Position numbers and translations under genes: made by a program. This document shows positions 1 through 64,000 of a DNA stretch of 64,000 nucleotides, in pieces. Where the stretch lies: positions 868,001-932,000 of the forward strand of contig CAKKNE010000001.1 in the NCBI GenBank assembly GCA_918797485.1. Direction: 5' to 3'. Positions within the stretch are counted from its first letter, which is position 1. Every line of letters starts with the position of its first letter. The notes under the pieces were generated by a model. The model ran no database searches. It saw only the letters and a list, made by a program, of their open reading frames with translations, and was not told the origin of the DNA. The DNA comes from Pelagomonas calceolata (Eukaryota).

Positions 1-1654
1 CCAACTGCGCATCCAACTGGTCCAGCGTCTGGTCCGTCTCCACTTCTAAATCATCCAAAGCCGCGAGCTTCTCGAGGACGTCCTCATCCACAAAATCGAG
101 GACGTTTTTCCCGTCCATGATTTCGGGCTGGATGTCCGTGGCGAACTCGTCGCAGCGCAGCTGGCCGATGTACTCCCGCGACGTTTCGCCCGAGTAGACG
201 CCGGGGCCTCCTCCCGCCCACATGCGTTCCCGTTCCGTCGTTCGAGGCGGCCTCGCGCTCGCGGCTCGCGCCGCCTCCGCGTCGCGCGCTATGGCTCGAG
301 CTTGCTGGGCCGCGTGTTCGGCTTGTTGAGCCGCATCTGTAGTAGAGCCGTGGCCGCCGTCTCTCGCTTCCAGAGCCGCTAATTCTAACCGATCCGCGTC
401 TTGCGCGGCGCGGGCCGCGCGTTTCTCCAATTTCTTCGCCTTTCGCGCCGCTAAGACGGACGCGGGGATACTCGGCCCGCGGTCCTCGTCGGCGCCCATC
501 GGTAGCGCCGTCGCTAACGCGGGCCTCCGTTGCGCCGCGTCCGCGGGCGTGGCCACGAGTCGCGTCAACTTGTCTCGCAACCGCGACCCGCCGGCCGCCG
601 CCCGGCGCCGATCGACCCTAGCCTGCAACAGGACATCACAGGCCGCATCTTTCACGGCCTGGACGCCAGCTTCCGTGACGTTCGACATCGGGACTAAAAC
701 CGCGTCCGGGTCGTGCGCGGCACACATGTCCTTCAACATCTGCTGGTGGTCCGCCGATAAATCCTCAAGAGGCTTGGCGTCGACCTTGTTCGCCACGATG
801 ACCAATTGCTTGTCCGCGAACAGCGGTCGGATACTATCATACAATGATTTTTGTTGTTCCAGGGTGTAGCCGCACTGCTCCGAGACGTCGACGAAAAACA
901 GCACGGCGCACGGCAAATGCGCCAAAGCGGTCACGGCCTGCATCTCGATGACGTTGCGCTTCTCGAGCTCGTGATCCAAGATCCCGGGGGTGTCGATGAC
1001 CTGCCACCGCAAGTAGCGGTGGTCCATGTGGCCGACATACAGCGCTTTGGTCGTGAAGGCCCAGGGCTGCACTTCCACATCCGCTCTTGTTACCTTGTTC
1101 ACGAAGCTGCTTTTACCGACGTTGGGAAAGCCACATACTAATAGCGTTCGAGCTGTGGGATCCAATGCTGGTAAGCGTCCCAAATGTTTCCTCACTTCCT
1201 CCAGGTAAGCTAGGGCGGCCCGCTGCCTCTTGATCAGTGTCGCCATCCGTCCCAACGCCGCGACCTTCAAAGCTTTACATCTGTACAAAGAATCCGCGTA
1301 CTTGATCAGACGCACGTAGTCGCGACAGACCGTCTCGCAGAGCTTCTTGCAGGTGTTCAACTGGCCCAGCGCGAGCTTGTAGTGGTCCCTATCATACAAC
1401 ACGCCCATGAGGTCGCCGTGGAACGGGTGGACGTCGTCCAAGCGCGGGAAGTCGCTCACGATGGCGCCTAGTCTCTCGCTTATCGTTTGTTGCGTGAACT
1501 TGACCTTCCTCATGTAGAAACTCCGGATGCGCGTGATTTTGTACCCGGGGTGCACGACGGTCGGCGTCTTCCTTTGCGTGCGCATCAAGACAATGTCTAC
1601 TAATTCGGCGGCCGTGGGCACGGCGGCTAAGCGCTTGAGGTCGTAGGTGACCAT
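1..1654 (-). CDS. NOG1: Nucleolar GTP-binding protein 1 (3' end runs off the window)
   Basis: Not in the ORF track. Reading from ATG at 1654 (-) gives [56 protein letters not shown]. It later has the GTPase motifs [22 protein letters not shown] and NKVD, typical of NOG1. Confidence 0.95.
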
Positions 1655-2316
1655 GGTTTTTATGTGGGTGCGCGGCGGCGGCGTTTACGCTGTGTGTTGT
1701 CGTGCGCTGCGGCGTTTACGCTCGCTCGCTGTCCGTCCGAGTTTTGCTGCTGCAGGTGCTACAGGGCAAAGAGCCCAGCTATACGCAAGCTGACGCTGCG
1801 ACCGAGCAGGCTTCGCAGCCGTGCTGTGTCAAAGCTTTGGCGCGTGTACGAAGCTGAAACGAGACGCTCGTCAAGGTCGCGCGTCGAGAGCAATGGGCAA
1901 ATGCGGCGATGAAAAAACGCAGCTCAGGAGACGCGGCGTCGTGGAAGGCTCCTCCGGGCGCGCGAGGCGTATGGAGCGGTCGGGAGGAGTGCTTCCAGGG
2001 AGCGTTTGGACCCGCGCTCTAGAGCAGCAACGCTCTAGAACAGCAAAAACACACCTCAGCCCTCAAGCGGCTGAGCGTTGCGTACGCGTGCGATTCGGCG
2101 TCGAGAATTTCCTCAGGGTGCACGAGAGATCCATGCTGGCGAAGGTTTGAGCCTCGCGCCGCGAACAGACGTGTTGAGGCAGGGAGAGCAAGCTCTCTGA
2201 GAGGCCAGATCATCACACGCAGACGCGCTGCGCTGTACGCCCGCCGCCGTTGACAGCACGCAGCAACGCGCGTGCAACTCACGAACCACGCAAACGCAGG
2301 CAGCGGTAAGTGCTGT

Positions 2317-2907
2317 ATGCTCCTGGCGCGCCGGGCGGCACGCGCGGCCAGCGCTCTCAGACCCCGCCGCGACCTCAACCTCGTAGCCGCAGCCATGGGC
2401 CTCGTCCACGGCAAGGATGCGAAGAGCACGCACGACGGCTCCTTCCACGACTTTGTTAGGGAAGACATCCAGGGCAATCCCGTCAATTTCAAGGAATTCG
2501 CGGGCAGGGTCTGCGTCGTCACGAACGTCGCGTCCGAATGAGGCAAGACCGCGTCGCACTACAAGGGCCTGGTGAAATTAAATCAAGCCTACGGTGCGCG
2601 CGGGCTGCACATTCTAGCGTTTCCCTGCAACCAGTTTTTGAAGCAGGAGTCGGGCTCGGCCGAGGAGATCCTGGCGGGCGCGCGGGGCCGCGGCTTTGAT
2701 GGGCCCGGCATGCACCTGATGAAGAAAGTTAAAGTCAACGGGCCGGGCGCCGACGAAGTCTTCCTTTATCTGAAGGCCGAGGCCCCGTGCCAGATCAAGT
2801 GGAACTTCGGCGCCTACTTTGTGGTCGACGGCGCCGGCACCGTGGAGTCGTTCGCCGGCGTGCACCCCCGCGACCTCACGGCGCGGCTCGACGCGCTCCT
2901 GGCCTAG
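2317..2907 (+). CDS. GPX: Glutathione peroxidase, selenocysteine-containing (UGA at 2539-2541 read as Sec)
   Basis: ORFs 2272-2541 and 2572-2907 are in the same frame, separated only by TGA in CVVTNVASE-U-GKT, the GPx active-site position. ILAFPCNQFLKQE and IKWNF follow. The Arg/Ala-rich N-terminus resembles a mitochondrial presequence. Confidence 0.93.
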
Positions 2908-2922
2908 AGGAGGCTTGCTCAT

Positions 2923-2989
2923 GATGTCGCCATTCGTGACGCCGCGGCCCTCCCTCTGCGGGGGCCGCGGCCGATTCTAGCGCGGCGTC
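2923..2989 (+). promoter_or_regulatory. SECIS element in the GPx 3' UTR
   Basis: Helix I GATGTCGC (2923-2930) pairs with GCGGCGTC (2982-2989). The core is GTGAC (2936-2940) / CGAT (2972-2975). Helix II GCCGCGGCCC (2941-2950) pairs perfectly with GGGCCGCGGC (2962-2971). The apical loop has CCC rather than AAA. Confidence 0.8.
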
Positions 2990-3040
2990 GGCAGTTTTCC
3001 TGGGGCCTGTGGTGTGTAAATCATCTGTGAATCGACGTGA

Positions 3041-3063
3041 GCTAGCAGTAAGACACTAGCAAG
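3041..3063 (+). promoter_or_regulatory. Recurrent intergenic CTAG...GTAAGACACTAG motif
   Basis: gctagcagtaagacactagcaag, ~280 bp upstream of the CRIPT-like gene. Confidence 0.6.
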
Positions 3064-3341
3064 CAGCTCGGCCCAGGCGGCGCGGTCGACGTAAACGCGC
3101 ACATCGGTGGTCGAGGTTAGCCTGCACCACTGCTGTGATCACCACTGCTGCGGCCTTCACCGCATCTGCTGCCTACGCTGCACCAACACTGCGTTGTTGC
3201 GGCAGCACCAGGGCCTGCCTCTTGCAGCGCTGGCCGCGCGCTCCTACGCGACACGCAGCGGCAAACACCACTGTGCCGAACCGCTGCGACGCGCTTTGCC
3301 TGCGCACATAGCGCTGCGCCGACGACGCGTCGCACGGAACC

Positions 3342-4307
3342 ATGGTCTGCAAGGACTGCGAAAAAAAGCTCTCGAAGGTCATCGTTCCCGACAAGTGGAA
3401 GGACGGCGCCCGTAACGTCACGGGCGGCACCGATGGAGGACGGGCCACGACCTACCGCAATTCATTGTTACAAGTAAGAGGCGCAACGCAGCGCTTCCAG
3501 GCGGGCGTCAAGACGTGTCGAATCTGCAAGTCCAAGGTCGCGCAGGACGCGAACTACTGCCAGGAGTGCGCGCACCACAACGGGATCTGCGCCATGTGCG
3601 GCAAGCGCGTGGACGATCTGCGCTTTGACAGGAGAGGTGGCGTGAAACCGGAGAAGCGGAAGGAACTTGCAGGCGTCGTCGAGAGCGACTACGGCACGGC
3701 CGAGCGCTTCCGGAAGAAGGCCAAGGCGCCGGAAACGGCTGAGGAGGAGGCGCCTCCGCCAGTGCCGGCGGAGGACCCGGAGGTCGCCGCGCGGCGCGAA
3801 CGGGACGCGCGGGCCCAGGCGTCGGCGCTGGGCGCCGCCGACGCGGCTCTCAATAGGGCGCGGAACCGCGTCGTCGGCGCGGAACCGGCGGCGGCCGCGC
3901 CGGCGCCGGCGCCCGCGCCGGCGGGCCGCGGCCGCGGCGCGACGACGCCCGCGTGGATGACTCAGGCGCCCGCGCCCGCCGCAGATGCCTACGGCGACTG
4001 GCAGTCCGCGCGCGACGCGACGTCGGGCAAGGTCTACTACTACAACGCAAAAACGCAGCAGACGTCGTGGACCTGGCCGCCCGCCGCCGCGCCGCCGCCC
4101 GCGCCGCCGCCCCAACAACAACGAACGAGGCCGGTCAACCCGCTCGCCGCCGGCGCCGCGCCGCCGACGCTCTCCGCCGACCGCATGGCGCTGCGGGACG
4201 AGACGCTCGGCGTCGCGGGCGAGATGGCGCCGCAGTCGCGCGGCGACCGCGACTGGCGGTCGAAGTACGACATCGGCGGCGGCCTCGAGGGGAGGGATAA
4301 TTTCTAG
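3342..4307 (+). CDS. CRIPT: CRIPT-like zinc-binding protein with C-terminal WW domain
   Basis: The N-terminus MVCKDCEKKLSKVIVPDKWKDGARN...CRICKSKV...YCQECAHHNGICAMCGK matches the CRIPT pattern. WQSARDATSGKVYYYNAKTQQTSWTWP is a WW domain. Confidence 0.85.
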   Translation: MVCKDCEKKLSKVIVPDKWKDGARNVTGGTDGGRATTYRNSLLQVRGATQRFQAGVKTCRICKSKVAQDANYCQECAHHNGICAMCGKRVDDLRFDRRGGVKPEKRKELAGVVESDYGTAERFRKKAKAPETAEEEAPPPVPAEDPEVAARRERDARAQASALGAADAALNRARNRVVGAEPAAAAPAPAPAPAGRGRGATTPAWMTQAPAPAADAYGDWQSARDATSGKVYYYNAKTQQTSWTWPPAAAPPPAPPPQQQRTRPVNPLAAGAAPPTLSADRMALRDETLGVAGEMAPQSRGDRDWRSKYDIGGGLEGRDNF

Positions 4308-4547
4308 CGGATACTTCGCGTCGAAAGGCGTCGAGAGAGGAAGAGTCGAGGGACGGACCCCGCACGCGAGATATGCAGAGCTAGCTCGAGCTTTGCGCGC
4401 TGCGTGTTGGGGGCTCTGTAGCGCCGGCCGGTATTGCTTGGCAGGTGGTCGGCCACAAACTAAAACAACAGCAAATGCACCATTTCGTGACGAGAAAGGC
4501 TGCCCTCAGATGATCAAGTAGGGGCTGCCCTTATCCATCGGAGCAGG

Positions 4548-6961
4548 ATGAAAACAGCGGTGCTCCTCCTCGTCGCCGCAGGCACGGCGAAACGCGACGA
4601 AGACCTCCACGCCCTCGCCGCGCGCACTCGCACGGAGCACCGCCCCGCCGTCGCGCGGAGCGCGGCGCGAGCCGCCAAAGCGTCGCGCCTCCTCGCGGAC
4701 CACGGTCACCTGTTGCCCCCCGACCTGCGCGAGAAAGGCCAAGATCTACTGAACGAGCACGAGTTCCGTCTGCACGCGGCGCTTGACAGCGCGAACCCGG
4801 GCCCGGCGCTCGCGGCCATCGAGAAGAGGGAAGCGGGCTACCTCAAGGCTTTCCGGAAGCTCGGTGGCGAGGGGGCTGTGTCCAAGGCCCGCAAGCTGCC
4901 GAAAGACGAAGAGCGCACGAAGCTCCGTGCGACGCGTGAGGTATTGTTCGAGGCGACGGGGATCGACGCCGAGGAACCGGTCTGGGGCGCGCCGTTCCGC
5001 GCGCTGGAAGGGCTCTTCAGGGCGGGTCACCCGGTGTCCAGCCTCGCCGAACGGGAAGCGCCGATGGAGGCGCTCGGCGTCAGTGCCAAGTTCTTCGAGG
5101 ACGGAACTGCTCTAACAAAACGTTACCACGTTGCTCTACAGCCGCCGTGCGACTGCTGGACGTTTGGGCGCGATGCGGTCATCAAACAAGCTAAAATCGT
5201 CGCCAAATCCCTGAAGGCGCCGCCGCTCGTCGACGCGTGGCTCGATTCCATCGAGGCCGACGACGCGAGAAAGCTGCCGAGCGTCGGTTTCGGCGTGTCG
5301 GTCGAGGACGGCGCGTGCAAGCTCTACGTCCTGAACTACGGCGGCCACGAACTCCCGCCGCTGCCGCTCGTCGACGCCTTACCGCGGACCGCGCGCAAGC
5401 AGGACCGGGCGTCTTCGGTCATGGTCTCGGTCGAGTGGAAGTTCGGCGACATGAAAACTCAACAGATGCGCCAGTACGCCGTCGAAGCCGCCTCGGGCGA
5501 CGTCTCTGTCGCGCGCCAAACGCAAGACGAGCGCTTCGCCGGCGACGAGCTCGTGGCGGCGCTCGACGGCGCGTTCGGGGTCGGGCAGAGCGAGGACATC
5601 GCCGTGACGGCGCCGTTTCAATACGACAAAGCCACGACGCCGCCGGTCGTCGCCGCGCCGCTCGCGAAGTCGGGCCTCAAGCTGAAGCGCCAGGATGGTA
5701 ACATTGACTCGAACGCCGAGACGGATGCAAAACTGGCGGCTCTTCTGAAAGCGCCGGGCGCCGACGCTTGGCTCGCGCGGTCGCGCGTCGTGCGACACGC
5801 GCTTTCCAACGTGCAGTTCGGCGAGGGCTTCGTCACGCTGTACAGGCACCCGACGGTCTTCGGTTTCGTGGACCCGTCCTCGGCGCCTCAGCACCTCGCG
5901 CTGAGAAACGCGCTTGCCAAGAATACGCGCGCGACGCGGCGGCGGCTCGACGAGACCCGGTCCTCGAGCGGGTACCTAGACGACGTGACGCACTGCGACG
6001 AGGCCATCGAGCTATTCCTGGACCGCGCCGTGTGACTCGGTGTCCATCGGCAAGTTTGTGTAGTGTCGCGGGCTCTCCTCCCACCCCACCCGCATTCACG
6101 CAGGTCTGGGGCGCCAACGAACTCGACTCGACGTGCAAGCGGGACAGCGACCTCGCCGCGAACGCGGGGACCTGTCCGATCTCGTGCCAGGACGACGTCG
6201 CGTGCCTGGTCGTGGCCTGCTCCGACTGCGCTCTCGTGGACGTGGCCTGCGACGAGGCCATCGACACGGCGGCGTATCCCGAGCTCGCGCGCCACGTCGG
6301 CGGCGACGTGGACTTGTACGACGACCTCGACATCGAAGACGTCCCGGCGGGCAAGATCGTGCGGCTGCCGTGCGGGGACAGCGGGCTGTTCAACACAATG
6401 AATCTCTGGGGCCCAGATGGCTGCAAGTACCCCTACTACGGATTTATGCCGGTCGACACGCTCTGCGACGAGTGCTCGTCGATGTACGCGGCGCGGGAGG
6501 CGGTGCTCGACGGCCTCTGGGACGGCCCCTGCAACGAGGACGATCCGCCGGGGGACGACGACTCGCTGACGCTGCCGTCGAACTACCCCGGCTGCGGCTG
6601 CGACTGCGCGGACTTTCTCCGGCGCGACCTTTCCTGCACGTCCGAATCGTGCGTCAACGTCGCCCAGGCGTACGCAGCTTCGAATACCGTGTGCGCCGGC
6701 GACAAGCTGCGGTGGGACACGACCTCGTCGTCCACAGGGTGCGAGACGTACGGCGCCGGGTCGCCGCTGACGGGCAGCGCGTGCCTGGACGCAGCCGGCG
6801 CCGTCCCGAACGCGACGTGCTACCGGACGCCGGCCGCGATCTCCGAACCTGGCTTCCCGTGGCCGTGGCCTGACGTGTGCTATCACATGCAGCGAGATGC
6901 CGCGCTCGGACGGCGCGCCTCGGCGCTCGCTCTCGTCGGCGCAATCGTGATGATGGTATAA
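4548..6961 (+). CDS. Secreted/surface protein with Cys-rich C-terminal part; 2 exons (4548-6029, 6104-6961)
   Basis: Signal peptide MKTAVLLLVAAGTA. A GT...TTCACGCAG intron at 6030-6103 (74 nt, phase 0) joins ...LFLDRA to VWGANEL... in the Cys-rich frame, which ends in the hydrophobic tail ALALVGAIVMMV. Confidence 0.65.
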
Positions 6962-7028
6962 CCTACCAGTGTAATAGTGGATTCCCGAGGACTATGAATA
7001 CAACTACGCAAGAGTCACATGAAGAATC

Positions 7029-10000
7029 TTAGCCGGGCGCGACGGCACTACTACCGGCCCATCCCGTCCGCGGCCGCAGGCAGAACATCGCGAGGCAGAA
7101 CCCGGGCGCGACGACGGGCGCAAATAAAAACCTTGTAAGAAGGGTGAGCGACACCGGGGCGTAGTAGAAGCTCACCCAAAACATGTGCCAATAGTCCTTC
7201 TTGCCGCACTTCGTGAGGTCAAATTTTTTTTCCCTCATGTTCCCCGGCGGCCCGTCGATGCACTCGTAGATGGGGTTCTCCCGCTTCCCCGCGTACAACA
7301 ACCCGGTCAAGACAAACACCCACCAGAAGTTCCAGAGGCACAGCGGGAAGCACGCGAAGCGCGTGCAGCCGCAGCATGTCGCCTCGGAGAAGACCACCTT
7401 ATCAAGTTCCTTCTGCGCGTCGTCGTCGGCCTCGGCCTGGAGCATCGCGGCGACCTCGCGGCCGAGGCGCGACTGCGCCAGGCCGTCGCCGCCCCCGACG
7501 ATCCTCAAAAACACCTTCTCCATCGTCGCGCGCGCGAGCGAAAAGTCGATCACGCCGAGCCGCGCGCACGCGTCGTCGTCGAAGGCGCGGAACGCGAGCG
7601 CCGGCGTCCGCCGCGGGTCGACGCCCACGAGCTCGAGCGTCGCGACGTCCGCGTCCGCGGCGGCGACGTCGACGTCCGGCGACGAAAAGGCCTCGCGCGC
7701 GAACGTCACGAGGTCCGCGACGTGTTCGTCGTCCCGCGTTTTCAGGCGGCACGAGATCTCGTAGCCCGCCGCGTAGCGCTCCTTGAGGTCCTGCGGCGTC
7801 CCGATGCAGCGCATGGTGCCCTTGACCATGATGCCGATGCGGTCGCAGAGGAGGTCGGCCTCGCCCATCGAGTGCGTCGTCAGGACGACAGCGCGGCCCT
7901 TCATCGTCACCTTGATGAGGTCCCAGAGATTCCTTTGCGCTCCTGGATCCAGGCCCGACGACGGCTCGTCCAGCAACACCACCGAGGGGCCGCCGACCAG
8001 CGCCACCGCGACCGCCAGCTTGCGCTTCATGCCCCCCGACAGGCGGCCCGCCGCTTTGTCGGCGTGGTCGGACAGGCCGACGACGGCGAGCGCTTGCTCC
8101 GCGGCGTCGCGCGCGTCTCCTTCGATGTCGACGCCCCGCAGCCGCGCGAAGAGACAGAGATGGTCTCGACAGCTCAGGTGGTTCCAGAGGACGTTCTTCT
8201 GGTTGACGACCCCAAGCGCCTGAGCTGCCGACTCGAAGTCCTGTGTGGAAATCAAATTTCGGGCGCCCCACGCCATCGACGCGATATTTTCTCCGTAGCT
8301 GCGTCTGCTCGATGGCGTGAAAGTCAACCTAACTCACTGGTTGATTTCCACACAGCTCTTGACGGCCAGCACGCTCCTCCCGCCGACTTTGGCGTCCCCA
8401 GACGTCGGCTCGATGGATCGGCAGATCATCGAGACGGTCGTTGTCTTTCCGGCGCCGTTCGCGCCTAGTAAACCAAAGACCTGGCCCGTCGGGACGCCGA
8501 ACGCCGCGCACTGGACGGACTCGACGGCCGCACCGCCGAAGAACCGCGGCGGATAGATCTTGCGCAGCTCCGAGACGACGAGGCCGTCGCGGTCCGCCGA
8601 CTTGATGTCGCGCACGAGCGGCGGCGGGTACGGGTCGTCGCCCGGCGGCACGTTCCGCAGCAAGGCGACGGTGTCGCGCACGGCGGCGGAAAACCTCGTC
8701 CGCGGCGGCCGCGACGGCGGCGCTTCCTCCTCCGGCTCGTCTACCACAATCTGGAAGTCGTCTTCGTTCGTCGACAGGGCGTCGCCTGCGCTCGCGGCGT
8801 CGCCCGCGCCGGTGAGCGCCGCGACGCGCGCGCGCTCCGCGGCGACGTCGTCGGGCATCGCGGCCGCGCGCGCCTTGGAGACCCGCGTCTTGACCCAGGC
8901 GAGCGGGCGCAGGGCCCGCCGATCCTGAAAGATGACTATTCCTTCATAAAGCACGATGTGGAACAGGGCGAAGAGCGCGGCCGCCCAGCCGCTCGGTAAG
9001 GGCGGGTCCGCGGGCTGCCTCGATAAAGGTCCGGGTCCCGACGCCTCGAGGAAGCCCATGCGCTTCAGCTGCGGGTGGAAGGCCACCTTGCAGACCTGGA
9101 CCGCCAGGTTGCCGAACGGCGACGCCATCGACGCGAGCCACGCGGCTTTGCAGCTCAGGTCCTGGAGGAGCCAGCGGTTCTTCTGGACCGCGGCCGCCCA
9201 CCAGAGCGCCGCCAGCGCCCCCGGCGCGGCGAAGCCGTAGATTCCGACGACAAAGGGCGTGCCGCCGACCGCCACGAGCGGATGGTCGAAGGTCGTCGTC
9301 GCGAAGTGCGAGAAGCTCACGATCCCCGCGCTGCAGAGCGGCAGGAGAATCCACAGCCACGGCCAGCGCTCCATCCAGCGGCGCACGACGAATTTCGTCG
9401 CGTTCTTCCAGGCCCCGGCCCCGATGCTGTGGTCCCAGACGCTGCCGCAGTACCACTGCTTGAGGGTATCGTAGGACTCGGAGCTCCACATACTCTCCTC
9501 TTCCTCTTCAAAGCCCCCCGGGTACCGGTCGTGGAAGGCGCTCGCCATGGACGCGACGGTCGCGTCGTAGGGCCCGAGGTCGAGATCCCCCTTCCGAGCG
9601 GCCGCGTGGAGCTGCGCGTAGGTCGGCGCGCTGCTGCACAACCGTTTGCGGTACGCCATGCGCGTCGCCGCTAACATGAAGACGACGCAGACGGCACCGC
9701 CCACGAGTATCAGCGCATCGCCGAGCCAGTTTCCCAGCCAGTACGTGAAGGTGTCGAGGCCCGAGACCGCCAGCAGATTCCGCAGACCTCTGGCGCGCTC
9801 GCGGACGTAGGGCTCCACGATGAATCCGGCGGCGAGGACGTATCCGCCCAGCAGGACCCCCACGACGAGGGCGTTGTAGCCCTCCGCCCAGCCACTTTTG
9901 AAGCCTGTCGTCCTCTTCCTTCTGCCCATGTTTCCGCGCACGACCAGCGGCATCGCCGCCGACGCCACTTGGAGGAGCACCAGGGTTGTTCCATGTATCC

Positions 10001-13000
10001 CGGCGGAACAAAACGCGGAGGCGAAGACGGAGAGAAAAACTTCCACGAAGAGGCCAAAAAAGAATCCGGCGACGCCGCCGGCGGTCCGCGCCCGCGCGCG
10101 GCAGCCCGGCGGTTTACATCTCCGCAACGCCGCCTTGCACACTTGCCAGCCCACGCCCCACCCCGCACTCAGCCCCGCTATCATACCCACGATCGCACCA
10201 AAGACCGACGTTGGAACACCAAAATACGGCCGGAGCCCGGCCTCGAGGCCTAGGGCGATCGCCGTGGCCACCAGCGACGTCGATCCCACCGCCACGGCGT
10301 GCTCGAGAGGCCGCCACACTATCAGACCCGCGACGGCGCCTACGACACCGCCGGCGACCGCGCCCGGCGCCGACACCGAATATTTGAAATAGTAGTATCG
10401 CACGCCGCACTCCAGCGCCGCCAACAGAAGCACGGCCGCTGCTGTAGTGAAGGCGGCCGCGAGCCCCCAACCCAGACCGGGCCAGCCGTCCTTGCGCGCA
10501 GCCACGCCACAGCAAACGATAAACCCTGAGACCAAAGCCGCGGCGAGCACGGCGAAACGGGTTGGCACGGTGAAGGTCGTGTGGTCTTTGCTCGCGCGCG
10601 CCCGCGCCATCGCTTGTCTGAGCCCGCCGGGCAGCACGCGACAGCCGAAGACCAGGTCTGGGATCCACCTGAGGTCGTTTGCTATCTGCTGGAGCCGGAA
10701 CTGCGCCACGGCCACGACGAGCCGCGACGGCGGCACCGGCTCGCCCGGCCTCGCCGGCACCAAGGCCCCGCCGAGCAGCGTCTCCGCCTCCACGGGCGCC
10801 GCCGCGCCCTCGACCTTTTCGCCGACGGATATGAACACGTCCTCGAGCGACGTCGCCGTCACCGACAGGTCGACGAGGCCCAGACCGTCGGCCTTCTCCT
10901 CGAGGCCTTCGAAGAGCGCGACCATGCGCGCGCGGCCGACCGCCGCGGGCACCGTGTACGTCGTCGTCGCGTCGTCGGCGGCGTCCTCGAGGAGGGGGGC
11001 CTCGGCGTCCGCCCAGTTCCGCGACGCGGAGAAGCTCGCGCCCCGGGTCGCGTTCAGGAGGGGGCTCCGAAACGACGACGAGAAGCCCTTCGGCGTCGAC
11101 CCGAGGAGCGGGTTCGCGGCGTCCGTTTCGGTCGCCCGGCGGAGGTCCTCCGCGAGCTTCGAGGCCGCCGCGAGCTCGGCTTCGGGCACGTGCTGCGCAA
11201 AGACCGCTTTAAGTTCATCGCGCGCCGCGGCGGCCGTCGTCACCGCCACGTGGAGGCCGCCGCCGAGGTCGACGGCCGGCGCGGCCGCGGCGTCCGCTCG
11301 CTCGGCTTCGGCGAGCGCCTCGGCTATCGTTTCGGCGGCCCGCATGTCGCCGGCAGCCTCCGCCTCCGCTATTTTGGCGGCGGCCTCCGCCTCCCGCTTC
11401 GCTCTGCGTTCCGCCGCGGCCGCGTCGTCGGCCCCGCCGAAGTGCCGCTTCAGGAAAGCTAGAGTGCCGCAGCACTTCACGCTCCCGGCCGCCATGATCG
11501 CCACCCGGTCCGCCAACGCCTCGGCTTCCTCCATGTGGTGCGTCGTGAGGAGCACCGACCGGTCGACGCGGACGTCGCGCAGCAGGGTCCAGACCTCGCG
11601 CCGCGCCACGGGGTCCATTCCCGCCGTCGGCTCGTCGAGGACCACGAGCCTGGACCCGCCGGTCAGCGCCGCGGCCATCATGACCTTGCGCTTCTGGCCG
11701 CCCGAGAGCTTGAGCGGAAACCCCTCGGCCATTTCCGTGAGGCGGAAGAGCTCCAGCAGGCCCGTCGCCTCGTGCTCCGCTCTAGCCTCCTCGACGCCCT
11801 TGAGCCGCGAGTAGAAAATGAGGTGCTCCCGGAGCGTGAGGTGGGCGAAGAGCGCGTCGTGCTGCGGGCAGAAGCCGAGGAGCTGGCGGAGCCTATCCAA
11901 ACCATCCGCGTCGGCTAAGGGGCCGAGCGTGCGGATCCCGAAGAAACTTGCGCTGCCGCCGTCGGGCGCCATCGCTCCAGTCATCATCGACATGGTGGTC
12001 GTCTTGCCCGCTCCGTTGTGACCCAGCAGGCAGAAGATCTCCGAGTCGCGGATCGCGAACGTCGCGTCCGAGACGGCGACCTTCTTCCCGAAGACCTTCC
12101 GGAGGCCTCTTACCTGGACCGGCGCGTCGCTGTCTTTATCATGCTCGAACCACTCTTCGTGGTCCACGAGCGGCGCCTTCTCTTCGACCTCGTCCGGCGG
12201 CGGCGGTCGCCAGTACGCCTTCCTAATGCAAAAGAGCAGGTCCTTGCCCTTGCCCCGCGCCGCCGACGTGGAGACCTGGATCACGTACCACAGGACCGCC
12301 GCCCACAGCGCCACGGACACCATCAGCATGCAGTAGACGCCGGCCGTCCACGAGGACTCGGGCCGCCAGCCCCGATCCTCAGTCTTCTCGTACCAGAAGG
12401 GCCAGACGTCCTCGCACTTGAGATGCTCCTCGGCGCAGCGCGCCGGCATCAGCGACTGGCTGGCCAGATACTGCTCGAAGGCCTCGAGCCGCGGCCCTGG
12501 GGCCTCGTCCCAGCACTCTTTCCAGCACGCCCTGCACGGGTAGCGCTCCCCCACAAAGCCGTCGGCGACGAGCCGGCACCGCCAGCCCGCTCGCTTTCCC
12601 GTCGGGCTGAACGAGTCCACCAACAAATCGTAGGCAAACTGCGGCAGGAAAGCCGCGCTGGCGAAGTGGGCGCGCGGCCGCGCCCACAAGCGCCAGTTCG
12701 TTCCTTCCTCCTGGATCCCGCGCCAAGCCCACCTCCGGAGCGGGTTCCAAGCAAAGTAGAGCCCGTGCAGGGTCGCGTGCAACAGGGGCGGGAGCCCCGC
12801 CGCGGCGATTTGCGACCGAAGGAGGCACGTGACCACCACGAAGGTCTGGAGGGTGAGCGCCAGCAGAAAGAGCCAGTGGAGGGCGAAGAGCTCGAAGAAC
12901 GCGGCGACCTCGAAACTCTTGCCGGCGCGCCGGAAGAGGCCCGGCGCGGCGAACGCGGCGATCGCGACGGAGACGCCTCCACCGATGGCGACGCCCTCGA

Positions 13001-16000
13001 TCAAAAGCGATGCGAGCCAGTAGGCCGCGTCGGCGCCGCCCGCCGCGCGCGTCGCCTCGCGCGTGCCCGCGGCGACGTCCCCCACCAGCGCCGAGGCGAC
13101 CTCCTGGACCCAGGGCACGAAGAGATACTGGAACACGAAGAGCTCGAGGTCGCCGTGGTTCGTGTCGGAGGTCGTCCGCTCGCGGCTGGCCGCTCCGCCG
13201 CCGACGGGCGTCGGCGCGCCCGTCGCGCTCGCGACGGTGCTCTGCTTCTTTTTATTTCTTTCCTTGATGTCGTACAGGAGCCAAAGGATGCCGACGCCGA
13301 GGAGCGGCACGCTGACCTGCTTGACCAGCGCGCCGAGCGTGCGCTTCTTCACCGTCCACGCCTTGCGCGCGAGGAGCGCGGTGCGTTCCATGAGCGACGG
13401 CGGCTCGGCGGCGTGCTTCGGCGCGACGCCGCCGCCGTCCACGGGCACCGCCTCCGCGAGCGAGAAGAGCTGGCCCCGCCGGACGCCCGGCGGCACGCGT
13501 ACCTTGACGCCGTCCGGGCGGGCCACGATCGTGCCCGGCGGGCCCGGCGCCACGACCCAGGGGACCGTCTGCTCCGTCCCGTCCTCCGCGGTGTAGACGG
13601 CCGCGGGCGGCCGCTTGACCAGGCAGAAGCTGCAGGCGCGCGCGCAGCAGCAGAGGCGACGCCAGACGTAGCAGCAGCAGCAATAGTAGAGGCAGCGGCC
13701 GAGGCAGCGGCCGAGGCGGGCCGTCACCTTCTTCAGTCCCTTCCACGCGAGCGGCGCGGCGACGGACAGCTTTGCCAGAAGCGCGGCGACGGCCCGCTTC
13801 TTCCTGAGCGACGCGACGCCGGCCGAGAGCTTATCCAGGCACGGCGCGACGTGGCGTCTGAAAAGCGATGCGACGCCGGCCGAGAGCTTCTCCAGGCACG
13901 GCACGACGTAGCGCCTGAACCAGGGGCGCCGCTCGCGGAACTTCTCGTAGCGCGCGCGCGCCTCCTCGCGGAACTTCTCGTAGCGCGCGCGCGCCTCGCC
14001 CGGCTGACGGAGCAGCAGCCGACAGAACTCCAGGCCCGCGAAAAGCAGCGCGATAGGGCGCGTGACCAGCTCGAAGACCCAGCCGCCGCAGCAGACGAAG
14101 ACGCACCAGCGGGAAACGGCCCCGTCCTTTGCCTTCGCGACGACCCAGTTCCGGCACCGCTGCAGCCGCGCGTAGCCGCGGCACGACGGCTGCGAGACGC
14201 AGCACGCGAGGACGATGCCAAGGACCCAGATGCCGACGAGGGCCACGAAGGTCAGGCCCTGGCCCCACGTGACCCAGATGGGGCGGAAGAGGTGGACGCC
14301 GGTCGCCGGGGCGAAGCCGCAGACGTCCGGGATCTCGTCGCCGCCGCCCCGCGCGGGCCACGCCTTCACCGCCCGCCGGAGCCGCGCGAACGTCGCGGGG
14401 TCGTGGCCCAGCTCCGCGCAGGTCTTGCCGCAGACGTCGCGGCAGCCGCGGTGGAACTCGCGCGCCGCGGCCCGCGCGCACGCGTCCGCCGACGCGGCCG
14501 CCGGCGCGGCGTCGAGCCCGGCGAATTTGCGCGGCGCGCGCGTCGAGGCCCAGAAGTTCTCCCACGGGTGGTCCCACTCGGTCCTCCCGCGGGTGTTGTA
14601 GTCGGTCTTGTACAGCCACGCCTCGTCCCAGCGCTTCCACGCGCGGAGCTGCGCGTGGAAGAAGTCGCCGTCCTCGGTGACCACGCCGCAGGCCTTGATG
14701 CGCTGGCGCTCGCCCCGGCGCCGGTTCCGCGCCGAGGCCGGCCACGGCTTTGTATGACGGAGGTCGGGGCGCCACCAGTTGCGCGTGCAGGCGACCTCGT
14801 CGCCGAGCGCCGCCCAGAGCCGCGGGATGAGGTCCCACCAGCGCCACGAGTCCTCGCGGACGTAGTAGAGCGCGCCGGACGCCGGGTCGCACCGCAGGTC
14901 GTCGCAGGCGTAGGGCTCTCCCCTAAAGTCGCAGGGGCGGGCGCGGACGAGTTCCCCGTCGGCGGCGAAGACGCTCGGAGATGACCTTTCGTTCCACGAG
15001 CTGGTGTCCCAGTAGTTTCTCTCTTCCCAGGTGCGGCGGTCGAAGCTGCCGAAGTATTTGAGGAGGACGTCGCAGCGTCGGGGGCCGCTGCCGTGGAAGC
15101 ACGCGGCCGTCTTGGCGACGCACGACGCGTCGCCGGACGCGTTCCGGCAGCAGGTGCCGACGCCGGGGACGACGTCGACGCCCGCCGGCGTGCGGTCGTC
15201 GGCGCAGTAGCGGGCCTCGGGCGGCGACGTTCCCGCGGGTACGGCTCTTTCTTTACCATTATCGTCTATGTAAGTATGATACACGTACTTGCCGCGGCAG
15301 TCGTCCTCCTCGCCACCGACCTCGATCCAACTGTCGCCTGGCCAATAGTCACCGATTAGACCACTCCAGGCTCGAAACACCGAATTAACGGTGATTTCGA
15401 ACTTCTCTCGGTTCCGCTCAAGCCGGCCGGGCTTGAAATTGCGGCACGCGGCCCGGTCGCAGTCGGCGCGGGGATCCGGCGCAAAGCACGCCGCCGGCGC
15501 GTCCGCCCTCGCGCAGCAGGATTCCGCGCTGAACCAGTCCTCGAGGTCCTCGGCCACGGTGGACGTCCTCTCTCTCTTTCTCTCTCTCTTCGCCCGCGAC
15601 TTCTCCCTCTTGTGTGCAATCTGAAGAGGAAGGTAGGCCGTCGTCCGGTTCCTCCCGCCGGCGCAGGCCGGTCGGGCCCCCCAGTCTCTTTCAGCCCGCG
15701 GCCTCGAGGGTGCCATCTCGCAGCAGTCACGCCACTCCAGCGGGCGCCGCCCCGCGTTCGCGTGGGCCTCCCAGCCTGTGTGGAAATCAAAATTTTACGG
15801 CGCGTTCGCGCTGAATCGCCGCGTCGACCTCCACGCCATCGATGCGACGTCTGCTCGATGGCGTGGCGATGCCGGTCCCTCGCCGCTCGACGGAGCCAGG
15901 ACGGCCGCGTCATCGCCAAGAAATGACTTGGTGAAGAATTGTCGGTACACCCGACGCACTGGTTGATTTCCACACAGCGCCCAGCAGAAGCCTTCGGCGT

Positions 16001-17101
16001 CCACGTCCGCGGCCGTGACGTTCGTCGCGTCGCGGCAGCACGTGAACACGCAGGGCGCGTTGCCCGCGACGACCGCGTAGCCGTCCGCGCACGCGGCGGT
16101 CTCGTTCGGCCCTGCGCAGCAGGCGCCCGCGCCCGCTCCACTCGCGGCCTTGCGCACGCTGCACTCAAAGTCCGGCAGGAACTCGTCCCAGCCGCCGAGT
16201 TCCCGCGGCCCGGCGCCGCACCACTCGCGGCTTACGGCGCCCGCGGCGCGCAGGCACCTGCTCAGCCACCTGCTCGTGAATTCTCTATGTGCCCGTTCCT
16301 TTTCCTTTCTGTTTTGCCACGTTGCTTCAGGAAAGTCCTGTGGGGGCGCGGGCACGCCGACGCCGGCATTTCCCGAGCACGCGCCGTAGTCGTGGGGGTT
16401 GAAGCCAATAGTGCCAACACTGGCCCAGGCCCAGTCGGGCGGCGGCGCGCCCCAGCTGCAGCAGTCGCTATTGAAGCCGCCTCTGTCGTTATCGCCGCCG
16501 CCTCTGCTGCTGCAGTCGCTGTAGCCCACGGGGCACCACCCGTCGGGCTTGGCGCCGCCGGCGCCGTAGGCGAGCGCGCAGTCCGCGTCGACGCCCAGGT
16601 CGCACGCGCCGTCGCAGGCGCAGTCCGCGTCGCGGTCGCAGCAGCCCGCGCACTCGTAGTAGCCCGCGGGGCACCGGGGCGTGCGCCAGGCCTGTGTGGA
16701 CACCGACGAGTGAGTTTCGGCCGCGCGTCACCGGCGTGGAAGGGACCTCGAAGACTCGGACGACATGCGAGGCCCTTGAAGGCCTCGACCGCGCGCGCGT
16801 CGCTCAGGGCGGCGAGGTGCGCCGCGCGGTCGGGGAAGGCCGCCCGGAGGTGCAGGCGCACTGCCGTGGCATTCGTGGTCGGCGCCGTCGCGTGCTCGAA
16901 GGAGTCGGCGCCGCAGCGGCAGTCTGGACCAGGGTCGCAGCAGCTCGCGCAGGTGTAGTTGCCCGGCGCGCACACGCGCTCGGCTGCATAAATCGTGCCC
17001 CGTGACCGCACGCGGCACCGCGCGTTGTCGCACTCGAAGGGCGGCTCGGGCAGCACCGCCCGGGCGACCGCCACCGGCAGCCATCGTAGCAGCCGCCCCA
17101 T
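7029..17101 (-). CDS. Giant full-size ABCA-family transporter with Cys-rich N-terminal extension; predicted exons 17101-16784, 16691-15986, 15775-8364, 8240-7029
   Basis: Two NBDs are present (LLGHNGAGKTT/LSGGQKRK/LDEPTAGMDP and LLGANGAGKTT/LSGGMKRK/LDEPSSGLDP), plus two TM regions. Removing three Introner-type introns gives one continuous frame (VE|AWRT, GF|CWEAH, SVLA|DFESAAQ). Confidence 0.85.
8241..8363 (-). mobile_element. Introner (MITE-like intron), element 8241-8355; intron 8241-8363, GT-AG
   Basis: Perfect 15-bp TIRs CTGTGTGGAAATCAA (8241-8255) / TTGATTTCCACACAG (8341-8355). Internal IR CACGCCATCGA/TCGATGGCGTG. The donor GTCAAGAG lies exactly 8 nt outside the TIR, and splicing restores the ABCA frame. 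Confidence 0.9.
13810..13998 (-). repeat. Intragenic tandem duplications (57-bp and 33-bp periods) in the ABCA gene
   Basis: Encodes ARARYEKFRE twice and (F)RRxVxPCLxKLSAGVASL twice. Confidence 0.7.
15776..15985 (-). mobile_element. Introner, element 15776-15977 (202 bp); intron 210 nt, GC-AG
   Basis: Perfect 15-bp TIRs. 8-bp TSD ctcccagc (15768-15775) / cgcccagc (15978-15985), 7/8 identical. 12-bp internal IR at 15831-15842/15855-15866. Splicing restores the frame. Confidence 0.93.
16692..16783 (-). mobile_element. Degenerate Introner-derived intron (92 nt, GC-AG)
   Basis: The 3' end ...ACTCAC...GTGTCCACACAG resembles the family TIR. The GC donor at 16783 gives a phase-0 join, VE|AWRTPRC. 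The other TIR is not recognisable. Confidence 0.55.
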
Positions 17102-17274
17102 CGATCGTGCTGCGGTGCTGGCTTGCCCCCTCTTTCTTCAGTTTGTGCTGAGACTTCGGCTGCCCCGGTCTCGGGGTGGTAAGCGGGAGTACCGCCCTTG
17201 GAACGCACCCAGACTGCTCGGCTTGCTCCGCTTGCTCCGAGCCGAGCCGCGCTGGTTTGTGTTAATCTTTTAAT

Positions 17275-17295
17275 CCTACCGTTAACACACTAGAG
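17275..17295 (+). promoter_or_regulatory. Variant of the recurrent intergenic motif
   Basis: cctaccgttaacacactagag between divergent genes (17101- / 17350+). Confidence 0.35.
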
Positions 17296-17349
17296 AAGCT
17301 CAAGCTCCAGCTTTACTGCGTACCGATTGTTTGACGCATTAATACAAGC

Positions 17350-18102
17350 ATGCCTCGCCCACTGCTGCTGTACTTGTGCTGCACCGCCGCCGCGTTCGGA
17401 CCGCGCCCGCAACGACGACCACCACCTCTACTCAAGTCGTCACAAAACCCCGTGCCCCCGGAGGACAGGCCCGACCGCCCGCCGGGCATCGACCCGACGC
17501 AGCTCCCCGACGCGTCGACGGCGGCCGGCGTCGCGCAGATTTTGGAGGTCACGTTCGTCAACGCCTGCATGCAGCTCGCGACGGGCTACGTCGACACGCT
17601 GAAGCTCTTCATCGCCGCAGCATTAACGGCCTACGAGCGGGGCTTCACCGTCAATGCGCTGAGTCTCGAACTCGCGCAGTGCCCGCAGCAGACCGCGGGG
17701 CGGCCGCTCATGCAGGAGGAGGTCGAATTGCGGAGCGTCTGGCTCTCGCTCGTGTATCTGACGCTCGCGAACGTGCGCCACGAATCGGAGGCGTCCGAAT
17801 CGGTGGGCGCGTCCGTGCCGGCGGAGATCCGCTCGCAGTTCCAGACTTTTGTCTACGACGTCGTGAACGCGGCGCAGGGCGGCTACACGCTCGAGTCGCT
17901 CAAGCTGGAGGACATGCTGCGGCGCCAAGGTACCGATTCCGAAAGTCTGGGCGCCGTCGAGAAGGCCATCCTCGGCCAGAGCATGCGCGTCGTCTTCCTG
18001 ACGCTGACCGTGCGCGACGAGGCCGCGGCGGCGGGCGACCTGCCGCCGCCGCGGCGGCCCGGCCCGTCCATCCCCGGCGCGCCGAGCGGCTTCGACCCCT
18101 AG
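17350..18102 (+). CDS. Hypothetical protein, probably plastid-targeted
   Basis: The leader MPRPLLLYLCCTAAA-FGPRP resembles a signal peptide plus the AF motif of complex-plastid targeting. GC3-rich coding pattern. Confidence 0.75.
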   Translation: MPRPLLLYLCCTAAAFGPRPQRRPPPLLKSSQNPVPPEDRPDRPPGIDPTQLPDASTAAGVAQILEVTFVNACMQLATGYVDTLKLFIAAALTAYERGFTVNALSLELAQCPQQTAGRPLMQEEVELRSVWLSLVYLTLANVRHESEASESVGASVPAEIRSQFQTFVYDVVNAAQGGYTLESLKLEDMLRRQGTDSESLGAVEKAILGQSMRVVFLTLTVRDEAAAAGDLPPPRRPGPSIPGAPSGFDP

Positions 18103-18130
18103 TCTGTGTAATGTACTCTGTTATGGACAC

Positions 18131-20329
18131 CTAGTGGTAGGACCGGAGGCCGTGCGTCGACGCCATCTCGACGCCGCGCGTCTCGCTCGGCGTCGGCCGG
18201 CCCCAGGGGTCGCGCGCCGCCGCGGGGTTGCTGACGCCCGAGCCGTGCAGGTCGCGCGCCCAGTCGCGGTCGCTGCGGTCCTGGCTCCCGAACATCTTCA
18301 TCCTGACATAACCGCCGACGCAGAGCAGGCCGAGGAAGGCCGCGAGGGCGATGCCCAGGACGGCGAGGCCGCCGCCGGCGGAGTCCGCGCCCTTGTCCTC
18401 GCTTTCGTCCTCGCCCTGGTCCTCGCCCTGGTCCTCGGACCCGTCCTCCTCCTCCATGCCGGCGGAGCCGGCGGTCGGTCGCGGCGTCGGCCGCCGGGTC
18501 GGCTGTCGGACCGGCTGCGGCGTTGGCCGCCGCGACGGCGCGGGTGTCGGGGCGACCGGTTGCGGCGTCGGCCGCGCCGTCGGGGCCGGCGCGCCGTCGA
18601 CCGCAGTCGCGTCGTTTATAGCGTCGTAGTCGTTCGCGTCTGCCGGCGCCGTGGGCCCCACGGCGCCCTCGGCGTCGCCCGCAGTGGCGAGCGCCGTGTT
18701 CAGCGTTCCGTCCTGGGCGGCGGCCGACAGCTCGCTGACGATCGTCTCGGTGTAGCTCGCGGCGAACTCCGCGGTGCCCTCGACGCGGACGGAAAACGCC
18801 ACCGTGGTCGTCTGCTGCAGGCGTCGTCGTCGCGACGATACGACGCTAAACGCCACAATTTGGTCGGTGCTCGTGACGTACGAGAGCGTCGCGACGAGCG
18901 CAGTCTTGACAATGCTCTCGAGCGTCTCATTGTCCACGGTAACTTGGTCGAGGACAAGCTGAGAGTTAATCACGACGGACTCCGCCGTCGGCGCCGGAGC
19001 CGGTGCGGCCGTCGGCACCGGAGACGAGAACTCGCCGGAAATTGGCGCCGGCGTCGGCGCCGGCGTTGCGGGCGGAATCAACACGGTGTCGATCACGTGT
19101 ACGACGCCGTTCGTTGCTTCGATATCAGGTATAGACACGGTAGCATCGTTCACTTTGACCGTCCCGTCCGCAATCGTGATCGTTACGACGTCTCCCTGAA
19201 CCGTCGCGGCCTCCTGGCCGTCCGAGAGTTCCGTGCTCATGATCTTGCCCGGAACGACGTGGTAAGTGAGAATGGCGATTAATTGTGGCTGGTTCTCGGG
19301 CAGCAGCAGAGACGCGAGCGTGCCATTGGGCAGGGCCGCAAATGCGTCATTTGTTGGCGCGAAAACAGTGAAGGGGCCGTCGCCGGACAAGGTCTCAACG
19401 AGGTCGGCCGCGACCACGGCTTGTACCAGGGTTGACAGAAAATCGGTGGCCTGGGCAAGCTCAACGATATTCTGCGTCGGCTCATCGGAGGAGTTCGTCG
19501 GCGCAAGCGTTGCTGCCACGGAGGGGCGCGGCGTCGGCGCCGCGGTGGGCGCTACTACCGGCGCCGCCCAGGTGATGGCGATCTTCTGGTCCGCATCGCA
19601 GTGACCAGGCTCTTGGCACACGTAGTACTTGGTCTTCGGCGCGTCTGGCGCCGCCACGTCAAAGGTTTGTACCGACGACGGCGCAACCTCGCTGCCACCG
19701 CTCAAGTCGCAATTTGCCAAGGCCGCCGCGTCGGGAACCTCCCAGACGTTGTGCGTGCCGCTCCAACTGAATGTCACTGTGGTACCGGCCGCCACAGACA
19801 GCTCTTGTGGGTCCATATAAAATTTCCAATCCAGCGCGTAGGGAGCCGGCGTCGGCGAGGACGGCGCCGGCGTCGGCGCGGTCAGCAGCGCGCACGCGAT
19901 GCGGCCGCCGTCGTAGCCGTGGATAATGAGCGTGCGGCCCTCGGCATCATCATATCCGGTCTCGACGCTCGCTGTGGTCCCACTCACTGTTGAGCCAAAC
20001 TGACCAGCGTAGGTGATCGACCCCCACGGGTCGCTTGCAACCAACTCATCGTCGTAGAAGTGGCCACCCGCGTCGCCGTCGCACGCCGTGCCCGAGTGGA
20101 TGTGGACGCCGCACGAATTGGCCAATGAAGAATTCGCACCGCCCGCGCAAGCAGTCTCCGTGCCGGTCAGCGAATACGCCAGCGTCTGGCTGGTGCCATC
20201 GGTCGTCACCGTCACCGTGCCCGCGACCGCGAGGTCGCCCTCGTAGTTGTAGTAGGGCACGAAGTCCGTGGCCGTGAGTTGCGCTGCCGCCGCGGGCAGC
20301 AGGAATAATCCCCAGCATCTCCCTGCCAT
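18131..20329 (-). CDS. Type I membrane surface protein: Cu/Zn-SOD-like, cupredoxin (phytocyanin-like) and fasciclin (FAS1) domains, Pro/Thr linkers, TM
   Basis: Signal peptide. SOD-like motifs CGVHIHSG..C...GGHF and GRTLIIHG...RIAC. Type-1 Cu ligands HNV...YYVCQEPGHCDADQK. FAS1 motifs GPFTVFAPTNDAF...ILTYHVV...NGVVHVIDTVL. TM segment GLAVLGIALAAFLGLLCV. Confidence 0.85.
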   Translation of the reverse strand: MAGRCWGLFLLPAAAAQLTATDFVPYYNYEGDLAVAGTVTVTTDGTSQTLAYSLTGTETACAGGANSSLANSCGVHIHSGTACDGDAGGHFYDDELVASDPWGSITYAGQFGSTVSGTTASVETGYDDAEGRTLIIHGYDGGRIACALLTAPTPAPSSPTPAPYALDWKFYMDPQELSVAAGTTVTFSWSGTHNVWEVPDAAALANCDLSGGSEVAPSSVQTFDVAAPDAPKTKYYVCQEPGHCDADQKIAITWAAPVVAPTAAPTPRPSVAATLAPTNSSDEPTQNIVELAQATDFLSTLVQAVVAADLVETLSGDGPFTVFAPTNDAFAALPNGTLASLLLPENQPQLIAILTYHVVPGKIMSTELSDGQEAATVQGDVVTITIADGTVKVNDATVSIPDIEATNGVVHVIDTVLIPPATPAPTPAPISGEFSSPVPTAAPAPAPTAESVVINSQLVLDQVTVDNETLESIVKTALVATLSYVTSTDQIVAFSVVSSRRRRLQQTTTVAFSVRVEGTAEFAASYTETIVSELSAAAQDGTLNTALATAGDAEGAVGPTAPADANDYDAINDATAVDGAPAPTARPTPQPVAPTPAPSRRPTPQPVRQPTRRPTPRPTAGSAGMEEEDGSEDQGEDQGEDESEDKGADSAGGGLAVLGIALAAFLGLLCVGGYVRMKMFGSQDRSDRDWARDLHGSGVSNPAAARDPWGRPTPSETRGVEMASTHGLRSYH

Positions 20330-20754
20330 CTCGCTGACTTATGGGTAACAATATGCTGCCCCCCCGCGCAGATTGCAAGTTCGCGTTACTGAGGTCGCCT
20401 GGCCCCGCTCCGCTCCTTTCTTTGCTGCCCTCCCAGCGTGGAGGCCTCGCTGCGAGTAGCCAGCAATGCCTTCGAAGCCCACGAGGCCGCGGGTGGTATC
20501 GAACAAGAACGGCCCGAGGCAGCGGTCTCGCACACTTCCCTACTGCGGTCAAAGGAGTGGTACTTCGGTTTTCGTATCGCACGGGTATTTTTAAAAGCTG
20601 CCAACGAGGTTTTTTGCCTTGAACAGGGCGCACGCTTGCTCCCGCAGTGTACGCGATAGCTCCGCGCAGTAGACGCGATTGCTTTATCGATCCGCGCAAA
20701 AACCGCGCTCTGGGACACTGCGGACGCTCCACAATCAAACTCCACCGGTTGCAA

Positions 20755-22161
20755 ATGCAGCAGCCATCATTCGACAGTGCCGCGCGCAAGGCGCTGGAAG
20801 CCACCGGACTCCTGTCCGAGGAGGAGATCACGCTCATCATCGGCCGCCGCAAGCGCGCCGCGAGCCGAGCAGCGATCGCCGCATCCCTCGAAAACACTGC
20901 GCTGCTGCCGACGGCAGAGAAACCGGCGGAACGTGAGCTGACGGCCGTCGAGCGCAGCCTGCGGCCTCCGCCCTCGCCGGGCGTCGAGAAGCGGGCCGCC
21001 GTCGCCGAGGCCGAGGACCGCCTCAGCGACACGCTCGCGAAGATGGCCCTGGGGCCGTCGAACGCGCGGGCGCCCGCCGTGCTCGAGGTTGGAACGCCCG
21101 TGTCGTTCAAGCTCTCGGACGGCAGCGTGCGCCGCGGCGTCGTCGAGAAGGTCCATAATGATGGGGCGGCCTACACCTTGGTCGAGGACGGCACAGGCGT
21201 CCGGTGGCAGCACCACCCGGCGCGGTCCCTCAAGGCGCGGACGGGGGCGTCAAAATCGGTCGCGCCGCCGCAACCGCCGACCGCCGACGTCGATGCGGTG
21301 CTGTCATTCCTGACGCCGCCGCAGCGCCAACGGTTCGTCGACAACGAAGTGACGCTCGAATGCCTCGCTCTCTTAAACGAAGAAGATCTTGACGATCTCT
21401 TGGAGGGCGACGCCGAGGCCAAGGCGAGCTTCCGGCTGCGCTACCCGCCTCCCGCGACCGACGAAGCGCGCGCGCCGGTACGCTTCGACGTATCCGACGA
21501 AGCATCTCCGCCGCCCGCGCCGCCGCCCGCGCCGCCCACGCCCCTGCCGCCGGAGGCGCCGCTCCCGACAAAAATCCCGGAGCGGCCGCTCCTGCGCGTG
21601 GTCGTCGACGCCAACATTATATTGGACGCCGGAGACCTCAGCCCGGCGTACTTGTTGCAGGACTGCGGTGCGGTGAGGATCATCCTGCCCCTGCGTGTGG
21701 CCAAGGAGCTGGACGGCCTAAAGGGCTCCTCTGATGACGACGTCGCGCGGCGTGCGCGGCGGGCGAACGCGTTCTTCAGCGACCCTTGGATTCGACGGCA
21801 GCCGTGGCTCGAGCTCGAGCAGGGCGCCGGAGAAGCCGCGAACCGGACCGCCGACGAGGAAATTCTGGACACTGCGCTCGCCGCGCAGAAGGAGGGCACG
21901 ACCGTCCTCTGCACGCGCGATACTGTGTGGAAAGCAACCGATGGCGTGGGGACGCCTACTCGAACTCAGATGTAATTTCCGCGCAGGCGCGACAAGAACC
22001 TACGACTACGCGCGGCGCACGCCGGCGTGGAAGCGCTGGATCTCGTGGAAACGCGGTCCAAGGCCCACGCCCGGGACGTGAGCTGGCGGCGCGCCTACGG
22101 CCACCTCCTCCCCAGTAGCTACGACGACGCCGCGCGGCGGGAGTATCTGCGGAACTACTAG
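20755..22161 (+). CDS. PIN-domain ribonuclease-like protein with SH3/Tudor-like and SAM-like modules; exons 20755-21914, 21987-22161
   Basis: PIN motifs VVVDANI, VAKELDGLK and ADEEILD. After splicing it continues LCT|RDKNLRLRA, the canonical TxDxNL motif. Stop TAG at 22159-22161. Confidence 0.8.
21915..21986 (+). mobile_element. Introner, element 21923-21986; intron 72 nt, GC-AG
   Basis: Left TIR CTGTGTGGAAAGCAA, right end TAATTTCCGCGCAG. TSD gcgcgata (21915-21922) / gcgcgaca (21987-21994), 7/8. Internal GATGGCGTGGGG is shared with other copies. The element contains an in-frame TAA that splicing removes. Confidence 0.9.
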
Positions 22162-22181
22162 TAATCGTGTTTGTCTCTTAC

Positions 22182-25100
22182 TCATCGCGGCGCGACGCGC
22201 CCGCTCCGCGACTGCGGCCGCGTCGTGCGGAAGCCCCGGCGCTCGATTTTGGGCGTCGTCGCGTCGATCTCGGCGTCGCGACGCGTGATCGACGCCGAGA
22301 GCGGCCGGGGTAATTCCGGTCCTCGCGACGCGAGCAATTGTTGCACCTCGGTCAGCGGCGGCCGCGTTTCCCGGGGCGGCGGCGGCGCCGGGTCGTCGCG
22401 GCGCGGTTCCCTTTGAATTTTCGTGGGCAGGGGCCGGTTGCAGGCGACGCAGGCCGGCAGCTTGGACGACCGGCCCATGAGCGTCGGCGCCTCGGCAATC
22501 ACCTGGTCGTAGACGCTGAGGGCGCTGTCGCAGGCCTCGTGGAACCTCCTCACGAAGCGCACGCGCGCCTCTAATCTCAAAGCGCCGGCCTGCGGTCTCA
22601 AGCGAACACACGCGTCCTGGAGCTCTCGCACGAATTCCCTGACCAATTCTATCCTTCGGTTCGCAATGCCGTCGGGGCCCCCCGTCAGGCCGCTGACCGC
22701 CTCGGTCGTGAAGCCTCGGCCCGTCCGCTCACTATACTCAACAGTAGCGGAAGGTAATTGATAGGCCGCCGTGCCTCGAGCTACTCGAGCGATCTCCTCC
22801 AGGTTCGCCGCCGCGGCGACGTGGTCCGACAATGCTTTTGCGGCATAGGCCGCCGCATAAGCTAGTTCCGAGGGCACCGTGACGAGCCGACCCTTCTCCT
22901 TGACCAAATCCTCGTACGGCGCAAAAACTCGCTCAACGAGCCGCTGGGGGTGGGGCCGCGGCGGCGCGGCCCCCAATGCCTTGGGCAGCTTCGATTGCGT
23001 GCTCATCAACGACTCGTGGACGTCGTCGATGCGGCCCCGATACATTTGCTTCGTTATCTCCACTTCGTCCCACAAACTACCCTTGATGCGCCCCGTCTCG
23101 AAGCCCGACGTGAGGACGAGGGGTTCGAGTTTTTGGGGCGTCCTCGGTCTTAACGATGGTGTCGCTTCCTCGATCACATCATCGACGAAGCCGGACTCTA
23201 TTACTTCAAGTCGAGGCGGCGCGACGCCCTCGCCCGTCAGTTGCGACGCTGTCGTTAGGCCATTCAACAACCTCGCTATCGATGAAGCGATGTGGTCCCG
23301 TTCTTTTTTGAAAGCTGCTGTTCTCTCACTTTTCGTCGACGAGGAACAAATTATTTTTTCGTGCTTGTGGTGGCCTAATGCTGCCCTTAGCCACGCTTGC
23401 GACGCGTCCTGGGCCTCCTTGCGCTGGAGCTGTTCCCACAGTACATGTTTTCTAACATCCTCGTACACATCTCGCAGCGACCTGTCGAGGCCGACGACGT
23501 CGACGGACACGCCCCTTAAATCAGTTCTTAATGAGGTGACTTCGTCGCTGTAGGAAGATAGCGTCGCTTCCGTCTCCTGCTGGTTAGCTAGCGCTTTGAC
23601 CTCGGCATCCCGTTGAGTCGACTTGATCTGTCTTTCTAACTCATCGACTCTCTCAGTCAACGTTTCATGGATCGCATTCACTTTATGCTCCAGGTCGTCG
23701 CAGGTCTTCGTAATTAATGAACCGAACTTGGCATCTAGTAGAGTCGTAGCAGACGTCACCGACGCGCCAATAAATTCCTTGAGCCGCTCCTCGAGCTCGT
23801 CCATACCTTCTACTCGTCTATCCTCAGCAGCAGAAGCAACAGACGCCAACGACGCCCGCAACGCTTCATCTTTGAGAGCCATCTCCCGCTCCTCCTTCCT
23901 ACGAACAATGTCGTCCTCGGCCTCGAGGACCTTCAACGAAGCCATGAAGCCAAACGAACAGTTCTCGAACGCATCTCGCAGCTTCAGGGCCTCGGCGGCC
24001 TGGGCCGCGCGCATCATGTAGGGTCTCGCGGCCTTCTCGGCAATCCTGAAAATCTCCGCTTGATTTTCGTCGGGCTCCATCGAAAAGTCCTCCTCGGCAC
24101 CCGTATGGCCGACGGCCTCCCGCAGCTGTTCACATAAGATGATCTCGGTCCAGTGGTGGAAGCTCCGTTTTTTTTGTTGCTTTTCTACACATATCTCCAC
24201 TAGTCTCTCAAAGCCTCGAGCCATGCCCTCCTTGTGCTTCTGGGCCTTGTGCTTCTCGAGCCAGTTCGACCAGCCCAGGATGATACCGTGGTTCGCGCCC
24301 ATGTTGCCCAATCTTAATAAAATCTTTTTTTTTTTTATGAACAGCGTGATCTCATTTGCCGCATGCTTCCAGGAGTTGAAATACATTCCTTGCACTTTCA
24401 TCTCCTTGTCCGTCATGTAGGCGCATAGGCGCTTCATGCCCTTCTCCCGGTTGAGTTCATTTTGTAAAACGTGTAAGCCGCCCAGGCTATCCCTTACCGC
24501 TTGTCTGACTTTTCTATCGAACATGCGCTTGTCCCTTTCCAACTCGTGCCGTAGCTCGGCCTGCTGGACCTCCCAGATCTCCTTCTCCGCCGCATGCGCT
24601 AGGCGAGCCGCTTCCAACTCATGTGTTTGACTTTCGAGTTGTCCTAATCTCTTCTGCTGGTGTTTCAATTGGTGCTGCAACCCTTGGAAGAGGTTCGTGA
24701 GTGCGGACGCATTGAACAGATCACTGAGATCCAATTGCGCCGTGTTGAGCGTTTCTTCCTGCGACTCCTCTTCGACGGTCGCCGGCGGAGTGACATCGGG
24801 ATATTTGCAGGTCTGCTCGTGGAGTTCCACATCATCAAAGGTGCCTCTATAGCCACAGCCCTTCTCGCAGTCGTACAACTCGGCACTTGGTGCTAACGAG
24901 TCTTCTTCTTCTGCCGCGGGAACGAACGACGGCAGGTCCTCGTCGGCCTCGGCCTCGGGCGCGGCCGGTGCGGGCTCCTCCTCCGCTTCGGCCGGCGGTT
25001 CCGTCGCGGGGGCGGCGCCTCCGTCGGCCGGCGGCGCAGGCTCCTCCGCCGCCTCGGCGGGCGGCGCGGGTTCCGTCGCGGCGCCTCCGTCCGACGGCGG

Positions 25101-25205
25101 CGCCGCGGCGGGCGCGGCGGCGAGGTCCGCCGCCGCGGCGTCGAGCTCCGCTTCCAGCGCCGCGCCGGCGTCGGCTGGCGCCTCCTCGGCGGCGGCCTCT
25201 GACAT
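22182..25205 (-). CDS. Large coiled-coil protein with zinc-knuckle-like motifs
   Basis: Long ORF, likely starting at MSEAAAEE (25205). Has CEKGCG...HEQTC and CVACNRPLP motifs and heptad-rich segments. Confidence 0.75.
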   Translation of the reverse strand: MSEAAAEEAPADAGAALEAELDAAAADLAAAPAAAPPSDGGAATEPAPPAEAAEEPAPPADGGAAPATEPPAEAEEEPAPAAPEAEADEDLPSFVPAAEEEDSLAPSAELYDCEKGCGYRGTFDDVELHEQTCKYPDVTPPATVEEESQEETLNTAQLDLSDLFNASALTNLFQGLQHQLKHQQKRLGQLESQTHELEAARLAHAAEKEIWEVQQAELRHELERDKRMFDRKVRQAVRDSLGGLHVLQNELNREKGMKRLCAYMTDKEMKVQGMYFNSWKHAANEITLFIKKKKILLRLGNMGANHGIILGWSNWLEKHKAQKHKEGMARGFERLVEICVEKQQKKRSFHHWTEIILCEQLREAVGHTGAEEDFSMEPDENQAEIFRIAEKAARPYMMRAAQAAEALKLRDAFENCSFGFMASLKVLEAEDDIVRRKEEREMALKDEALRASLASVASAAEDRRVEGMDELEERLKEFIGASVTSATTLLDAKFGSLITKTCDDLEHKVNAIHETLTERVDELERQIKSTQRDAEVKALANQQETEATLSSYSDEVTSLRTDLRGVSVDVVGLDRSLRDVYEDVRKHVLWEQLQRKEAQDASQAWLRAALGHHKHEKIICSSSTKSERTAAFKKERDHIASSIARLLNGLTTASQLTGEGVAPPRLEVIESGFVDDVIEEATPSLRPRTPQKLEPLVLTSGFETGRIKGSLWDEVEITKQMYRGRIDDVHESLMSTQSKLPKALGAAPPRPHPQRLVERVFAPYEDLVKEKGRLVTVPSELAYAAAYAAKALSDHVAAAANLEEIARVARGTAAYQLPSATVEYSERTGRGFTTEAVSGLTGGPDGIANRRIELVREFVRELQDACVRLRPQAGALRLEARVRFVRRFHEACDSALSVYDQVIAEAPTLMGRSSKLPACVACNRPLPTKIQREPRRDDPAPPPPRETRPPLTEVQQLLASRGPELPRPLSASITRRDAEIDATTPKIERRGFRTTRPQSRSGRVAPR

Positions 25206-25647
25206 TGGTTGTTGCTGCTCACCGCCGAGCGACGTGCGCGCTGCGCGTGAGGCTGCCCCGACCGTATCGAGGGCCCGGCGGGCGCTTTGGGGGCACGCGA
25301 GCTCGTGTGGCCGGGCCGCAACGAGCTCGTTTCGCGCTTGCTTCGCGAGTGGCACAGCGCCAAGGTCGTTGTGTGCGGGGTCGGCAGCCCGCGATCCGGG
25401 ATCCGCGGGGCCGCGGAGCGCTCGGTGCGACGCCACTACTACATGGGGCCGCGCCGGAAGACTGCTGCGGCTGCTGCTAAAAAAAAATTGCCCCAAGGCT
25501 GCCCACCAATTGCAAACTGGCGCGCCGGGAAGCGGCATCCGGGGACGCAGCAGTGAAAAGGTCTTCATCATGGCATCCCTGCTCTCCGGCTCGAGCGCTA
25601 TGAACGCGGGGGCAGCTGTAAGTGCCACGGACAAGCGCAAGGAGCAA

Positions 25648-26211
25648 ATGGCATCACTCACGCCGCGCCGCGTCGCCATCAAGTTCTCGCCGCCGACACT
25701 CATCCTCGAGTACGCGCCCTCGTATGGGCGCTACCTCCACTACAAGGTGCGCATGGGTCATCTGAGGCCGTCGACGGACCCGTATGCGGTGGCGAACCGC
25801 TTATATCGGGACCACCCGCGCTTTTTTGATCGAGCGAAGGTCGAGTTCGGCCAGACGCTGAAGCTGGTGCGGAAACTCATCGACAACGCCGGCGCGGCGT
25901 CTCCCATGGCATCTCCGGTGGCGCCGTCGCCGCCGCCCGCGCGGGCCGCGCCGCCGCCCGCCTCCTACGGCGACGACTTCGAGGACGACTTCGAGCCCGA
26001 GACGCCTGTGGTAGCGGCGCCGGCGCCGGCCGCCGCGCGGGAGGAGGTCGACCTGAACAAGGTCTCGGAGTTCCGACTGAAAGCCGCGAAGCTCGAGATG
26101 GATGTTGGATTTTCGCAATCCCTAAAACGGCCGGGCGACGCGGGCTACGAGTACGACAAGCAAGTCGACTTCGAGCCGGCAGGCGATAGCGACGGGAGCT
26201 GGGACGACTAA
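25648..26211 (+). CDS. CEP19: Centrosomal/ciliary protein CEP19-like
   Basis: The N-terminus PRRVAIKFSPPTLILEY and the C-terminus DLNKVS...EMDVGFSQSLKRPGDAGYEYDKQVDF...SWDD match the CEP19 pattern. Confidence 0.8.
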   Translation: MASLTPRRVAIKFSPPTLILEYAPSYGRYLHYKVRMGHLRPSTDPYAVANRLYRDHPRFFDRAKVEFGQTLKLVRKLIDNAGAASPMASPVAPSPPPARAAPPPASYGDDFEDDFEPETPVVAAPAPAAAREEVDLNKVSEFRLKAAKLEMDVGFSQSLKRPGDAGYEYDKQVDFEPAGDSDGSWDD

Positions 26212-26411
26212 GCTTCCTAGGAAATACCTGGTGCTTTCCGCGCGCGGGGACTTCGGGGAGTGTTGCTTTTACGCACGTACTCGACGTACTCGGACAAGGT
26301 GGAGGACGACCCGCGCCGCGTCGACTCGACTCGAACCCGATCGTCGACGCCACCCCCTCTGTTCCCCCCCCCACCCCCCCCCTCATGTATAGCAATTGTT
26401 GATTTCCCTTC

Positions 26412-27341
26412 TTAGCTCGAGTTCGCGATCGTCGTGCGCGTCGTGATCGTCGCGCGACAGTTGGGGCACTCGGCGAGCCGCGCGGCGCACGAGGCGCAGG
26501 CGAGGAAGTGGTTGCACGGCCCGAAGAGAACGGAACGCGGCGCGTCGGCTTCCATGCAGATCGTGCACAGGAGGCGGTCCTCGAGCGCCTCCTTCTCGCG
26601 TTTTACCTGGACGAGCGCGCCCGCGGTCGCGTCCGTCGCGGCCTTGAGCGCCTTGAGGCCGGACGCGGGCGCCTCGCACGCGCGTTTGGGCGCCGGCCCG
26701 CGCGTCTCAGTGCCCGCGTCCACGTCATAAACGGGGACGCTCGTGAGGCGGTCGAGCTCCTTCTCGACGTGGTCGAGGCGCGCCTTGATCTTGTCCGACG
26801 CCTTGGCATAGGACGGGCCGCACGAGTCGCAGAGCTCCTCCTCGCCGGTCGGGCCGTCGAATCGGCGGCGCGTGGCGGTCGAGGCGCACCAGCGACACTC
26901 GAACGCCTCCGAGAGCGGGCCGGTCTTGCCGCGGAGGAAGCGGTCGTTGCACTTGACGCAGAGGGTGCCGGGACCTTTGGGGCCCATGCATCGCGAGCCA
27001 GTTGTCGTTGGGCACCAATCGCAACGCCAGTTCTTCGCCGGCGGGCCGGTCGCGCCTTTCGCGCGGCGCACGTTGCACGACTCGCAGAGCGTAGCTGGTC
27101 CTTTCGGACCCTTGCACCGCCTTGACGTTTTGGAGTCATCGGCGCCGCAATCGTCGCAGGACCAGTCGTCCGACCGCGGGCCGGTCTCGCCAGCATTCCA
27201 ACGATGGTTGCATTTGCCGCAGAGCGTCTTCGGGCCGTCCGGGCCTCGGTTCTGCCGGCCTTTGGTTTGTGGACACCAGTTGCATTTCCAGGCGGGCGCC
27301 TTCTTCTTCGCGCCTTTCTTCTTGCCGCCGCGTGCGGACAT
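26412..27341 (-). CDS. Four GATA-type zinc fingers plus C-terminal RING (C3HC4) finger
   Basis: Four CxxC-x17/18-CxxC units with a GPxGPxTLC core. RING: CTICME...PCNHFLACASC...CPNCR. Confidence 0.85.
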   Translation of the reverse strand: MSARGGKKKGAKKKAPAWKCNWCPQTKGRQNRGPDGPKTLCGKCNHRWNAGETGPRSDDWSCDDCGADDSKTSRRCKGPKGPATLCESCNVRRAKGATGPPAKNWRCDWCPTTTGSRCMGPKGPGTLCVKCNDRFLRGKTGPLSEAFECRWCASTATRRRFDGPTGEEELCDSCGPSYAKASDKIKARLDHVEKELDRLTSVPVYDVDAGTETRGPAPKRACEAPASGLKALKAATDATAGALVQVKREKEALEDRLLCTICMEADAPRSVLFGPCNHFLACASCAARLAECPNCRATITTRTTIANSS

Positions 27342-27508
27342 TGTGATCGATTGATCAATTAGCAATTTTGACCCAAGGCTCGGTTTTGGCTCAGGATCGA
27401 ACCTGTCCTGCGTACTTATGCGACCGCGGGAACACGCGCGACTCTTCTCAAACTGAAACGCAAGCGAGTGACTCTAAGAGACTCGACACAGCCGTGCTTG
27501 TGCGGCTA

Positions 27509-27535
27509 GCTAGCGTCTTGTAAGACACTAGGAAG
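27509..27535 (+). promoter_or_regulatory. Recurrent intergenic motif
   Basis: gctagcgtcttgtaagacactaggaag between divergent genes (27341- / 27753+). Confidence 0.6.
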
Positions 27536-27752
27536 TCAGCAAGCTGGGCAAGCGGGCGCCGTGCACCGCCACGCAATACTGTTACTTGCAGAGCAGCGAA
27601 AATAACATCTGCGACCGAGCATCAATCCCACGTGAAGCGCTGGCATCGCTGGTGCCACTGCTGCCCAGCACACCCAAGTAACCCAAAAGCAGCTCGCTGC
27701 TGGCATTAGCAGCGGCGCGAGCGTATCGCTGGCAACAACGAACGAAACAAGG

Positions 27753-29783
27753 ATGAAGTTCGTCTCCTTATTAAGTGGAGGCAAGGACAGCGTATTCGCG
27801 ACCACCGAATGCGAGCGCCACGGCCACGAACTCGTCTGCGCCGCGCACCTATCGCCGCACAACGACGCGGACGAGCTCGACAGTTTTTGTTTTCAGAGCG
27901 CGGCCCATAATGTGGTCGAAGGCGTCGCCGCATGTTTGGGTGTGCCTTTGATACGACGGACCTGGGACGGCAGATCCATCGATCAAAGTCTGAACTACAC
28001 GGTAACCGAAGGCGACGAGGTCGAGGAGCTGTACGAACTGCTGCGGGAAGTTTTACGAAGGCATCCGGACGTTACCGCAGTGTCGTCGGGCGCTATTTTG
28101 TCCACGTACCAACGCACAAGAGTGGAGGCGTGCTGTCAGCGCTTGCAGCTGACGTCGCTCGCGTACCTGTGGCAGCGGCCCCAAAGACAGCTCCTGAAGG
28201 ACATGAGTCGATCCGGCTTGAAAGCGATCGTCGTCAAGACCGCGACGTTAGGTCTCGAGCCGGAGGATCTGGGATTGCAACTCATGGCGCGAGCGACGCG
28301 TTCCAGGTTCGACGACCTGCACGACAAGTACAAGTTTCATGTGTGTGGCGAGGGCGGCGAGTACGAGTCTCTTGTCTTAGATTCTCCACGCTTTGTCACG
28401 AAGAGAATTGTCCTCACGAAGACGGAAACACTAAGACTAGATGATCAGCCGAGTGGCTGCGGCGCGGTATCACTACTCAAAGTAATAGAGTGGGCCCTCG
28501 AAGACAAGACTGAGACGGTGAGAGAAGAGGTCTCCTCTGACGATTCTGACGGAGACACGGTCGACGACGTCGCCTTCACTGAAGAGACGCATGAGCCCGT
28601 GATACTAGAAACGGACGTGCGCGGCGTCTGTGCGGGTCGATCGTGTCGATGTTCCCGCGGCGACGTTGGACGAAGGATCGCGGCAGTTGGAGGTAATTTG
28701 CCTTCAGAACGCGGCGACGCGGCCGCGCAGCTCGCGAACGCTCTTGACGAGTGTGACAGCGCGTTACGCACGAACGGTTTTGATGGATTGGGCGACGTCT
28801 TCTTCGCGCACTTGTATTTGAAAGATTTGAGCCAATTCTCGGCCGTCAATACAGTGTTCGAGGCCGCCTTTTCCAGTAGTAGAAGGGTCCCGTCGCGTTC
28901 TTGTGTCCAGGTCCCCCTACCTATGGGTGTCGAGTGTATCCTAGATGTGGAGGCCACTACTGCCACGAGATCTACATTACACGTCCGGTCGCGGTCCGAG
29001 TGGGCGCCGCAGTGTCTCGGCCCTTACTGCCAGGCCAATACCCTGATCAAGGGTATTACTTTTGCGGCCGGTCAAGTTCCGCTCGATGCGCCGACCATGA
29101 CCCTATCTACCGAAGGCGCTTCTCTGGCTCTGAGGCACGCCCAGCAAATACTGACCGCTTCTTCATGTTCCCTCAGGCACGCATTGTCGATGGTGGCGTA
29201 CACTATTACCGGATACGACCACCGCTACGTTCTCAGAGCTGCCGAGAGGTATAATTTGCGGCCCGACGCGATACTATGCGTAAAGGTTCCCGCGTTGCCG
29301 GCGAACGCGCCGTGCGAAATCGAAGCAGTAGCATACAAGGAGCCGGTCCACATCTGGCGCGACGCGGCGAAGGAGGCCGGCTGCGTTATCTATCTCCGCT
29401 GCTGCTTTGTGCCGCGAGGGTTCTGCGCGTCTCTCGTTCGCGTCTGCGCGCCGCGGAAAAATGAGGAACAAAAGCTGGACCTGGCGACGTGTCTCGGTGC
29501 TTTAGTGGGAGGCGCGCATCTGTCTCTGGCAAAGGCCGGGCTGCGCGAGGAGCACTTCTGCCGGTTGCGCGTGTTTATTCCAGAAGCGATGAGCTGCGCG
29601 GCGGTGCACGCTTTGTTGGAGGATCTGCTGGAGGGGGAAGACGTGGACCCGCCGGCTGTCACGGTCGTGCCCGTCTTGTCCTTAGAGCCGGGCGTCGCGC
29701 TCGCGGCGCAGGTCATTGGCGGGGACCTCGGGGCGGCGGAGGCGGACGCGTGGCTGAGGGGCGGCGGCGGCGATTCTGCGTAA
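27753..29783 (+). CDS. DPH6: Diphthine--ammonia ligase with C-terminal YjgF/RidA-like domains
   Basis: MKFVSLLSGGKDS, SSGAILSTYQRTRVE and CGEGGEYESLVLD, followed by HVRSRSEWAPQCLGPYCQA in the YjgF-like region. Confidence 0.92.
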   Translation: MKFVSLLSGGKDSVFATTECERHGHELVCAAHLSPHNDADELDSFCFQSAAHNVVEGVAACLGVPLIRRTWDGRSIDQSLNYTVTEGDEVEELYELLREVLRRHPDVTAVSSGAILSTYQRTRVEACCQRLQLTSLAYLWQRPQRQLLKDMSRSGLKAIVVKTATLGLEPEDLGLQLMARATRSRFDDLHDKYKFHVCGEGGEYESLVLDSPRFVTKRIVLTKTETLRLDDQPSGCGAVSLLKVIEWALEDKTETVREEVSSDDSDGDTVDDVAFTEETHEPVILETDVRGVCAGRSCRCSRGDVGRRIAAVGGNLPSERGDAAAQLANALDECDSALRTNGFDGLGDVFFAHLYLKDLSQFSAVNTVFEAAFSSSRRVPSRSCVQVPLPMGVECILDVEATTATRSTLHVRSRSEWAPQCLGPYCQANTLIKGITFAAGQVPLDAPTMTLSTEGASLALRHAQQILTASSCSLRHALSMVAYTITGYDHRYVLRAAERYNLRPDAILCVKVPALPANAPCEIEAVAYKEPVHIWRDAAKEAGCVIYLRCCFVPRGFCASLVRVCAPRKNEEQKLDLATCLGALVGGAHLSLAKAGLREEHFCRLRVFIPEAMSCAAVHALLEDLLEGEDVDPPAVTVVPVLSLEPGVALAAQVIGGDLGAAEADAWLRGGGGDSA

Positions 29784-30169
29784 GTTTTTGTTGGTTGTTT
29801 ATCCTTTTTTTTGCGTGGCGATGGCGTGCCTGTGGCTCTAGTCACTGGAGTGGCACGCTCGGCGCCGGCGCGGCCGTCGCTCTCGCCCCATTGGCTGCCA
29901 GAGACGCCCCTACTCCGTGCGTCGAGTCCTCCCCCGCGCCCGCCGAGCCCTCGCCCGGGGGATTTGGGTATGTGGGGGAATTGAACGGAAGATGAACGGA
30001 CCTAAAAGTCTGGCGGCCCAGCGCCGCGCCCTCCCGTGCTTATCTGAGCGCTGGGCTACGCCGCGGGCTGCCTTAAAACCAAGCAGCAGGCTGCCCGCAG
30101 CCCCTAAACGTGGCCGCCGCGCCGCCGCGAAGCAACAACAGCCGCCACAAGACAAGTGCTCCAGCCACC

Positions 30170-31804
30170 ATGCCGGCCGGTTCCCGCCGCCCGTCCCTCG
30201 AGCAGTTGATTACGACGCACCAGTCGACCTTGGAAACCATCATCAAGACGCCGAAGCGGCAGCAGGGCGCCGACTCCGAGGAGGCCAAGGCCGGCATCAA
30301 TGCGATCTACGAGCTCATCGGGAAGGAAGAGCCTCTGACCCAGGACAAGGTCGGCGCCTTCGTCCAGCAATTGGGCATCGTGTTACCGCCGGCCCAGCTC
30401 GACACGCTGTTCGCGTTCTTTGCCGTGAGTGATGCCCAGTTCCCGTCCGAAACGAATCCCGAAGGCAAAAAAGCCGAGTCCATGACCGTGGATGAATTTC
30501 GGAGGTTAGTAAGAGCCGTGGTCCAGTCCGGCGACCTTGTGGACTGCGAGGGCGGCGTCGCCGATTCGTCTACCGAAATCCACGCCTTCGAGCCCGCCGA
30601 ACTCAAACAGTTGCAACGCGTATTTAACTCGGTGGACGACGACGGTTCGGGAGAACTCGACTACGACGAGCTCGCGCGCGTCCTCGAGAAGTGGGGCCTG
30701 GAAAATGTCTCGGAAGCGGACGTGGAACAATTAGTAAAACGTTTTGACGTGAACAAAAACGGCAAGCTCGACTTCGACGAGTTCCTGGGGCTGGCGACGG
30801 CGGCCAAGTCGCTGTCCGAGGGCGACGGCGAGTCCATGGAGGTTACGATACGGACGCACTTCGCTCGAGAACACGCGAAGATGAAGTCGCTCATGGTCCG
30901 GCAAAAAATTGCGGTCGACGCCGCGACCCTCCAGTTCTTCAAGACGGACGACGGGACGGTCGAACGAGCGGCAGCGACGGCGGCTCGCGCGTCGCTGGAC
31001 TTGGCCGCGGACGAGGAGACGGCGGACGGTGCCAGAACACATGTCGAGAAAAGACTGTCCGGTGAGCTCGATGATAGATTCCTGACGGCTTGTGAGGGTG
31101 GCAAGACCAAGGAGCTGAAATCACTCTTGGCTCGCGGCGCGCACTTGAACTGTACGCGCAATGAGCCGCCGCGACCGTCGGCGTTGCTCTTAGCTCTGGA
31201 CTGTCGACAGGACAAGGCGGCGCTCGCGTTGATCGACGCCGGTGCGGATTGTGCCTACCGGGACGAGACGGGTGCCGGGGCCATCATCAAGGCCTGCGGG
31301 AGCGGGTGTTTATCCAAGAACCGGAAACTCCTCGGGAAGCTCGTGGAGAAGGGTGCTTCGCTGAACGACCAGGACGAGACGGGCTTGACCGCTCTGTTGG
31401 TTGCTATTGGGCGGGGCAAGGCCGAGGAAGTGGAGAAATTGATAGAAGCGGGCGCCGACGTGAATCTCGCAGATTCCGAGGGCACGACACCATTAATCGC
31501 AGCAGTGAAAGAGAAGAATAAAGGCATCGTGGATCAGTTAGTAAGAGCCAACGCCGACGTGAACAAGATCGACGAATATAATCAGTCGGCTCTAGATATC
31601 GCGGAAGGCGACGAGAAGATCAAGGAGGTCCTGGAGAAGAACGGAGGGCTTACTGGAAAGGCGGTCCTGGACATGGCCGGCACACCGGCGCGCGCGCCGT
31701 TGGAAAAGCTGCGCCCGGACCGCATGGGGACGACGCGGCGGCGGTCCATGGACGAGGTCCGGCGCAGCCGCGCCGAGCTCGAGCCGATTGCTGACGGGGC
31801 GTAA
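30170..31804 (+). CDS. EF-hand plus ankyrin-repeat protein
   Basis: EF hands DDDGSGELDYDE and DVNKNGKLDFDE. Ankyrin repeats such as GADVNLADSEGTTPLIAA. Confidence 0.85.
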   Translation: MPAGSRRPSLEQLITTHQSTLETIIKTPKRQQGADSEEAKAGINAIYELIGKEEPLTQDKVGAFVQQLGIVLPPAQLDTLFAFFAVSDAQFPSETNPEGKKAESMTVDEFRRLVRAVVQSGDLVDCEGGVADSSTEIHAFEPAELKQLQRVFNSVDDDGSGELDYDELARVLEKWGLENVSEADVEQLVKRFDVNKNGKLDFDEFLGLATAAKSLSEGDGESMEVTIRTHFAREHAKMKSLMVRQKIAVDAATLQFFKTDDGTVERAAATAARASLDLAADEETADGARTHVEKRLSGELDDRFLTACEGGKTKELKSLLARGAHLNCTRNEPPRPSALLLALDCRQDKAALALIDAGADCAYRDETGAGAIIKACGSGCLSKNRKLLGKLVEKGASLNDQDETGLTALLVAIGRGKAEEVEKLIEAGADVNLADSEGTTPLIAAVKEKNKGIVDQLVRANADVNKIDEYNQSALDIAEGDEKIKEVLEKNGGLTGKAVLDMAGTPARAPLEKLRPDRMGTTRRRSMDEVRRSRAELEPIADGA

Positions 31805-31941
31805 GTTGATTTCTCGTAGTACTAGCTCCATGGTAGCTGGGAGCTTAGAGAGAGACATCCCGCACGCAGCTCGATTCGCTCTGCGTTTAGGGGGTACCGC
31901 CCCGGGGAGCGGCTTCCAGGGCTCCCGCGCTTAGGAAATCG

Positions 31942-31968
31942 CCTAGCGTCCTGTAAGACACTAGCAAG
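31942..31968 (+). promoter_or_regulatory. Recurrent intergenic motif
   Basis: cctagcgtcctgtaagacactagcaag, ~150 bp upstream of ATG 32117. Confidence 0.6.
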
Positions 31969-32116
31969 CTCTGCGACGAGCGTGAGATCGCGAAGCGGCT
32001 CAAACGCAGCGACGGGTTGTTTGCGTTGCTCGCCGTCGTCCAAACGCCATCGCTGCGACTGTGGGGCTGCCCACGCCATCGCTGCGACCGCCAAGCACGG
32101 GCCTAGGCAAACACCA

Positions 32117-34732
32117 ATGAGGCAGCCGCGCCCGGCGTCCCCGAGCGAGGACCACCATGTTGATGAAGAGCGCAAGCTGCACCTGGCCGAGAACCTCTGG
32201 AAGGCTATAGTGTTCGTCTTCGCCGAGGTCAAGGCCGTGTTACGATTCATATGGAGGTCGCCGCACCACTTCGACAGCTTTATCCATTGGCTCGACACGT
32301 TGGACCCCTCTCGCGCATTAGCGTCGTGGGGCTTCGCGCCGGCGGACGTTACATTAGGGAGGGAGCGGCGCTTCCAGCGGGCCGGGGTTTCTCTGCCGGC
32401 TGATGAGGCTCCATCAGAAAAATGGTGCGACGTGCACAGAGATGGAAGGCACGCCGCGTCCACGAAAAGGATTGGATTGCTACATATTGAGATCCTACAA
32501 GCGGGCGGCTGGACGCGGGCGAACATGGGCGACGCCTTCAGTGCGGAAGACGTCTTCGCCATGGTCGTGTCCGACGGCTGCGTCGCGGTGACGTCGACCA
32601 AATACGACTGCGTCGCGCCGGCCTGGAAACACGACGAGCGGCGCGCGTTTCGCATTCCGGTCAACGACGGTGCGGCTACGCTCTCGTTAGCGTGTTTTAA
32701 CGAGCGGAAGCGCGAGGACTGGCCGATTGGGAGGTGTGCGGTCGCTCTCAGGGCCTTCGCTCCGAACACTCTCTATGACTGCTGGTTGCCTCTCGTGCTG
32801 TCGGATACTGCTGGAGAGAAGCTCGCGAATTCGTGCCGAGCGTTAGTCGCCAGGGAGCCTTTGGCGCGGCAGGCGGCGGCCCACCAGACGCAAGCTGAGT
32901 CTAGAGGTGCTATTCGCGTGAGGTTTAGGGTGGACTGGAGCGATGGTGGGGTCGCGGCCTGTCGCAGCGCTCTGGCCGACGTGTTGTACGCTCCGGTTCG
33001 GGCCTCGGTCGCCACACCCGCAACAGCCTCGGGACAGCGTGTCAGGGAGAACGTGCGGTTTACATTATTTGGTGAAGGCGGCTGCCCCTGCGACGCGCTG
33101 AATGAGCCCTTCGCGACGCAGCGCATACGGGGCCACGCGCGGGAAGCTGTTGCGGATGTGTTAAATGCCGTAGCCGCAGCCCATACGGCCATGCTTTCTC
33201 TTATTAGATATGAACGGCCTCTCCGTTCAATACTGGCACTAGTAGCCTGGGCGTCCTGCGTGCAGCGGCCGATTCGATGTTTGGCCTGGATTTGTGTGTT
33301 CAGCGGCCTTGGACTAAGGGACGCGCTGTTAGGTGATGGCCGGGCGCCGTCCGTGGCCAAGCCGCCCATGACCTTTGGGCGGTGGCTCAAAGCCGTGGCG
33401 GGCCTCCAGCCGCAGGTCGATATCCGACCGATTCCCGTCGAGCAACAGTTCGCGTGGGCCCGCGGCCGAGCGCGAAAAGTCGTCGCGGACCGAACGATCA
33501 ACGAGATGAAGGCGCACCACGAGGAGATCGAGGAGGAAGAGGAGGAGGAGCAGAAGAAGATTGAAGAAGCGGCTAAAGTAGCGGCGGAAGCCATCGGGCC
33601 GATGAAGAGCTTCTGGTCCTTTAACCCGTTAGCTCCCTTACTGTTACCGGTCCAGCGGGTGTTATTATCTATAGCTCGGAGGCAACGCGCGCTAAAGGCG
33701 GTCTGCAATGGGAGGGACGACCCCGTCGCGACCGCAACGGTGGCCTTTGCGTTCTTCCTAACGGGTCTCACAGTCTTCGTATATACAGAGTTAATACATC
33801 CGCTGGTCATGTGGTCCCTGGTCCAGGTCGAGCATCTAGTTGTTTATGCTCTACATCTGGTTGGGTTTTTGCTGTACGGCCCGCAGAACTACGTCCTATC
33901 TCGACTAAGAAGACGACTAAGGCATAAAAGACATGTCAAGATCGCGATGACCTGGTTCGAGGGGCCCTACCGGACTGCTGTGAGACGAGTTCAAAGGTAT
34001 TGGCGAGCTAGACAGATGCGGAAGCGGGCTGCGTATTTACTCGAGCGCATCGAGCAGCAGAAGGACGCGTTCGAGGCGCGAAAAGCGTACCAGGCGGCCC
34101 GGAAGCACCTGGACGATCTGGAGGCCGCGGCGACGATGAAACGAAGGTTAGAAGAGAGGCACGACCGCGCGGAAGTGAAAGCCCTCGAGGCGTTCCAACA
34201 GAGGCAATCTATCGGTCCTGTGCGGGCGAAGCGAGCCTTGGACGGCTGCAAGTGCGGCAAGATCCCCCAACTAATAAGGTTGGAGGGCGAACGGATTACC
34301 TTCGGTGCGACGTTCGATGAAAAAAAAGCGGTCATGCCCTTGTCGATTGATGCGTCTAGAATCAGGAGTGTCCCGTTGTATGACGTGCGACGGCCTCGAA
34401 CCGTAGAGTTCAAGGTCAGGTCGATATATCGAGTGTGTGGATTGCGCAACCACAAGAAGTACAAGCTCGTGTGTGATCACGCGAGGGATGCCGAATTACT
34501 CGTGGGCGCGTTGCGTGCGTTAACTAGACCTCAACTCAAAGCGTCGCAATCAGTAAGGGAGCGCCGCTTGGTCGAGCGGGCCGCGGAGGTCGACGAGGAG
34601 CTCCTCGCGCCGGAGAAGCCCTTCGGGTTTCTAGCTGCTTCCGTGACCGAATTTGGCCCCGCGCGGCCCGAGGCGTTTAGATCCGTCGTCGTCGCGTCTT
34701 CAGCTCATGAGGCGGTCGAGGAGGAGTGGTAG
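32117..34732 (+). CDS. C2-domain membrane protein (MCTP-like architecture) with IQ-like motif and possible PH-like C-terminus
   Basis: C2-like IGLLHIEILQA...P.W...PIGRCAV, several hydrophobic segments, and VRRVQRYWRARQMRK. Confidence 0.65.
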   Translation: MRQPRPASPSEDHHVDEERKLHLAENLWKAIVFVFAEVKAVLRFIWRSPHHFDSFIHWLDTLDPSRALASWGFAPADVTLGRERRFQRAGVSLPADEAPSEKWCDVHRDGRHAASTKRIGLLHIEILQAGGWTRANMGDAFSAEDVFAMVVSDGCVAVTSTKYDCVAPAWKHDERRAFRIPVNDGAATLSLACFNERKREDWPIGRCAVALRAFAPNTLYDCWLPLVLSDTAGEKLANSCRALVAREPLARQAAAHQTQAESRGAIRVRFRVDWSDGGVAACRSALADVLYAPVRASVATPATASGQRVRENVRFTLFGEGGCPCDALNEPFATQRIRGHAREAVADVLNAVAAAHTAMLSLIRYERPLRSILALVAWASCVQRPIRCLAWICVFSGLGLRDALLGDGRAPSVAKPPMTFGRWLKAVAGLQPQVDIRPIPVEQQFAWARGRARKVVADRTINEMKAHHEEIEEEEEEEQKKIEEAAKVAAEAIGPMKSFWSFNPLAPLLLPVQRVLLSIARRQRALKAVCNGRDDPVATATVAFAFFLTGLTVFVYTELIHPLVMWSLVQVEHLVVYALHLVGFLLYGPQNYVLSRLRRRLRHKRHVKIAMTWFEGPYRTAVRRVQRYWRARQMRKRAAYLLERIEQQKDAFEARKAYQAARKHLDDLEAAATMKRRLEERHDRAEVKALEAFQQRQSIGPVRAKRALDGCKCGKIPQLIRLEGERITFGATFDEKKAVMPLSIDASRIRSVPLYDVRRPRTVEFKVRSIYRVCGLRNHKKYKLVCDHARDAELLVGALRALTRPQLKASQSVRERRLVERAAEVDEELLAPEKPFGFLAASVTEFGPARPEAFRSVVVASSAHEAVEEEW

Positions 34733-34764
34733 TATTGTTAAACTATATTAGTAATAGGGAGCGC

Positions 34765-35367
34765 TCACATGCGGGAGCCGATGCACTCCATGAAGCGCGT
34801 GAGCAGCGGGTACCTCGTACGGGGCGGCGAGGGAGGCGCCGGCGGCGCCACGGCCACATCTTCAAAAGGCCCGCCCGGCGCGGCGACCGCCGCCGACGCG
34901 TCTTCGAGCAGCTCCGCGTCCGCTTGATCCTCGATCGACTCGATCTCGTCGGCCGCATCCTCGAGGGCCTCCATCTCCTGGAGTTCCTCGGGCGGCGCCG
35001 GCGCACAGCTCATGGCGCCACAGGCGTCCTCGAGCATCTCGTCGGCGTCCACCTCTTCCGGCCGCTGGAGATCATCAATAGCGTCGAGGACCGCGTTCAC
35101 GGCCGCCTCGTCCTCGATGCCGTTCGGCCGCTTGCCGCGCGTCCACTGCTCGCTCGCGCCCTTGAGCTTGCCCTCCTTCGCCGCGTCGTACACAAAGTCC
35201 TCGTCACATGAATCGTCGTCGGCATCACACACGGGCTCGAAGTCCTTGGCGAGCGGGCTGAGGACCGTCGGCGGCTTCGGTCGCAGGCGCGTCTTGAGGA
35301 TGTTCTTCGCGTCGACGGGCGTGTCCGCCGCGTTCGTGCGGTTCGCGAGGGGGGTGGGAGACTCCAT
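34765..35367 (-). CDS. Hypothetical acidic protein
   Basis: ORF from MESPTPLANRTN with GC3-rich codons. No family recognised. Confidence 0.6.
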   Translation of the reverse strand: MESPTPLANRTNAADTPVDAKNILKTRLRPKPPTVLSPLAKDFEPVCDADDDSCDEDFVYDAAKEGKLKGASEQWTRGKRPNGIEDEAAVNAVLDAIDDLQRPEEVDADEMLEDACGAMSCAPAPPEELQEMEALEDAADEIESIEDQADAELLEDASAAVAAPGGPFEDVAVAPPAPPSPPRTRYPLLTRFMECIGSRM

Positions 35368-35702
35368 GGCGCTGCCTGCGGGGGTCGGGTTTGAACGGCG
35401 GCGCGCGGTTTGGCTTGAAAGCACGTCACGGCCTTGACCGACCGGCCGGACGGGTGTGTGGGTGCGCGGTGGGCTCTCGGCGTGCAGCGCCGTGCGCTGT
35501 GGGGCCGCGCTCACTGCCAAAAGTAGCTCGGAGCGTCCTTACGCTGCTCCAGCCGCGGAGACGCCCTGGCTGGCGCCGCGGCTGCAGCAGGGCGGTCTCT
35601 GAGACCGCGATGAAGGTATGCACTGGTCCGCACGTGAATCGACTACACTTTGCTGCCTTTACAGGCCAAATCGTTTAGTTCGACTTACTAACGACCGAGC
35701 TA

Positions 35703-35727
35703 GCTAGCTCCAGTAAGACACTAGCAA
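35703..35727 (+). promoter_or_regulatory. Recurrent intergenic motif
   Basis: gctagctccagtaagacactagcaa between divergent genes (35367- / 35948+). Confidence 0.6.
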
Positions 35728-35947
35728 TCTTTGCAAGCGTCTCTCAATCACAGTGTGAGCTCCACGCGCCACGCCGCGGCACGATTTGACCGTCTACAGC
35801 CCCCACGGACTGCTCAGAGAGGACGCCGTCGAAGACGCTGCGCGAAACCACCCGCCAGACCTCGAGCAAGCCTCCTGAGCTCCTCAAGGTCGCCGTCGCG
35901 CGGCCCGATTACCCGTGAGTGCAACCCAAGCGTCGAGCAGAAAAAAA

Positions 35948-36358
35948 ATGGCCGCCCTCGCCACCCACGTGCGCCACGCCGTCGGCAAGGCCCTGCGCGA
36001 GACGGGCTCCGCGATGGAGCGGGCTGGGATGGCCTTGGGGGGAGACCAGTCCTTCTGGGACCACACGAGCCGCCACACGACGACCGTGAGCTTCGCTGAT
36101 AGTCAACCGTGCGTCGCGCCCGACTCCTGCGTCGCGCCGTCGGCGACGATTTACGGCGCGGCGTCCGTCGGCTCGAAGGCGACGGTCGGCGCGGGCGCGG
36201 TCGTCTTTGGGCCCAGTGTCATTGGAGACGGCGCCGTCGTCGGCGCGAACAGCGTTGTGCATGCTGACGTGCTTGGCAGTTGCGCCGACGGCGCGGTCGT
36301 CGTCGAGCCCGTGCCGGCGGGCGAGCACTGGGCGGGCCGGCCGGCGAAGAAGGTCTAG
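35948..36358 (+). CDS. Gamma carbonic anhydrase-like / hexapeptide-repeat protein (complex I CA-module type), short form
   Basis: The N-terminus VGKALRETGSAMERAG...SRH, hexapeptide repeats and the end WAGRPAKKV are typical of mitochondrial gamma-CA(-like) subunits. Confidence 0.75.
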   Translation: MAALATHVRHAVGKALRETGSAMERAGMALGGDQSFWDHTSRHTTTVSFADSQPCVAPDSCVAPSATIYGAASVGSKATVGAGAVVFGPSVIGDGAVVGANSVVHADVLGSCADGAVVVEPVPAGEHWAGRPAKKV

Positions 36359-36378
36359 TTATGTATAAAACAACACGA

Positions 36379-37194
36379 TTAATATCTCAAATTCCCGGCG
36401 GCCGGCGGTGGTGGTGGCAGTGGAGACAGGGACGGGTGGCCGAGCGGGACGCGGTCCGACTCGAGTAACGGAACCTCGACAACCTCGTTCCGCTGTTGTG
36501 TACGGTAATTTATGGAAGGTGGCCGCGCCGTCGTCTTCCAGGCCTTCCCGTAGACGCGCGCGAGCCAGTCCCGCGAGTCGTGCGGCGCTGGTGGGCGAGA
36601 ACGACACCGCGAAGACCCTCGAAACGTGCACGCCTTGAGCGGGTAGAGTTTTGAGATGCGCCACGCGTCGTCCGGCCGTTTTTTCCGCGCGGCTTCCGAC
36701 GCGTAGCGGATCTCCGCGAGGTGGTCCGCCGCGTTGTCCTCGGATTGCGTCACGTCGATATCGTCTTTTACGTGTAGTTCCGTCGCGTACACGTCAATAA
36801 ACGGCCAAGGTTGCTCGACCTTCCGACATCTTATACAACCTTCAATAGTCTCGAAGGTCCAGTTGCCCTCCTGTTTTATTTCCTCGAGCTCCTTGTCCAG
36901 TCTAGGTGAATCCAGGGGACCCACCGCAACTGCAGCTGAGGCGTGCCAGGGGATCTGGCCGCCGTGGCGGCACAAGCCCAACAACGTGGCGCCCGTGACC
37001 CAGTACTCCATCCGCAACGCATCCAAGAGGTCCCAGAGGTCCCGCAGCAAGTCGTAGAGCCGGTCGCCGTCGTGCGGCGGCAAGATGTGGGGCCGTAATG
37101 AGGAGTGGAGGTTCGGCGGCGGCGGCTTATAGTCGGCGCAGCCGTCGAGCGTGCCCGGCGACGGCGCGCCGCGGCTGGCGTAGCAGCGCACCAT
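36379..37194 (-). CDS. LicD-family nucleotidyltransferase-fold protein with degenerate catalytic motif
   Basis: YWVTGATLLGLCRHGGQIPW, FIDVY, LYPL and WLARVYG-W are LicD hallmarks. The usual D-x-D-x-D after PW is replaced by HASAA. Confidence 0.7.
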   Translation of the reverse strand: MVRCYASRGAPSPGTLDGCADYKPPPPNLHSSLRPHILPPHDGDRLYDLLRDLWDLLDALRMEYWVTGATLLGLCRHGGQIPWHASAAVAVGPLDSPRLDKELEEIKQEGNWTFETIEGCIRCRKVEQPWPFIDVYATELHVKDDIDVTQSEDNAADHLAEIRYASEAARKKRPDDAWRISKLYPLKACTFRGSSRCRSRPPAPHDSRDWLARVYGKAWKTTARPPSINYRTQQRNEVVEVPLLESDRVPLGHPSLSPLPPPPPAAGNLRY

Positions 37195-37471
37195 GTTGCT
37201 TGCAGGCTGCTCCCTGCACTAGCTGCAATCGAGAGCCCCGAGGCTGCTCGTTTTTGCTGCCCGCCGCGGCTGGAAGAGCACGGAAGCTTATGTGCAAGTG
37301 CGGCAGCAATCGGGCATCGATAGCGTGTATCTGCAACTGCTACCAAACACGTGACATGGGTCTGCAAGGATCTAATTTGAGGTGAGGTCTCCGGGACGGG
37401 TCGCGGCGGAGCCGTGCCACAAAGCAGCGTTCCCGGAGGCGATGTGGAGCGTGCTACGAGAAGTCGTCCGG

Positions 37472-37498
37472 CTTGCTAGTGTCTTACTGGCCGCTAGC
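37472..37498 (-). promoter_or_regulatory. Recurrent intergenic motif
   Basis: Reverse complement is gctagcggccagtaagacactagcaag, between divergent genes (37194- / 37731+). Confidence 0.6.
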
Positions 37499-37730
37499 AG
37501 CATCGAGTGCTTGACAAAAAAAGCTTGGCTGCCACAGTATTAAAAGGCCGTCACGCACGCAATTGACTCTAAGCGAACGGCCACAGCGCAGCGCGCTGCC
37601 GCCAGGCCACCCCGACGAAAAAAAAAAACCCGCAGAGCGTTCTCACAAAATACAGCTTAACGCAGCGCCGCCGCCGCGACGCCCCGACCAAAAAACACAG
37701 AGCGGTCCCGCAAACACTACAAAAAGAGCC

Positions 37731-38651
37731 ATGGCCGCGGAAGAGCCCGACGACCGCTGGACGATAACCTTCCGCGCCCTCTCAGCGTTCGGCCCCGGCG
37801 CCGTCTGCGCTCTTCTAGAGGACGCGAAATTCGACGCCGACGCATTAAAAAGAAGAGCGCCAAGACAATTGTGTAGTCGAGGCGACACGCTACTCACACG
37901 AGCAGCCAGACTGGGCAACATGGCGGCCGCAAAACAACTATTGAGGCTAGGGGCCGATTTGGAGTGGCCGACCGGCGAAACGGATTTAAGCCCCTTACAA
38001 GTAGCGTGCCACTGCGGCCATGATAAATTAGTGACCTTCTTTCTGAAGCAAGGGGCGTCGATCCAGCGGCGGAACAACCGCGGTCTGTCAGCTGTGTCGA
38101 CTGCCGTTCATACTCCCAATGTGAAGTGCCTCGACGTACTAGCGAAGCATGGGGCGGATTTACGGTCAAGAGGCTTGGCTCGGGGCAACACGCTGGCTCA
38201 AAGTGCGGCGTCGCGGGGCAACGTGGCGGCGCTGCAGTATCTAGCGCAGAAAGGAGTGAACTTGTTCGAGAGAGATTTCCGCGGGTCTACGTCTCTGGAT
38301 GCGGCGGCCAAACAAAGAGGAGGCCAGCAGGGGCCGAACAACGCCACTCTCGAATTCCTACATGACGTTTTAAGGGTCGGTGGCGCCGCCGCTTCCCAAG
38401 CGTGGGCGAAGCACGAACGAAGGGAGCGGCGGTTGCCCGTCGTGATCCTGCGAGCGTTGGTGGTGCGGGGCCGGGCCGTCGCTCGACGGGATTCATCGTG
38501 CACTGACGCCTGGAAGCGGTCGCTGCGCTTCGTGGCGAACGCGCTCGACGAGCGCCAGTCGTCTTCGGATGACGAGGCCGACGACCGCAAAAGGGCGAGG
38601 GTGCTCGTCTGCAACGAGGGGCCATTTCGTCATGTCGTGAGCTTTCTCTAA
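37731..38651 (+). CDS. Ankyrin-repeat protein
   Basis: GDTLLTRAARLG...LLRLGAD, SPLQVACHCGH...GAS and GNTLAQSAASRG. Confidence 0.8.
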   Translation: MAAEEPDDRWTITFRALSAFGPGAVCALLEDAKFDADALKRRAPRQLCSRGDTLLTRAARLGNMAAAKQLLRLGADLEWPTGETDLSPLQVACHCGHDKLVTFFLKQGASIQRRNNRGLSAVSTAVHTPNVKCLDVLAKHGADLRSRGLARGNTLAQSAASRGNVAALQYLAQKGVNLFERDFRGSTSLDAAAKQRGGQQGPNNATLEFLHDVLRVGGAAASQAWAKHERRERRLPVVILRALVVRGRAVARRDSSCTDAWKRSLRFVANALDERQSSSDDEADDRKRARVLVCNEGPFRHVVSFL

Positions 38652-38672
38652 GAATTGAAAACATTAGTAGTG

Positions 38673-39152
38673 CTATGCCAGGAGCGTCTTCACGAGCACC
38701 CAGCTCATGAAGACCCAGACCCGGTACCGCCACGCCTTGCCGAGCGGGCCGCTCGGCTCCAAACGTACCTTCTTCTTCGGGTTCTTCTTCTCCTCGCGCA
38801 GCCGCGCCTGCCGCCTTCTATCATACTCGCGCCGCGCGTCGGGGTCCGACAGGATGTCGTAGGCGTCGCGCGCGGCGTCGAAGGCCGACGGCGCGCGGCT
38901 GTCACTATTTTTGTCGGGGTGGCAGAGCTTGGCCGTCGCGCGGTAGGCCTTCTTGAGCGCCGCCGCGTTCGCCGACGGCTTCGCGCCGATGCAGCCGTAG
39001 AACTCGTCCCTTTCGAACTCGTTCAGGACGCGCTCGACGGCCTTCTGCTCCTTGGTCTTGCCGGGCCAGCGGAGCCACTTCGGCAGCGCGGCTGCTTGTG
39101 TGGCGAGGAGGAGGAGGCCTACGGCGCGACTTGGTCGTCGTCGCGGCATCAT
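38673..39152 (-). CDS. DnaJ-domain protein with signal peptide and C-terminal hydrophobic tail
   Basis: LKKAYR...CHPDKN...AYDILSDPDARREYD. Confidence 0.85.
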   Translation of the reverse strand: MMPRRRPSRAVGLLLLATQAAALPKWLRWPGKTKEQKAVERVLNEFERDEFYGCIGAKPSANAAALKKAYRATAKLCHPDKNSDSRAPSAFDAARDAYDILSDPDARREYDRRRQARLREEKKNPKKKVRLEPSGPLGKAWRYRVWVFMSWVLVKTLLA

Positions 39153-39315
39153 CGTTTGCTGCGGCAGAGGCTTACAGCAGTGCAGTGCCTGGCCGTGCCT
39201 GTGGCACGACTGAGACAGATGCAACAGCCGAGCAGTATGGAGTCTTCTCGTCGACAAACGAGTCCCACAAGAAGCACAACGATGAATGCGCCGAGTTACA
39301 AGCTCGCAAAGCCCT

Positions 39316-39343
39316 CTTGCTAGTGTGTTACAAGACCGCTAGC
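39316..39343 (-). promoter_or_regulatory. Recurrent intergenic motif
   Basis: Reverse complement is gctagcggtcttgtaacacactagcaag, between divergent genes (39152- / 39463+). Confidence 0.6.
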
Positions 39344-39462
39344 TCGACTAATTGCGCAAAAACGCTGATTAAGCACGAGTGCGACTTGGAGGCGATAAAC
39401 ACTCGTCCCGCATATCGCACAACGCGTGCGCGCATCGCTGCGGCGGCTGAAGGACCTGTACC

Positions 39463-41991
39463 ATGGCAGCACTCACCACACGCGCCGAGCAGGCGCTGCG
39501 GCACGACGCCGCGGCGACCGAGACCGCCAAGCTCCTCCGCGCGCGTCCGACGGTCGTGGCCCGCTCTGCCGGGCCGAGATCCGGTCTCGCCGCACTCGCC
39601 TCAGCCACCGCGTCCGCCACCGAGGACCTCGTCGTAATCGTCACGGCGACACCGCGGCGCACGGCGCGCGAGGTCGAGGCGCGGCTCCGGACGCAGCGGG
39701 ACGTACTGATAGCGACGGACGCGACGCCCGAATTGGTGGACAGCGCCTTCTGGGGCCGGCTCTTCGCGCCGACCGAGGACGCCGCGGTCCATCAGGCGCG
39801 GGAGCTCGCGGGCGGCGTCCGCGTCCGCGCGGCCAACGACCGGCGCGTCGTTGTGTGTGCGCCGTCTTGGTTACGGAGGGAGTTGCTGTCAGGCCGGCCT
39901 CTCTATTTCGACCAAGAAAAGGCGTCGGCGGCGGCCTACTGCTTCGATGTTGATGTTGTGGCGGACCCGGTAGCCGCGGATTGCTGTACGGTGCTGCGGG
40001 CGGCGCAGTCGTCGATCCGACTGGTCCTATTTAATGAAGGAGAGGGACCCCATGCATCGGCGTGCGCCGCGTGGCTGGGGACGTCCCTCGCGTCGGTCGG
40101 CGCGTCGCACCAACGGCGCCTGTGGTGCTGGCCGCCGGGCCAGGACGCGCCGTTGCGGTTGCGCATCGGCGCCGAGGACGACGCCTGGCCCCGCGCGTTG
40201 GCGCTCGCGCGGCGCGGCATCGACGTCGGCGGGAGCGTCCGAGAAGCGACGGTGAAGGCCGTGGCGCACCTGCTGGTGAATCATGCGACGGTCAAGGTCG
40301 TCGCCACTCGTCTGGACGTCGCGGACGCCCTCTCTTGTGATTCAGATGAGGAGGCGATCCGGCGATTTGTAAGGAGGTGTGACCCGTCCTCAAAAAAGGA
40401 CAAGGCCTCGGCGGCGACGTGGCTGCGGCGCGCGCAGTTTGGTGTGGGCGTCGTGCGCGACGCGTGGTCGCGCGACGCGTCCGTTTTAGCGTTAGGGGCG
40501 GGTCTCGTCAAAGTTGTGGTTTGTAACGTGACAGATCGGGTCTCATCAGCGGCGTGCGTCGTCGCCGAACCTATCAAAATTGACCGCGCCGCCTACGCGG
40601 CGTTGGCGGAAGGTACCGAATGCGACATCGTCCAGGTCTTGGACGGTGTCGATGATGAAGCCTGGCGCGCGGCGTGCGTCGACGGGAACGCAATCGCGTC
40701 GTCTCAGAAAGTCTTCCCGCGGCCGCGCCTGTCCGCCGCGTTATTGCTGCGGGCGGCGTCGACGCTCGACGCGGAGCGGCAGCTTTCCTTGGTGACGACG
40801 GGTCTAGCATCATGCTTGAGCAAGTTCGCTTCATCAATTGAAGACGGCTTGGACGACGAGCGCGACGAGCGGCAGGCCTGCGACGAGCGGGCCATGCTCA
40901 TTTTGAGGAGGCCCGCGCACGCGATGCCATGGCTGAAAAAAGGAAGGGTCGGCCGCTGCGATGCTTCGAGGTGGTGCTGCGTCGTCGGGTTGGTCGCGGC
41001 GCGCCACGGGAGTACGAACGACGCGAAGCGACCGGTGGAGGTCGTTCTGGAGGAGGCGCCGCGCTGGAACGTGAGGCGCGTGCCGGCGTCTTCCATACGA
41101 CTCACGGGCGTCGTCGTGACGCTGGCCGAGGACCTGAGTCGCCCGGGCAATGTTGACGCGTGCCGCCGCGCGACGCTCGAGGCGCTGGAGGCGCTGCAGC
41201 GCAAAGACAGCAAGAAGAAGAAGAAGCGGCGCGTCGCCCTTTTCTTGGATGAGCTGGACGTGATAGAGGTCAAGGACGAGGCCGACGCGGCGTCCTACCG
41301 CTCGCTGACGGCGCGCGCGGCGGTGCTGAAACGTCGGGATGGCGACGAGCTCTCCGAGGGCGCGCGGTCGGAGTTATTGAAGCGCGTCTACGCGCGCGAG
41401 TTTCGACGGGCCTGTCGTCTTCAGAAGAAGAGCGACAAGGCCGCGAAGCGCTCTGTTAAAGCATTGCGCAAGCTGGGCCTCGCCCAGAAAAATGGCGAGG
41501 CGACTCCTGCGGCTTCGGTCGCGCTCGCCTGCGTCGCGCGCTTCGGCGGCGACGACCGGGCGGCGCTCGTCGCGGCGCTCGCGTGCTTTCCCGTCGACGG
41601 CACGGCGTCGCCGCTGCGCGCGCTTGCGCCGCGATTGTTATCCGAGGCGCTCGCGGCGCTCGCGTGTCCGTTAACGGACGCGTCGGAGGCCTTCGTCGCG
41701 GGCGTCGAGGCCTACGACCCGACGGCGCACGCCGACGACCGGCGCGCCTTCGCGGCGGCGCGGGCGGCCGTCGAGGCGGCCGCGCGAAGTGTGGGCCGCG
41801 CCTGCGGCGACGACGCCCTCGTCGCCGAGGAGCTCGCCGTGCTCTCGGCGCGGCCGCGCGCGGGCCTGCCGTCTCCCGTTGATCTGTTGCATGCGCTCGC
41901 GGCGGGGGCGGACGCCGCTTCCGACGCGGTGTTCGCGGGGCGGTTGCGGGAGGCGGCTGTTGTTGTTGGCGGTTTTGGAGGTGTGTATTAA
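39463..41991 (+). CDS. Highly degenerate Mtr4/Ski2-like RNA helicase homolog (probable pseudo-helicase)
   Basis: Collinear remnants: VVARSAG (motif I), VIVTATP (Ia), YCFDVD (II), IRLVLF (III), LRRAQFGVGV...GLVKVVVC, PWLKKGRV (KOW/arch) and LRKLG...ASVA (C-terminal domain). Confidence 0.55.
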   Translation: MAALTTRAEQALRHDAAATETAKLLRARPTVVARSAGPRSGLAALASATASATEDLVVIVTATPRRTAREVEARLRTQRDVLIATDATPELVDSAFWGRLFAPTEDAAVHQARELAGGVRVRAANDRRVVVCAPSWLRRELLSGRPLYFDQEKASAAAYCFDVDVVADPVAADCCTVLRAAQSSIRLVLFNEGEGPHASACAAWLGTSLASVGASHQRRLWCWPPGQDAPLRLRIGAEDDAWPRALALARRGIDVGGSVREATVKAVAHLLVNHATVKVVATRLDVADALSCDSDEEAIRRFVRRCDPSSKKDKASAATWLRRAQFGVGVVRDAWSRDASVLALGAGLVKVVVCNVTDRVSSAACVVAEPIKIDRAAYAALAEGTECDIVQVLDGVDDEAWRAACVDGNAIASSQKVFPRPRLSAALLLRAASTLDAERQLSLVTTGLASCLSKFASSIEDGLDDERDERQACDERAMLILRRPAHAMPWLKKGRVGRCDASRWCCVVGLVAARHGSTNDAKRPVEVVLEEAPRWNVRRVPASSIRLTGVVVTLAEDLSRPGNVDACRRATLEALEALQRKDSKKKKKRRVALFLDELDVIEVKDEADAASYRSLTARAAVLKRRDGDELSEGARSELLKRVYAREFRRACRLQKKSDKAAKRSVKALRKLGLAQKNGEATPAASVALACVARFGGDDRAALVAALACFPVDGTASPLRALAPRLLSEALAALACPLTDASEAFVAGVEAYDPTAHADDRRAFAAARAAVEAAARSVGRACGDDALVAEELAVLSARPRAGLPSPVDLLHALAAGADAASDAVFAGRLREAAVVVGGFGGVY

Positions 41992-42039
41992 GTTTTGTTG
42001 CTAATTTACTCGGTCGCGCGCCAGAATGATGGTTGAGAT

Positions 42040-42624
42040 TCAAAGAGATCTAGCTAGCGCTTGAGCGACTTGTTCTCCTTCAATGCGATCTAGCTGGCGC
42101 TTGAGCGACTTGTTCTCGTCTTGGAGGATTCGTATCCGCCTTCTCGTGGCGCGGTCGAGCTCCCTCAGGGCTTCTGCGGCTCCAAACTTCAAGTCCTCAC
42201 TGGCGTCGCACACGAGCCTGATGAGCGGGTCGACGGCGCCGGCCTCGGCGACCGCAACCTTTTTGCGTGCGTCCATATCATAGTCCGTAGGTCCCCCACG
42301 CACCAACGCCTCGGCGAGTCGCACCAACGCCCACGCGGCCTCCCTCTGGCCCTCGGCCGGTTCCGCCTCGGCGAGGGTCGACAATGCCACCATGGCCTTC
42401 TTCCGGCCCATGGACGTGCCGTTCGTCACGAGTCTCATGAGCGGTTCGATGGCGCCGGCGTCGATGATCGCGGCGCTGTATGCGGCACTTTCAGAGGCGA
42501 GGTCTGTCAACCCCTCGGCGGCCACCTCCTTTACTTTGGCCGCGCCGTTCCCTACGAGCGCCACGAGCTGCGTGATGCCGTCGGCGTCGACGGTCGAGTC
42601 CGCGCCGATGCCCTCGTCGGCCAT
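42040..42624 (-). CDS. Armadillo-repeat protein
   Basis: IIDAGAIEPLMRLV and VAEAGAVDPLIRLV ARM repeats. Likely start MADEG. Confidence 0.8.
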   Translation of the reverse strand: MADEGIGADSTVDADGITQLVALVGNGAAKVKEVAAEGLTDLASESAAYSAAIIDAGAIEPLMRLVTNGTSMGRKKAMVALSTLAEAEPAEGQREAAWALVRLAEALVRGGPTDYDMDARKKVAVAEAGAVDPLIRLVCDASEDLKFGAAEALRELDRATRRRIRILQDENKSLKRQLDRIEGEQVAQALARSL

Positions 42625-42655
42625 TCGTCCGGCTGGCGCGGCGATCCTTAAGCGG

Positions 42656-43096
42656 ATGCCCAGCGCGAGACCGGCTGCGTCGCACGTAATCAAGACGACG
42701 CGCGTCTGCCGCAGACAAAGAAGGACCAAACCACCGGTGTGTCCTTACGAGTCGGTATTTCTGACTGCTCACTCTCACAGCGCACGAGGCGTTGTGGCGA
42801 AGCGTAATAATTATAACACCTCGTGTCGCGCGACGCGTTCGTATGCTCGCGCCGCGGCGGCAAAATCGCAAGCCGCGCTCCGCGCCAGCGAGACCCCACT
42901 CAGGTTCAAAGTGGGTACTAGAGTCGAATGCTGCATGGGCACGAATCAATGGGAGCCCGGCACGGTCATCAAGCTGTGGTACTTCACGCAAGGTTCTCAC
43001 GCCCCGTACCAGGTTGAATTGGATGAGGGCAATTTGATCTTTGCGCCGGAAGACTCGGACCGCTGCGTCCGGCGGGCGCCGTCGGAGAGCGCGTAA
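42656..43096 (+). CDS. Small protein/exon with SH3-like 'LRFxVGxRVEC' domain; 5' structure uncertain
   Basis: PLRFKVGTRVECCMG...WEPGTVIKLWY...PYQVELDEGNLIFAPEDSDRCVR is a recognisable algal domain. A possible GT...CTCACAG intron lies at 42737-42780. Confidence 0.5.
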   Translation: MPSARPAASHVIKTTRVCRRQRRTKPPVCPYESVFLTAHSHSARGVVAKRNNYNTSCRATRSYARAAAAKSQAALRASETPLRFKVGTRVECCMGTNQWEPGTVIKLWYFTQGSHAPYQVELDEGNLIFAPEDSDRCVRRAPSESA

Positions 43097-43147
43097 GAGG
43101 TAGCAATATAGCGACGTTCTGGACAGGGACTCGCCCGGTCGCTTGGA

Positions 43148-43174
43148 CCTAGCGGCCAGTAAGACACTAGAAAG
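43148..43174 (+). promoter_or_regulatory. Recurrent intergenic motif
   Basis: cctagcggccagtaagacactagaaag, ~150 bp upstream of ATG 43326. Confidence 0.6.
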
Positions 43175-43325
43175 CACTTTGCGGCTGCTGCTGCTCGGCC
43201 GCAGGAGTGCGCAATTGTGCTTGCAAGTTCAAGCCACATCGTGCATAGCTCATTACAAACACCTGCAGCCCGTGCAGCCAAATTTCGAGCACGCCTACGC
43301 CCCGCAGCACTCGCAGAGCAAGCCC

Positions 43326-44324
43326 ATGGCCGCCGAAGCACCGCCCAAGCCGCGCAAGAAACCACCAAAACTCCAGAGCGGCCCGCCGACGCTGACGCGC
43401 CTCTGGAAGGACCGGCCGCGCATCGGGGCGGACAACGCGATCCACCGGCCCGGGCTGGATGGTGCGTACTTCTCGGACCTCGCGGCGATCCGGGAGCCGG
43501 TCATGGTGCAGGAGGTGTATGTCCTGGATCCGTTTCTGCGCGCATTAGCCGAGTTCCGCTCGCCCCAATCCTTGGGCGACGAGGCCGTGCCCGTGCCGTG
43601 CCACGAGGACGAGAGCTGCGTGAATGTCAAGCTGCGGCTCTTCGAACAGATACGAGCGAACTTTGATACTCTAAGGAGCCTGCCCCGCGACGTCATTGAA
43701 GCGCTGTACGCGCCGGAGACGGAGAGCCACGATCCTGATGAGTTCATCCGGCCTTACGACTGGTCGCGGCGGTTCTTCTCTACTGAATGGTCCGAGGCGG
43801 ACCTGGCGGGGCGCTTCTCCTACGACACCTACAACGATTTCCTGGATGAGACGAAGTGGTGCCTCTACGAACCCGATTTGGTTCGGTGTACGCCGCTGGA
43901 ACGAAACGACAATACGGGAAGGCCGCTCGTGCGCCAGGCGAAGAACTTCGTGGCGGACTACAAGGTCATCCACAAGGTGTCGCGGGAGGTGCGCCACCGC
44001 GACGCCATCCTGTTGCTGCCGACGCATGTCCGCGTGCGTCTGGTCAGGCCGGGGTTCGGGCGCCTCGCGTACGTCGTGCCGCGGGCGTGCACCTTCGAGG
44101 AATTAAGAAAGCGCGTCGCGGCGGACGTCGGCGAGACCTTCGAGGAGTTCCCGGCCGGCGCCGACCGCGACAACTTGTTCGGGCCCGGCAAGCGTTTGAT
44201 GGACGTCGTCCGGCCGAACTGTTTCTTCGTGCAGCAGGCGTGGAAGGGCGTCGTGGACGCGTCCGAGGTGGTGGACGCGGCGCCGCCGAAGAAGACGTTC
44301 CTGGAGTACGTTTCCCGGGACTAG
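43326..44324 (+). CDS. Hypothetical protein
   Basis: Long ORF with a globular-looking composition from MAAEAPP. No family recognised. Confidence 0.7.
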   Translation: MAAEAPPKPRKKPPKLQSGPPTLTRLWKDRPRIGADNAIHRPGLDGAYFSDLAAIREPVMVQEVYVLDPFLRALAEFRSPQSLGDEAVPVPCHEDESCVNVKLRLFEQIRANFDTLRSLPRDVIEALYAPETESHDPDEFIRPYDWSRRFFSTEWSEADLAGRFSYDTYNDFLDETKWCLYEPDLVRCTPLERNDNTGRPLVRQAKNFVADYKVIHKVSREVRHRDAILLLPTHVRVRLVRPGFGRLAYVVPRACTFEELRKRVAADVGETFEEFPAGADRDNLFGPGKRLMDVVRPNCFFVQQAWKGVVDASEVVDAAPPKKTFLEYVSRD

Positions 44325-44335
44325 TAAGTGTATGT

Positions 44336-45184
44336 TTATGTGAAGAAGAGTCGCGGCGTCGCCGCCACATACGCCTCGAACGCGTCGTCGCGGTAGGCGA
44401 GGCGCTGGCGGCCGTCCAGGGACTCCGTCGCCGAGAGGACGATATTCACCATCATGAGTGGCGCTAGGACCGCCAGCAGCGCAGCGGCGGCGGACGGCGC
44501 GCTCAGCGCCGCCGCGGCTGCCACGGCGCCGTGGAGGACGACGTCGGCCGCGTAGTTCACGTGGCGCGACACGCGCCAGAGGCCCGTCGTGCACGGCCGG
44601 TCCGGCGCGCGCCGCTTCGCCAGGAACTTCTGCGCGTCGGCGACGGTCTGGACGGCCAGCGCGACCGCCGCCGCCGCACCAGCAAATACAGTAACGCGGG
44701 GCCGCGGCGCGTTCGCCAGAAACCGGATCGGCGCGGCGTAGAGCGCCAGCAGGACAGCGACGCCGGCGACGAGCGGGATCTTGTGCGTCGTCCGCGTGAA
44801 GGGGCACTTCGTGTCCTTCTCCAGGGCCCGGAACAGCGGCAACACGGCGTCGCGGTAGTGCTTCTCGCGGTCGCGCAGGGCCTGGTAGGCCGTCACCTTG
44901 AGGCCGTAGGCGAGCAGGACGCGGACGGCGACCGGCGTCGTCGCGCTCCGGAGCGCCGCCCGCGCGTGCCACGCGATGGCCAAACCGTAGCCGTAACTCA
45001 CGGCCGCGTGGGCCGAGACGAAGCCCACCGCCGCGCACGCGAACCCGGCGCCGGCGGCGCTCTTGACGACGGCTGCTGCCGGTGCCACGGCTGCCAGTCT
45101 CGGTGTCGTTTTTATCCGTCTTGCCGGTACGAATGCTTTGCTGCAAATTGGTGCGAGCAGCAGCACGGTTGAGAGGTGCATCAT
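44336..45184 (-). CDS. DUF1295 / steroid 5-alpha-reductase-like membrane protein, probably plastid-targeted
   Basis: ADAQKF...TTGLWRVSRHVNYAAD...YVAATP, with a signal peptide ending SKAF. Confidence 0.8.
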   Translation of the reverse strand: MMHLSTVLLLAPICSKAFVPARRIKTTPRLAAVAPAAAVVKSAAGAGFACAAVGFVSAHAAVSYGYGLAIAWHARAALRSATTPVAVRVLLAYGLKVTAYQALRDREKHYRDAVLPLFRALEKDTKCPFTRTTHKIPLVAGVAVLLALYAAPIRFLANAPRPRVTVFAGAAAAVALAVQTVADAQKFLAKRRAPDRPCTTGLWRVSRHVNYAADVVLHGAVAAAAALSAPSAAAALLAVLAPLMMVNIVLSATESLDGRQRLAYRDDAFEAYVAATPRLFFT

Positions 45185-45248
45185 CTCAACTACTTGCGAT
45201 CAACACGACCTCAAGGCGCAAAAATCTGGCGCTCGAGATTTGCATTTA

Positions 45249-45274
45249 GCTAGCGGCAGCAAGACACTAGCAAG
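45249..45274 (+). promoter_or_regulatory. Recurrent intergenic motif
   Basis: gctagcggcagcaagacactagcaag, 65 bp upstream of ATG 45184(-). Confidence 0.55.
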
Positions 45275-45379
45275 CGTGGAAACAAGCGTGCTAGTCCTAG
45301 CACCGTAACCATACGATGGAAACAAGCGTGCCCCAAGACACGAGCAGCAGCATCGGACGACCTCCTCAAAAACGAAAAC

Positions 45380-46390
45380 TTACGCGTCGCCCGGCGCCGC
45401 CGCCGCCGCCGCGCCCCAGACCCGCGCGTCCTCGGGCCGCACGCGCCGCCCCTGGTCGATGACCGAGTAGAACGTGTCGCCGACAACGCCCGCGGCCTCG
45501 CAGACCCGCTTGGCGCGCTTCATCGCCGCCGTCTGCAGGAAACTGAGGAACTTGACCTCGCGCGCCGAGAGGTCCGGGTGCCACACGTCGAAGATCAGGG
45601 CGATGCGCGCCTCAGAAGCGTGGTCGTTCCAGGCCTCGTGATTGAAGGAATCGTCGAAAATTATGGCCTTGTCGCGCGCCATCCTTACGATTTCGTCTCC
45701 CACCCTTATTCTACAGCCCTCGGCCGGGCAGAGTAAAGGCAGGTGGCATCTTAATTTTTTTGCGGTCGGCCCGTTGTGGTCCGTGATATGCGTATTACAG
45801 GCCGTGGAACTAAAAAACGCGTGGCCGTAGGTTTGAGGAATGCGCTCCAACACTCCACACGTCACGGGGCACCGCTCCCTGTGAGCTTCAAAGTCCATAT
45901 TGTGCAGCTCGAGATAAAAGACATTCCAGTCCCCTCTATCGGTCGCGCCCCTCCCGCCCTTCTGCTCGCTCGACGGCGCGCGGTACGGCTGGAAGTGCTC
46001 CTCGCCCTGATCTCTGAGTCTGAGCAACTCCTCGCGCATCGCCGGCGCATTCCTTTCGACGTCCGCCACCCAGGCCAGCTCCGGCGGGAATTCTGATCGA
46101 GTCTCCTCGCATCCGCGCCACCAGACGGGTTGCGCCCTTAATCCTTCGAAGAGCTCGGGGCAGCCGCGCTGGCGCGCCGGCGTGTTCGATGGAGGGACGA
46201 GGTCACTACCATTAAGCTTGCGCAGCCACCACGCGCGGACGCGTGCCATGTCGTCTTCCGGAAGTTTCCGGAGGTAGGCCATGGCCACGGACTTGCCGAT
46301 GGTCGAGAGGCCGTAGTCGTCGAGGGCGCCGGCCAGGCGGCGCATGACCTTGGCCTCGCGGCTCTCGGCTGCCTCTGTTTGCGCTGCCAT
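45380..46390 (-). CDS. Aspartyl/asparaginyl beta-hydroxylase-domain 2OG-Fe(II) oxygenase
   Basis: GLRAQPVW, CPVT, HITDHNGPT..KLRCHLPL, FDDSFNHEAWN and FDVWHPDL. Confidence 0.9.
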   Translation of the reverse strand: MAAQTEAAESREAKVMRRLAGALDDYGLSTIGKSVAMAYLRKLPEDDMARVRAWWLRKLNGSDLVPPSNTPARQRGCPELFEGLRAQPVWWRGCEETRSEFPPELAWVADVERNAPAMREELLRLRDQGEEHFQPYRAPSSEQKGGRGATDRGDWNVFYLELHNMDFEAHRERCPVTCGVLERIPQTYGHAFFSSTACNTHITDHNGPTAKKLRCHLPLLCPAEGCRIRVGDEIVRMARDKAIIFDDSFNHEAWNDHASEARIALIFDVWHPDLSAREVKFLSFLQTAAMKRAKRVCEAAGVVGDTFYSVIDQGRRVRPEDARVWGAAAAAAPGDA

Positions 46391-46525
46391 TTTTGTAAAC
46401 TTGTAGCGTTTCGAAGCCAGTACTTCTTGCAAGATGAGTCTACCACAGAGCCACGTTTTGGCAGCGCTGCGTGTTCAGTTATGCCTCGTTTTGGGCCGCT
46501 GCGCGCAACAGCCGCGCTGGGTCTA

Positions 46526-46551
46526 GCTAGCGGTGTGTAAGACACTAGCAA
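46526..46551 (+). promoter_or_regulatory. Recurrent intergenic motif
   Basis: gctagcggtgtgtaagacactagcaa, ~135 bp upstream of ATG 46390(-). Confidence 0.6.
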
Positions 46552-47395
46552 ACGGAATACGGCATGCAGCTGTTCGAGTATCCTTCGGTTCGCTACTGGT
46601 CCAAAGAGATCAATGGGACATGTACTGGGGGCCCAAAATTTTTTTTTTTTTAATTCGCGAAATTGACGACGCCGCCATGGCTGGCGCGTCGGTGGAATCC
46701 TGTCGATTCGTGGTCCTGAGGTCTCCCCGGCGTCGCCTAGGGTCGGAACTAGACATGGGTAGTCGCCTACGCCGCGTGCGCGGGCGCTTCGATCAGTGGA
46801 TGCAAATCAAGACAGGTCCCCAGCAGTGCGCGGACAACTGCCATGATCCCCAAAAGTTTTCGATCCAGAGCTCTCTGGGAGCCCCGAGAATCGGCGCATG
46901 CGGTCTAGGCGACCACCCGACCTCAGACCTATCCCAGAGGGTGTCCGCGAGCCGATCTGCCCCCGAAAAAGTAACTCATTTGGACCCGATGGCGCCCCGT
47001 TCCCGAGGCCCAGTCGCGAGTCGTCACCGTTGCACAAACTAAGAGCAGGCCGCCCGCCACCAACGCGGCGAGCTGAGTCCTCTGGCGATCGGAGACTCGC
47101 GGCTCCGGACGCGTTACGTCTCGGAGAGGTTCCAGTGGTTCCATGGATGGATGGAGAGCTCTGTGTTAATATTGGGGCCGTGCGCGCGCTAGACTAGCAA
47201 GCTACGATGACGACGCGATGATTCGTCTAACCTCGCGCTTCAAAACTGGAAACCCCGAGGCTGTTTTCGCGCAGAACGAAGTGCACGCGCTCACATCACA
47301 TAGGGCTAGAAGGCTGTGAGGCTCTAGGAAGCGTAACAATGCAAGAGCAAAGAATTAGAATGGTCCACAGAGCAAGTTGTTACAGATGAGTACAT

Positions 47396-49573
47396 TTACG
47401 ACGCAAGGCTCGCGGACGAGTCGGCCGCGCGCAACTGCCGGCGGACGAGGTTCGAGTACTCGGCGCAGTCCTGCAGCAGTGCGTCATGGGTGCCCGAGCC
47501 GATCACGCGGCCGCCCTGGACCAGCGCGATCAGGTCCGCGTTGACGACCGTCGACAGCCGGTGCGCGACGGATATCGACGTGCGGCCGACGCAAAGTTTA
47601 TCGATGGCGTCCTGCACGAGGGCCTCGGACTCCGCGTCCAATGCGGAAGTCGCCTCGTCGAAGAGCAGCAGCCGCGGCGCCGCCAGTAACGCGCGGGCGA
47701 TGGCGACGCGCTGCGTCTGGCCGCCGCTCAGCCGGACGCCACGCTCGCCGACTGCTGTTTCAAATCCGTCGGGGAACGCCGTCGCGAAGTCGTAGGCGTG
47801 CGCCGCCTTGGCCGCGGCCTCGACGGCCGCGTCGTCGGTGCGGAGGCCGCGCGCGCGAGAAGCATATGCAATATTGTCGCGTATGCTCCCCGAAAAGAGC
47901 GCCGGCTGCTGGGCGACGAGGGCCATCTTCGTCCTTAAAACGGTCGGTTCCACTGCTCGTATATCAACACCGTCGAAGAGAATCCTGCCAGACCCGACGT
48001 CGTAGAAGCGTTCGAGCAAATGAAGCAACGTCGTCTTCCCGCCGCCCGACGGCCCCACCAGTGCCTGTCAGTGAGTTTTATCCACAAGGTCGCGTCGATG
48101 GCGTGGGGCGCCCGAAATATGATTTCCACACAGTCCTGCGCCGCCCGCGACTTCGCCGGTATGCGCAGCGTCAGGCCGTCGAGCACGCGGAGGTCGGGCC
48201 GCGACGCGTAGGAAAAGACGACATCCTCGAAGGCGCAGCCCGCCGCGTCGCCTCGCGCGAGCCGCAGCTCCGTCGCGCGGTCCGCGTCGCTCTTGGAGGA
48301 CCAATCGTTGGGTATGGCCGGCTCGCGGTCGATCACCGCGAAGATTTCTACCGACGCGCCGACGGCCTCGACGACGGAGGCGCCCGTCTGCGCGAGGACC
48401 GACAGCGACGCGGTGATCGTGAGCAGCAGCATGACGAACGCGACGAGGTCGCCCGTCGTCATCTGGCCGCGCACCACTAACAGCCCTCCGTAGTACCAGA
48501 CGCCCAGCACCGACGCGTAGCCCAGAGCCGCCGTCGTCGTGATGAACGCCGCCTGGACTCCTGCCTGCCGCAGCCCGAGCGCCAGGCTCGAGTCCTTCGC
48601 CGGCCGCTCGGCCGCGTCGGGGTCCCCGACGGCGTGGGCGTAGCGGCCGACCTCGAAGCCCTCCGCGCCGAAGGACCGCACGACCCGCTGGTTCGCGAGG
48701 CCCTCCTGCGCGACGGCGCCCGCGCGCGCCAGCGCCGCCTGCGACTCCTTGGCGAGCCGCTTCACGACGCGCATGGCGAGGAACGTCGCGCCGATCAGGA
48801 ACGGCACCACCGCCGTCGCGAGGCAGGCCAGGCGCCACGACGTCAGGAACAGGAGCGCGAAGGACACGAGCGCGGAGATCGCCGACCGGAGCGCGAGGGA
48901 TACCGTTTCCGTGGCCGCCGCCTGGAGCTTCTGCGTGTCGGACGCGAGGCGGCTCAGGAGATCGCCCGTCTCCCGGGCGTCGAACCAGGCCGTCTCCTGC
49001 GCGAGCATCCGCCCAAACAGCAGGACGCGCAGCCGCGCGACGACCTTCGCGCCTGTGCGCAAATCAACCAGTTAGTCGAGCGCGCGTGTCCTTTCTCGAC
49101 GAGAACGCGGCCGGGCTGGCTCCATCGAGCGGAGAGGCACCGACACCTCCATGCCGTCGAGCAGGTGTCGCGTCGATGGCGTGGAGGCCATGATCTATGC
49201 ACAGCTTCGCGCCCGCCGAGTTAAACACGTAGGCGCGAACCGCCGTGAAGAACAGCGACACGCCGACCACCAGCGCGAGCTCGGCGCAGGCCGCCGAGTA
49301 GCGCCGGAGCCGCGCGTCGCGCGACCCGCTCGTGTCCGAAGTGGCATCGACCATGCGCCCGAAGAGGAGGGGCATGACTGCCTGGCCGAGCACCGCGAGC
49401 ACGAGGCAGAGCGTCGCCGCAGCCATCGCGGGCCACTCGGGCCGAGACTGCCGCAGGATGCGGCGCACGCCCGCGGCGCGCTTCGTTTGTGTTGTTTCGC
49501 TCGGGGGTTCGAGGAGTGGTGCCGCGAGGTCTCCACTGGTCCCGTGCAGGGGGGAAGGTGTGGCGCCCGGCAT
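47396..49573 (-). CDS. ABCB half-transporter (ABCB10/TAP-like); exons 49573-49213, 49052-48142, 48064-47396
   Basis: TMD motif QETAWFD...TGDLLSRL. NBD motifs ALVGPSGGGKTT, LSGGQTQRVAIARA, DEATSALD and AHRLST. Two Introner introns restore the frame (SAG|AKVV, KSRA|ALVG). Confidence 0.92.
48065..48141 (-). mobile_element. Introner, element 48065-48133; intron 77 nt, GC-AG
   Basis: TIR TGATTTCCACACAG (48120-48133). The interior matches the reverse complement of the 8241 copy (CGCGTCGATGGCGTGGGGCGCCCGAAAT). TSD GCGCAGGA/GCACTGGT, 5/8. Donor lies 8 nt outside the TIR. Confidence 0.85.
49053..49212 (-). mobile_element. Introner, element 49053-49204; intron 160 nt, GC-AG
   Basis: TIRs CTGTGCGCAAATCA / TGATCTATGCACAG. 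Perfect 8-bp TSD cttcgcgc (49045-49052 and 49205-49212). The interior is homologous to the 15776 copy in the opposite orientation. Confidence 0.92.
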
Positions 49574-49748
49574 TGTTGCGCTGCAGTCTGCTGCAGCACT
49601 GCTGGCAAAGTGCTATAACTTAGTTTGGTGTGGACGTGTTCGACGGACAGGTTCTGCACTGCAGCACTGGTGACAAAATGCCGATACGTGACGGGTGCCA
49701 GCCCTATGGCCCTATGCTCGGCTCCGAGCGCACACGCCCGCATAATCG

Positions 49749-49767
49749 CCTAGATGAGAGACACTAG
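49749..49767 (+). promoter_or_regulatory. Variant of the recurrent intergenic motif
   Basis: cctagatgagagacactag between divergent genes. Confidence 0.4.
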
Positions 49768-51515
49768 ACTCGACCAAAAACCGTCGTTAACCGATCTATC
49801 CTTCGTGCACGCCGAACCGAAGATTCTTGACGGCGTTGAGGCCTCCCCAAAGCTGAGACGCATTGCTTGCCTGGTGTTTGCTGGCTTGGTAAGGGCAGGC
49901 GAGGTATTACGACCGCCGACCGATAGCCGAAGGTAGGCCCACGCCGTCGCGTTCATAATCTACTCACGAAGCCACACGCGCGAAATTTCCGCCCCGCGAT
50001 CGCTCGATGGCGCTCGAAAAGAGCGGGGAAAGGCATGGTGGATTTTGCGCACAGGCCGGCGCCCTCCGCGGTGCCGACGGGCCTGCCGACGCCGCAGCCG
50101 ACGCCCGGACCGACGCCCCAGCCTACGCCTGGGCCATCGCCGGAGCCGACGGTTGCGCCGACCTCCAGTGAGCCGACGCCGGAGCCGACGCCGTCGCCGA
50201 CGCCTGGGCCTTCTCCGGAGCCCACGATCGCGCCGACTTCCAGTGAGCCGACGCCCGAGCCCACGCCGTCGCCGACGCCTGGGCCTTCTCCGGAGCCCAC
50301 GATCGCGCCGACCTCCTCGGAGCCGACGCCGATGCCGACGCCGTCGCCTACGCCCGCGCCATCGCCCGGACCGACGCCCCAGCCTACGCCTGGGCCATCG
50401 CCCGGACCGACGCCAGTGCCAGTGCGTGAATCCAACCGCCGCCGACTCGCCGCGCCTTCTCACGAAGCATAACGCCATCGACGCGACGCGAGCTCGACGA
50501 CGTGGCGTTGCGGTCTGGTACCGCTCGCTGCGGTCTGGTACCGCTCGCTGCGGTCTGGAACCGCTCGCACCGGCCAGCACGGCGGCGTTCTCGCCGCGAG
50601 GGGACTTGGTGCAGAATTCTCGGGCGCCCGGTCGACTCACCGATTGATCCGCGCACAGGCCGCAGCCGACGCCGCAGCCGACGCCTGGTCCGACGCCGGA
50701 GCCCTCGCCGGGCCCGACGCCCGCGCCGACGTACGTGCCAGTGCATAAATCACACCGCCGCGAATCTTCGACTCACCGATTGATCTACGCACAGGCCTCT
50801 GCCGACGCCTGGTCCGACTCCGGAGCCCTCGCCGGGGCCCACGCCGATGCCTACGCCGCAGCCCAGTCCTGGGCCGACGCCGCAGCCCTCGCCGGGCCCG
50901 ACGCCGGCTCCGACGCCGGCTCCGACGCCGCTGCCGACGCCGGGTCCTACGCCTGGGCCATCGCCGGGCCCCACGCCGATGCCCACGCCGCAGCCCAGTC
51001 CTGGGCCGACGCCGCAGCCCTCGCCGGGCCCGACGCCGGCTCCGACGCCGGCTCCGACGCCGCTGCCGACGCCGGGCCCTACGCCTGGGCCATCGCCGGG
51101 CCCCACGCCGATGCCGACGCCGCAGCCCAGTCCTGGGCCGACGCCGCAGCCCTCGCCGGGCCCGACGCCGGCTCCGACGCCGGCTCCGACGCCGGCTCCG
51201 ACGCCGATGCCGTGGGGCGTTCCGATGCCATCGCATCCGTCCGCGCGACGCTGTTCCAGACGGCGCATATATGTGCGCCGGCGCGACGGACGTGAAGGCA
51301 ATGGGATGTCCACGCAGGCCGGGGCGTTCCGATGCCATCGCATCCGTCCGCGCGACGCTGTTCCAGACGGCGCATGTATGTGCGCCGGCGCGACGGACGT
51401 GAAGGCAGTGGGACACAAGACCCTCCACCTTACTCGGAGGACCAAGACCAGCCTGGACTGCACAAAGTTAGGGCGAAACGCAAGACCGGCCGCACCGACG
51501 GCGGGCCTCTCCTAG
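49754..51515 (+). CDS. Pro/Thr-rich (PT-repeat) mucin/extensin-like protein; introns 49933-50054, 50412-50658, 50731-50794; start and 3' end uncertain
   Basis: Three phase-2 introns join PTP/PSP repeat exons into one frame (SR|RPAPS, GP|TPQP, AP|TPLP). A hydrophobic stretch [13 protein letters not shown] lies upstream. Confidence 0.5.
49933..50054 (+). mobile_element. Degenerate Introner-like intron (122 nt, GT-AG)
   Basis: The 3' end GATTTTGCGCACAG resembles the family TIR. Internal GCTCGATGGCG is shared with the family. Confidence 0.5.
50412..50658 (+). mobile_element. Diverged Introner, element 50420-50658; intron 247 nt, GC-AG; contains 3x 20-bp tandem repeat (50510-50567)
   Basis: The interior aligns by eye with the 15776 copy (ACGCCATCGA..., GACTTGGTG.AGAATT.TCGG). 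Ends TTGATCCGCGCACAG. TSD GCCAGTGC/GCCGCAGC, 5/8. Confidence 0.75.
50731..50794 (+). mobile_element. Short diverged Introner, element 50739-50794; intron 64 nt, GT-AG
   Basis: CAGTGCATAAATCA...TTGATCTACGCACAG. It shares TCGACTCACCGATTGATC with the 50420 copy. Donor GTACGTGC lies 8 nt outside the TIR. Confidence 0.75.
50820..51205 (+). repeat. Coding tandem repeat, ~132-bp unit x3
   Basis: The unit [44 protein letters not shown] is repeated nearly identically. Confidence 0.85.
51214..51413 (+). repeat. 93-bp direct repeat x2 (period 107 bp) with internal hairpin
   Basis: 51214-51306 and 51321-51413 differ at 2 positions. Each contains the near-palindrome CGGCGCAT(A/G)TATGTGCGCCG. Confidence 0.85.
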
Positions 51516-51634
51516 AAGCCCGATGCGCACCGTCGGACGCCGAAGAAGACCCCAAGAGGCCGGGTGAAGAAGAGTAGCCTGGGAAAGAGGCCGCCCCCTG
51601 CGTGAGTAAAGACTCCCCAAAAAAACTTCAGCAT

Positions 51635-52006
51635 CTAGTGTCCGGACTCCTTACCCAGGAGTCGCCGGACCCGTCCGTCCGCGAGCGATCCTGCGGCGAA
51701 TGCGGCGGCCGACGCGGCGAGCGTGTTCCGCGCGGGCGAGTCGAGCACGCGGAGGAGCGCGTGGGCGACGCACGCCGCGGCGGCCGCGCCGAGCAGCGCC
51801 AGGACGACGAGCGGCGGCGGCGCGGCCGCGAGCGCGGCGGGCCGGGCGCGCACGGGCCGCGCCGGCGCCGCCGCCGGCGCGGGGACGCGCGCAGCGGCGG
51901 GCGCGGCCGCGGGCGGCGGGGCGCCGCCGATCGCCGCGATCGCCTGCACCTCCGCCGGCGCGAGGCCGCCGCCGATGGGCGCCATCGTCGCGTCCGCTCG
52001 GATCAT
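51635..52006 (-). CDS. Small Ala/Pro-rich hydrophobic hypothetical protein
   Basis: 123-aa ORF with the hydrophobic segment LVVLALLGAAAAACVAHALL. Weak support. Confidence 0.4.
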   Translation of the reverse strand: MIRADATMAPIGGGLAPAEVQAIAAIGGAPPPAAAPAAARVPAPAAAPARPVRARPAALAAAPPPLVVLALLGAAAAACVAHALLRVLDSPARNTLAASAAAFAAGSLADGRVRRLLGKESGH

Positions 52007-52296
52007 CTTCGCTCGTGGTCACGTTTAGCGTGCTTGCAGCGGTCACGACTGATCGATGCTTCGATGGCGCGTGGAGCAGATGAGTGCTATGTATTTGTGC
52101 TGGGTGAACAACTGGTACTGAATGCGCAAGTTGTGGAGCAGCTGAGTGCTATGTACTGCTGATACTGCTACTGATCGCGCGTCGCGCTGTGATTGCGATG
52201 GAAGGCTGCAGTAGATTTGCGCACTTTTCACATATAACTCGCACTGTCACGCAAAGACGCACGACGGCCGGGCCGCGATTAATTTTTGGCAGCTTG

Positions 52297-52319
52297 CCTA
52301 GCGCCTGTAAGACACTAGC
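52297..52319 (+). promoter_or_regulatory. Recurrent intergenic motif
   Basis: cctagcgcctgtaagacactagc. Confidence 0.55.
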
Positions 52320-52370
52320 CCCAGTATTTAGGTGTCTGATGGAACCGTGGACCTATCCGGAGCGCGCCCC

Positions 52371-52760
52371 TCAGAGCTGCTTCCCCGCCTTGAGGACCTT
52401 GTGCGCGACGGCGTCAACGAGTCCGACGGTCGTGAACGTTCCCCCGACGATCGCGCAGATGCTCGTCACGAAGTCGTACCAGCGCTTGCCTGTCGTGCGC
52501 ACGGCGACGGCCATGGGGCTCAGGTCGTAGGAGAACTTCGCCTCGGGCACGTCGAGCTCGTGGTAGGCCATGGTCTGCGTCTGGACGAGCGTCTGGTAGC
52601 CGACGGCCGTCGACGCGTCCGCGCCTGCGTGAAAATCAAAATTTTACGTGGCGTTCACGCCATCGATGCGGCGCTTGCTCGACACACGGATTGACTTCCA
52701 CACAGGTCCGCGCTCAAGGACGAGAGGAAGGAGCCGACATCAAAATGCGTGCTGACGACC
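52371..52760 (-). pseudogene. 5'-truncated fragment of an ERGIC/Erv41-46 (COPII vesicle) family gene, containing an Introner
   Basis: Spliced frame VVSTHFDVGSFLSSL|SADAST...VPEAKFSYDLSPMAV...WYDFVTSICAIVGGTFTTVGLVD...GKQL. No upstream exon is visible before the neighbouring gene. Confidence 0.65.
52625..52713 (-). mobile_element. Introner, element 52625-52705; intron 89 nt, GC-AG
   Basis: TIRs CTGCGTGAAAATCAA / TTGACTTCCACACAG. Perfect TSD gtccgcgc (52617-52624, 52706-52713). It shares AATCAAAATTTTACG and CACGCCATCGATGCG with the 15776 copy. Confidence 0.92.
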
Positions 52761-52904
52761 TAAGTTTCACCGCCGCCGGTTCAATCGTTTCACCGACGTG
52801 ATACAGGCTAAAGTCAGCGCACGTCGACGACTGAACTCAGGCCTCTCCCTGTCCGGTGCCGTTGCCTCCGCGGGCCGTCTGGGCAAAGCCGACGATTGTG
52901 GGAA

Positions 52905-52931
52905 GCTAGAGGTCTGTAAGACACTAGCAAG
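52905..52931 (+). promoter_or_regulatory. Recurrent intergenic motif
   Basis: gctagaggtctgtaagacactagcaag. Confidence 0.55.
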
Positions 52932-52974
52932 CCCTTATACTTACGATCCTTAAGGTTAAACAACAACAGGCCTC

Positions 52975-54561
52975 TCACCGCCGCCGGCGCTTCTTCGACC
53001 GCCGCCGCCGCGCCGCGGGCGGCGGCGGCGGCTCCGGGCCCCAGTACGCGTCGGCTATGTCGCGCGAGCAGAGGTCCGGGATCGAGTACCGGTCCAAAAG
53101 CTCCAGGTCCGTCGCGTCGACCTCGTCGATGTCCAAAATGACGCGCACCTCGTCCGACGCGCCCGGGTCGCGGAAGCGCAGATCATAAAACGCGTCGCCG
53201 CGCTCGCGCGCGTCGCGCAGCACCTCGGCCGCGTGCGCGAGGCTTTCTACATCAATACCGCAGGCCTTCGTCAGCCGCGGGAGCCGGTGCGACAGCTCCG
53301 AGTAGCCGTAGTTCGCGTCCGAGGTCAGCGTCGAGGTCCAGACCACGATTTCATGCGTAGCGGCGCCGTACTTCGCGGCGACGTCGGCCGGGTCCTCGTA
53401 GGCCTCCTCGTCGTCGAAGGCGTCCCAGAGCGGGGCAGACAACGGCTGCAGCACGAGACCGCCCAGGATGACGTAGGACGGACTCTGGTCCCACTCCGCA
53501 ACCGTCGGAACGGGCCGCTCCGGCGGCTTCAGGGTGACCTTCTCTATTCTTAACGCGCCGGCGCGCACGAAGCCGACGTCGATCTCGTCGCCCACTCTTC
53601 TAGAAGTGATAAGGTGCGCGACGTGGACGCGCTCCGCGCCCCGTAGTTGTATAGTACCGTCGTCGGCGACGGGCGCGCCGGCCACGGAACTCACGACGTC
53701 GCCGGGCTCCAGAACCCCTGCCGTCGAGCCGCTCACTTTTGTAATGAGGATGCCCTCCGCGCCCCGCAGCCCCAGCGACCGTCTCAGTGCTTTATTCTGC
53801 GCCGTCTGCCAGCTGATGCCCAGCGCGCAGAGGCCCGGGCACCGCTCATTAAGTTCCGCCTCGCGCAGAAACGCCTCGACGACCGACGCCGGGACGAGGT
53901 AGCCGATGTTGTCCGCCGAGCCGGCGTAGGAGCTGAAGGCCACGCCCGCGACGTGGCCGCGCTCATCTAAAGCAGGACCGCCGCTCGTGCCGCTGTTCAC
54001 GCCGGCGTCGATCTGGACGACCAGCAAGCGCTCGCCGCGGCCCTCGCCCCCGTACGCCATCGCGTCCAGGCGAGAAACGACACCGCGGGTGACGCAGATG
54101 TTGTCGCCGCCCAGAGGGTAGCCGACGACGGCCACCGCGGAGTAGAGCTCCGGCAGCGACTGCGCAAAATTTAGTACTGGAGGCGACATCGCGTCGTCAA
54201 TCACTTCGAGTAAAGCCAGATCGCGCTCCGCCGACGCGAAGGCCACCCTACATTTCAACTTGCGCGCCGACCCGTGGGGCCGTACCCGCACGTCCCTGGC
54301 GTGCTTGATCACGTGTTCGTTGGTGACGACTTGGGTAGGGGAAACCCAGAAGCCGCTCCCCGTAACGTCTTCCTCGGCGTACAACGCCCAGGGCTGGCCA
54401 TAATCTGGCGCCGCCGTCGTGCTGAAGACGCAGACCACTGATTCGAGGCCTCGTCGCACGCCCTCGGCCTCATTTGTTGATGCTCGTAGGTGCGTCGGGT
54501 GTCTTGCTATTCTTGATGGCTGCCAGGCTCTTGTTGTTAGTAGTATGATAAGCAATCGCAT
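52975..54561 (-). CDS. Deg/HtrA serine protease (Deg2/Deg9-like, with PDZ domains)
   Basis: GSGF, TNEHV, DLALLEV, VGYPLGGDNICVTRGVVSR and QIDAGVNSGTSGGP. Signal-peptide-like N-terminus. Confidence 0.9.
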   Translation of the reverse strand: MRLLIILLTTRAWQPSRIARHPTHLRASTNEAEGVRRGLESVVCVFSTTAAPDYGQPWALYAEEDVTGSGFWVSPTQVVTNEHVIKHARDVRVRPHGSARKLKCRVAFASAERDLALLEVIDDAMSPPVLNFAQSLPELYSAVAVVGYPLGGDNICVTRGVVSRLDAMAYGGEGRGERLLVVQIDAGVNSGTSGGPALDERGHVAGVAFSSYAGSADNIGYLVPASVVEAFLREAELNERCPGLCALGISWQTAQNKALRRSLGLRGAEGILITKVSGSTAGVLEPGDVVSSVAGAPVADDGTIQLRGAERVHVAHLITSRRVGDEIDVGFVRAGALRIEKVTLKPPERPVPTVAEWDQSPSYVILGGLVLQPLSAPLWDAFDDEEAYEDPADVAAKYGAATHEIVVWTSTLTSDANYGYSELSHRLPRLTKACGIDVESLAHAAEVLRDARERGDAFYDLRFRDPGASDEVRVILDIDEVDATDLELLDRYSIPDLCSRDIADAYWGPEPPPPPAARRRRSKKRRRR

Positions 54562-54749
54562 GGCTACGGCTCTGCTCCGGCGACCACTTGTAGTTGATGC
54601 CGGGGCTCTGATTCCGCTCACAGCTGTCTGATGCCTCGCACGGCTGCGGGAGGCGTCGAAGGCTGCAAGAGGGCTACGATGGCTCGCTGCTTTGGTCAGC
54701 TACCACTCTAGAGTCGAGCTACGGCCACACAAGCCTGTTTTGCTGCCAT

Positions 54750-54773
54750 GCTAGTGTGTTACAGGCCGCTAGC
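54750..54773 (-). promoter_or_regulatory. Recurrent intergenic motif
   Basis: Reverse complement is gctagcggcctgtaacacactagc, between divergent genes (54561- / 54987+). Confidence 0.6.
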
Positions 54774-54986
54774 TCACGCGGGATTGGTTCGTTTTTGACA
54801 GCGAGTGCGCGCATAGCTGCCGGGAGTGCTTCCTCAGCAGTGAGCCTACGAGCATCCCAAGGGACGCTGACACAAGAAATTGCAGCTCTCTGGGCTGTGT
54901 CAGCCATTATAAGGCATCCCTGGTGTCGCGTCGACGCGCGCGTCGCGCGCTGAAGAGTACACGTACCGGAGAAGTGTGCAAACACA

Positions 54987-57176
54987 ATGGCAGAGGACTA
55001 CGACCCGTTCTCCGCAGCGGAGGACGCCTACGATCCCTTCGCGGCCGCGGACGCACCAGCTCCAGCACCGCCGCCAGTGGCCATCGACGCCTCGCAGATC
55101 GCCGCCGCATTAGCACAAGATGCAGCAAAACTACGGGGCGAGCTCGAGAGCAAGACGAAGCAGGCCGTCGAGATGCAAAAGAAGCGCGACGCCGAGACCG
55201 CGGCCCGCAAGGCCCAGGAGCAGGCGGCGGCCGCGGCGCGCGCGGCCGAGCGGCGCGCGCGCGTCCTGGGCAGCACGGAGCTGACCCCGGAAGGCGTCTC
55301 GCGGTGCATCGAGGCCGCGATCTGCGCCGTGCTGCGCTGGCCGCCGCCGGGCGGCCTGGCGCGCTGGACCGTCGCGGCGCTGACGCCGTGGCTCGACGCG
55401 CCGGCCGCAGAAATTCAGCAGCGCATCGCCGGAGTCGACGCGCACGAGCTCGAGGAACTGCTCGATGTCCGCGCGCGGCTCGCGCGGGCGCCGGACGCGG
55501 CGCGGCGGCTGACCGCGGCTCCTGCGAAACGGCGGCGCGGCGGCTGGGACGCGGCGGCGTCCGCGCGGCGGCGGCACACGGAGCCGGGGAGCTTCCGCGA
55601 GGCGGCCGCGGGCCGGACGGTCGCCGAGTTCGTGGGGAGCCGCAAGCGCTTCCGGGTGATTGGTACTGACGTCGTCGCGTCGTCGCGGTCGCCGTCGCCG
55701 TCTTCGTCCTCTTCCTCGTCGGGGCGGCGACGCTCGCGCTCGCGTTCGCGCTCGCCGCGGCGACGGCTTCAGTCGCCGGGCAACCGCTCGCGCTCGCGCT
55801 CGCCCTCGCCGCGGCAACGGCGCGAGTCGCCGCCGCCGCGCCGCAACCGCTCGCGCTCGCGCTCTCCACTGCGCCGTAACCGTTCGCGCTCGCGCTCTCC
55901 ACCGCGCCGCAGCCGCTACGACACGGCGCTGCCGCGGCGCCGGTCGCGGTCTCCTAGGCGGTCTTCCGGGAAGCGGTCGCGGTCTCGGTCGCGTCCGCGT
56001 CGCGACACGAAACGAAGCCGCTTCGACGAGCCGCGCGTCGTCTCGAAGGCGGCCGCGGCGGCCCGCGAGGCCGCAGAGCTGGCCGCTTTATCGGATGGCG
56101 CGCTCCGGGACCAGTGGCAGCGCGTCGTGAAAGCGGCGGTGCTCGAGGTCTTGGCGGAACCGCCGCCGGACGGCGCGCCGCACTGGCGCCTCGCGGATCT
56201 CACGGGTCGCGTCGGCGCAAGTCGTCGCGCGCTCGAGGATGGGATCGCGAAAGTCGCTCCTGCGCGAGCCGCGGCGCGGCGCGTCCTAGCGCGGTGCCTG
56301 GGCGATGGCGGTCGGTTTCACGACATCTCGGACGGCTGCGGGTTTGCTTCTTTTGCTCGCAAGCAACCGTATCTACGCGTCGTGGGTTTTCACGCAGACG
56401 CGGCCGTGCACGCCATTGAGGTTCAAGCTGCCGAGGAGGGCGAGGCCGACGAGGCGCGCGCGCCCCTCTCGGTCGGCGACCGCGTGCGCTTCAAGCTGCC
56501 CGACCGGTCGGTCCGCAAGGGCGTCGTCACTGCGATCCACCGCGGCGGCGAAAAGGTGTCGGTCCGGGAGGAGGGGACGGACGAGGTGCATCGCCTGCCC
56601 GCCACGGCCGTCAAGCGGACGGCGTCGCGGTCGCCGCGGTCCTCAGCGGCGCCGGACGTGTCGAGGCCGCGCGCCTCGAAATTCTCGGACGCGCCCGCAC
56701 CGGCGCCGGCGCCGCGGCGCGCTTCGAAGTTTTCGGACGCACCTGCACCTGCGCCTACTACGCGGGCGCCGCGGCGCGCGTCGAAGTTCTCGGACGCGCC
56801 TCCGCCGCGGGCGCCTCCGCCACGGGCGCCTCCGCCGCGGGCGCCTCCGCCGCCGCCGCGGGCTGCCGAGCGGCGAGGGCCTCCGGCCTCCCCAGCGCGG
56901 GCACATCGTGTACCGCCGCGGAAGGCACCGGAACAGAGCCGGCCTCCGGCCGCCCCGCCGCCACCGCCTGCGCCGCCGAAGGCCCCCGAGCGAAGACCGC
57001 CGCCGCCGCCGCGGAAGGTGCCGGTGTCGGCCCCGCGCGCGCGAACGGCAAAGGTGCCGGCCCCGGCGCCCAAGCCCTCGGCCCGAAAGAAAGCGAAGGG
57101 GACGCGGCCGCCGCGCTGTGTCGACTTCGAGATCAAGAGCTTTGGCCAGCTGATGGCCGAGAAGAAGAAGCAGTGA
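54987..57176 (+). CDS. RS-rich, Pro-rich nuclear-type protein with SH3/Tudor-like module
   Basis: RSRSRSP repeats, the module SVGDRVRFKLPDRSVRKGVV, and RASKFSDAP three times. Confidence 0.75.
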   Translation: MAEDYDPFSAAEDAYDPFAAADAPAPAPPPVAIDASQIAAALAQDAAKLRGELESKTKQAVEMQKKRDAETAARKAQEQAAAAARAAERRARVLGSTELTPEGVSRCIEAAICAVLRWPPPGGLARWTVAALTPWLDAPAAEIQQRIAGVDAHELEELLDVRARLARAPDAARRLTAAPAKRRRGGWDAAASARRRHTEPGSFREAAAGRTVAEFVGSRKRFRVIGTDVVASSRSPSPSSSSSSSGRRRSRSRSRSPRRRLQSPGNRSRSRSPSPRQRRESPPPRRNRSRSRSPLRRNRSRSRSPPRRSRYDTALPRRRSRSPRRSSGKRSRSRSRPRRDTKRSRFDEPRVVSKAAAAAREAAELAALSDGALRDQWQRVVKAAVLEVLAEPPPDGAPHWRLADLTGRVGASRRALEDGIAKVAPARAAARRVLARCLGDGGRFHDISDGCGFASFARKQPYLRVVGFHADAAVHAIEVQAAEEGEADEARAPLSVGDRVRFKLPDRSVRKGVVTAIHRGGEKVSVREEGTDEVHRLPATAVKRTASRSPRSSAAPDVSRPRASKFSDAPAPAPAPRRASKFSDAPAPAPTTRAPRRASKFSDAPPPRAPPPRAPPPRAPPPPPRAAERRGPPASPARAHRVPPRKAPEQSRPPAAPPPPPAPPKAPERRPPPPPRKVPVSAPRARTAKVPAPAPKPSARKKAKGTRPPRCVDFEIKSFGQLMAEKKKQ

Positions 57177-57211
57177 TGTATGTGAGTAAGTGTGTAAATT
57201 TTAACAAACAA

Positions 57212-58267
57212 TCAAACACCGAGTCGCTGTTGAAGCTCTCCGGTCCGGTGCAGCGCGAGCAGCCCGGGCCTGCCGTCGGTGTAGCCGCCGATCGCCTCGC
57301 CGCGGACGTAGACCGCCGGCATCGACGTCCGGCCCGTCTCGAGGGCTATCGCCGCCCGCAGCGTCTTGCCCCGCGGGCCGAGGGGCTCCAGGTCAATATC
57401 CAAAACCGAGTCGTACGCCGCCAGGAGCCGTTTCGCGGCAACACACCACGGGCAGTCCGTGAACGAGAACACGACGACGTCGGCGCGCGCCGCCTCGGCG
57501 CGGAGGTCCTCGCGCGCCGCGGCGGCGTCGAACGTGGGGCCCGCCGCCTCGACGATCTTCGCCACCTTCCACTCCGACAAATATTCGCCCTCCTCCTTGA
57601 CGACGCGCGCGACGAGTCGACCTAGATAGGAAGACGCGAACACAAGCTTGCTGTCGTCCGCGGCTTCCACGAGCGGCGTGCCCTTGAGTAAGTGCGAGAC
57701 GGTGGGCGACGCGACGTGCTTCGCGTGCTCCTTTTCTACGAGGTCGCTGTCGCGGAACCAATCGAGCAATCTTCGGACGACGAAGCGCTCGACCGGGGAT
57801 GGTATTTGGTCCTCGCCCGACGCGATCTTGGCGAGCTCGTCAGCGGCGCTTGAGACGATAAACTTCGTCAGAAAAGCCGTCCAGCCCTCCGCGAAGCCAT
57901 CGTCGAACGGCTCGTAGTCCACCGTCCACGTCATCCTCGTCGCGTTCTGCGCCGTGTCGAAGCGCACGCGTCCGCGGTGCCGGTGCACCGGGTAGAGCGA
58001 CAGCCAGCCCGGGTTCATGACTTGATAAGCGATGGCGTCGTCGCTATTGTCGACGATGCCTTCGCGGAGCCCCGGCGGCACGACGAGCCGCTCGTTGCCA
58101 TCGAGGTTGATCGGCGGCGGCAGTGGTAATCCGTAGCGGCCGCGTTTCCAGGTCTCGCTCAGCCAGAGCTGCTTGGCAGCGCTCGGGCGCACGGCGAGGG
58201 TGCGCGTGGTCTCGAAGACGACGGATGTGGTGCGTGCGAGGCAGCAGCAGACGAGGAGGTGGCGCAT
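57212..58267 (-). CDS. SRPBCC/START-like domain fused to glutaredoxin (CPWC)
   Basis: Signal peptide. Polyketide-cyclase-like HRGRVRF...TRMTWTV. Grx motifs VVVFSFTDCPWC...TGRTSMPAVYVRGEAIGG. Confidence 0.8.
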   Translation of the reverse strand: MRHLLVCCCLARTTSVVFETTRTLAVRPSAAKQLWLSETWKRGRYGLPLPPPINLDGNERLVVPPGLREGIVDNSDDAIAYQVMNPGWLSLYPVHRHRGRVRFDTAQNATRMTWTVDYEPFDDGFAEGWTAFLTKFIVSSAADELAKIASGEDQIPSPVERFVVRRLLDWFRDSDLVEKEHAKHVASPTVSHLLKGTPLVEAADDSKLVFASSYLGRLVARVVKEEGEYLSEWKVAKIVEAAGPTFDAAAAREDLRAEAARADVVVFSFTDCPWCVAAKRLLAAYDSVLDIDLEPLGPRGKTLRAAIALETGRTSMPAVYVRGEAIGGYTDGRPGLLALHRTGELQQRLGV

Positions 58268-58417
58268 TGGCTTGTGCCCTCTTAGGGGTCCTGCTGGTGC
58301 CTTAGCTGTGCCGTCGATGTTTTCCAGGCCTCTTGTGGACCAGATATGAGATCTGCACCACCGATGCTGCTTGTCGGGCGGTAAAATGGCTTGCAAAAGG
58401 CAGGAGCAAAAGCGATA

Positions 58418-58441
58418 GCTAGCGTTGTAAGACACTAGAAG
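58418..58441 (+). promoter_or_regulatory. Recurrent intergenic motif
   Basis: gctagcgttgtaagacactagaag between divergent genes (58267- / 58690+). Confidence 0.6.
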
Positions 58442-58689
58442 GAAAAGTGCCATCCCCTTGCCCTGATAGCCCACAAAAAGGCCCGACAAGCGCCGTAATT
58501 TAAGTCCTTACCCTCACGCGCGCCACTCTGTGTGCGCGGCGTCAGAGTTTCTGAATTCAAGGACAGGAAAGTGGCTAAGAGAGAAGTGCTCTCTCTGTGA
58601 AGCTGCAGGAAACTCGCGACGTGAGCCGCGAAATTATATCATCTACCCCTGTCCGCGCCTCAGGGGATTGGTCCTGAAACACCTGAGAC

Positions 58690-59601
58690 ATGGAGATGTT
58701 ACCGCCGGCCCCCGTGCCGCCGAACGTCGTCGTCGGCGCCACCGTCGTGAAACGATTTCCCGGCTACGGCGAGCGCCGCGGCACCATCGCCGAGATCGAC
58801 CTCGATGGCGGCAAGGTCGTCGTGCGCTGGGCGTCGGACGAGCGCACGACGCTCTCGCTCGGGGAGGCCGCAAAGCGGGCCCTCTATGCCATTCCACCGA
58901 TAGAAGAGGAGGAGCGCTCGATCGTCGAAGACGACATATCGACGGTTGGCTACGATTCGGGCGACGACACGGCCCCCTACCTCGGCGAGGGCGGCGCGCG
59001 GACGTCGTCGTCGCGGTTCTGGGGCGTGACCTGGGATCGGGCACGCAAGAAGTGGAAGGCGCGCTACCTAGACGCGGATGGCAAGACTTACCGCACGATC
59101 GGCCGCTTCGACGACGAGGAGGAGGCCGCACGCGCTTACAATAAGGCCATCCGCGACGCGAGCCTCGAAGGCAAGCGCCACATGAACGCGGTCGACGCGA
59201 CAGGCGCGCTCGTGCCAAAAGTGCCCAGCGCGTCGTCTAGGTTGCCGCGCGACCGCGCCGCCGTCGTCGCTCCGGACCCGGCGCGCGCGCCGACGGGCAC
59301 GACGTCCAAGTTCTGGGGCGTGTCGTGGAACAAGAGCAACGGACGGTGGCAGGCGCGCTACCAAGACGCGGACGGCAAGTTGCGCTCCATCGGCTACTTC
59401 GACACGCAGGAGGCGGCCGCCCACGCCGTGAACGCGGCCATCCGGCGAGCGGGCCTCGAAGGCCGGCGCAAGACGAACCCGGTCGTCGACGGGCAACTCG
59501 TGCCCCCTAAAAAGAACCCAGCCTCAGGCCACGGGCGGCGCCACAAGCGCCGCCGCGACGAACCCGCCGCCGCACCGTCGACGCGCGCCCGCCGCCGCTA
59601 G
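58690..59601 (+). CDS. Double AP2-domain DNA-binding protein with N-terminal Tudor-like module
   Basis: SRFWGVTWDRARKKWKARY...IGRFDDEEEAARAYN and SKFWGVSWNKSNGRWQARY...IGYFDTQEAAAHAVN. N-terminal VGATVVKRFPGYGERRGTI. Confidence 0.85.
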   Translation: MEMLPPAPVPPNVVVGATVVKRFPGYGERRGTIAEIDLDGGKVVVRWASDERTTLSLGEAAKRALYAIPPIEEEERSIVEDDISTVGYDSGDDTAPYLGEGGARTSSSRFWGVTWDRARKKWKARYLDADGKTYRTIGRFDDEEEAARAYNKAIRDASLEGKRHMNAVDATGALVPKVPSASSRLPRDRAAVVAPDPARAPTGTTSKFWGVSWNKSNGRWQARYQDADGKLRSIGYFDTQEAAAHAVNAAIRRAGLEGRRKTNPVVDGQLVPPKKNPASGHGRRHKRRRDEPAAAPSTRARRR

Positions 59602-59620
59602 GCGTCACTAAGCATATACA

Positions 59621-60688
59621 TTACACACCAATCTCGCCCGCCACATTCACCCCAACCGCCGCCCCGCCGTCGACGTCAAAATGAGACGCCGGCGACGAGG
59701 CGGTGACGCCGTCGCGCAGAAATACCGACACGACGCGCTTGACGCCGTCGCGCACGGGACAGCCGGCGTGGAGCGACTCCCGCGCATTTTTGTCATACGC
59801 GAAGAAGACCGCGTCGCCGGCGCCGGGCCGCAGCGTAAGAGCTTTACCGCGATGGCGCGGGAACGCCGTCGCGCCTCCAAGCTTTGGCATTTCACAGACG
59901 AGCAGCATCGTCGCCACCCGCCCGCCCGGCTTCGGGCCGGAGCGCTCACACGACACATCGCAGTGCGGCTCGTAGTAGTCGAATCGACCGTATTCAACGA
60001 TGTTCAGCGGCTCCTGAAAAGGCCCGACCGGCACGCGTATGTCGAACGCTTCGGCCACCGTAGCAGCGCGTTGCAGCAACGCGGCCGGGAGCGTCTCGTT
60101 CCCGACCAGGTCCCAGTCGTACGTCAGTCCCAGGCGGCGACGGAAGCCAGTGGACGGGTCGTCGTGGCTCAGGGCGCCTTCCCTCGGCGTTCTCCGCCTT
60201 GCACCACCACGCGCCGCCAATGACTGCATTGTGGCACATTCGTCTCGCGACGCGAAGGATTTCACAACGGCCACGACGGGATCCTCGGCAATGACATCAA
60301 TATTGAGACCGGCCGCCTGGATCCGTCGCAGCGGCGTTGCCTCCGCGGCCGCCTCGGCACACGGCGCGATCGCCAGCGTATCCAGAAACACGAACTGGCG
60401 CGCCAGCGCCGCGTCGTCGTCGAGGTCCGCGAAGCGATCCGAGCTGAGCACCGTACGCGCCGTGAATTCCCCACTGTCGAACCAGTCGACCACCAGGCCG
60501 CGTCGCGCCCGCCGTTCGACGCCGTCGCCGGGTGCCAATGTCACATTTTTCGACGCGTCGTCACGCAGGACGAGCGTCATCGGTCGCGGCGGGCTGCGGG
60601 CCCCATTCCGAAAGGTGGCCAGGAAGTCCTGTCCCAGCACGACGGTAAGCGTCGCGCAGAGGCTGCCCCTGCGCCATGAGAGACTCAT
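59621..60688 (-). CDS. Prolyl 4-hydroxylase-like 2OG-Fe(II) oxygenase
   Basis: EPLNIVEY...YEPHCD, GRVATML, GGATAFP and LHAGCPVRDGVK. Confidence 0.88.
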   Translation of the reverse strand: MSLSWRRGSLCATLTVVLGQDFLATFRNGARSPPRPMTLVLRDDASKNVTLAPGDGVERRARRGLVVDWFDSGEFTARTVLSSDRFADLDDDAALARQFVFLDTLAIAPCAEAAAEATPLRRIQAAGLNIDVIAEDPVVAVVKSFASRDECATMQSLAARGGARRRTPREGALSHDDPSTGFRRRLGLTYDWDLVGNETLPAALLQRAATVAEAFDIRVPVGPFQEPLNIVEYGRFDYYEPHCDVSCERSGPKPGGRVATMLLVCEMPKLGGATAFPRHRGKALTLRPGAGDAVFFAYDKNARESLHAGCPVRDGVKRVVSVFLRDGVTASSPASHFDVDGGAAVGVNVAGEIGV

Positions 60689-60754
60689 GGCATTGTGTTA
60701 TCGATGCATGACGTGCAGTGCAGTCGCGCGCACCGTGCACAGCCGCGGCCGCGG

Positions 60755-60782
60755 CTTGCTAGTGTCTTTACATGCCGCTAGC
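60755..60782 (-). promoter_or_regulatory. Recurrent intergenic motif
   Basis: Reverse complement is gctagcggcatgtaaagacactagcaag, near the centre of the 173-bp divergent gap (60688- / 60862+). Confidence 0.6.
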
Positions 60783-60861
60783 CCACGCGGAGGCCAGCGC
60801 TTTTAGCACTCGCGGTTTTGCACTCAAAGTGGTCGCAAAAGAGGCGCATTCGATAGCATCG

Positions 60862-62778
60862 ATGCGGGGGATCCGCACGATAGCGCTTGCGCGCACGCCG
60901 AGGCGCCTTACAGCACTGTCACCATCTGCAAGCGCCATGCGCGGAGCCGCGTCAGCCGCAAGAATAGCGCTCGCGCGCGCGCCGACGCGCCCTGCAGCAC
61001 TGTCATCATCGCGCAGAGCCGCGTCAAGCGATGCCGACCGCCACCGCAGCACGATCTTCGACCGGCGCAACGTCGAGTTTTTGTTGTGGGAGCAGCCCGC
61101 CTTCGCGGCGCAAGCCGGCGACCGCGAAACGCTTTCCGCGATGTTGGACGCCGCCGAAGATCTAGTCGAGAGCCACGCCTCCGCCGACGCCGTCGCCGAC
61201 GCGCACGAGCCGACCTGGGACCCTGAAACAAACATAGTTTCAATCCCCGCCGAAACGCGAGCGTTCCTGGACGCGCAGCGCGAGGGCGGGTTCACGCTGC
61301 TCGGCGCTGATATAGAGGACGGCGGCCTCGGGCTCTCTCTAACCGCCTCGACGGCGGTCAACTCGATCATCTCGTGCGGCTTTACCTCTGGCCTGGGCGG
61401 CTTTTATGCGTTGACGCACTGCGCCGCGAATTTGATCAAAGCCCACGGGACCACAGAACAAAAAGACACGTATGTGCGACCATTGGTCGAGGGTAGATTT
61501 GGGGGCACGATGGCCCTGTCCGAGGCGCAGAGCGGGTCTAGTCTGAGCAACCTCAAGGCGAAGGCGCGCCATGTCAGTGGAGACGAGTACCGCCTGAGCG
61601 GCAGCAAGATGTGGACCTCGGGTTTTGACCACGACTGCTTCGAGAACATTGTGCATCTAGTCCTGGCGAAGATCGACGGCGACGACACGCCTCCGGGCAA
61701 CCGGGGCATCTCGCTCTTCATCGTGCCCAAGGTACTGCCAGACGGGTCGCCGAACGACGTCGCGCTGAACGGCTTGAACCACAAGATGGGCCAGCGCGCG
61801 CTACCGAACTCCTACTGGTCCATGGAGGAGGGCTGCGTGGGCTACCTGGTCGGCGACGCCAAACATGCGGGATTGATGCAGATGTTCACGATGATGAATG
61901 ATATGAGGGTTGCCGTGGGCCTGCACGCGGCCTGCTGCGGGGTCCGAGGCTTCCAGGAGAGCCTGGCCTACGCGAAGGAGCGGATCCAAGGTTCGGCGTT
62001 AGGTAGCAAAACTCAAGTCCCCATCATCGAGCACGCGGACGTCCGGCGCCAGCTCCTCGCGCAGAAGGCGCTGAGCGAGGGCGCGCTGCACTTATGTTTT
62101 TTTGCCGCGTCACTGGTAGATGACTCGAAGACAAATGAGGAGGCCGCCACGTTGTTGGAGGTATTGATCCCGGTCGTCAAGGCCTGGCCCTCGGAGTTTG
62201 CATTGGAGGCGAACAAGTGGGCCATCCAGGTGCTCGGCGGCTACGGGTATACGCGCGACTACCCGGTCGAAAGATTATATAGAGACAACCGGCTGAACAT
62301 GATTCACGAGGGAACAAATGGGATCCAGGCCCTCGATTTATTAGGGCGCAAAGCTGTGATGAAGGACGGCGCGGCCACGAGAGCGCTCGCGACGGCGATG
62401 ATGAGAGATGTCCATATGAACGCAGACATCTTGCCGGATCTAGCCGCGGATCTGGGTGAAGCCGTCGAGCGCTACGGCGCGACGACGGCTCTCCTTGGAA
62501 AGGAGCTATCTCAGAATCCGGCGCGGGCGCTGGCGAATGCGCACGAGTATTTGAATATGGTCGGCCACACGGTCGTGGCCTGGCTCTGGCTCCGCGAGGC
62601 GGCGGCCGCGCAGAAGGCGCTGCCCTCCGCGACGGGCGCGGACGTGCCCTTCTACGAGGGCAAAATCGCGACGGCGCGCTACTTCTTCAGGCACGAGCTC
62701 GTCAAAACAAAGGCGCAGGCGGATCTTCTGGCATCGCTCGAGACGTCGGCGCTCGACGTTCGGCCGGGGCACTTTTAG
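60862..62778 (+). CDS. Acyl-CoA dehydrogenase (long, DmdC/FadE5-like type), mitochondrial presequence
   Basis: GTMALSEAQSGS, GSKMWTS, GISLFIVPK, HKMG and AIQVLGGYGYTRDYPVERLYRDNRLNMIHEGTNGIQALDL. Confidence 0.92.
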   Translation: MRGIRTIALARTPRRLTALSPSASAMRGAASAARIALARAPTRPAALSSSRRAASSDADRHRSTIFDRRNVEFLLWEQPAFAAQAGDRETLSAMLDAAEDLVESHASADAVADAHEPTWDPETNIVSIPAETRAFLDAQREGGFTLLGADIEDGGLGLSLTASTAVNSIISCGFTSGLGGFYALTHCAANLIKAHGTTEQKDTYVRPLVEGRFGGTMALSEAQSGSSLSNLKAKARHVSGDEYRLSGSKMWTSGFDHDCFENIVHLVLAKIDGDDTPPGNRGISLFIVPKVLPDGSPNDVALNGLNHKMGQRALPNSYWSMEEGCVGYLVGDAKHAGLMQMFTMMNDMRVAVGLHAACCGVRGFQESLAYAKERIQGSALGSKTQVPIIEHADVRRQLLAQKALSEGALHLCFFAASLVDDSKTNEEAATLLEVLIPVVKAWPSEFALEANKWAIQVLGGYGYTRDYPVERLYRDNRLNMIHEGTNGIQALDLLGRKAVMKDGAATRALATAMMRDVHMNADILPDLAADLGEAVERYGATTALLGKELSQNPARALANAHEYLNMVGHTVVAWLWLREAAAAQKALPSATGADVPFYEGKIATARYFFRHELVKTKAQADLLASLETSALDVRPGHF

Positions 62779-62889
62779 GGTATCTTTATTAACGGTTTGT
62801 TGGTGGTCTTTCTTTGTGTTAGACCTACCGAGCTAGTGATTTCCTCGGCGGCGGGACTCCTGTTACGGGTGCTATTTCCTCGCACGACT

Positions 62890-62914
62890 CTAGCGCAGTA
62901 AAGACACTAGCAAG
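62890..62914 (+). promoter_or_regulatory. Recurrent intergenic motif
   Basis: ctagcgcagtaaagacactagcaag, ~210 bp upstream of ATG 63122. Confidence 0.6.
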
Positions 62915-63121
62915 CAAAAATGTCGTGTCTTTTTGGCCGCCGATTGAGCCGATAGAGATCTTTAGAAGCAAGGCAAGACACGTCGTGACGCAGCAAAGTC
63001 ACGTGTCTTGCGTAACGAGCCCTTTCTACGCGCTAACGCAGCGCTGCTCGACGTCTTGCAAGCGGTCGCCTCCGCATACGGACAGCGCCGTCGCGCTGAC
63101 GCCGGCGACGCGGCCGCAGCG

Positions 63122-64000
63122 ATGCGCGACACCCCCCGCGCGCGCAAGCTCCAAGAGCTCATCAAACTTCTATATGGCGACATAAGAGAAAAGGAGCTCC
63201 CGCGCATCCTGTTCCTCTCGTCATTACTATGCTGCATCATCGGCGGTTTTTGGTTATTGGATTCGTTGAAGGACACGGTGCTGGCGACGACGGTCGGTTT
63301 AAGGTACCAGCCCAAGGCGAAATTGATATCCGTCGTGGTCACGCTGTTTGTGGTCAGCGGCTACACGACGCTGGTAAGACGAATACGGCACAAGCCCACG
63401 TTGTTTTATTTAATTGGAGGCGCCTACACGTTGATCTTTATTGTGATCGGCGGGTTGCTGGCGCACGAGACGATCGGCATGCGAAATACGACGCCGGACC
63501 CCCGTCGATTGGTGGGGTGGTTCTCGTATTTCGCCGTGGAGTCCTACGGGTCGTTGATGGTCGCGCTGTTCTGGGCCTTCACGAACGCGTCCGTCGATGC
63601 GGACACGGCGGAAAGTTCGTATGGGTTGGTCGTGGCCTTCGCACAACTCGGAGCCGTCGGCGGCTCGGCTCTGGCGACGCAGGCACGCAGATTACACATC
63701 TCCTTCTTGTATGTGCTCGGGGGCTGCTCCTGCGCGTTAGTGTGCGGCATGGTGGCGTTATTTGAGTACTACTTCGCCGAGGAGCCTCAAACAGAGGCGC
63801 GGCGCGTCGCGTCGGCCGTCGACGAGGATGATGATGAGGAAGAGGAACCACCACCACCACCCGTAGAGAAGAAGGCGGGGCTCTTCGACGGCCTCGACTT
63901 GGTATTGAGGCACTCCTACGTGTTTAATTTACTGATGATCTCGACGCTGTATGAAATCGTGCTCACGGTTTTGGACTTTGAGATGAAAATTGTGGGACGA
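63122..64000 (+). CDS. NTT/TLC-family nucleotide (ATP/ADP) transporter, runs off the window
   Basis: Not in the ORF track. MRDTPRARKLQELIKLLYGD...IIGGFWLLDSLKDTVL...ESYGSLMVALFWAFTNA...SYGLVVAFAQLGAVGGS. Confidence 0.8.
   Translation, partial: MRDTPRARKLQELIKLLYGDIREKELPRILFLSSLLCCIIGGFWLLDSLKDTVLATTVGLRYQPKAKLISVVVTLFVVSGYTTLVRRIRHKPTLFYLIGGAYTLIFIVIGGLLAHETIGMRNTTPDPRRLVGWFSYFAVESYGSLMVALFWAFTNASVDADTAESSYGLVVAFAQLGAVGGSALATQARRLHISFLYVLGGCSCALVCGMVALFEYYFAEEPQTEARRVASAVDEDDDEEEEPPPPPVEKKAGLFDGLDLVLRHSYVFNLLMISTLYEIVLTVLDFEMKIVGR

What the first reader, a model, noticed from the sequence alone, without database searches (positions are those of the whole stretch)
8241..52713. An intron-generating DNA transposon family (Introner) accounts for nearly all introns in the window
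Seen in sequence: about 10 related insertions (8241, 15776, 16692, 21923, 48065, 49053, 49933, 50420, 50739, 52625) interrupt five genes. They share TIRs (CTGTGTGGAAATCAA/TTGATTTCCACACAG) and, in most copies, all or part of an internal CACGCCATCGA/TCGATGGCGTG hairpin. They are flanked by 8-bp TSDs (perfect at 49053 and 52625, 7/8 at 15776 and 21923). In every clear case the AG acceptor is the end of the TIR and the GC/GT donor is the first base of the upstream TSD copy, exactly 8 nt outside the other TIR. Splicing therefore removes the element plus one TSD copy and restores the frame without a scar. Established: this matches the Introner mechanism described for the pelagophyte Aureococcus. Inference: 8-bp TSDs fit a hAT-like transposase encoded elsewhere. 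This particular TIR family may be uncharacterised.
Basis: partly seen in the sequence, partly recalled or inferred. Interest (0 to 1): 0.9.

Follow-up and report, generated by a model that had tools for sequence, protein, structure and literature searches.

The report
Intron-making mini-transposons in a marine alga
Ten short related repeats interrupt five genes of what is likely a pelagophyte alga; RNA reads show two of them spliced out together with one 8-base flank, most of the rest are predicted to be, and they are likely non-autonomous transposons of an intron-making kind already described in these algae.

Summary
The 15-nt TIR occurs 11 times (0.5 expected). RNA reads splice two copies exactly as predicted (8240/8364: 389 reads; 21914/21987: 55 reads; one sample). 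Four more cuts are colinear with relatives' proteins; two restore a 12-nt repeat register. In 97 metagenome copies, 62 have a 7-8/8 8-bp TSD and 95 have GT/GC exactly 8 nt outside an end, in both orientations. Filled and empty alleles segregate among wild records. This is the Aureococcus-type introner mechanism, and TIR-bearing introners are already reported in Pelagomonas calceolata, the likely host. Corrections: copy 8241 has no TSD; 16692 and 49933 are one-ended and unverified; at least two spliced introns lack family similarity; hAT is untested (no transposase found, no palindromic target preference). Not found in print: Aureococcus-cluster records carry the same TIR, with an unrelated interior, at the same codon of the same ABC-transporter gene as copy 49053, likely a parallel gain. 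The scan held no earlier report of it.

The parts
8241..8363 (-). E1: element 8241-8355 (subfamily B, internally deleted, perfect 15-nt TIRs) plus 8 nt = 123-nt GT-AG intron in an ABCA-like gene; flanks match only 2/8
   Evidence: Split reads 8240/8364 in 4 of 4 runs: 101, 111, 71, 106
15776..15985 (-). E2: full-length subfamily A element 15776-15977 (202 nt, 91% to the reference) plus 8 nt = predicted 210-nt GC-AG intron; TSD 7/8
   Evidence: cut is colinear with relatives' proteins; junction not among the shown RNA rows, sense depth only about 1-6 nearby
16692..16891 (-). E3: one decayed end supplying a predicted AG acceptor at 16692; donor unresolved (GC at 16768, 77 nt, flank 6/8; or GC at 16891, 200 nt, which matches relatives' proteins better)
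   Evidence: no RNA junction shown
21915..21986 (+). E4: element 21923-21986 plus 8 nt = 72-nt GC-AG intron in a PIN-domain gene; TSD 7/8
   Evidence: Split reads 21914/21987: 15, 21, 17, 2
48065..48141 (-). E5: element 48065-48133 (subfamily B, acceptor-side TIR partly deleted) plus 8 nt = predicted 77-nt GC-AG intron in an ABCB-type gene; TSD 5/8
   Evidence: Gap-free with 14 of 14 relatives; transcript contig piece starts at 48140 as the cut predicts (X5 record 15)
49053..49212 (-). E6: element 49053-49204 (subfamily A) plus 8 nt = predicted 160-nt GC-AG intron in the same ABCB gene; TSD 8/8; same codon, phase and orientation as a subfamily C copy in Aureococcus-cluster records
   Evidence: contig piece starts at 49205 (X15 record 5)
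49933..50054 (+). E7: decayed copy with only the acceptor-side end; predicted 122-nt GT-AG intron in a Pro/Thr-repeat gene; donor not verified
50412..50658 (+). E8: element 50420-50658 (subfamily A, left end reads CAGTG) plus 8 nt = predicted 247-nt GC-AG intron; TSD 5/8
   Evidence: Only the 8-nt cut restores the repeat register: 27/36 against at most 16/36 for 12 other offsets; one wild contig reads through unspliced (X15 record 6)
50731..50794 (+). E9: 56-nt remnant 50739-50794 (left end reads CAGTG) plus 8 nt = predicted 64-nt GT-AG intron; TSD 4/8
   Evidence: 24/36 against at most 17/36; same unspliced contig
52625..52713 (-). E10: element 52625-52705 (subfamily A, deleted) plus 8 nt = predicted 89-nt GC-AG intron in a 5'-truncated PDI-C/ERGIC gene fragment; TSD 8/8; filled in 1 and uninterrupted in 20 of 21 near-identical records
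7029..17101 (-). Host gene 1: ABCA-like transporter with Cys-rich N-terminus (E1-E3); 3109 stop-free codons after removing E1 and E2
20623..22163 (+). Host gene 2: PIN-domain protein (E4); end approximate
47396..49573 (-). Host gene 3: ABCB-type half transporter, 646 aa after removing E5 and E6
49754..51515 (+). Host gene 4: predicted Pro/Thr tetrapeptide-repeat protein, 442 aa after removing E7-E9
52371..52759 (-). Host gene 5: C-terminal fragment of a PDI-C/ERGIC (PF07970) gene; its upstream part is not in the window
52441..52448 (-). Empty target: a single GT-starting 8-mer at the place where 2 of 20 near-identical records carry a subfamily A copy
   Evidence: the filled state is read from peptide read-through, not DNA

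Best explanation
These repeats are likely non-autonomous DNA transposons (introners) of a pelagophyte alga: they carry 15-nt inverted ends and mostly an 8-base flanking duplication, two copies are spliced out of the RNA together with one flank, and most of the rest are predicted to be. Mechanism, step by step. (1, inferred) A transposase encoded elsewhere inserts a 203-nt element with an 8-nt staggered cut, duplicating 8 bases. (2, shown in sequence) Both ends finish in ACAG when read outward, so whichever way the element lands in a gene its downstream end offers an AG acceptor. (3, shown statistically) The donor is the first two bases of the upstream duplicate: all 43 perfect duplications begin with GT or GC at one end. 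(4, inferred) This is selection, not targeting: insertions without such a donor would break the gene and are purged; the far end of the duplication is background. (5, shown for 2 copies by reads, for 4 by relatives' proteins, for 2 by repeat register) Splicing removes element plus upstream duplicate, leaving the original coding sequence. (6, inferred) Copies then decay by internal deletion and drift into short ordinary-looking introns while the acceptor AG is kept. (7, inferred from peptides) Insertion is recent enough that sites are filled in some wild alleles and empty in others.
For: TIR excess 11 vs 0.5. Split reads at the exact predicted junctions, on the predicted strands: 389 and 55 reads. 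Reads from other loci pile up at the TIR ends with discordant flanks (169-480 per end per run), and about 2100 metagenome stretches are estimated to hold one 21-nt end (121 seen in 4 of 64 parts). Of 97 closed copies 43 have a perfect and 62 a 7-8/8 8-bp duplication (shuffled pairs: mean 1.05, max 5); no other length from 2 to 12 comes near; GT/GC at offset 8 in 95 of 97 against 12-39 at other offsets; 38 one way, 37 the other, 20 either. The second end keeps AG in 37 of 37 copies where it is the acceptor and 30 of 36 where it is not (Fisher p 0.011). ABCB model gap-free with 14 of 14 relatives at 88-90% identity, some on contigs of 18-20 kb. E10 site: 1 filled, 20 uninterrupted of 21; at least 7 of those 20 carry unspliced element peptide elsewhere in the same ORF, so they are probably genomic empty alleles.
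Against: No transposase or long autonomous copy was found, and no own genome was held. E1 has perfect TIRs but no duplication (2/8). E3 and E7 have one end and no verified donor. E2, E5-E10 junctions were not among the shown raw-read rows. One wild contig with no differences reads through E8 and E9 unspliced. Roughly 46 reads cover the inside of E1 against 389 spliced, so retention is not zero. All raw reads are from one sample. Empty alleles are inferred from protein records, not DNA. The AG-retention test is biased upward for both classes because the end finder required AG at ends with 3-4 mismatches.
Confidence: 0.92

Rival explanations
1. The decayed copies E3, E7, E8 and E9 are transposon remnants that are poorly spliced or spliced at other sites, so their host genes are disrupted or make other proteins.
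For: No split reads shown for them; a 534-nt wild contig reads through E8 and E9 with no difference; E3 and E7 lack one end and have several candidate donors; antisense RNA far exceeds sense RNA around E2-E3.
Against: Only the 8-nt cut restores the repeat register at E8 and E9, and both offer GC/GT there; E3 needs an intron of 3n+2 length to join two halves that relatives have in one ORF; the read-through contig may be DNA or pre-mRNA.
Confidence: 0.15
2. The family spreads as RNA, by reverse splicing of excised introns, and the TIR and flank matches are by-products.
For: Elements are found almost only as spliceable introns (95 of 97 with a donor); the TIRs fold the strand into a stable hairpin (z -5.2); no transposase was found.
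Against: The conserved unit is not the intron: the first 8 intronic bases differ at every site and match the downstream exon, and the element sits in both orientations about equally (38 vs 37), which reverse splicing does not give.
Confidence: 0.04
3. The mobilising enzyme is a hAT transposase, as opposed to another 8-bp-duplicating superfamily such as P, Merlin or Mutator (superfamily features recalled).
For: Strict 8-bp duplication and short TIRs; two old window copies start CAGTG, which fits the recalled hAT terminal pattern.
Against: The usual terminus is CTGTG, not the recalled YAGNG; no palindromic target preference (both ends GT/GC in 6 of 43, background 0.177, p 0.69; A at position 7 in 9 of 34 GT-starting sites); no transposase domain in 41 ORFs of 4 loci with an unpaired end; the readable part of the P. 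calceolata annotation names one Tc1-like protein and no PF05699 (file cut).
Confidence: 0.45

Closest known systems
Aureococcus anophagefferens introner elements (Huff, Zilberman and Roy 2016; not held; known here from recall and from passages of 10.1101/2020.10.14.339549)
   Same: One splice site carried in the element, the other recruited from the TSD; 8-nt cut; introns formed in either orientation (passage). Aureococcus-cluster proteins carry read-through of the same TIR.
   Different: Different host (ABCB 67-68% identical to Aureococcus). Window copies belong to interiors A and B; the Aureococcus-cluster copy has interior C, with no BLAST similarity to A or B. I could not compare with the published TIR sequence.
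Pelagomonas calceolata introner elements (Guerin et al. 2022, PMC9481584; passages and Supplementary Note 3 read)
   Same: 956 putative IEs, intron length peak near 210 bp, GT and GC donors, AG acceptor, conserved TIR; full-length copies here are 203 + 8 = 211 nt. Probably the same elements.
   Different: The passages seen give no TSD, no subfamilies, no orientation or polymorphism analysis; the logo figure and one supplementary file could not be read. The host identity is my inference.
Pelagomonas and Aureococcus MAG introner families (Gozashti et al. 2022, PMC9860276; passages and supplement rows)
   Same: TIR/TSD families of about 200 nt with GT/GC donors in Aureococcus MAGs; P. calceolata scored as introner-bearing.
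   Different: TSD and TIR are '?' for the 4 Pelagomonas family rows shown; the paper reports no homology between introners of different genera, whereas the 21-nt end here is shared by interiors A, B and C.
Polarella glacialis ILE classes 6, 8, 10 (10.1101/2020.10.14.339549, passages)
   Same: 8-nt TSD supplying the donor, either orientation.
   Different: Dinoflagellate; GA donors allowed; no sequence relation tested.

Membership tests
Introner, Aureococcus type | Dispersed family of similar short introns | tested here: met
   10 related places in 64 kb; 121 metagenome stretches seen, about 2100 estimated; own genome not held
Introner, Aureococcus type | Terminal inverted repeats | tested here: met
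   15/15 in E1, E2; 8-12/15 in six other two-ended copies; second end found in 97 of 122 matches
Introner, Aureococcus type | Site-specific 8-bp TSD | tested here: met
   62 of 97 at 7-8/8 against 1.05 in shuffled pairs; 4 of 8 two-ended window copies at 7-8/8
Introner, Aureococcus type | Acceptor carried in the TIR, donor co-opted from the TSD | tested here: met
   95 of 97 and 8 of 8; split reads for E1, E4
Introner, Aureococcus type | Works in either orientation | tested here: met
   38 vs 37 copies, 20 ambiguous, 2 neither
Introner, Aureococcus type | Scarless splicing | tested here: met
   No indel against relatives at E2, E5, E6, E10; register at E8, E9; E3, E7 unresolved
Introner, Aureococcus type | Empty orthologous site with one TSD copy | tested here: inconclusive
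   Met at peptide level (E10: 20 uninterrupted, 1 filled; reverse case 2 filled of 20 where the window has one 8-mer); allele DNA not available
Introner, Aureococcus type | Insertion in nucleosome linkers (recalled; also passage) | not testable with these tools
   No chromatin data
hAT superfamily MITE | 8-bp TSD and short TIRs | tested here: met
   shared with other superfamilies (recalled)
hAT superfamily MITE | Terminal pattern YAGNG (recalled) | tested here: not met
   Usual end is CTGTG; only E8 and E9 start CAGTG
hAT superfamily MITE | Autonomous partner with hAT transposase and matching ends | tested here: inconclusive
   None in the sampled loci; sample is 4 of 64 parts of short contigs; own genome not held
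hAT superfamily MITE | Palindromic nTnnnnAn target preference of Hermes-like members (recalled; not universal) | tested here: not met
   6 of 43 both ends, p 0.69; 9 of 34 A at position 7 against 0.17 background

The most novel reading that the evidence does not exclude
One transposase system with a single shared end sequence has driven intron invasion in at least two pelagophyte genera, mobilising three interiors that all measure 203 nt, and it hits the same nucleotides repeatedly: the ABCB gene was invaded independently at the identical base and orientation in the window organism (interior A) and in Aureococcus (interior C), each with its own 8-base duplication, while closer relatives are empty. 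Shared intron positions between these genera would then be hot-spot parallel gains, and the filled/empty alleles in wild populations would let intron birth be watched as it happens.
Probability: 0.5. Interest if true: 0.55.

Novelty: already known. Interest (0 to 1): 0.33.

Why it matters
Introners are the clearest known route to mass intron gain, but this mechanism is already described for pelagophytes, so the window adds confirmation more than surprise. What it adds is a handle: an exact end sequence shared across genera with which to look for the still unidentified transposase; segregating filled/empty alleles in an abundant ocean alga; and one apparent same-base parallel gain, which bears on how far shared intron positions can be read as ancestral (parallel gains and hot spots are already proposed for Daphnia and Micromonas, PMC4540971 passages).

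Tried and rejected
No own genome, so no genome-wide count or transposase search. Huff et al. 2016 not held. The first read lay (low thresholds) was swamped by reads of other copies: junctions for E5-E10 were not among the 15 shown rows. A 1483-nt apparent long copy (L051) is two separate short copies in an ankyrin gene; it and L047 (end misplaced) were dropped from then on, but are in the 97. 41 ORFs from 4 loci with an unpaired end hold no transposase domain; the other ORFs listed were not scanned. Viral contigs: 0 matches to the 21-nt end, 1 chance match to the other end. Prokaryote genomes: 1 match at a contig end, likely a stray algal contig. No metagenome locus was orthologous to a window copy, and joined-flank queries found no empty site among the loci. 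A Hermes-like target preference was tested and not seen. My first idea that 52760 is another acceptor was dropped: relatives continue as coding there, so the gene looks truncated. Text search for two 13-nt TIR pieces gave one unrelated paper; 'Pelagomonas calceolata + transposable elements + hAT + intron' gave none. The scan's earlier findings held nothing relevant.
Full report
Observation. The ten places are real members or remnants of one family. The 15-nt TIR is found 11 times at up to 3 mismatches, against a mean of 0.5 (max 2) in 30 Markov simulations of the window. Eight copies have two ends: E1 8241-8355, E2 15776-15977, E4 21923-21986, E5 48065-48133, E6 49053-49204, E8 50420-50658, E9 50739-50794, E10 52625-52705; their 8-base flanks match 2, 7, 7, 5, 8, 5, 4 and 8 of 8. 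E3 (16692) and E7 (49933-50054) keep one end only. In 8 of 8 two-ended copies GT or GC lies 8 nt outside the upstream end on the host's sense strand and the downstream end gives AG. Hosts are an ABCA-like gene (E1-E3), a PIN-domain gene (E4), an ABCB-type gene (E5, E6), a Pro/Thr-repeat gene (E7-E9) and a PDI-C/ERGIC fragment (E10).

Splicing. Four polyA raw-read runs of one sample, laid on 3001-23000, show the E1 junction 8240/8364 (101, 111, 71, 106 reads, minus strand) and the E4 junction 21914/21987 (15, 21, 17, 2 reads, plus strand), both exactly element plus 8 nt. About 46 sense reads cover a position inside E1, so splicing there is roughly 90%, a rough figure because reads of other copies count too. 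E2 and E3 were not among the shown rows (31 hidden); sense depth there is about 1-6 while antisense RNA is 5-138 deep. The lay on 34001-54000 was crowded by reads of other copies (70 rows hidden); contig pieces end at 48140, 49205 and 52624, the places the cuts at E5, E6 and E10 predict, but one wild contig reads through E8 and E9 unspliced. Protein evidence fills in. Removing E5 and E6 gives 646 aa, gap-free at both junctions with 14 of 14 relatives at 88-90% identity. The E2 cut is colinear with relatives of its Cys-rich domain, 21 stored proteins reading the same across it. The E10 cut matches records 97-99% identical. At E8 and E9 only the 8-nt cut of 13 offsets restores the 12-nt repeat register (27/36 and 24/36 against at most 16 and 17). 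E3 needs a 3n+2 intron; relatives favour a donor at 16891 over 16768. E7's donor is unverified.

The family beyond the window. No own genome is held. A 21-nt end matched 121 metagenome stretches in 4 of 64 parts, about 2100 estimated in all. Of 122 matches 97 could be closed by a second end. Among these, 43 have a perfect and 62 a 7-8/8 duplication of 8 bp (shuffled pairs mean 1.05, max 5 in 1000), and no other length from 2 to 12 stands out. GT/GC lies at offset 8 in 95 of 97, against 12-39 at other offsets; 38 copies point one way, 37 the other, 20 could be either. The search pattern fixes one end, so this sample favours young copies. All 43 perfect duplications start with GT/GC at one end, but both ends do in only 6 (background 0.177, p 0.69), so the donor reflects filtering after insertion, not a symmetric target preference. 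The free end keeps AG in 37 of 37 copies as acceptor and 30 of 36 on the donor side (p 0.011; the end finder favoured AG in both classes). Fourteen of 97 copies are exactly 203 nt and nearly all others are shorter. After dropping L051 and L047, 94 copies over 60 nt fall into interiors A (65), B (21), C (4) and 4 unassigned; A and B share only the hairpin motif, C shares no interior similarity, yet each has full-length 203-nt members (9, 2 and 3). Window copies are A or B. C copies sit in DNA of 73-84% GC, A and B in 64-65%.

Filled and empty alleles. Among 22 records of the E10 host examined (of more than 80 in those clusters), 21 cover the E10 site: 1 (P0174) reads into the same deleted element, 20 are uninterrupted, and at least 7 of those 20 carry unspliced element peptide elsewhere in the ORF, so they are probably genomic and empty. 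Conversely 2 of 20 carry an A copy at a site where the window has a single GT-starting 8-mer, 52441-52448. This is peptide-level evidence; partly spliced transcripts could mimic some of it.

An unexpected link. In the cluster that holds NCBI-named Aureococcus anophagefferens ABCB proteins, P0028 and P0030 run into the TIR and 12 residues matching interior C right after the residues GQK, and P0022 begins with the other TIR end followed by GQK again. That places a C copy at the same codon, phase and orientation as E6, with its own duplication (GQK on both sides, where the window has GAK on both sides), while the 14 closer relatives are unbroken. With 398 usable GT/GC sites in this CDS and two window copies, a match by chance is of the order of 1 in 200 for this gene, though I noticed it after the fact and orthology was not tested by a tree. 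Independent insertion at a hot spot is the likeliest reading; an ancestral intron whose interior was replaced would need both flank copies to change together in each lineage.

Host. The ABCB protein is 67-68% identical to Aureococcus, GC is 65%, and full copies give 211-nt introns. I infer a pelagophyte, likely Pelagomonas calceolata or a close relative; no tool named it.

Claims that did not hold fully. 'Nearly all introns': two RNA-proven introns, 6030-6103 (145 reads) and 35376-35633 (110 reads), have no BLAST similarity to the references, though the second has CAGTGCATA 8 nt after its donor like E9 and may be an old member. Eight of 10 single-exon ORFs looked up are on record letter for letter, so the window is intron-poor and 'most introns' is fair. 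'hAT': 8-bp duplications fit, but no transposase was found, the usual end is CTGTG, and no target palindrome is seen; hAT features are recalled, one search was seen as a listing only.

Literature. Huff et al. 2016 is not held and is recalled; passages of 10.1101/2020.10.14.339549 attribute to A. anophagefferens the pattern of one site in the element, one from the TSD, either orientation. PMC9481584 (passages, Supplementary Note 3) reports 956 putative IEs in P. calceolata with GT/GC donors, AG acceptor, conserved TIR and a 210-bp peak; its logo figure and one file were unreadable and another was cut. PMC9860276 (passages, supplement rows; file cut) leaves TSD and TIR as '?' for the 4 Pelagomonas family rows shown and found no homology across genera. 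PMC11282704 and PMC12130899 (passages) do not mention these hosts by the terms searched. PMC4540971 (passages) already proposes parallel gains and hot spots for introners. The TIR sequence, the three 203-nt interiors and the same-base coincidence were not found in searches, but the key paper could not be read and may show the TIR.

Verdict. A real, RNA-verified introner family working by a published mechanism, probably the very elements already counted in P. calceolata: already known, interest 0.33. The cross-genus TIR and the likely parallel gain are the parts worth following.

Noticed in passing
window 3049, 17283, 27521, 31954, 35714, 37476, 39320, 43160, 45260, 46538, 52308, 52917, 54751, 58428, 60759, 62900: A recurring motif (CTAGC...GTAAGACACTAG) at 16 places, mostly between genes; the one at 35714 lies between divergent RNA ends at 35663 and 35742-35759. 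Possibly a promoter element or a tiny repeat.
   Followed up: no
window 13673-17674: Plus-strand polyA RNA (up to 138 deep) far exceeds sense RNA (about 1-9) over the 5' part of the minus-strand ABCA-like gene, with defined ends near 14332-14347 and 15166.
   Followed up: no
window 52371-52759: The E10 host is only the C-terminal part of a PDI-C/ERGIC gene; relatives continue upstream but that part is not in the window.
   Followed up: partly
window 8233-8363: E1 has perfect TIRs but 2/8 flanks; several metagenome copies (L019, L119, L049) show the same pattern. Unexplained: TIRs may be homogenised between copies or under selection.
   Followed up: partly
window 35376-35633: 258-nt 5'-UTR intron with CAGTGCATA exactly 8 nt after the donor, like E9's left end; flank 3/8; possibly an old member.
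   Followed up: partly
window 51200-51420: A tandem duplication of about 107 nt separated by a TIR-like acceptor at 51317, with a weak match to interior B (E 0.002); perhaps an eleventh decayed copy.
   Followed up: partly
P0022, P0028, P0030 against window 49053-49212: Aureococcus-cluster ABCB records carry an interior C copy at the same base and orientation as E6.
   Followed up: partly
L122:2653-2673: A prokaryote genome bin holds a 64%-GC contig ending in this element's end, likely a stray algal contig.
   Followed up: no
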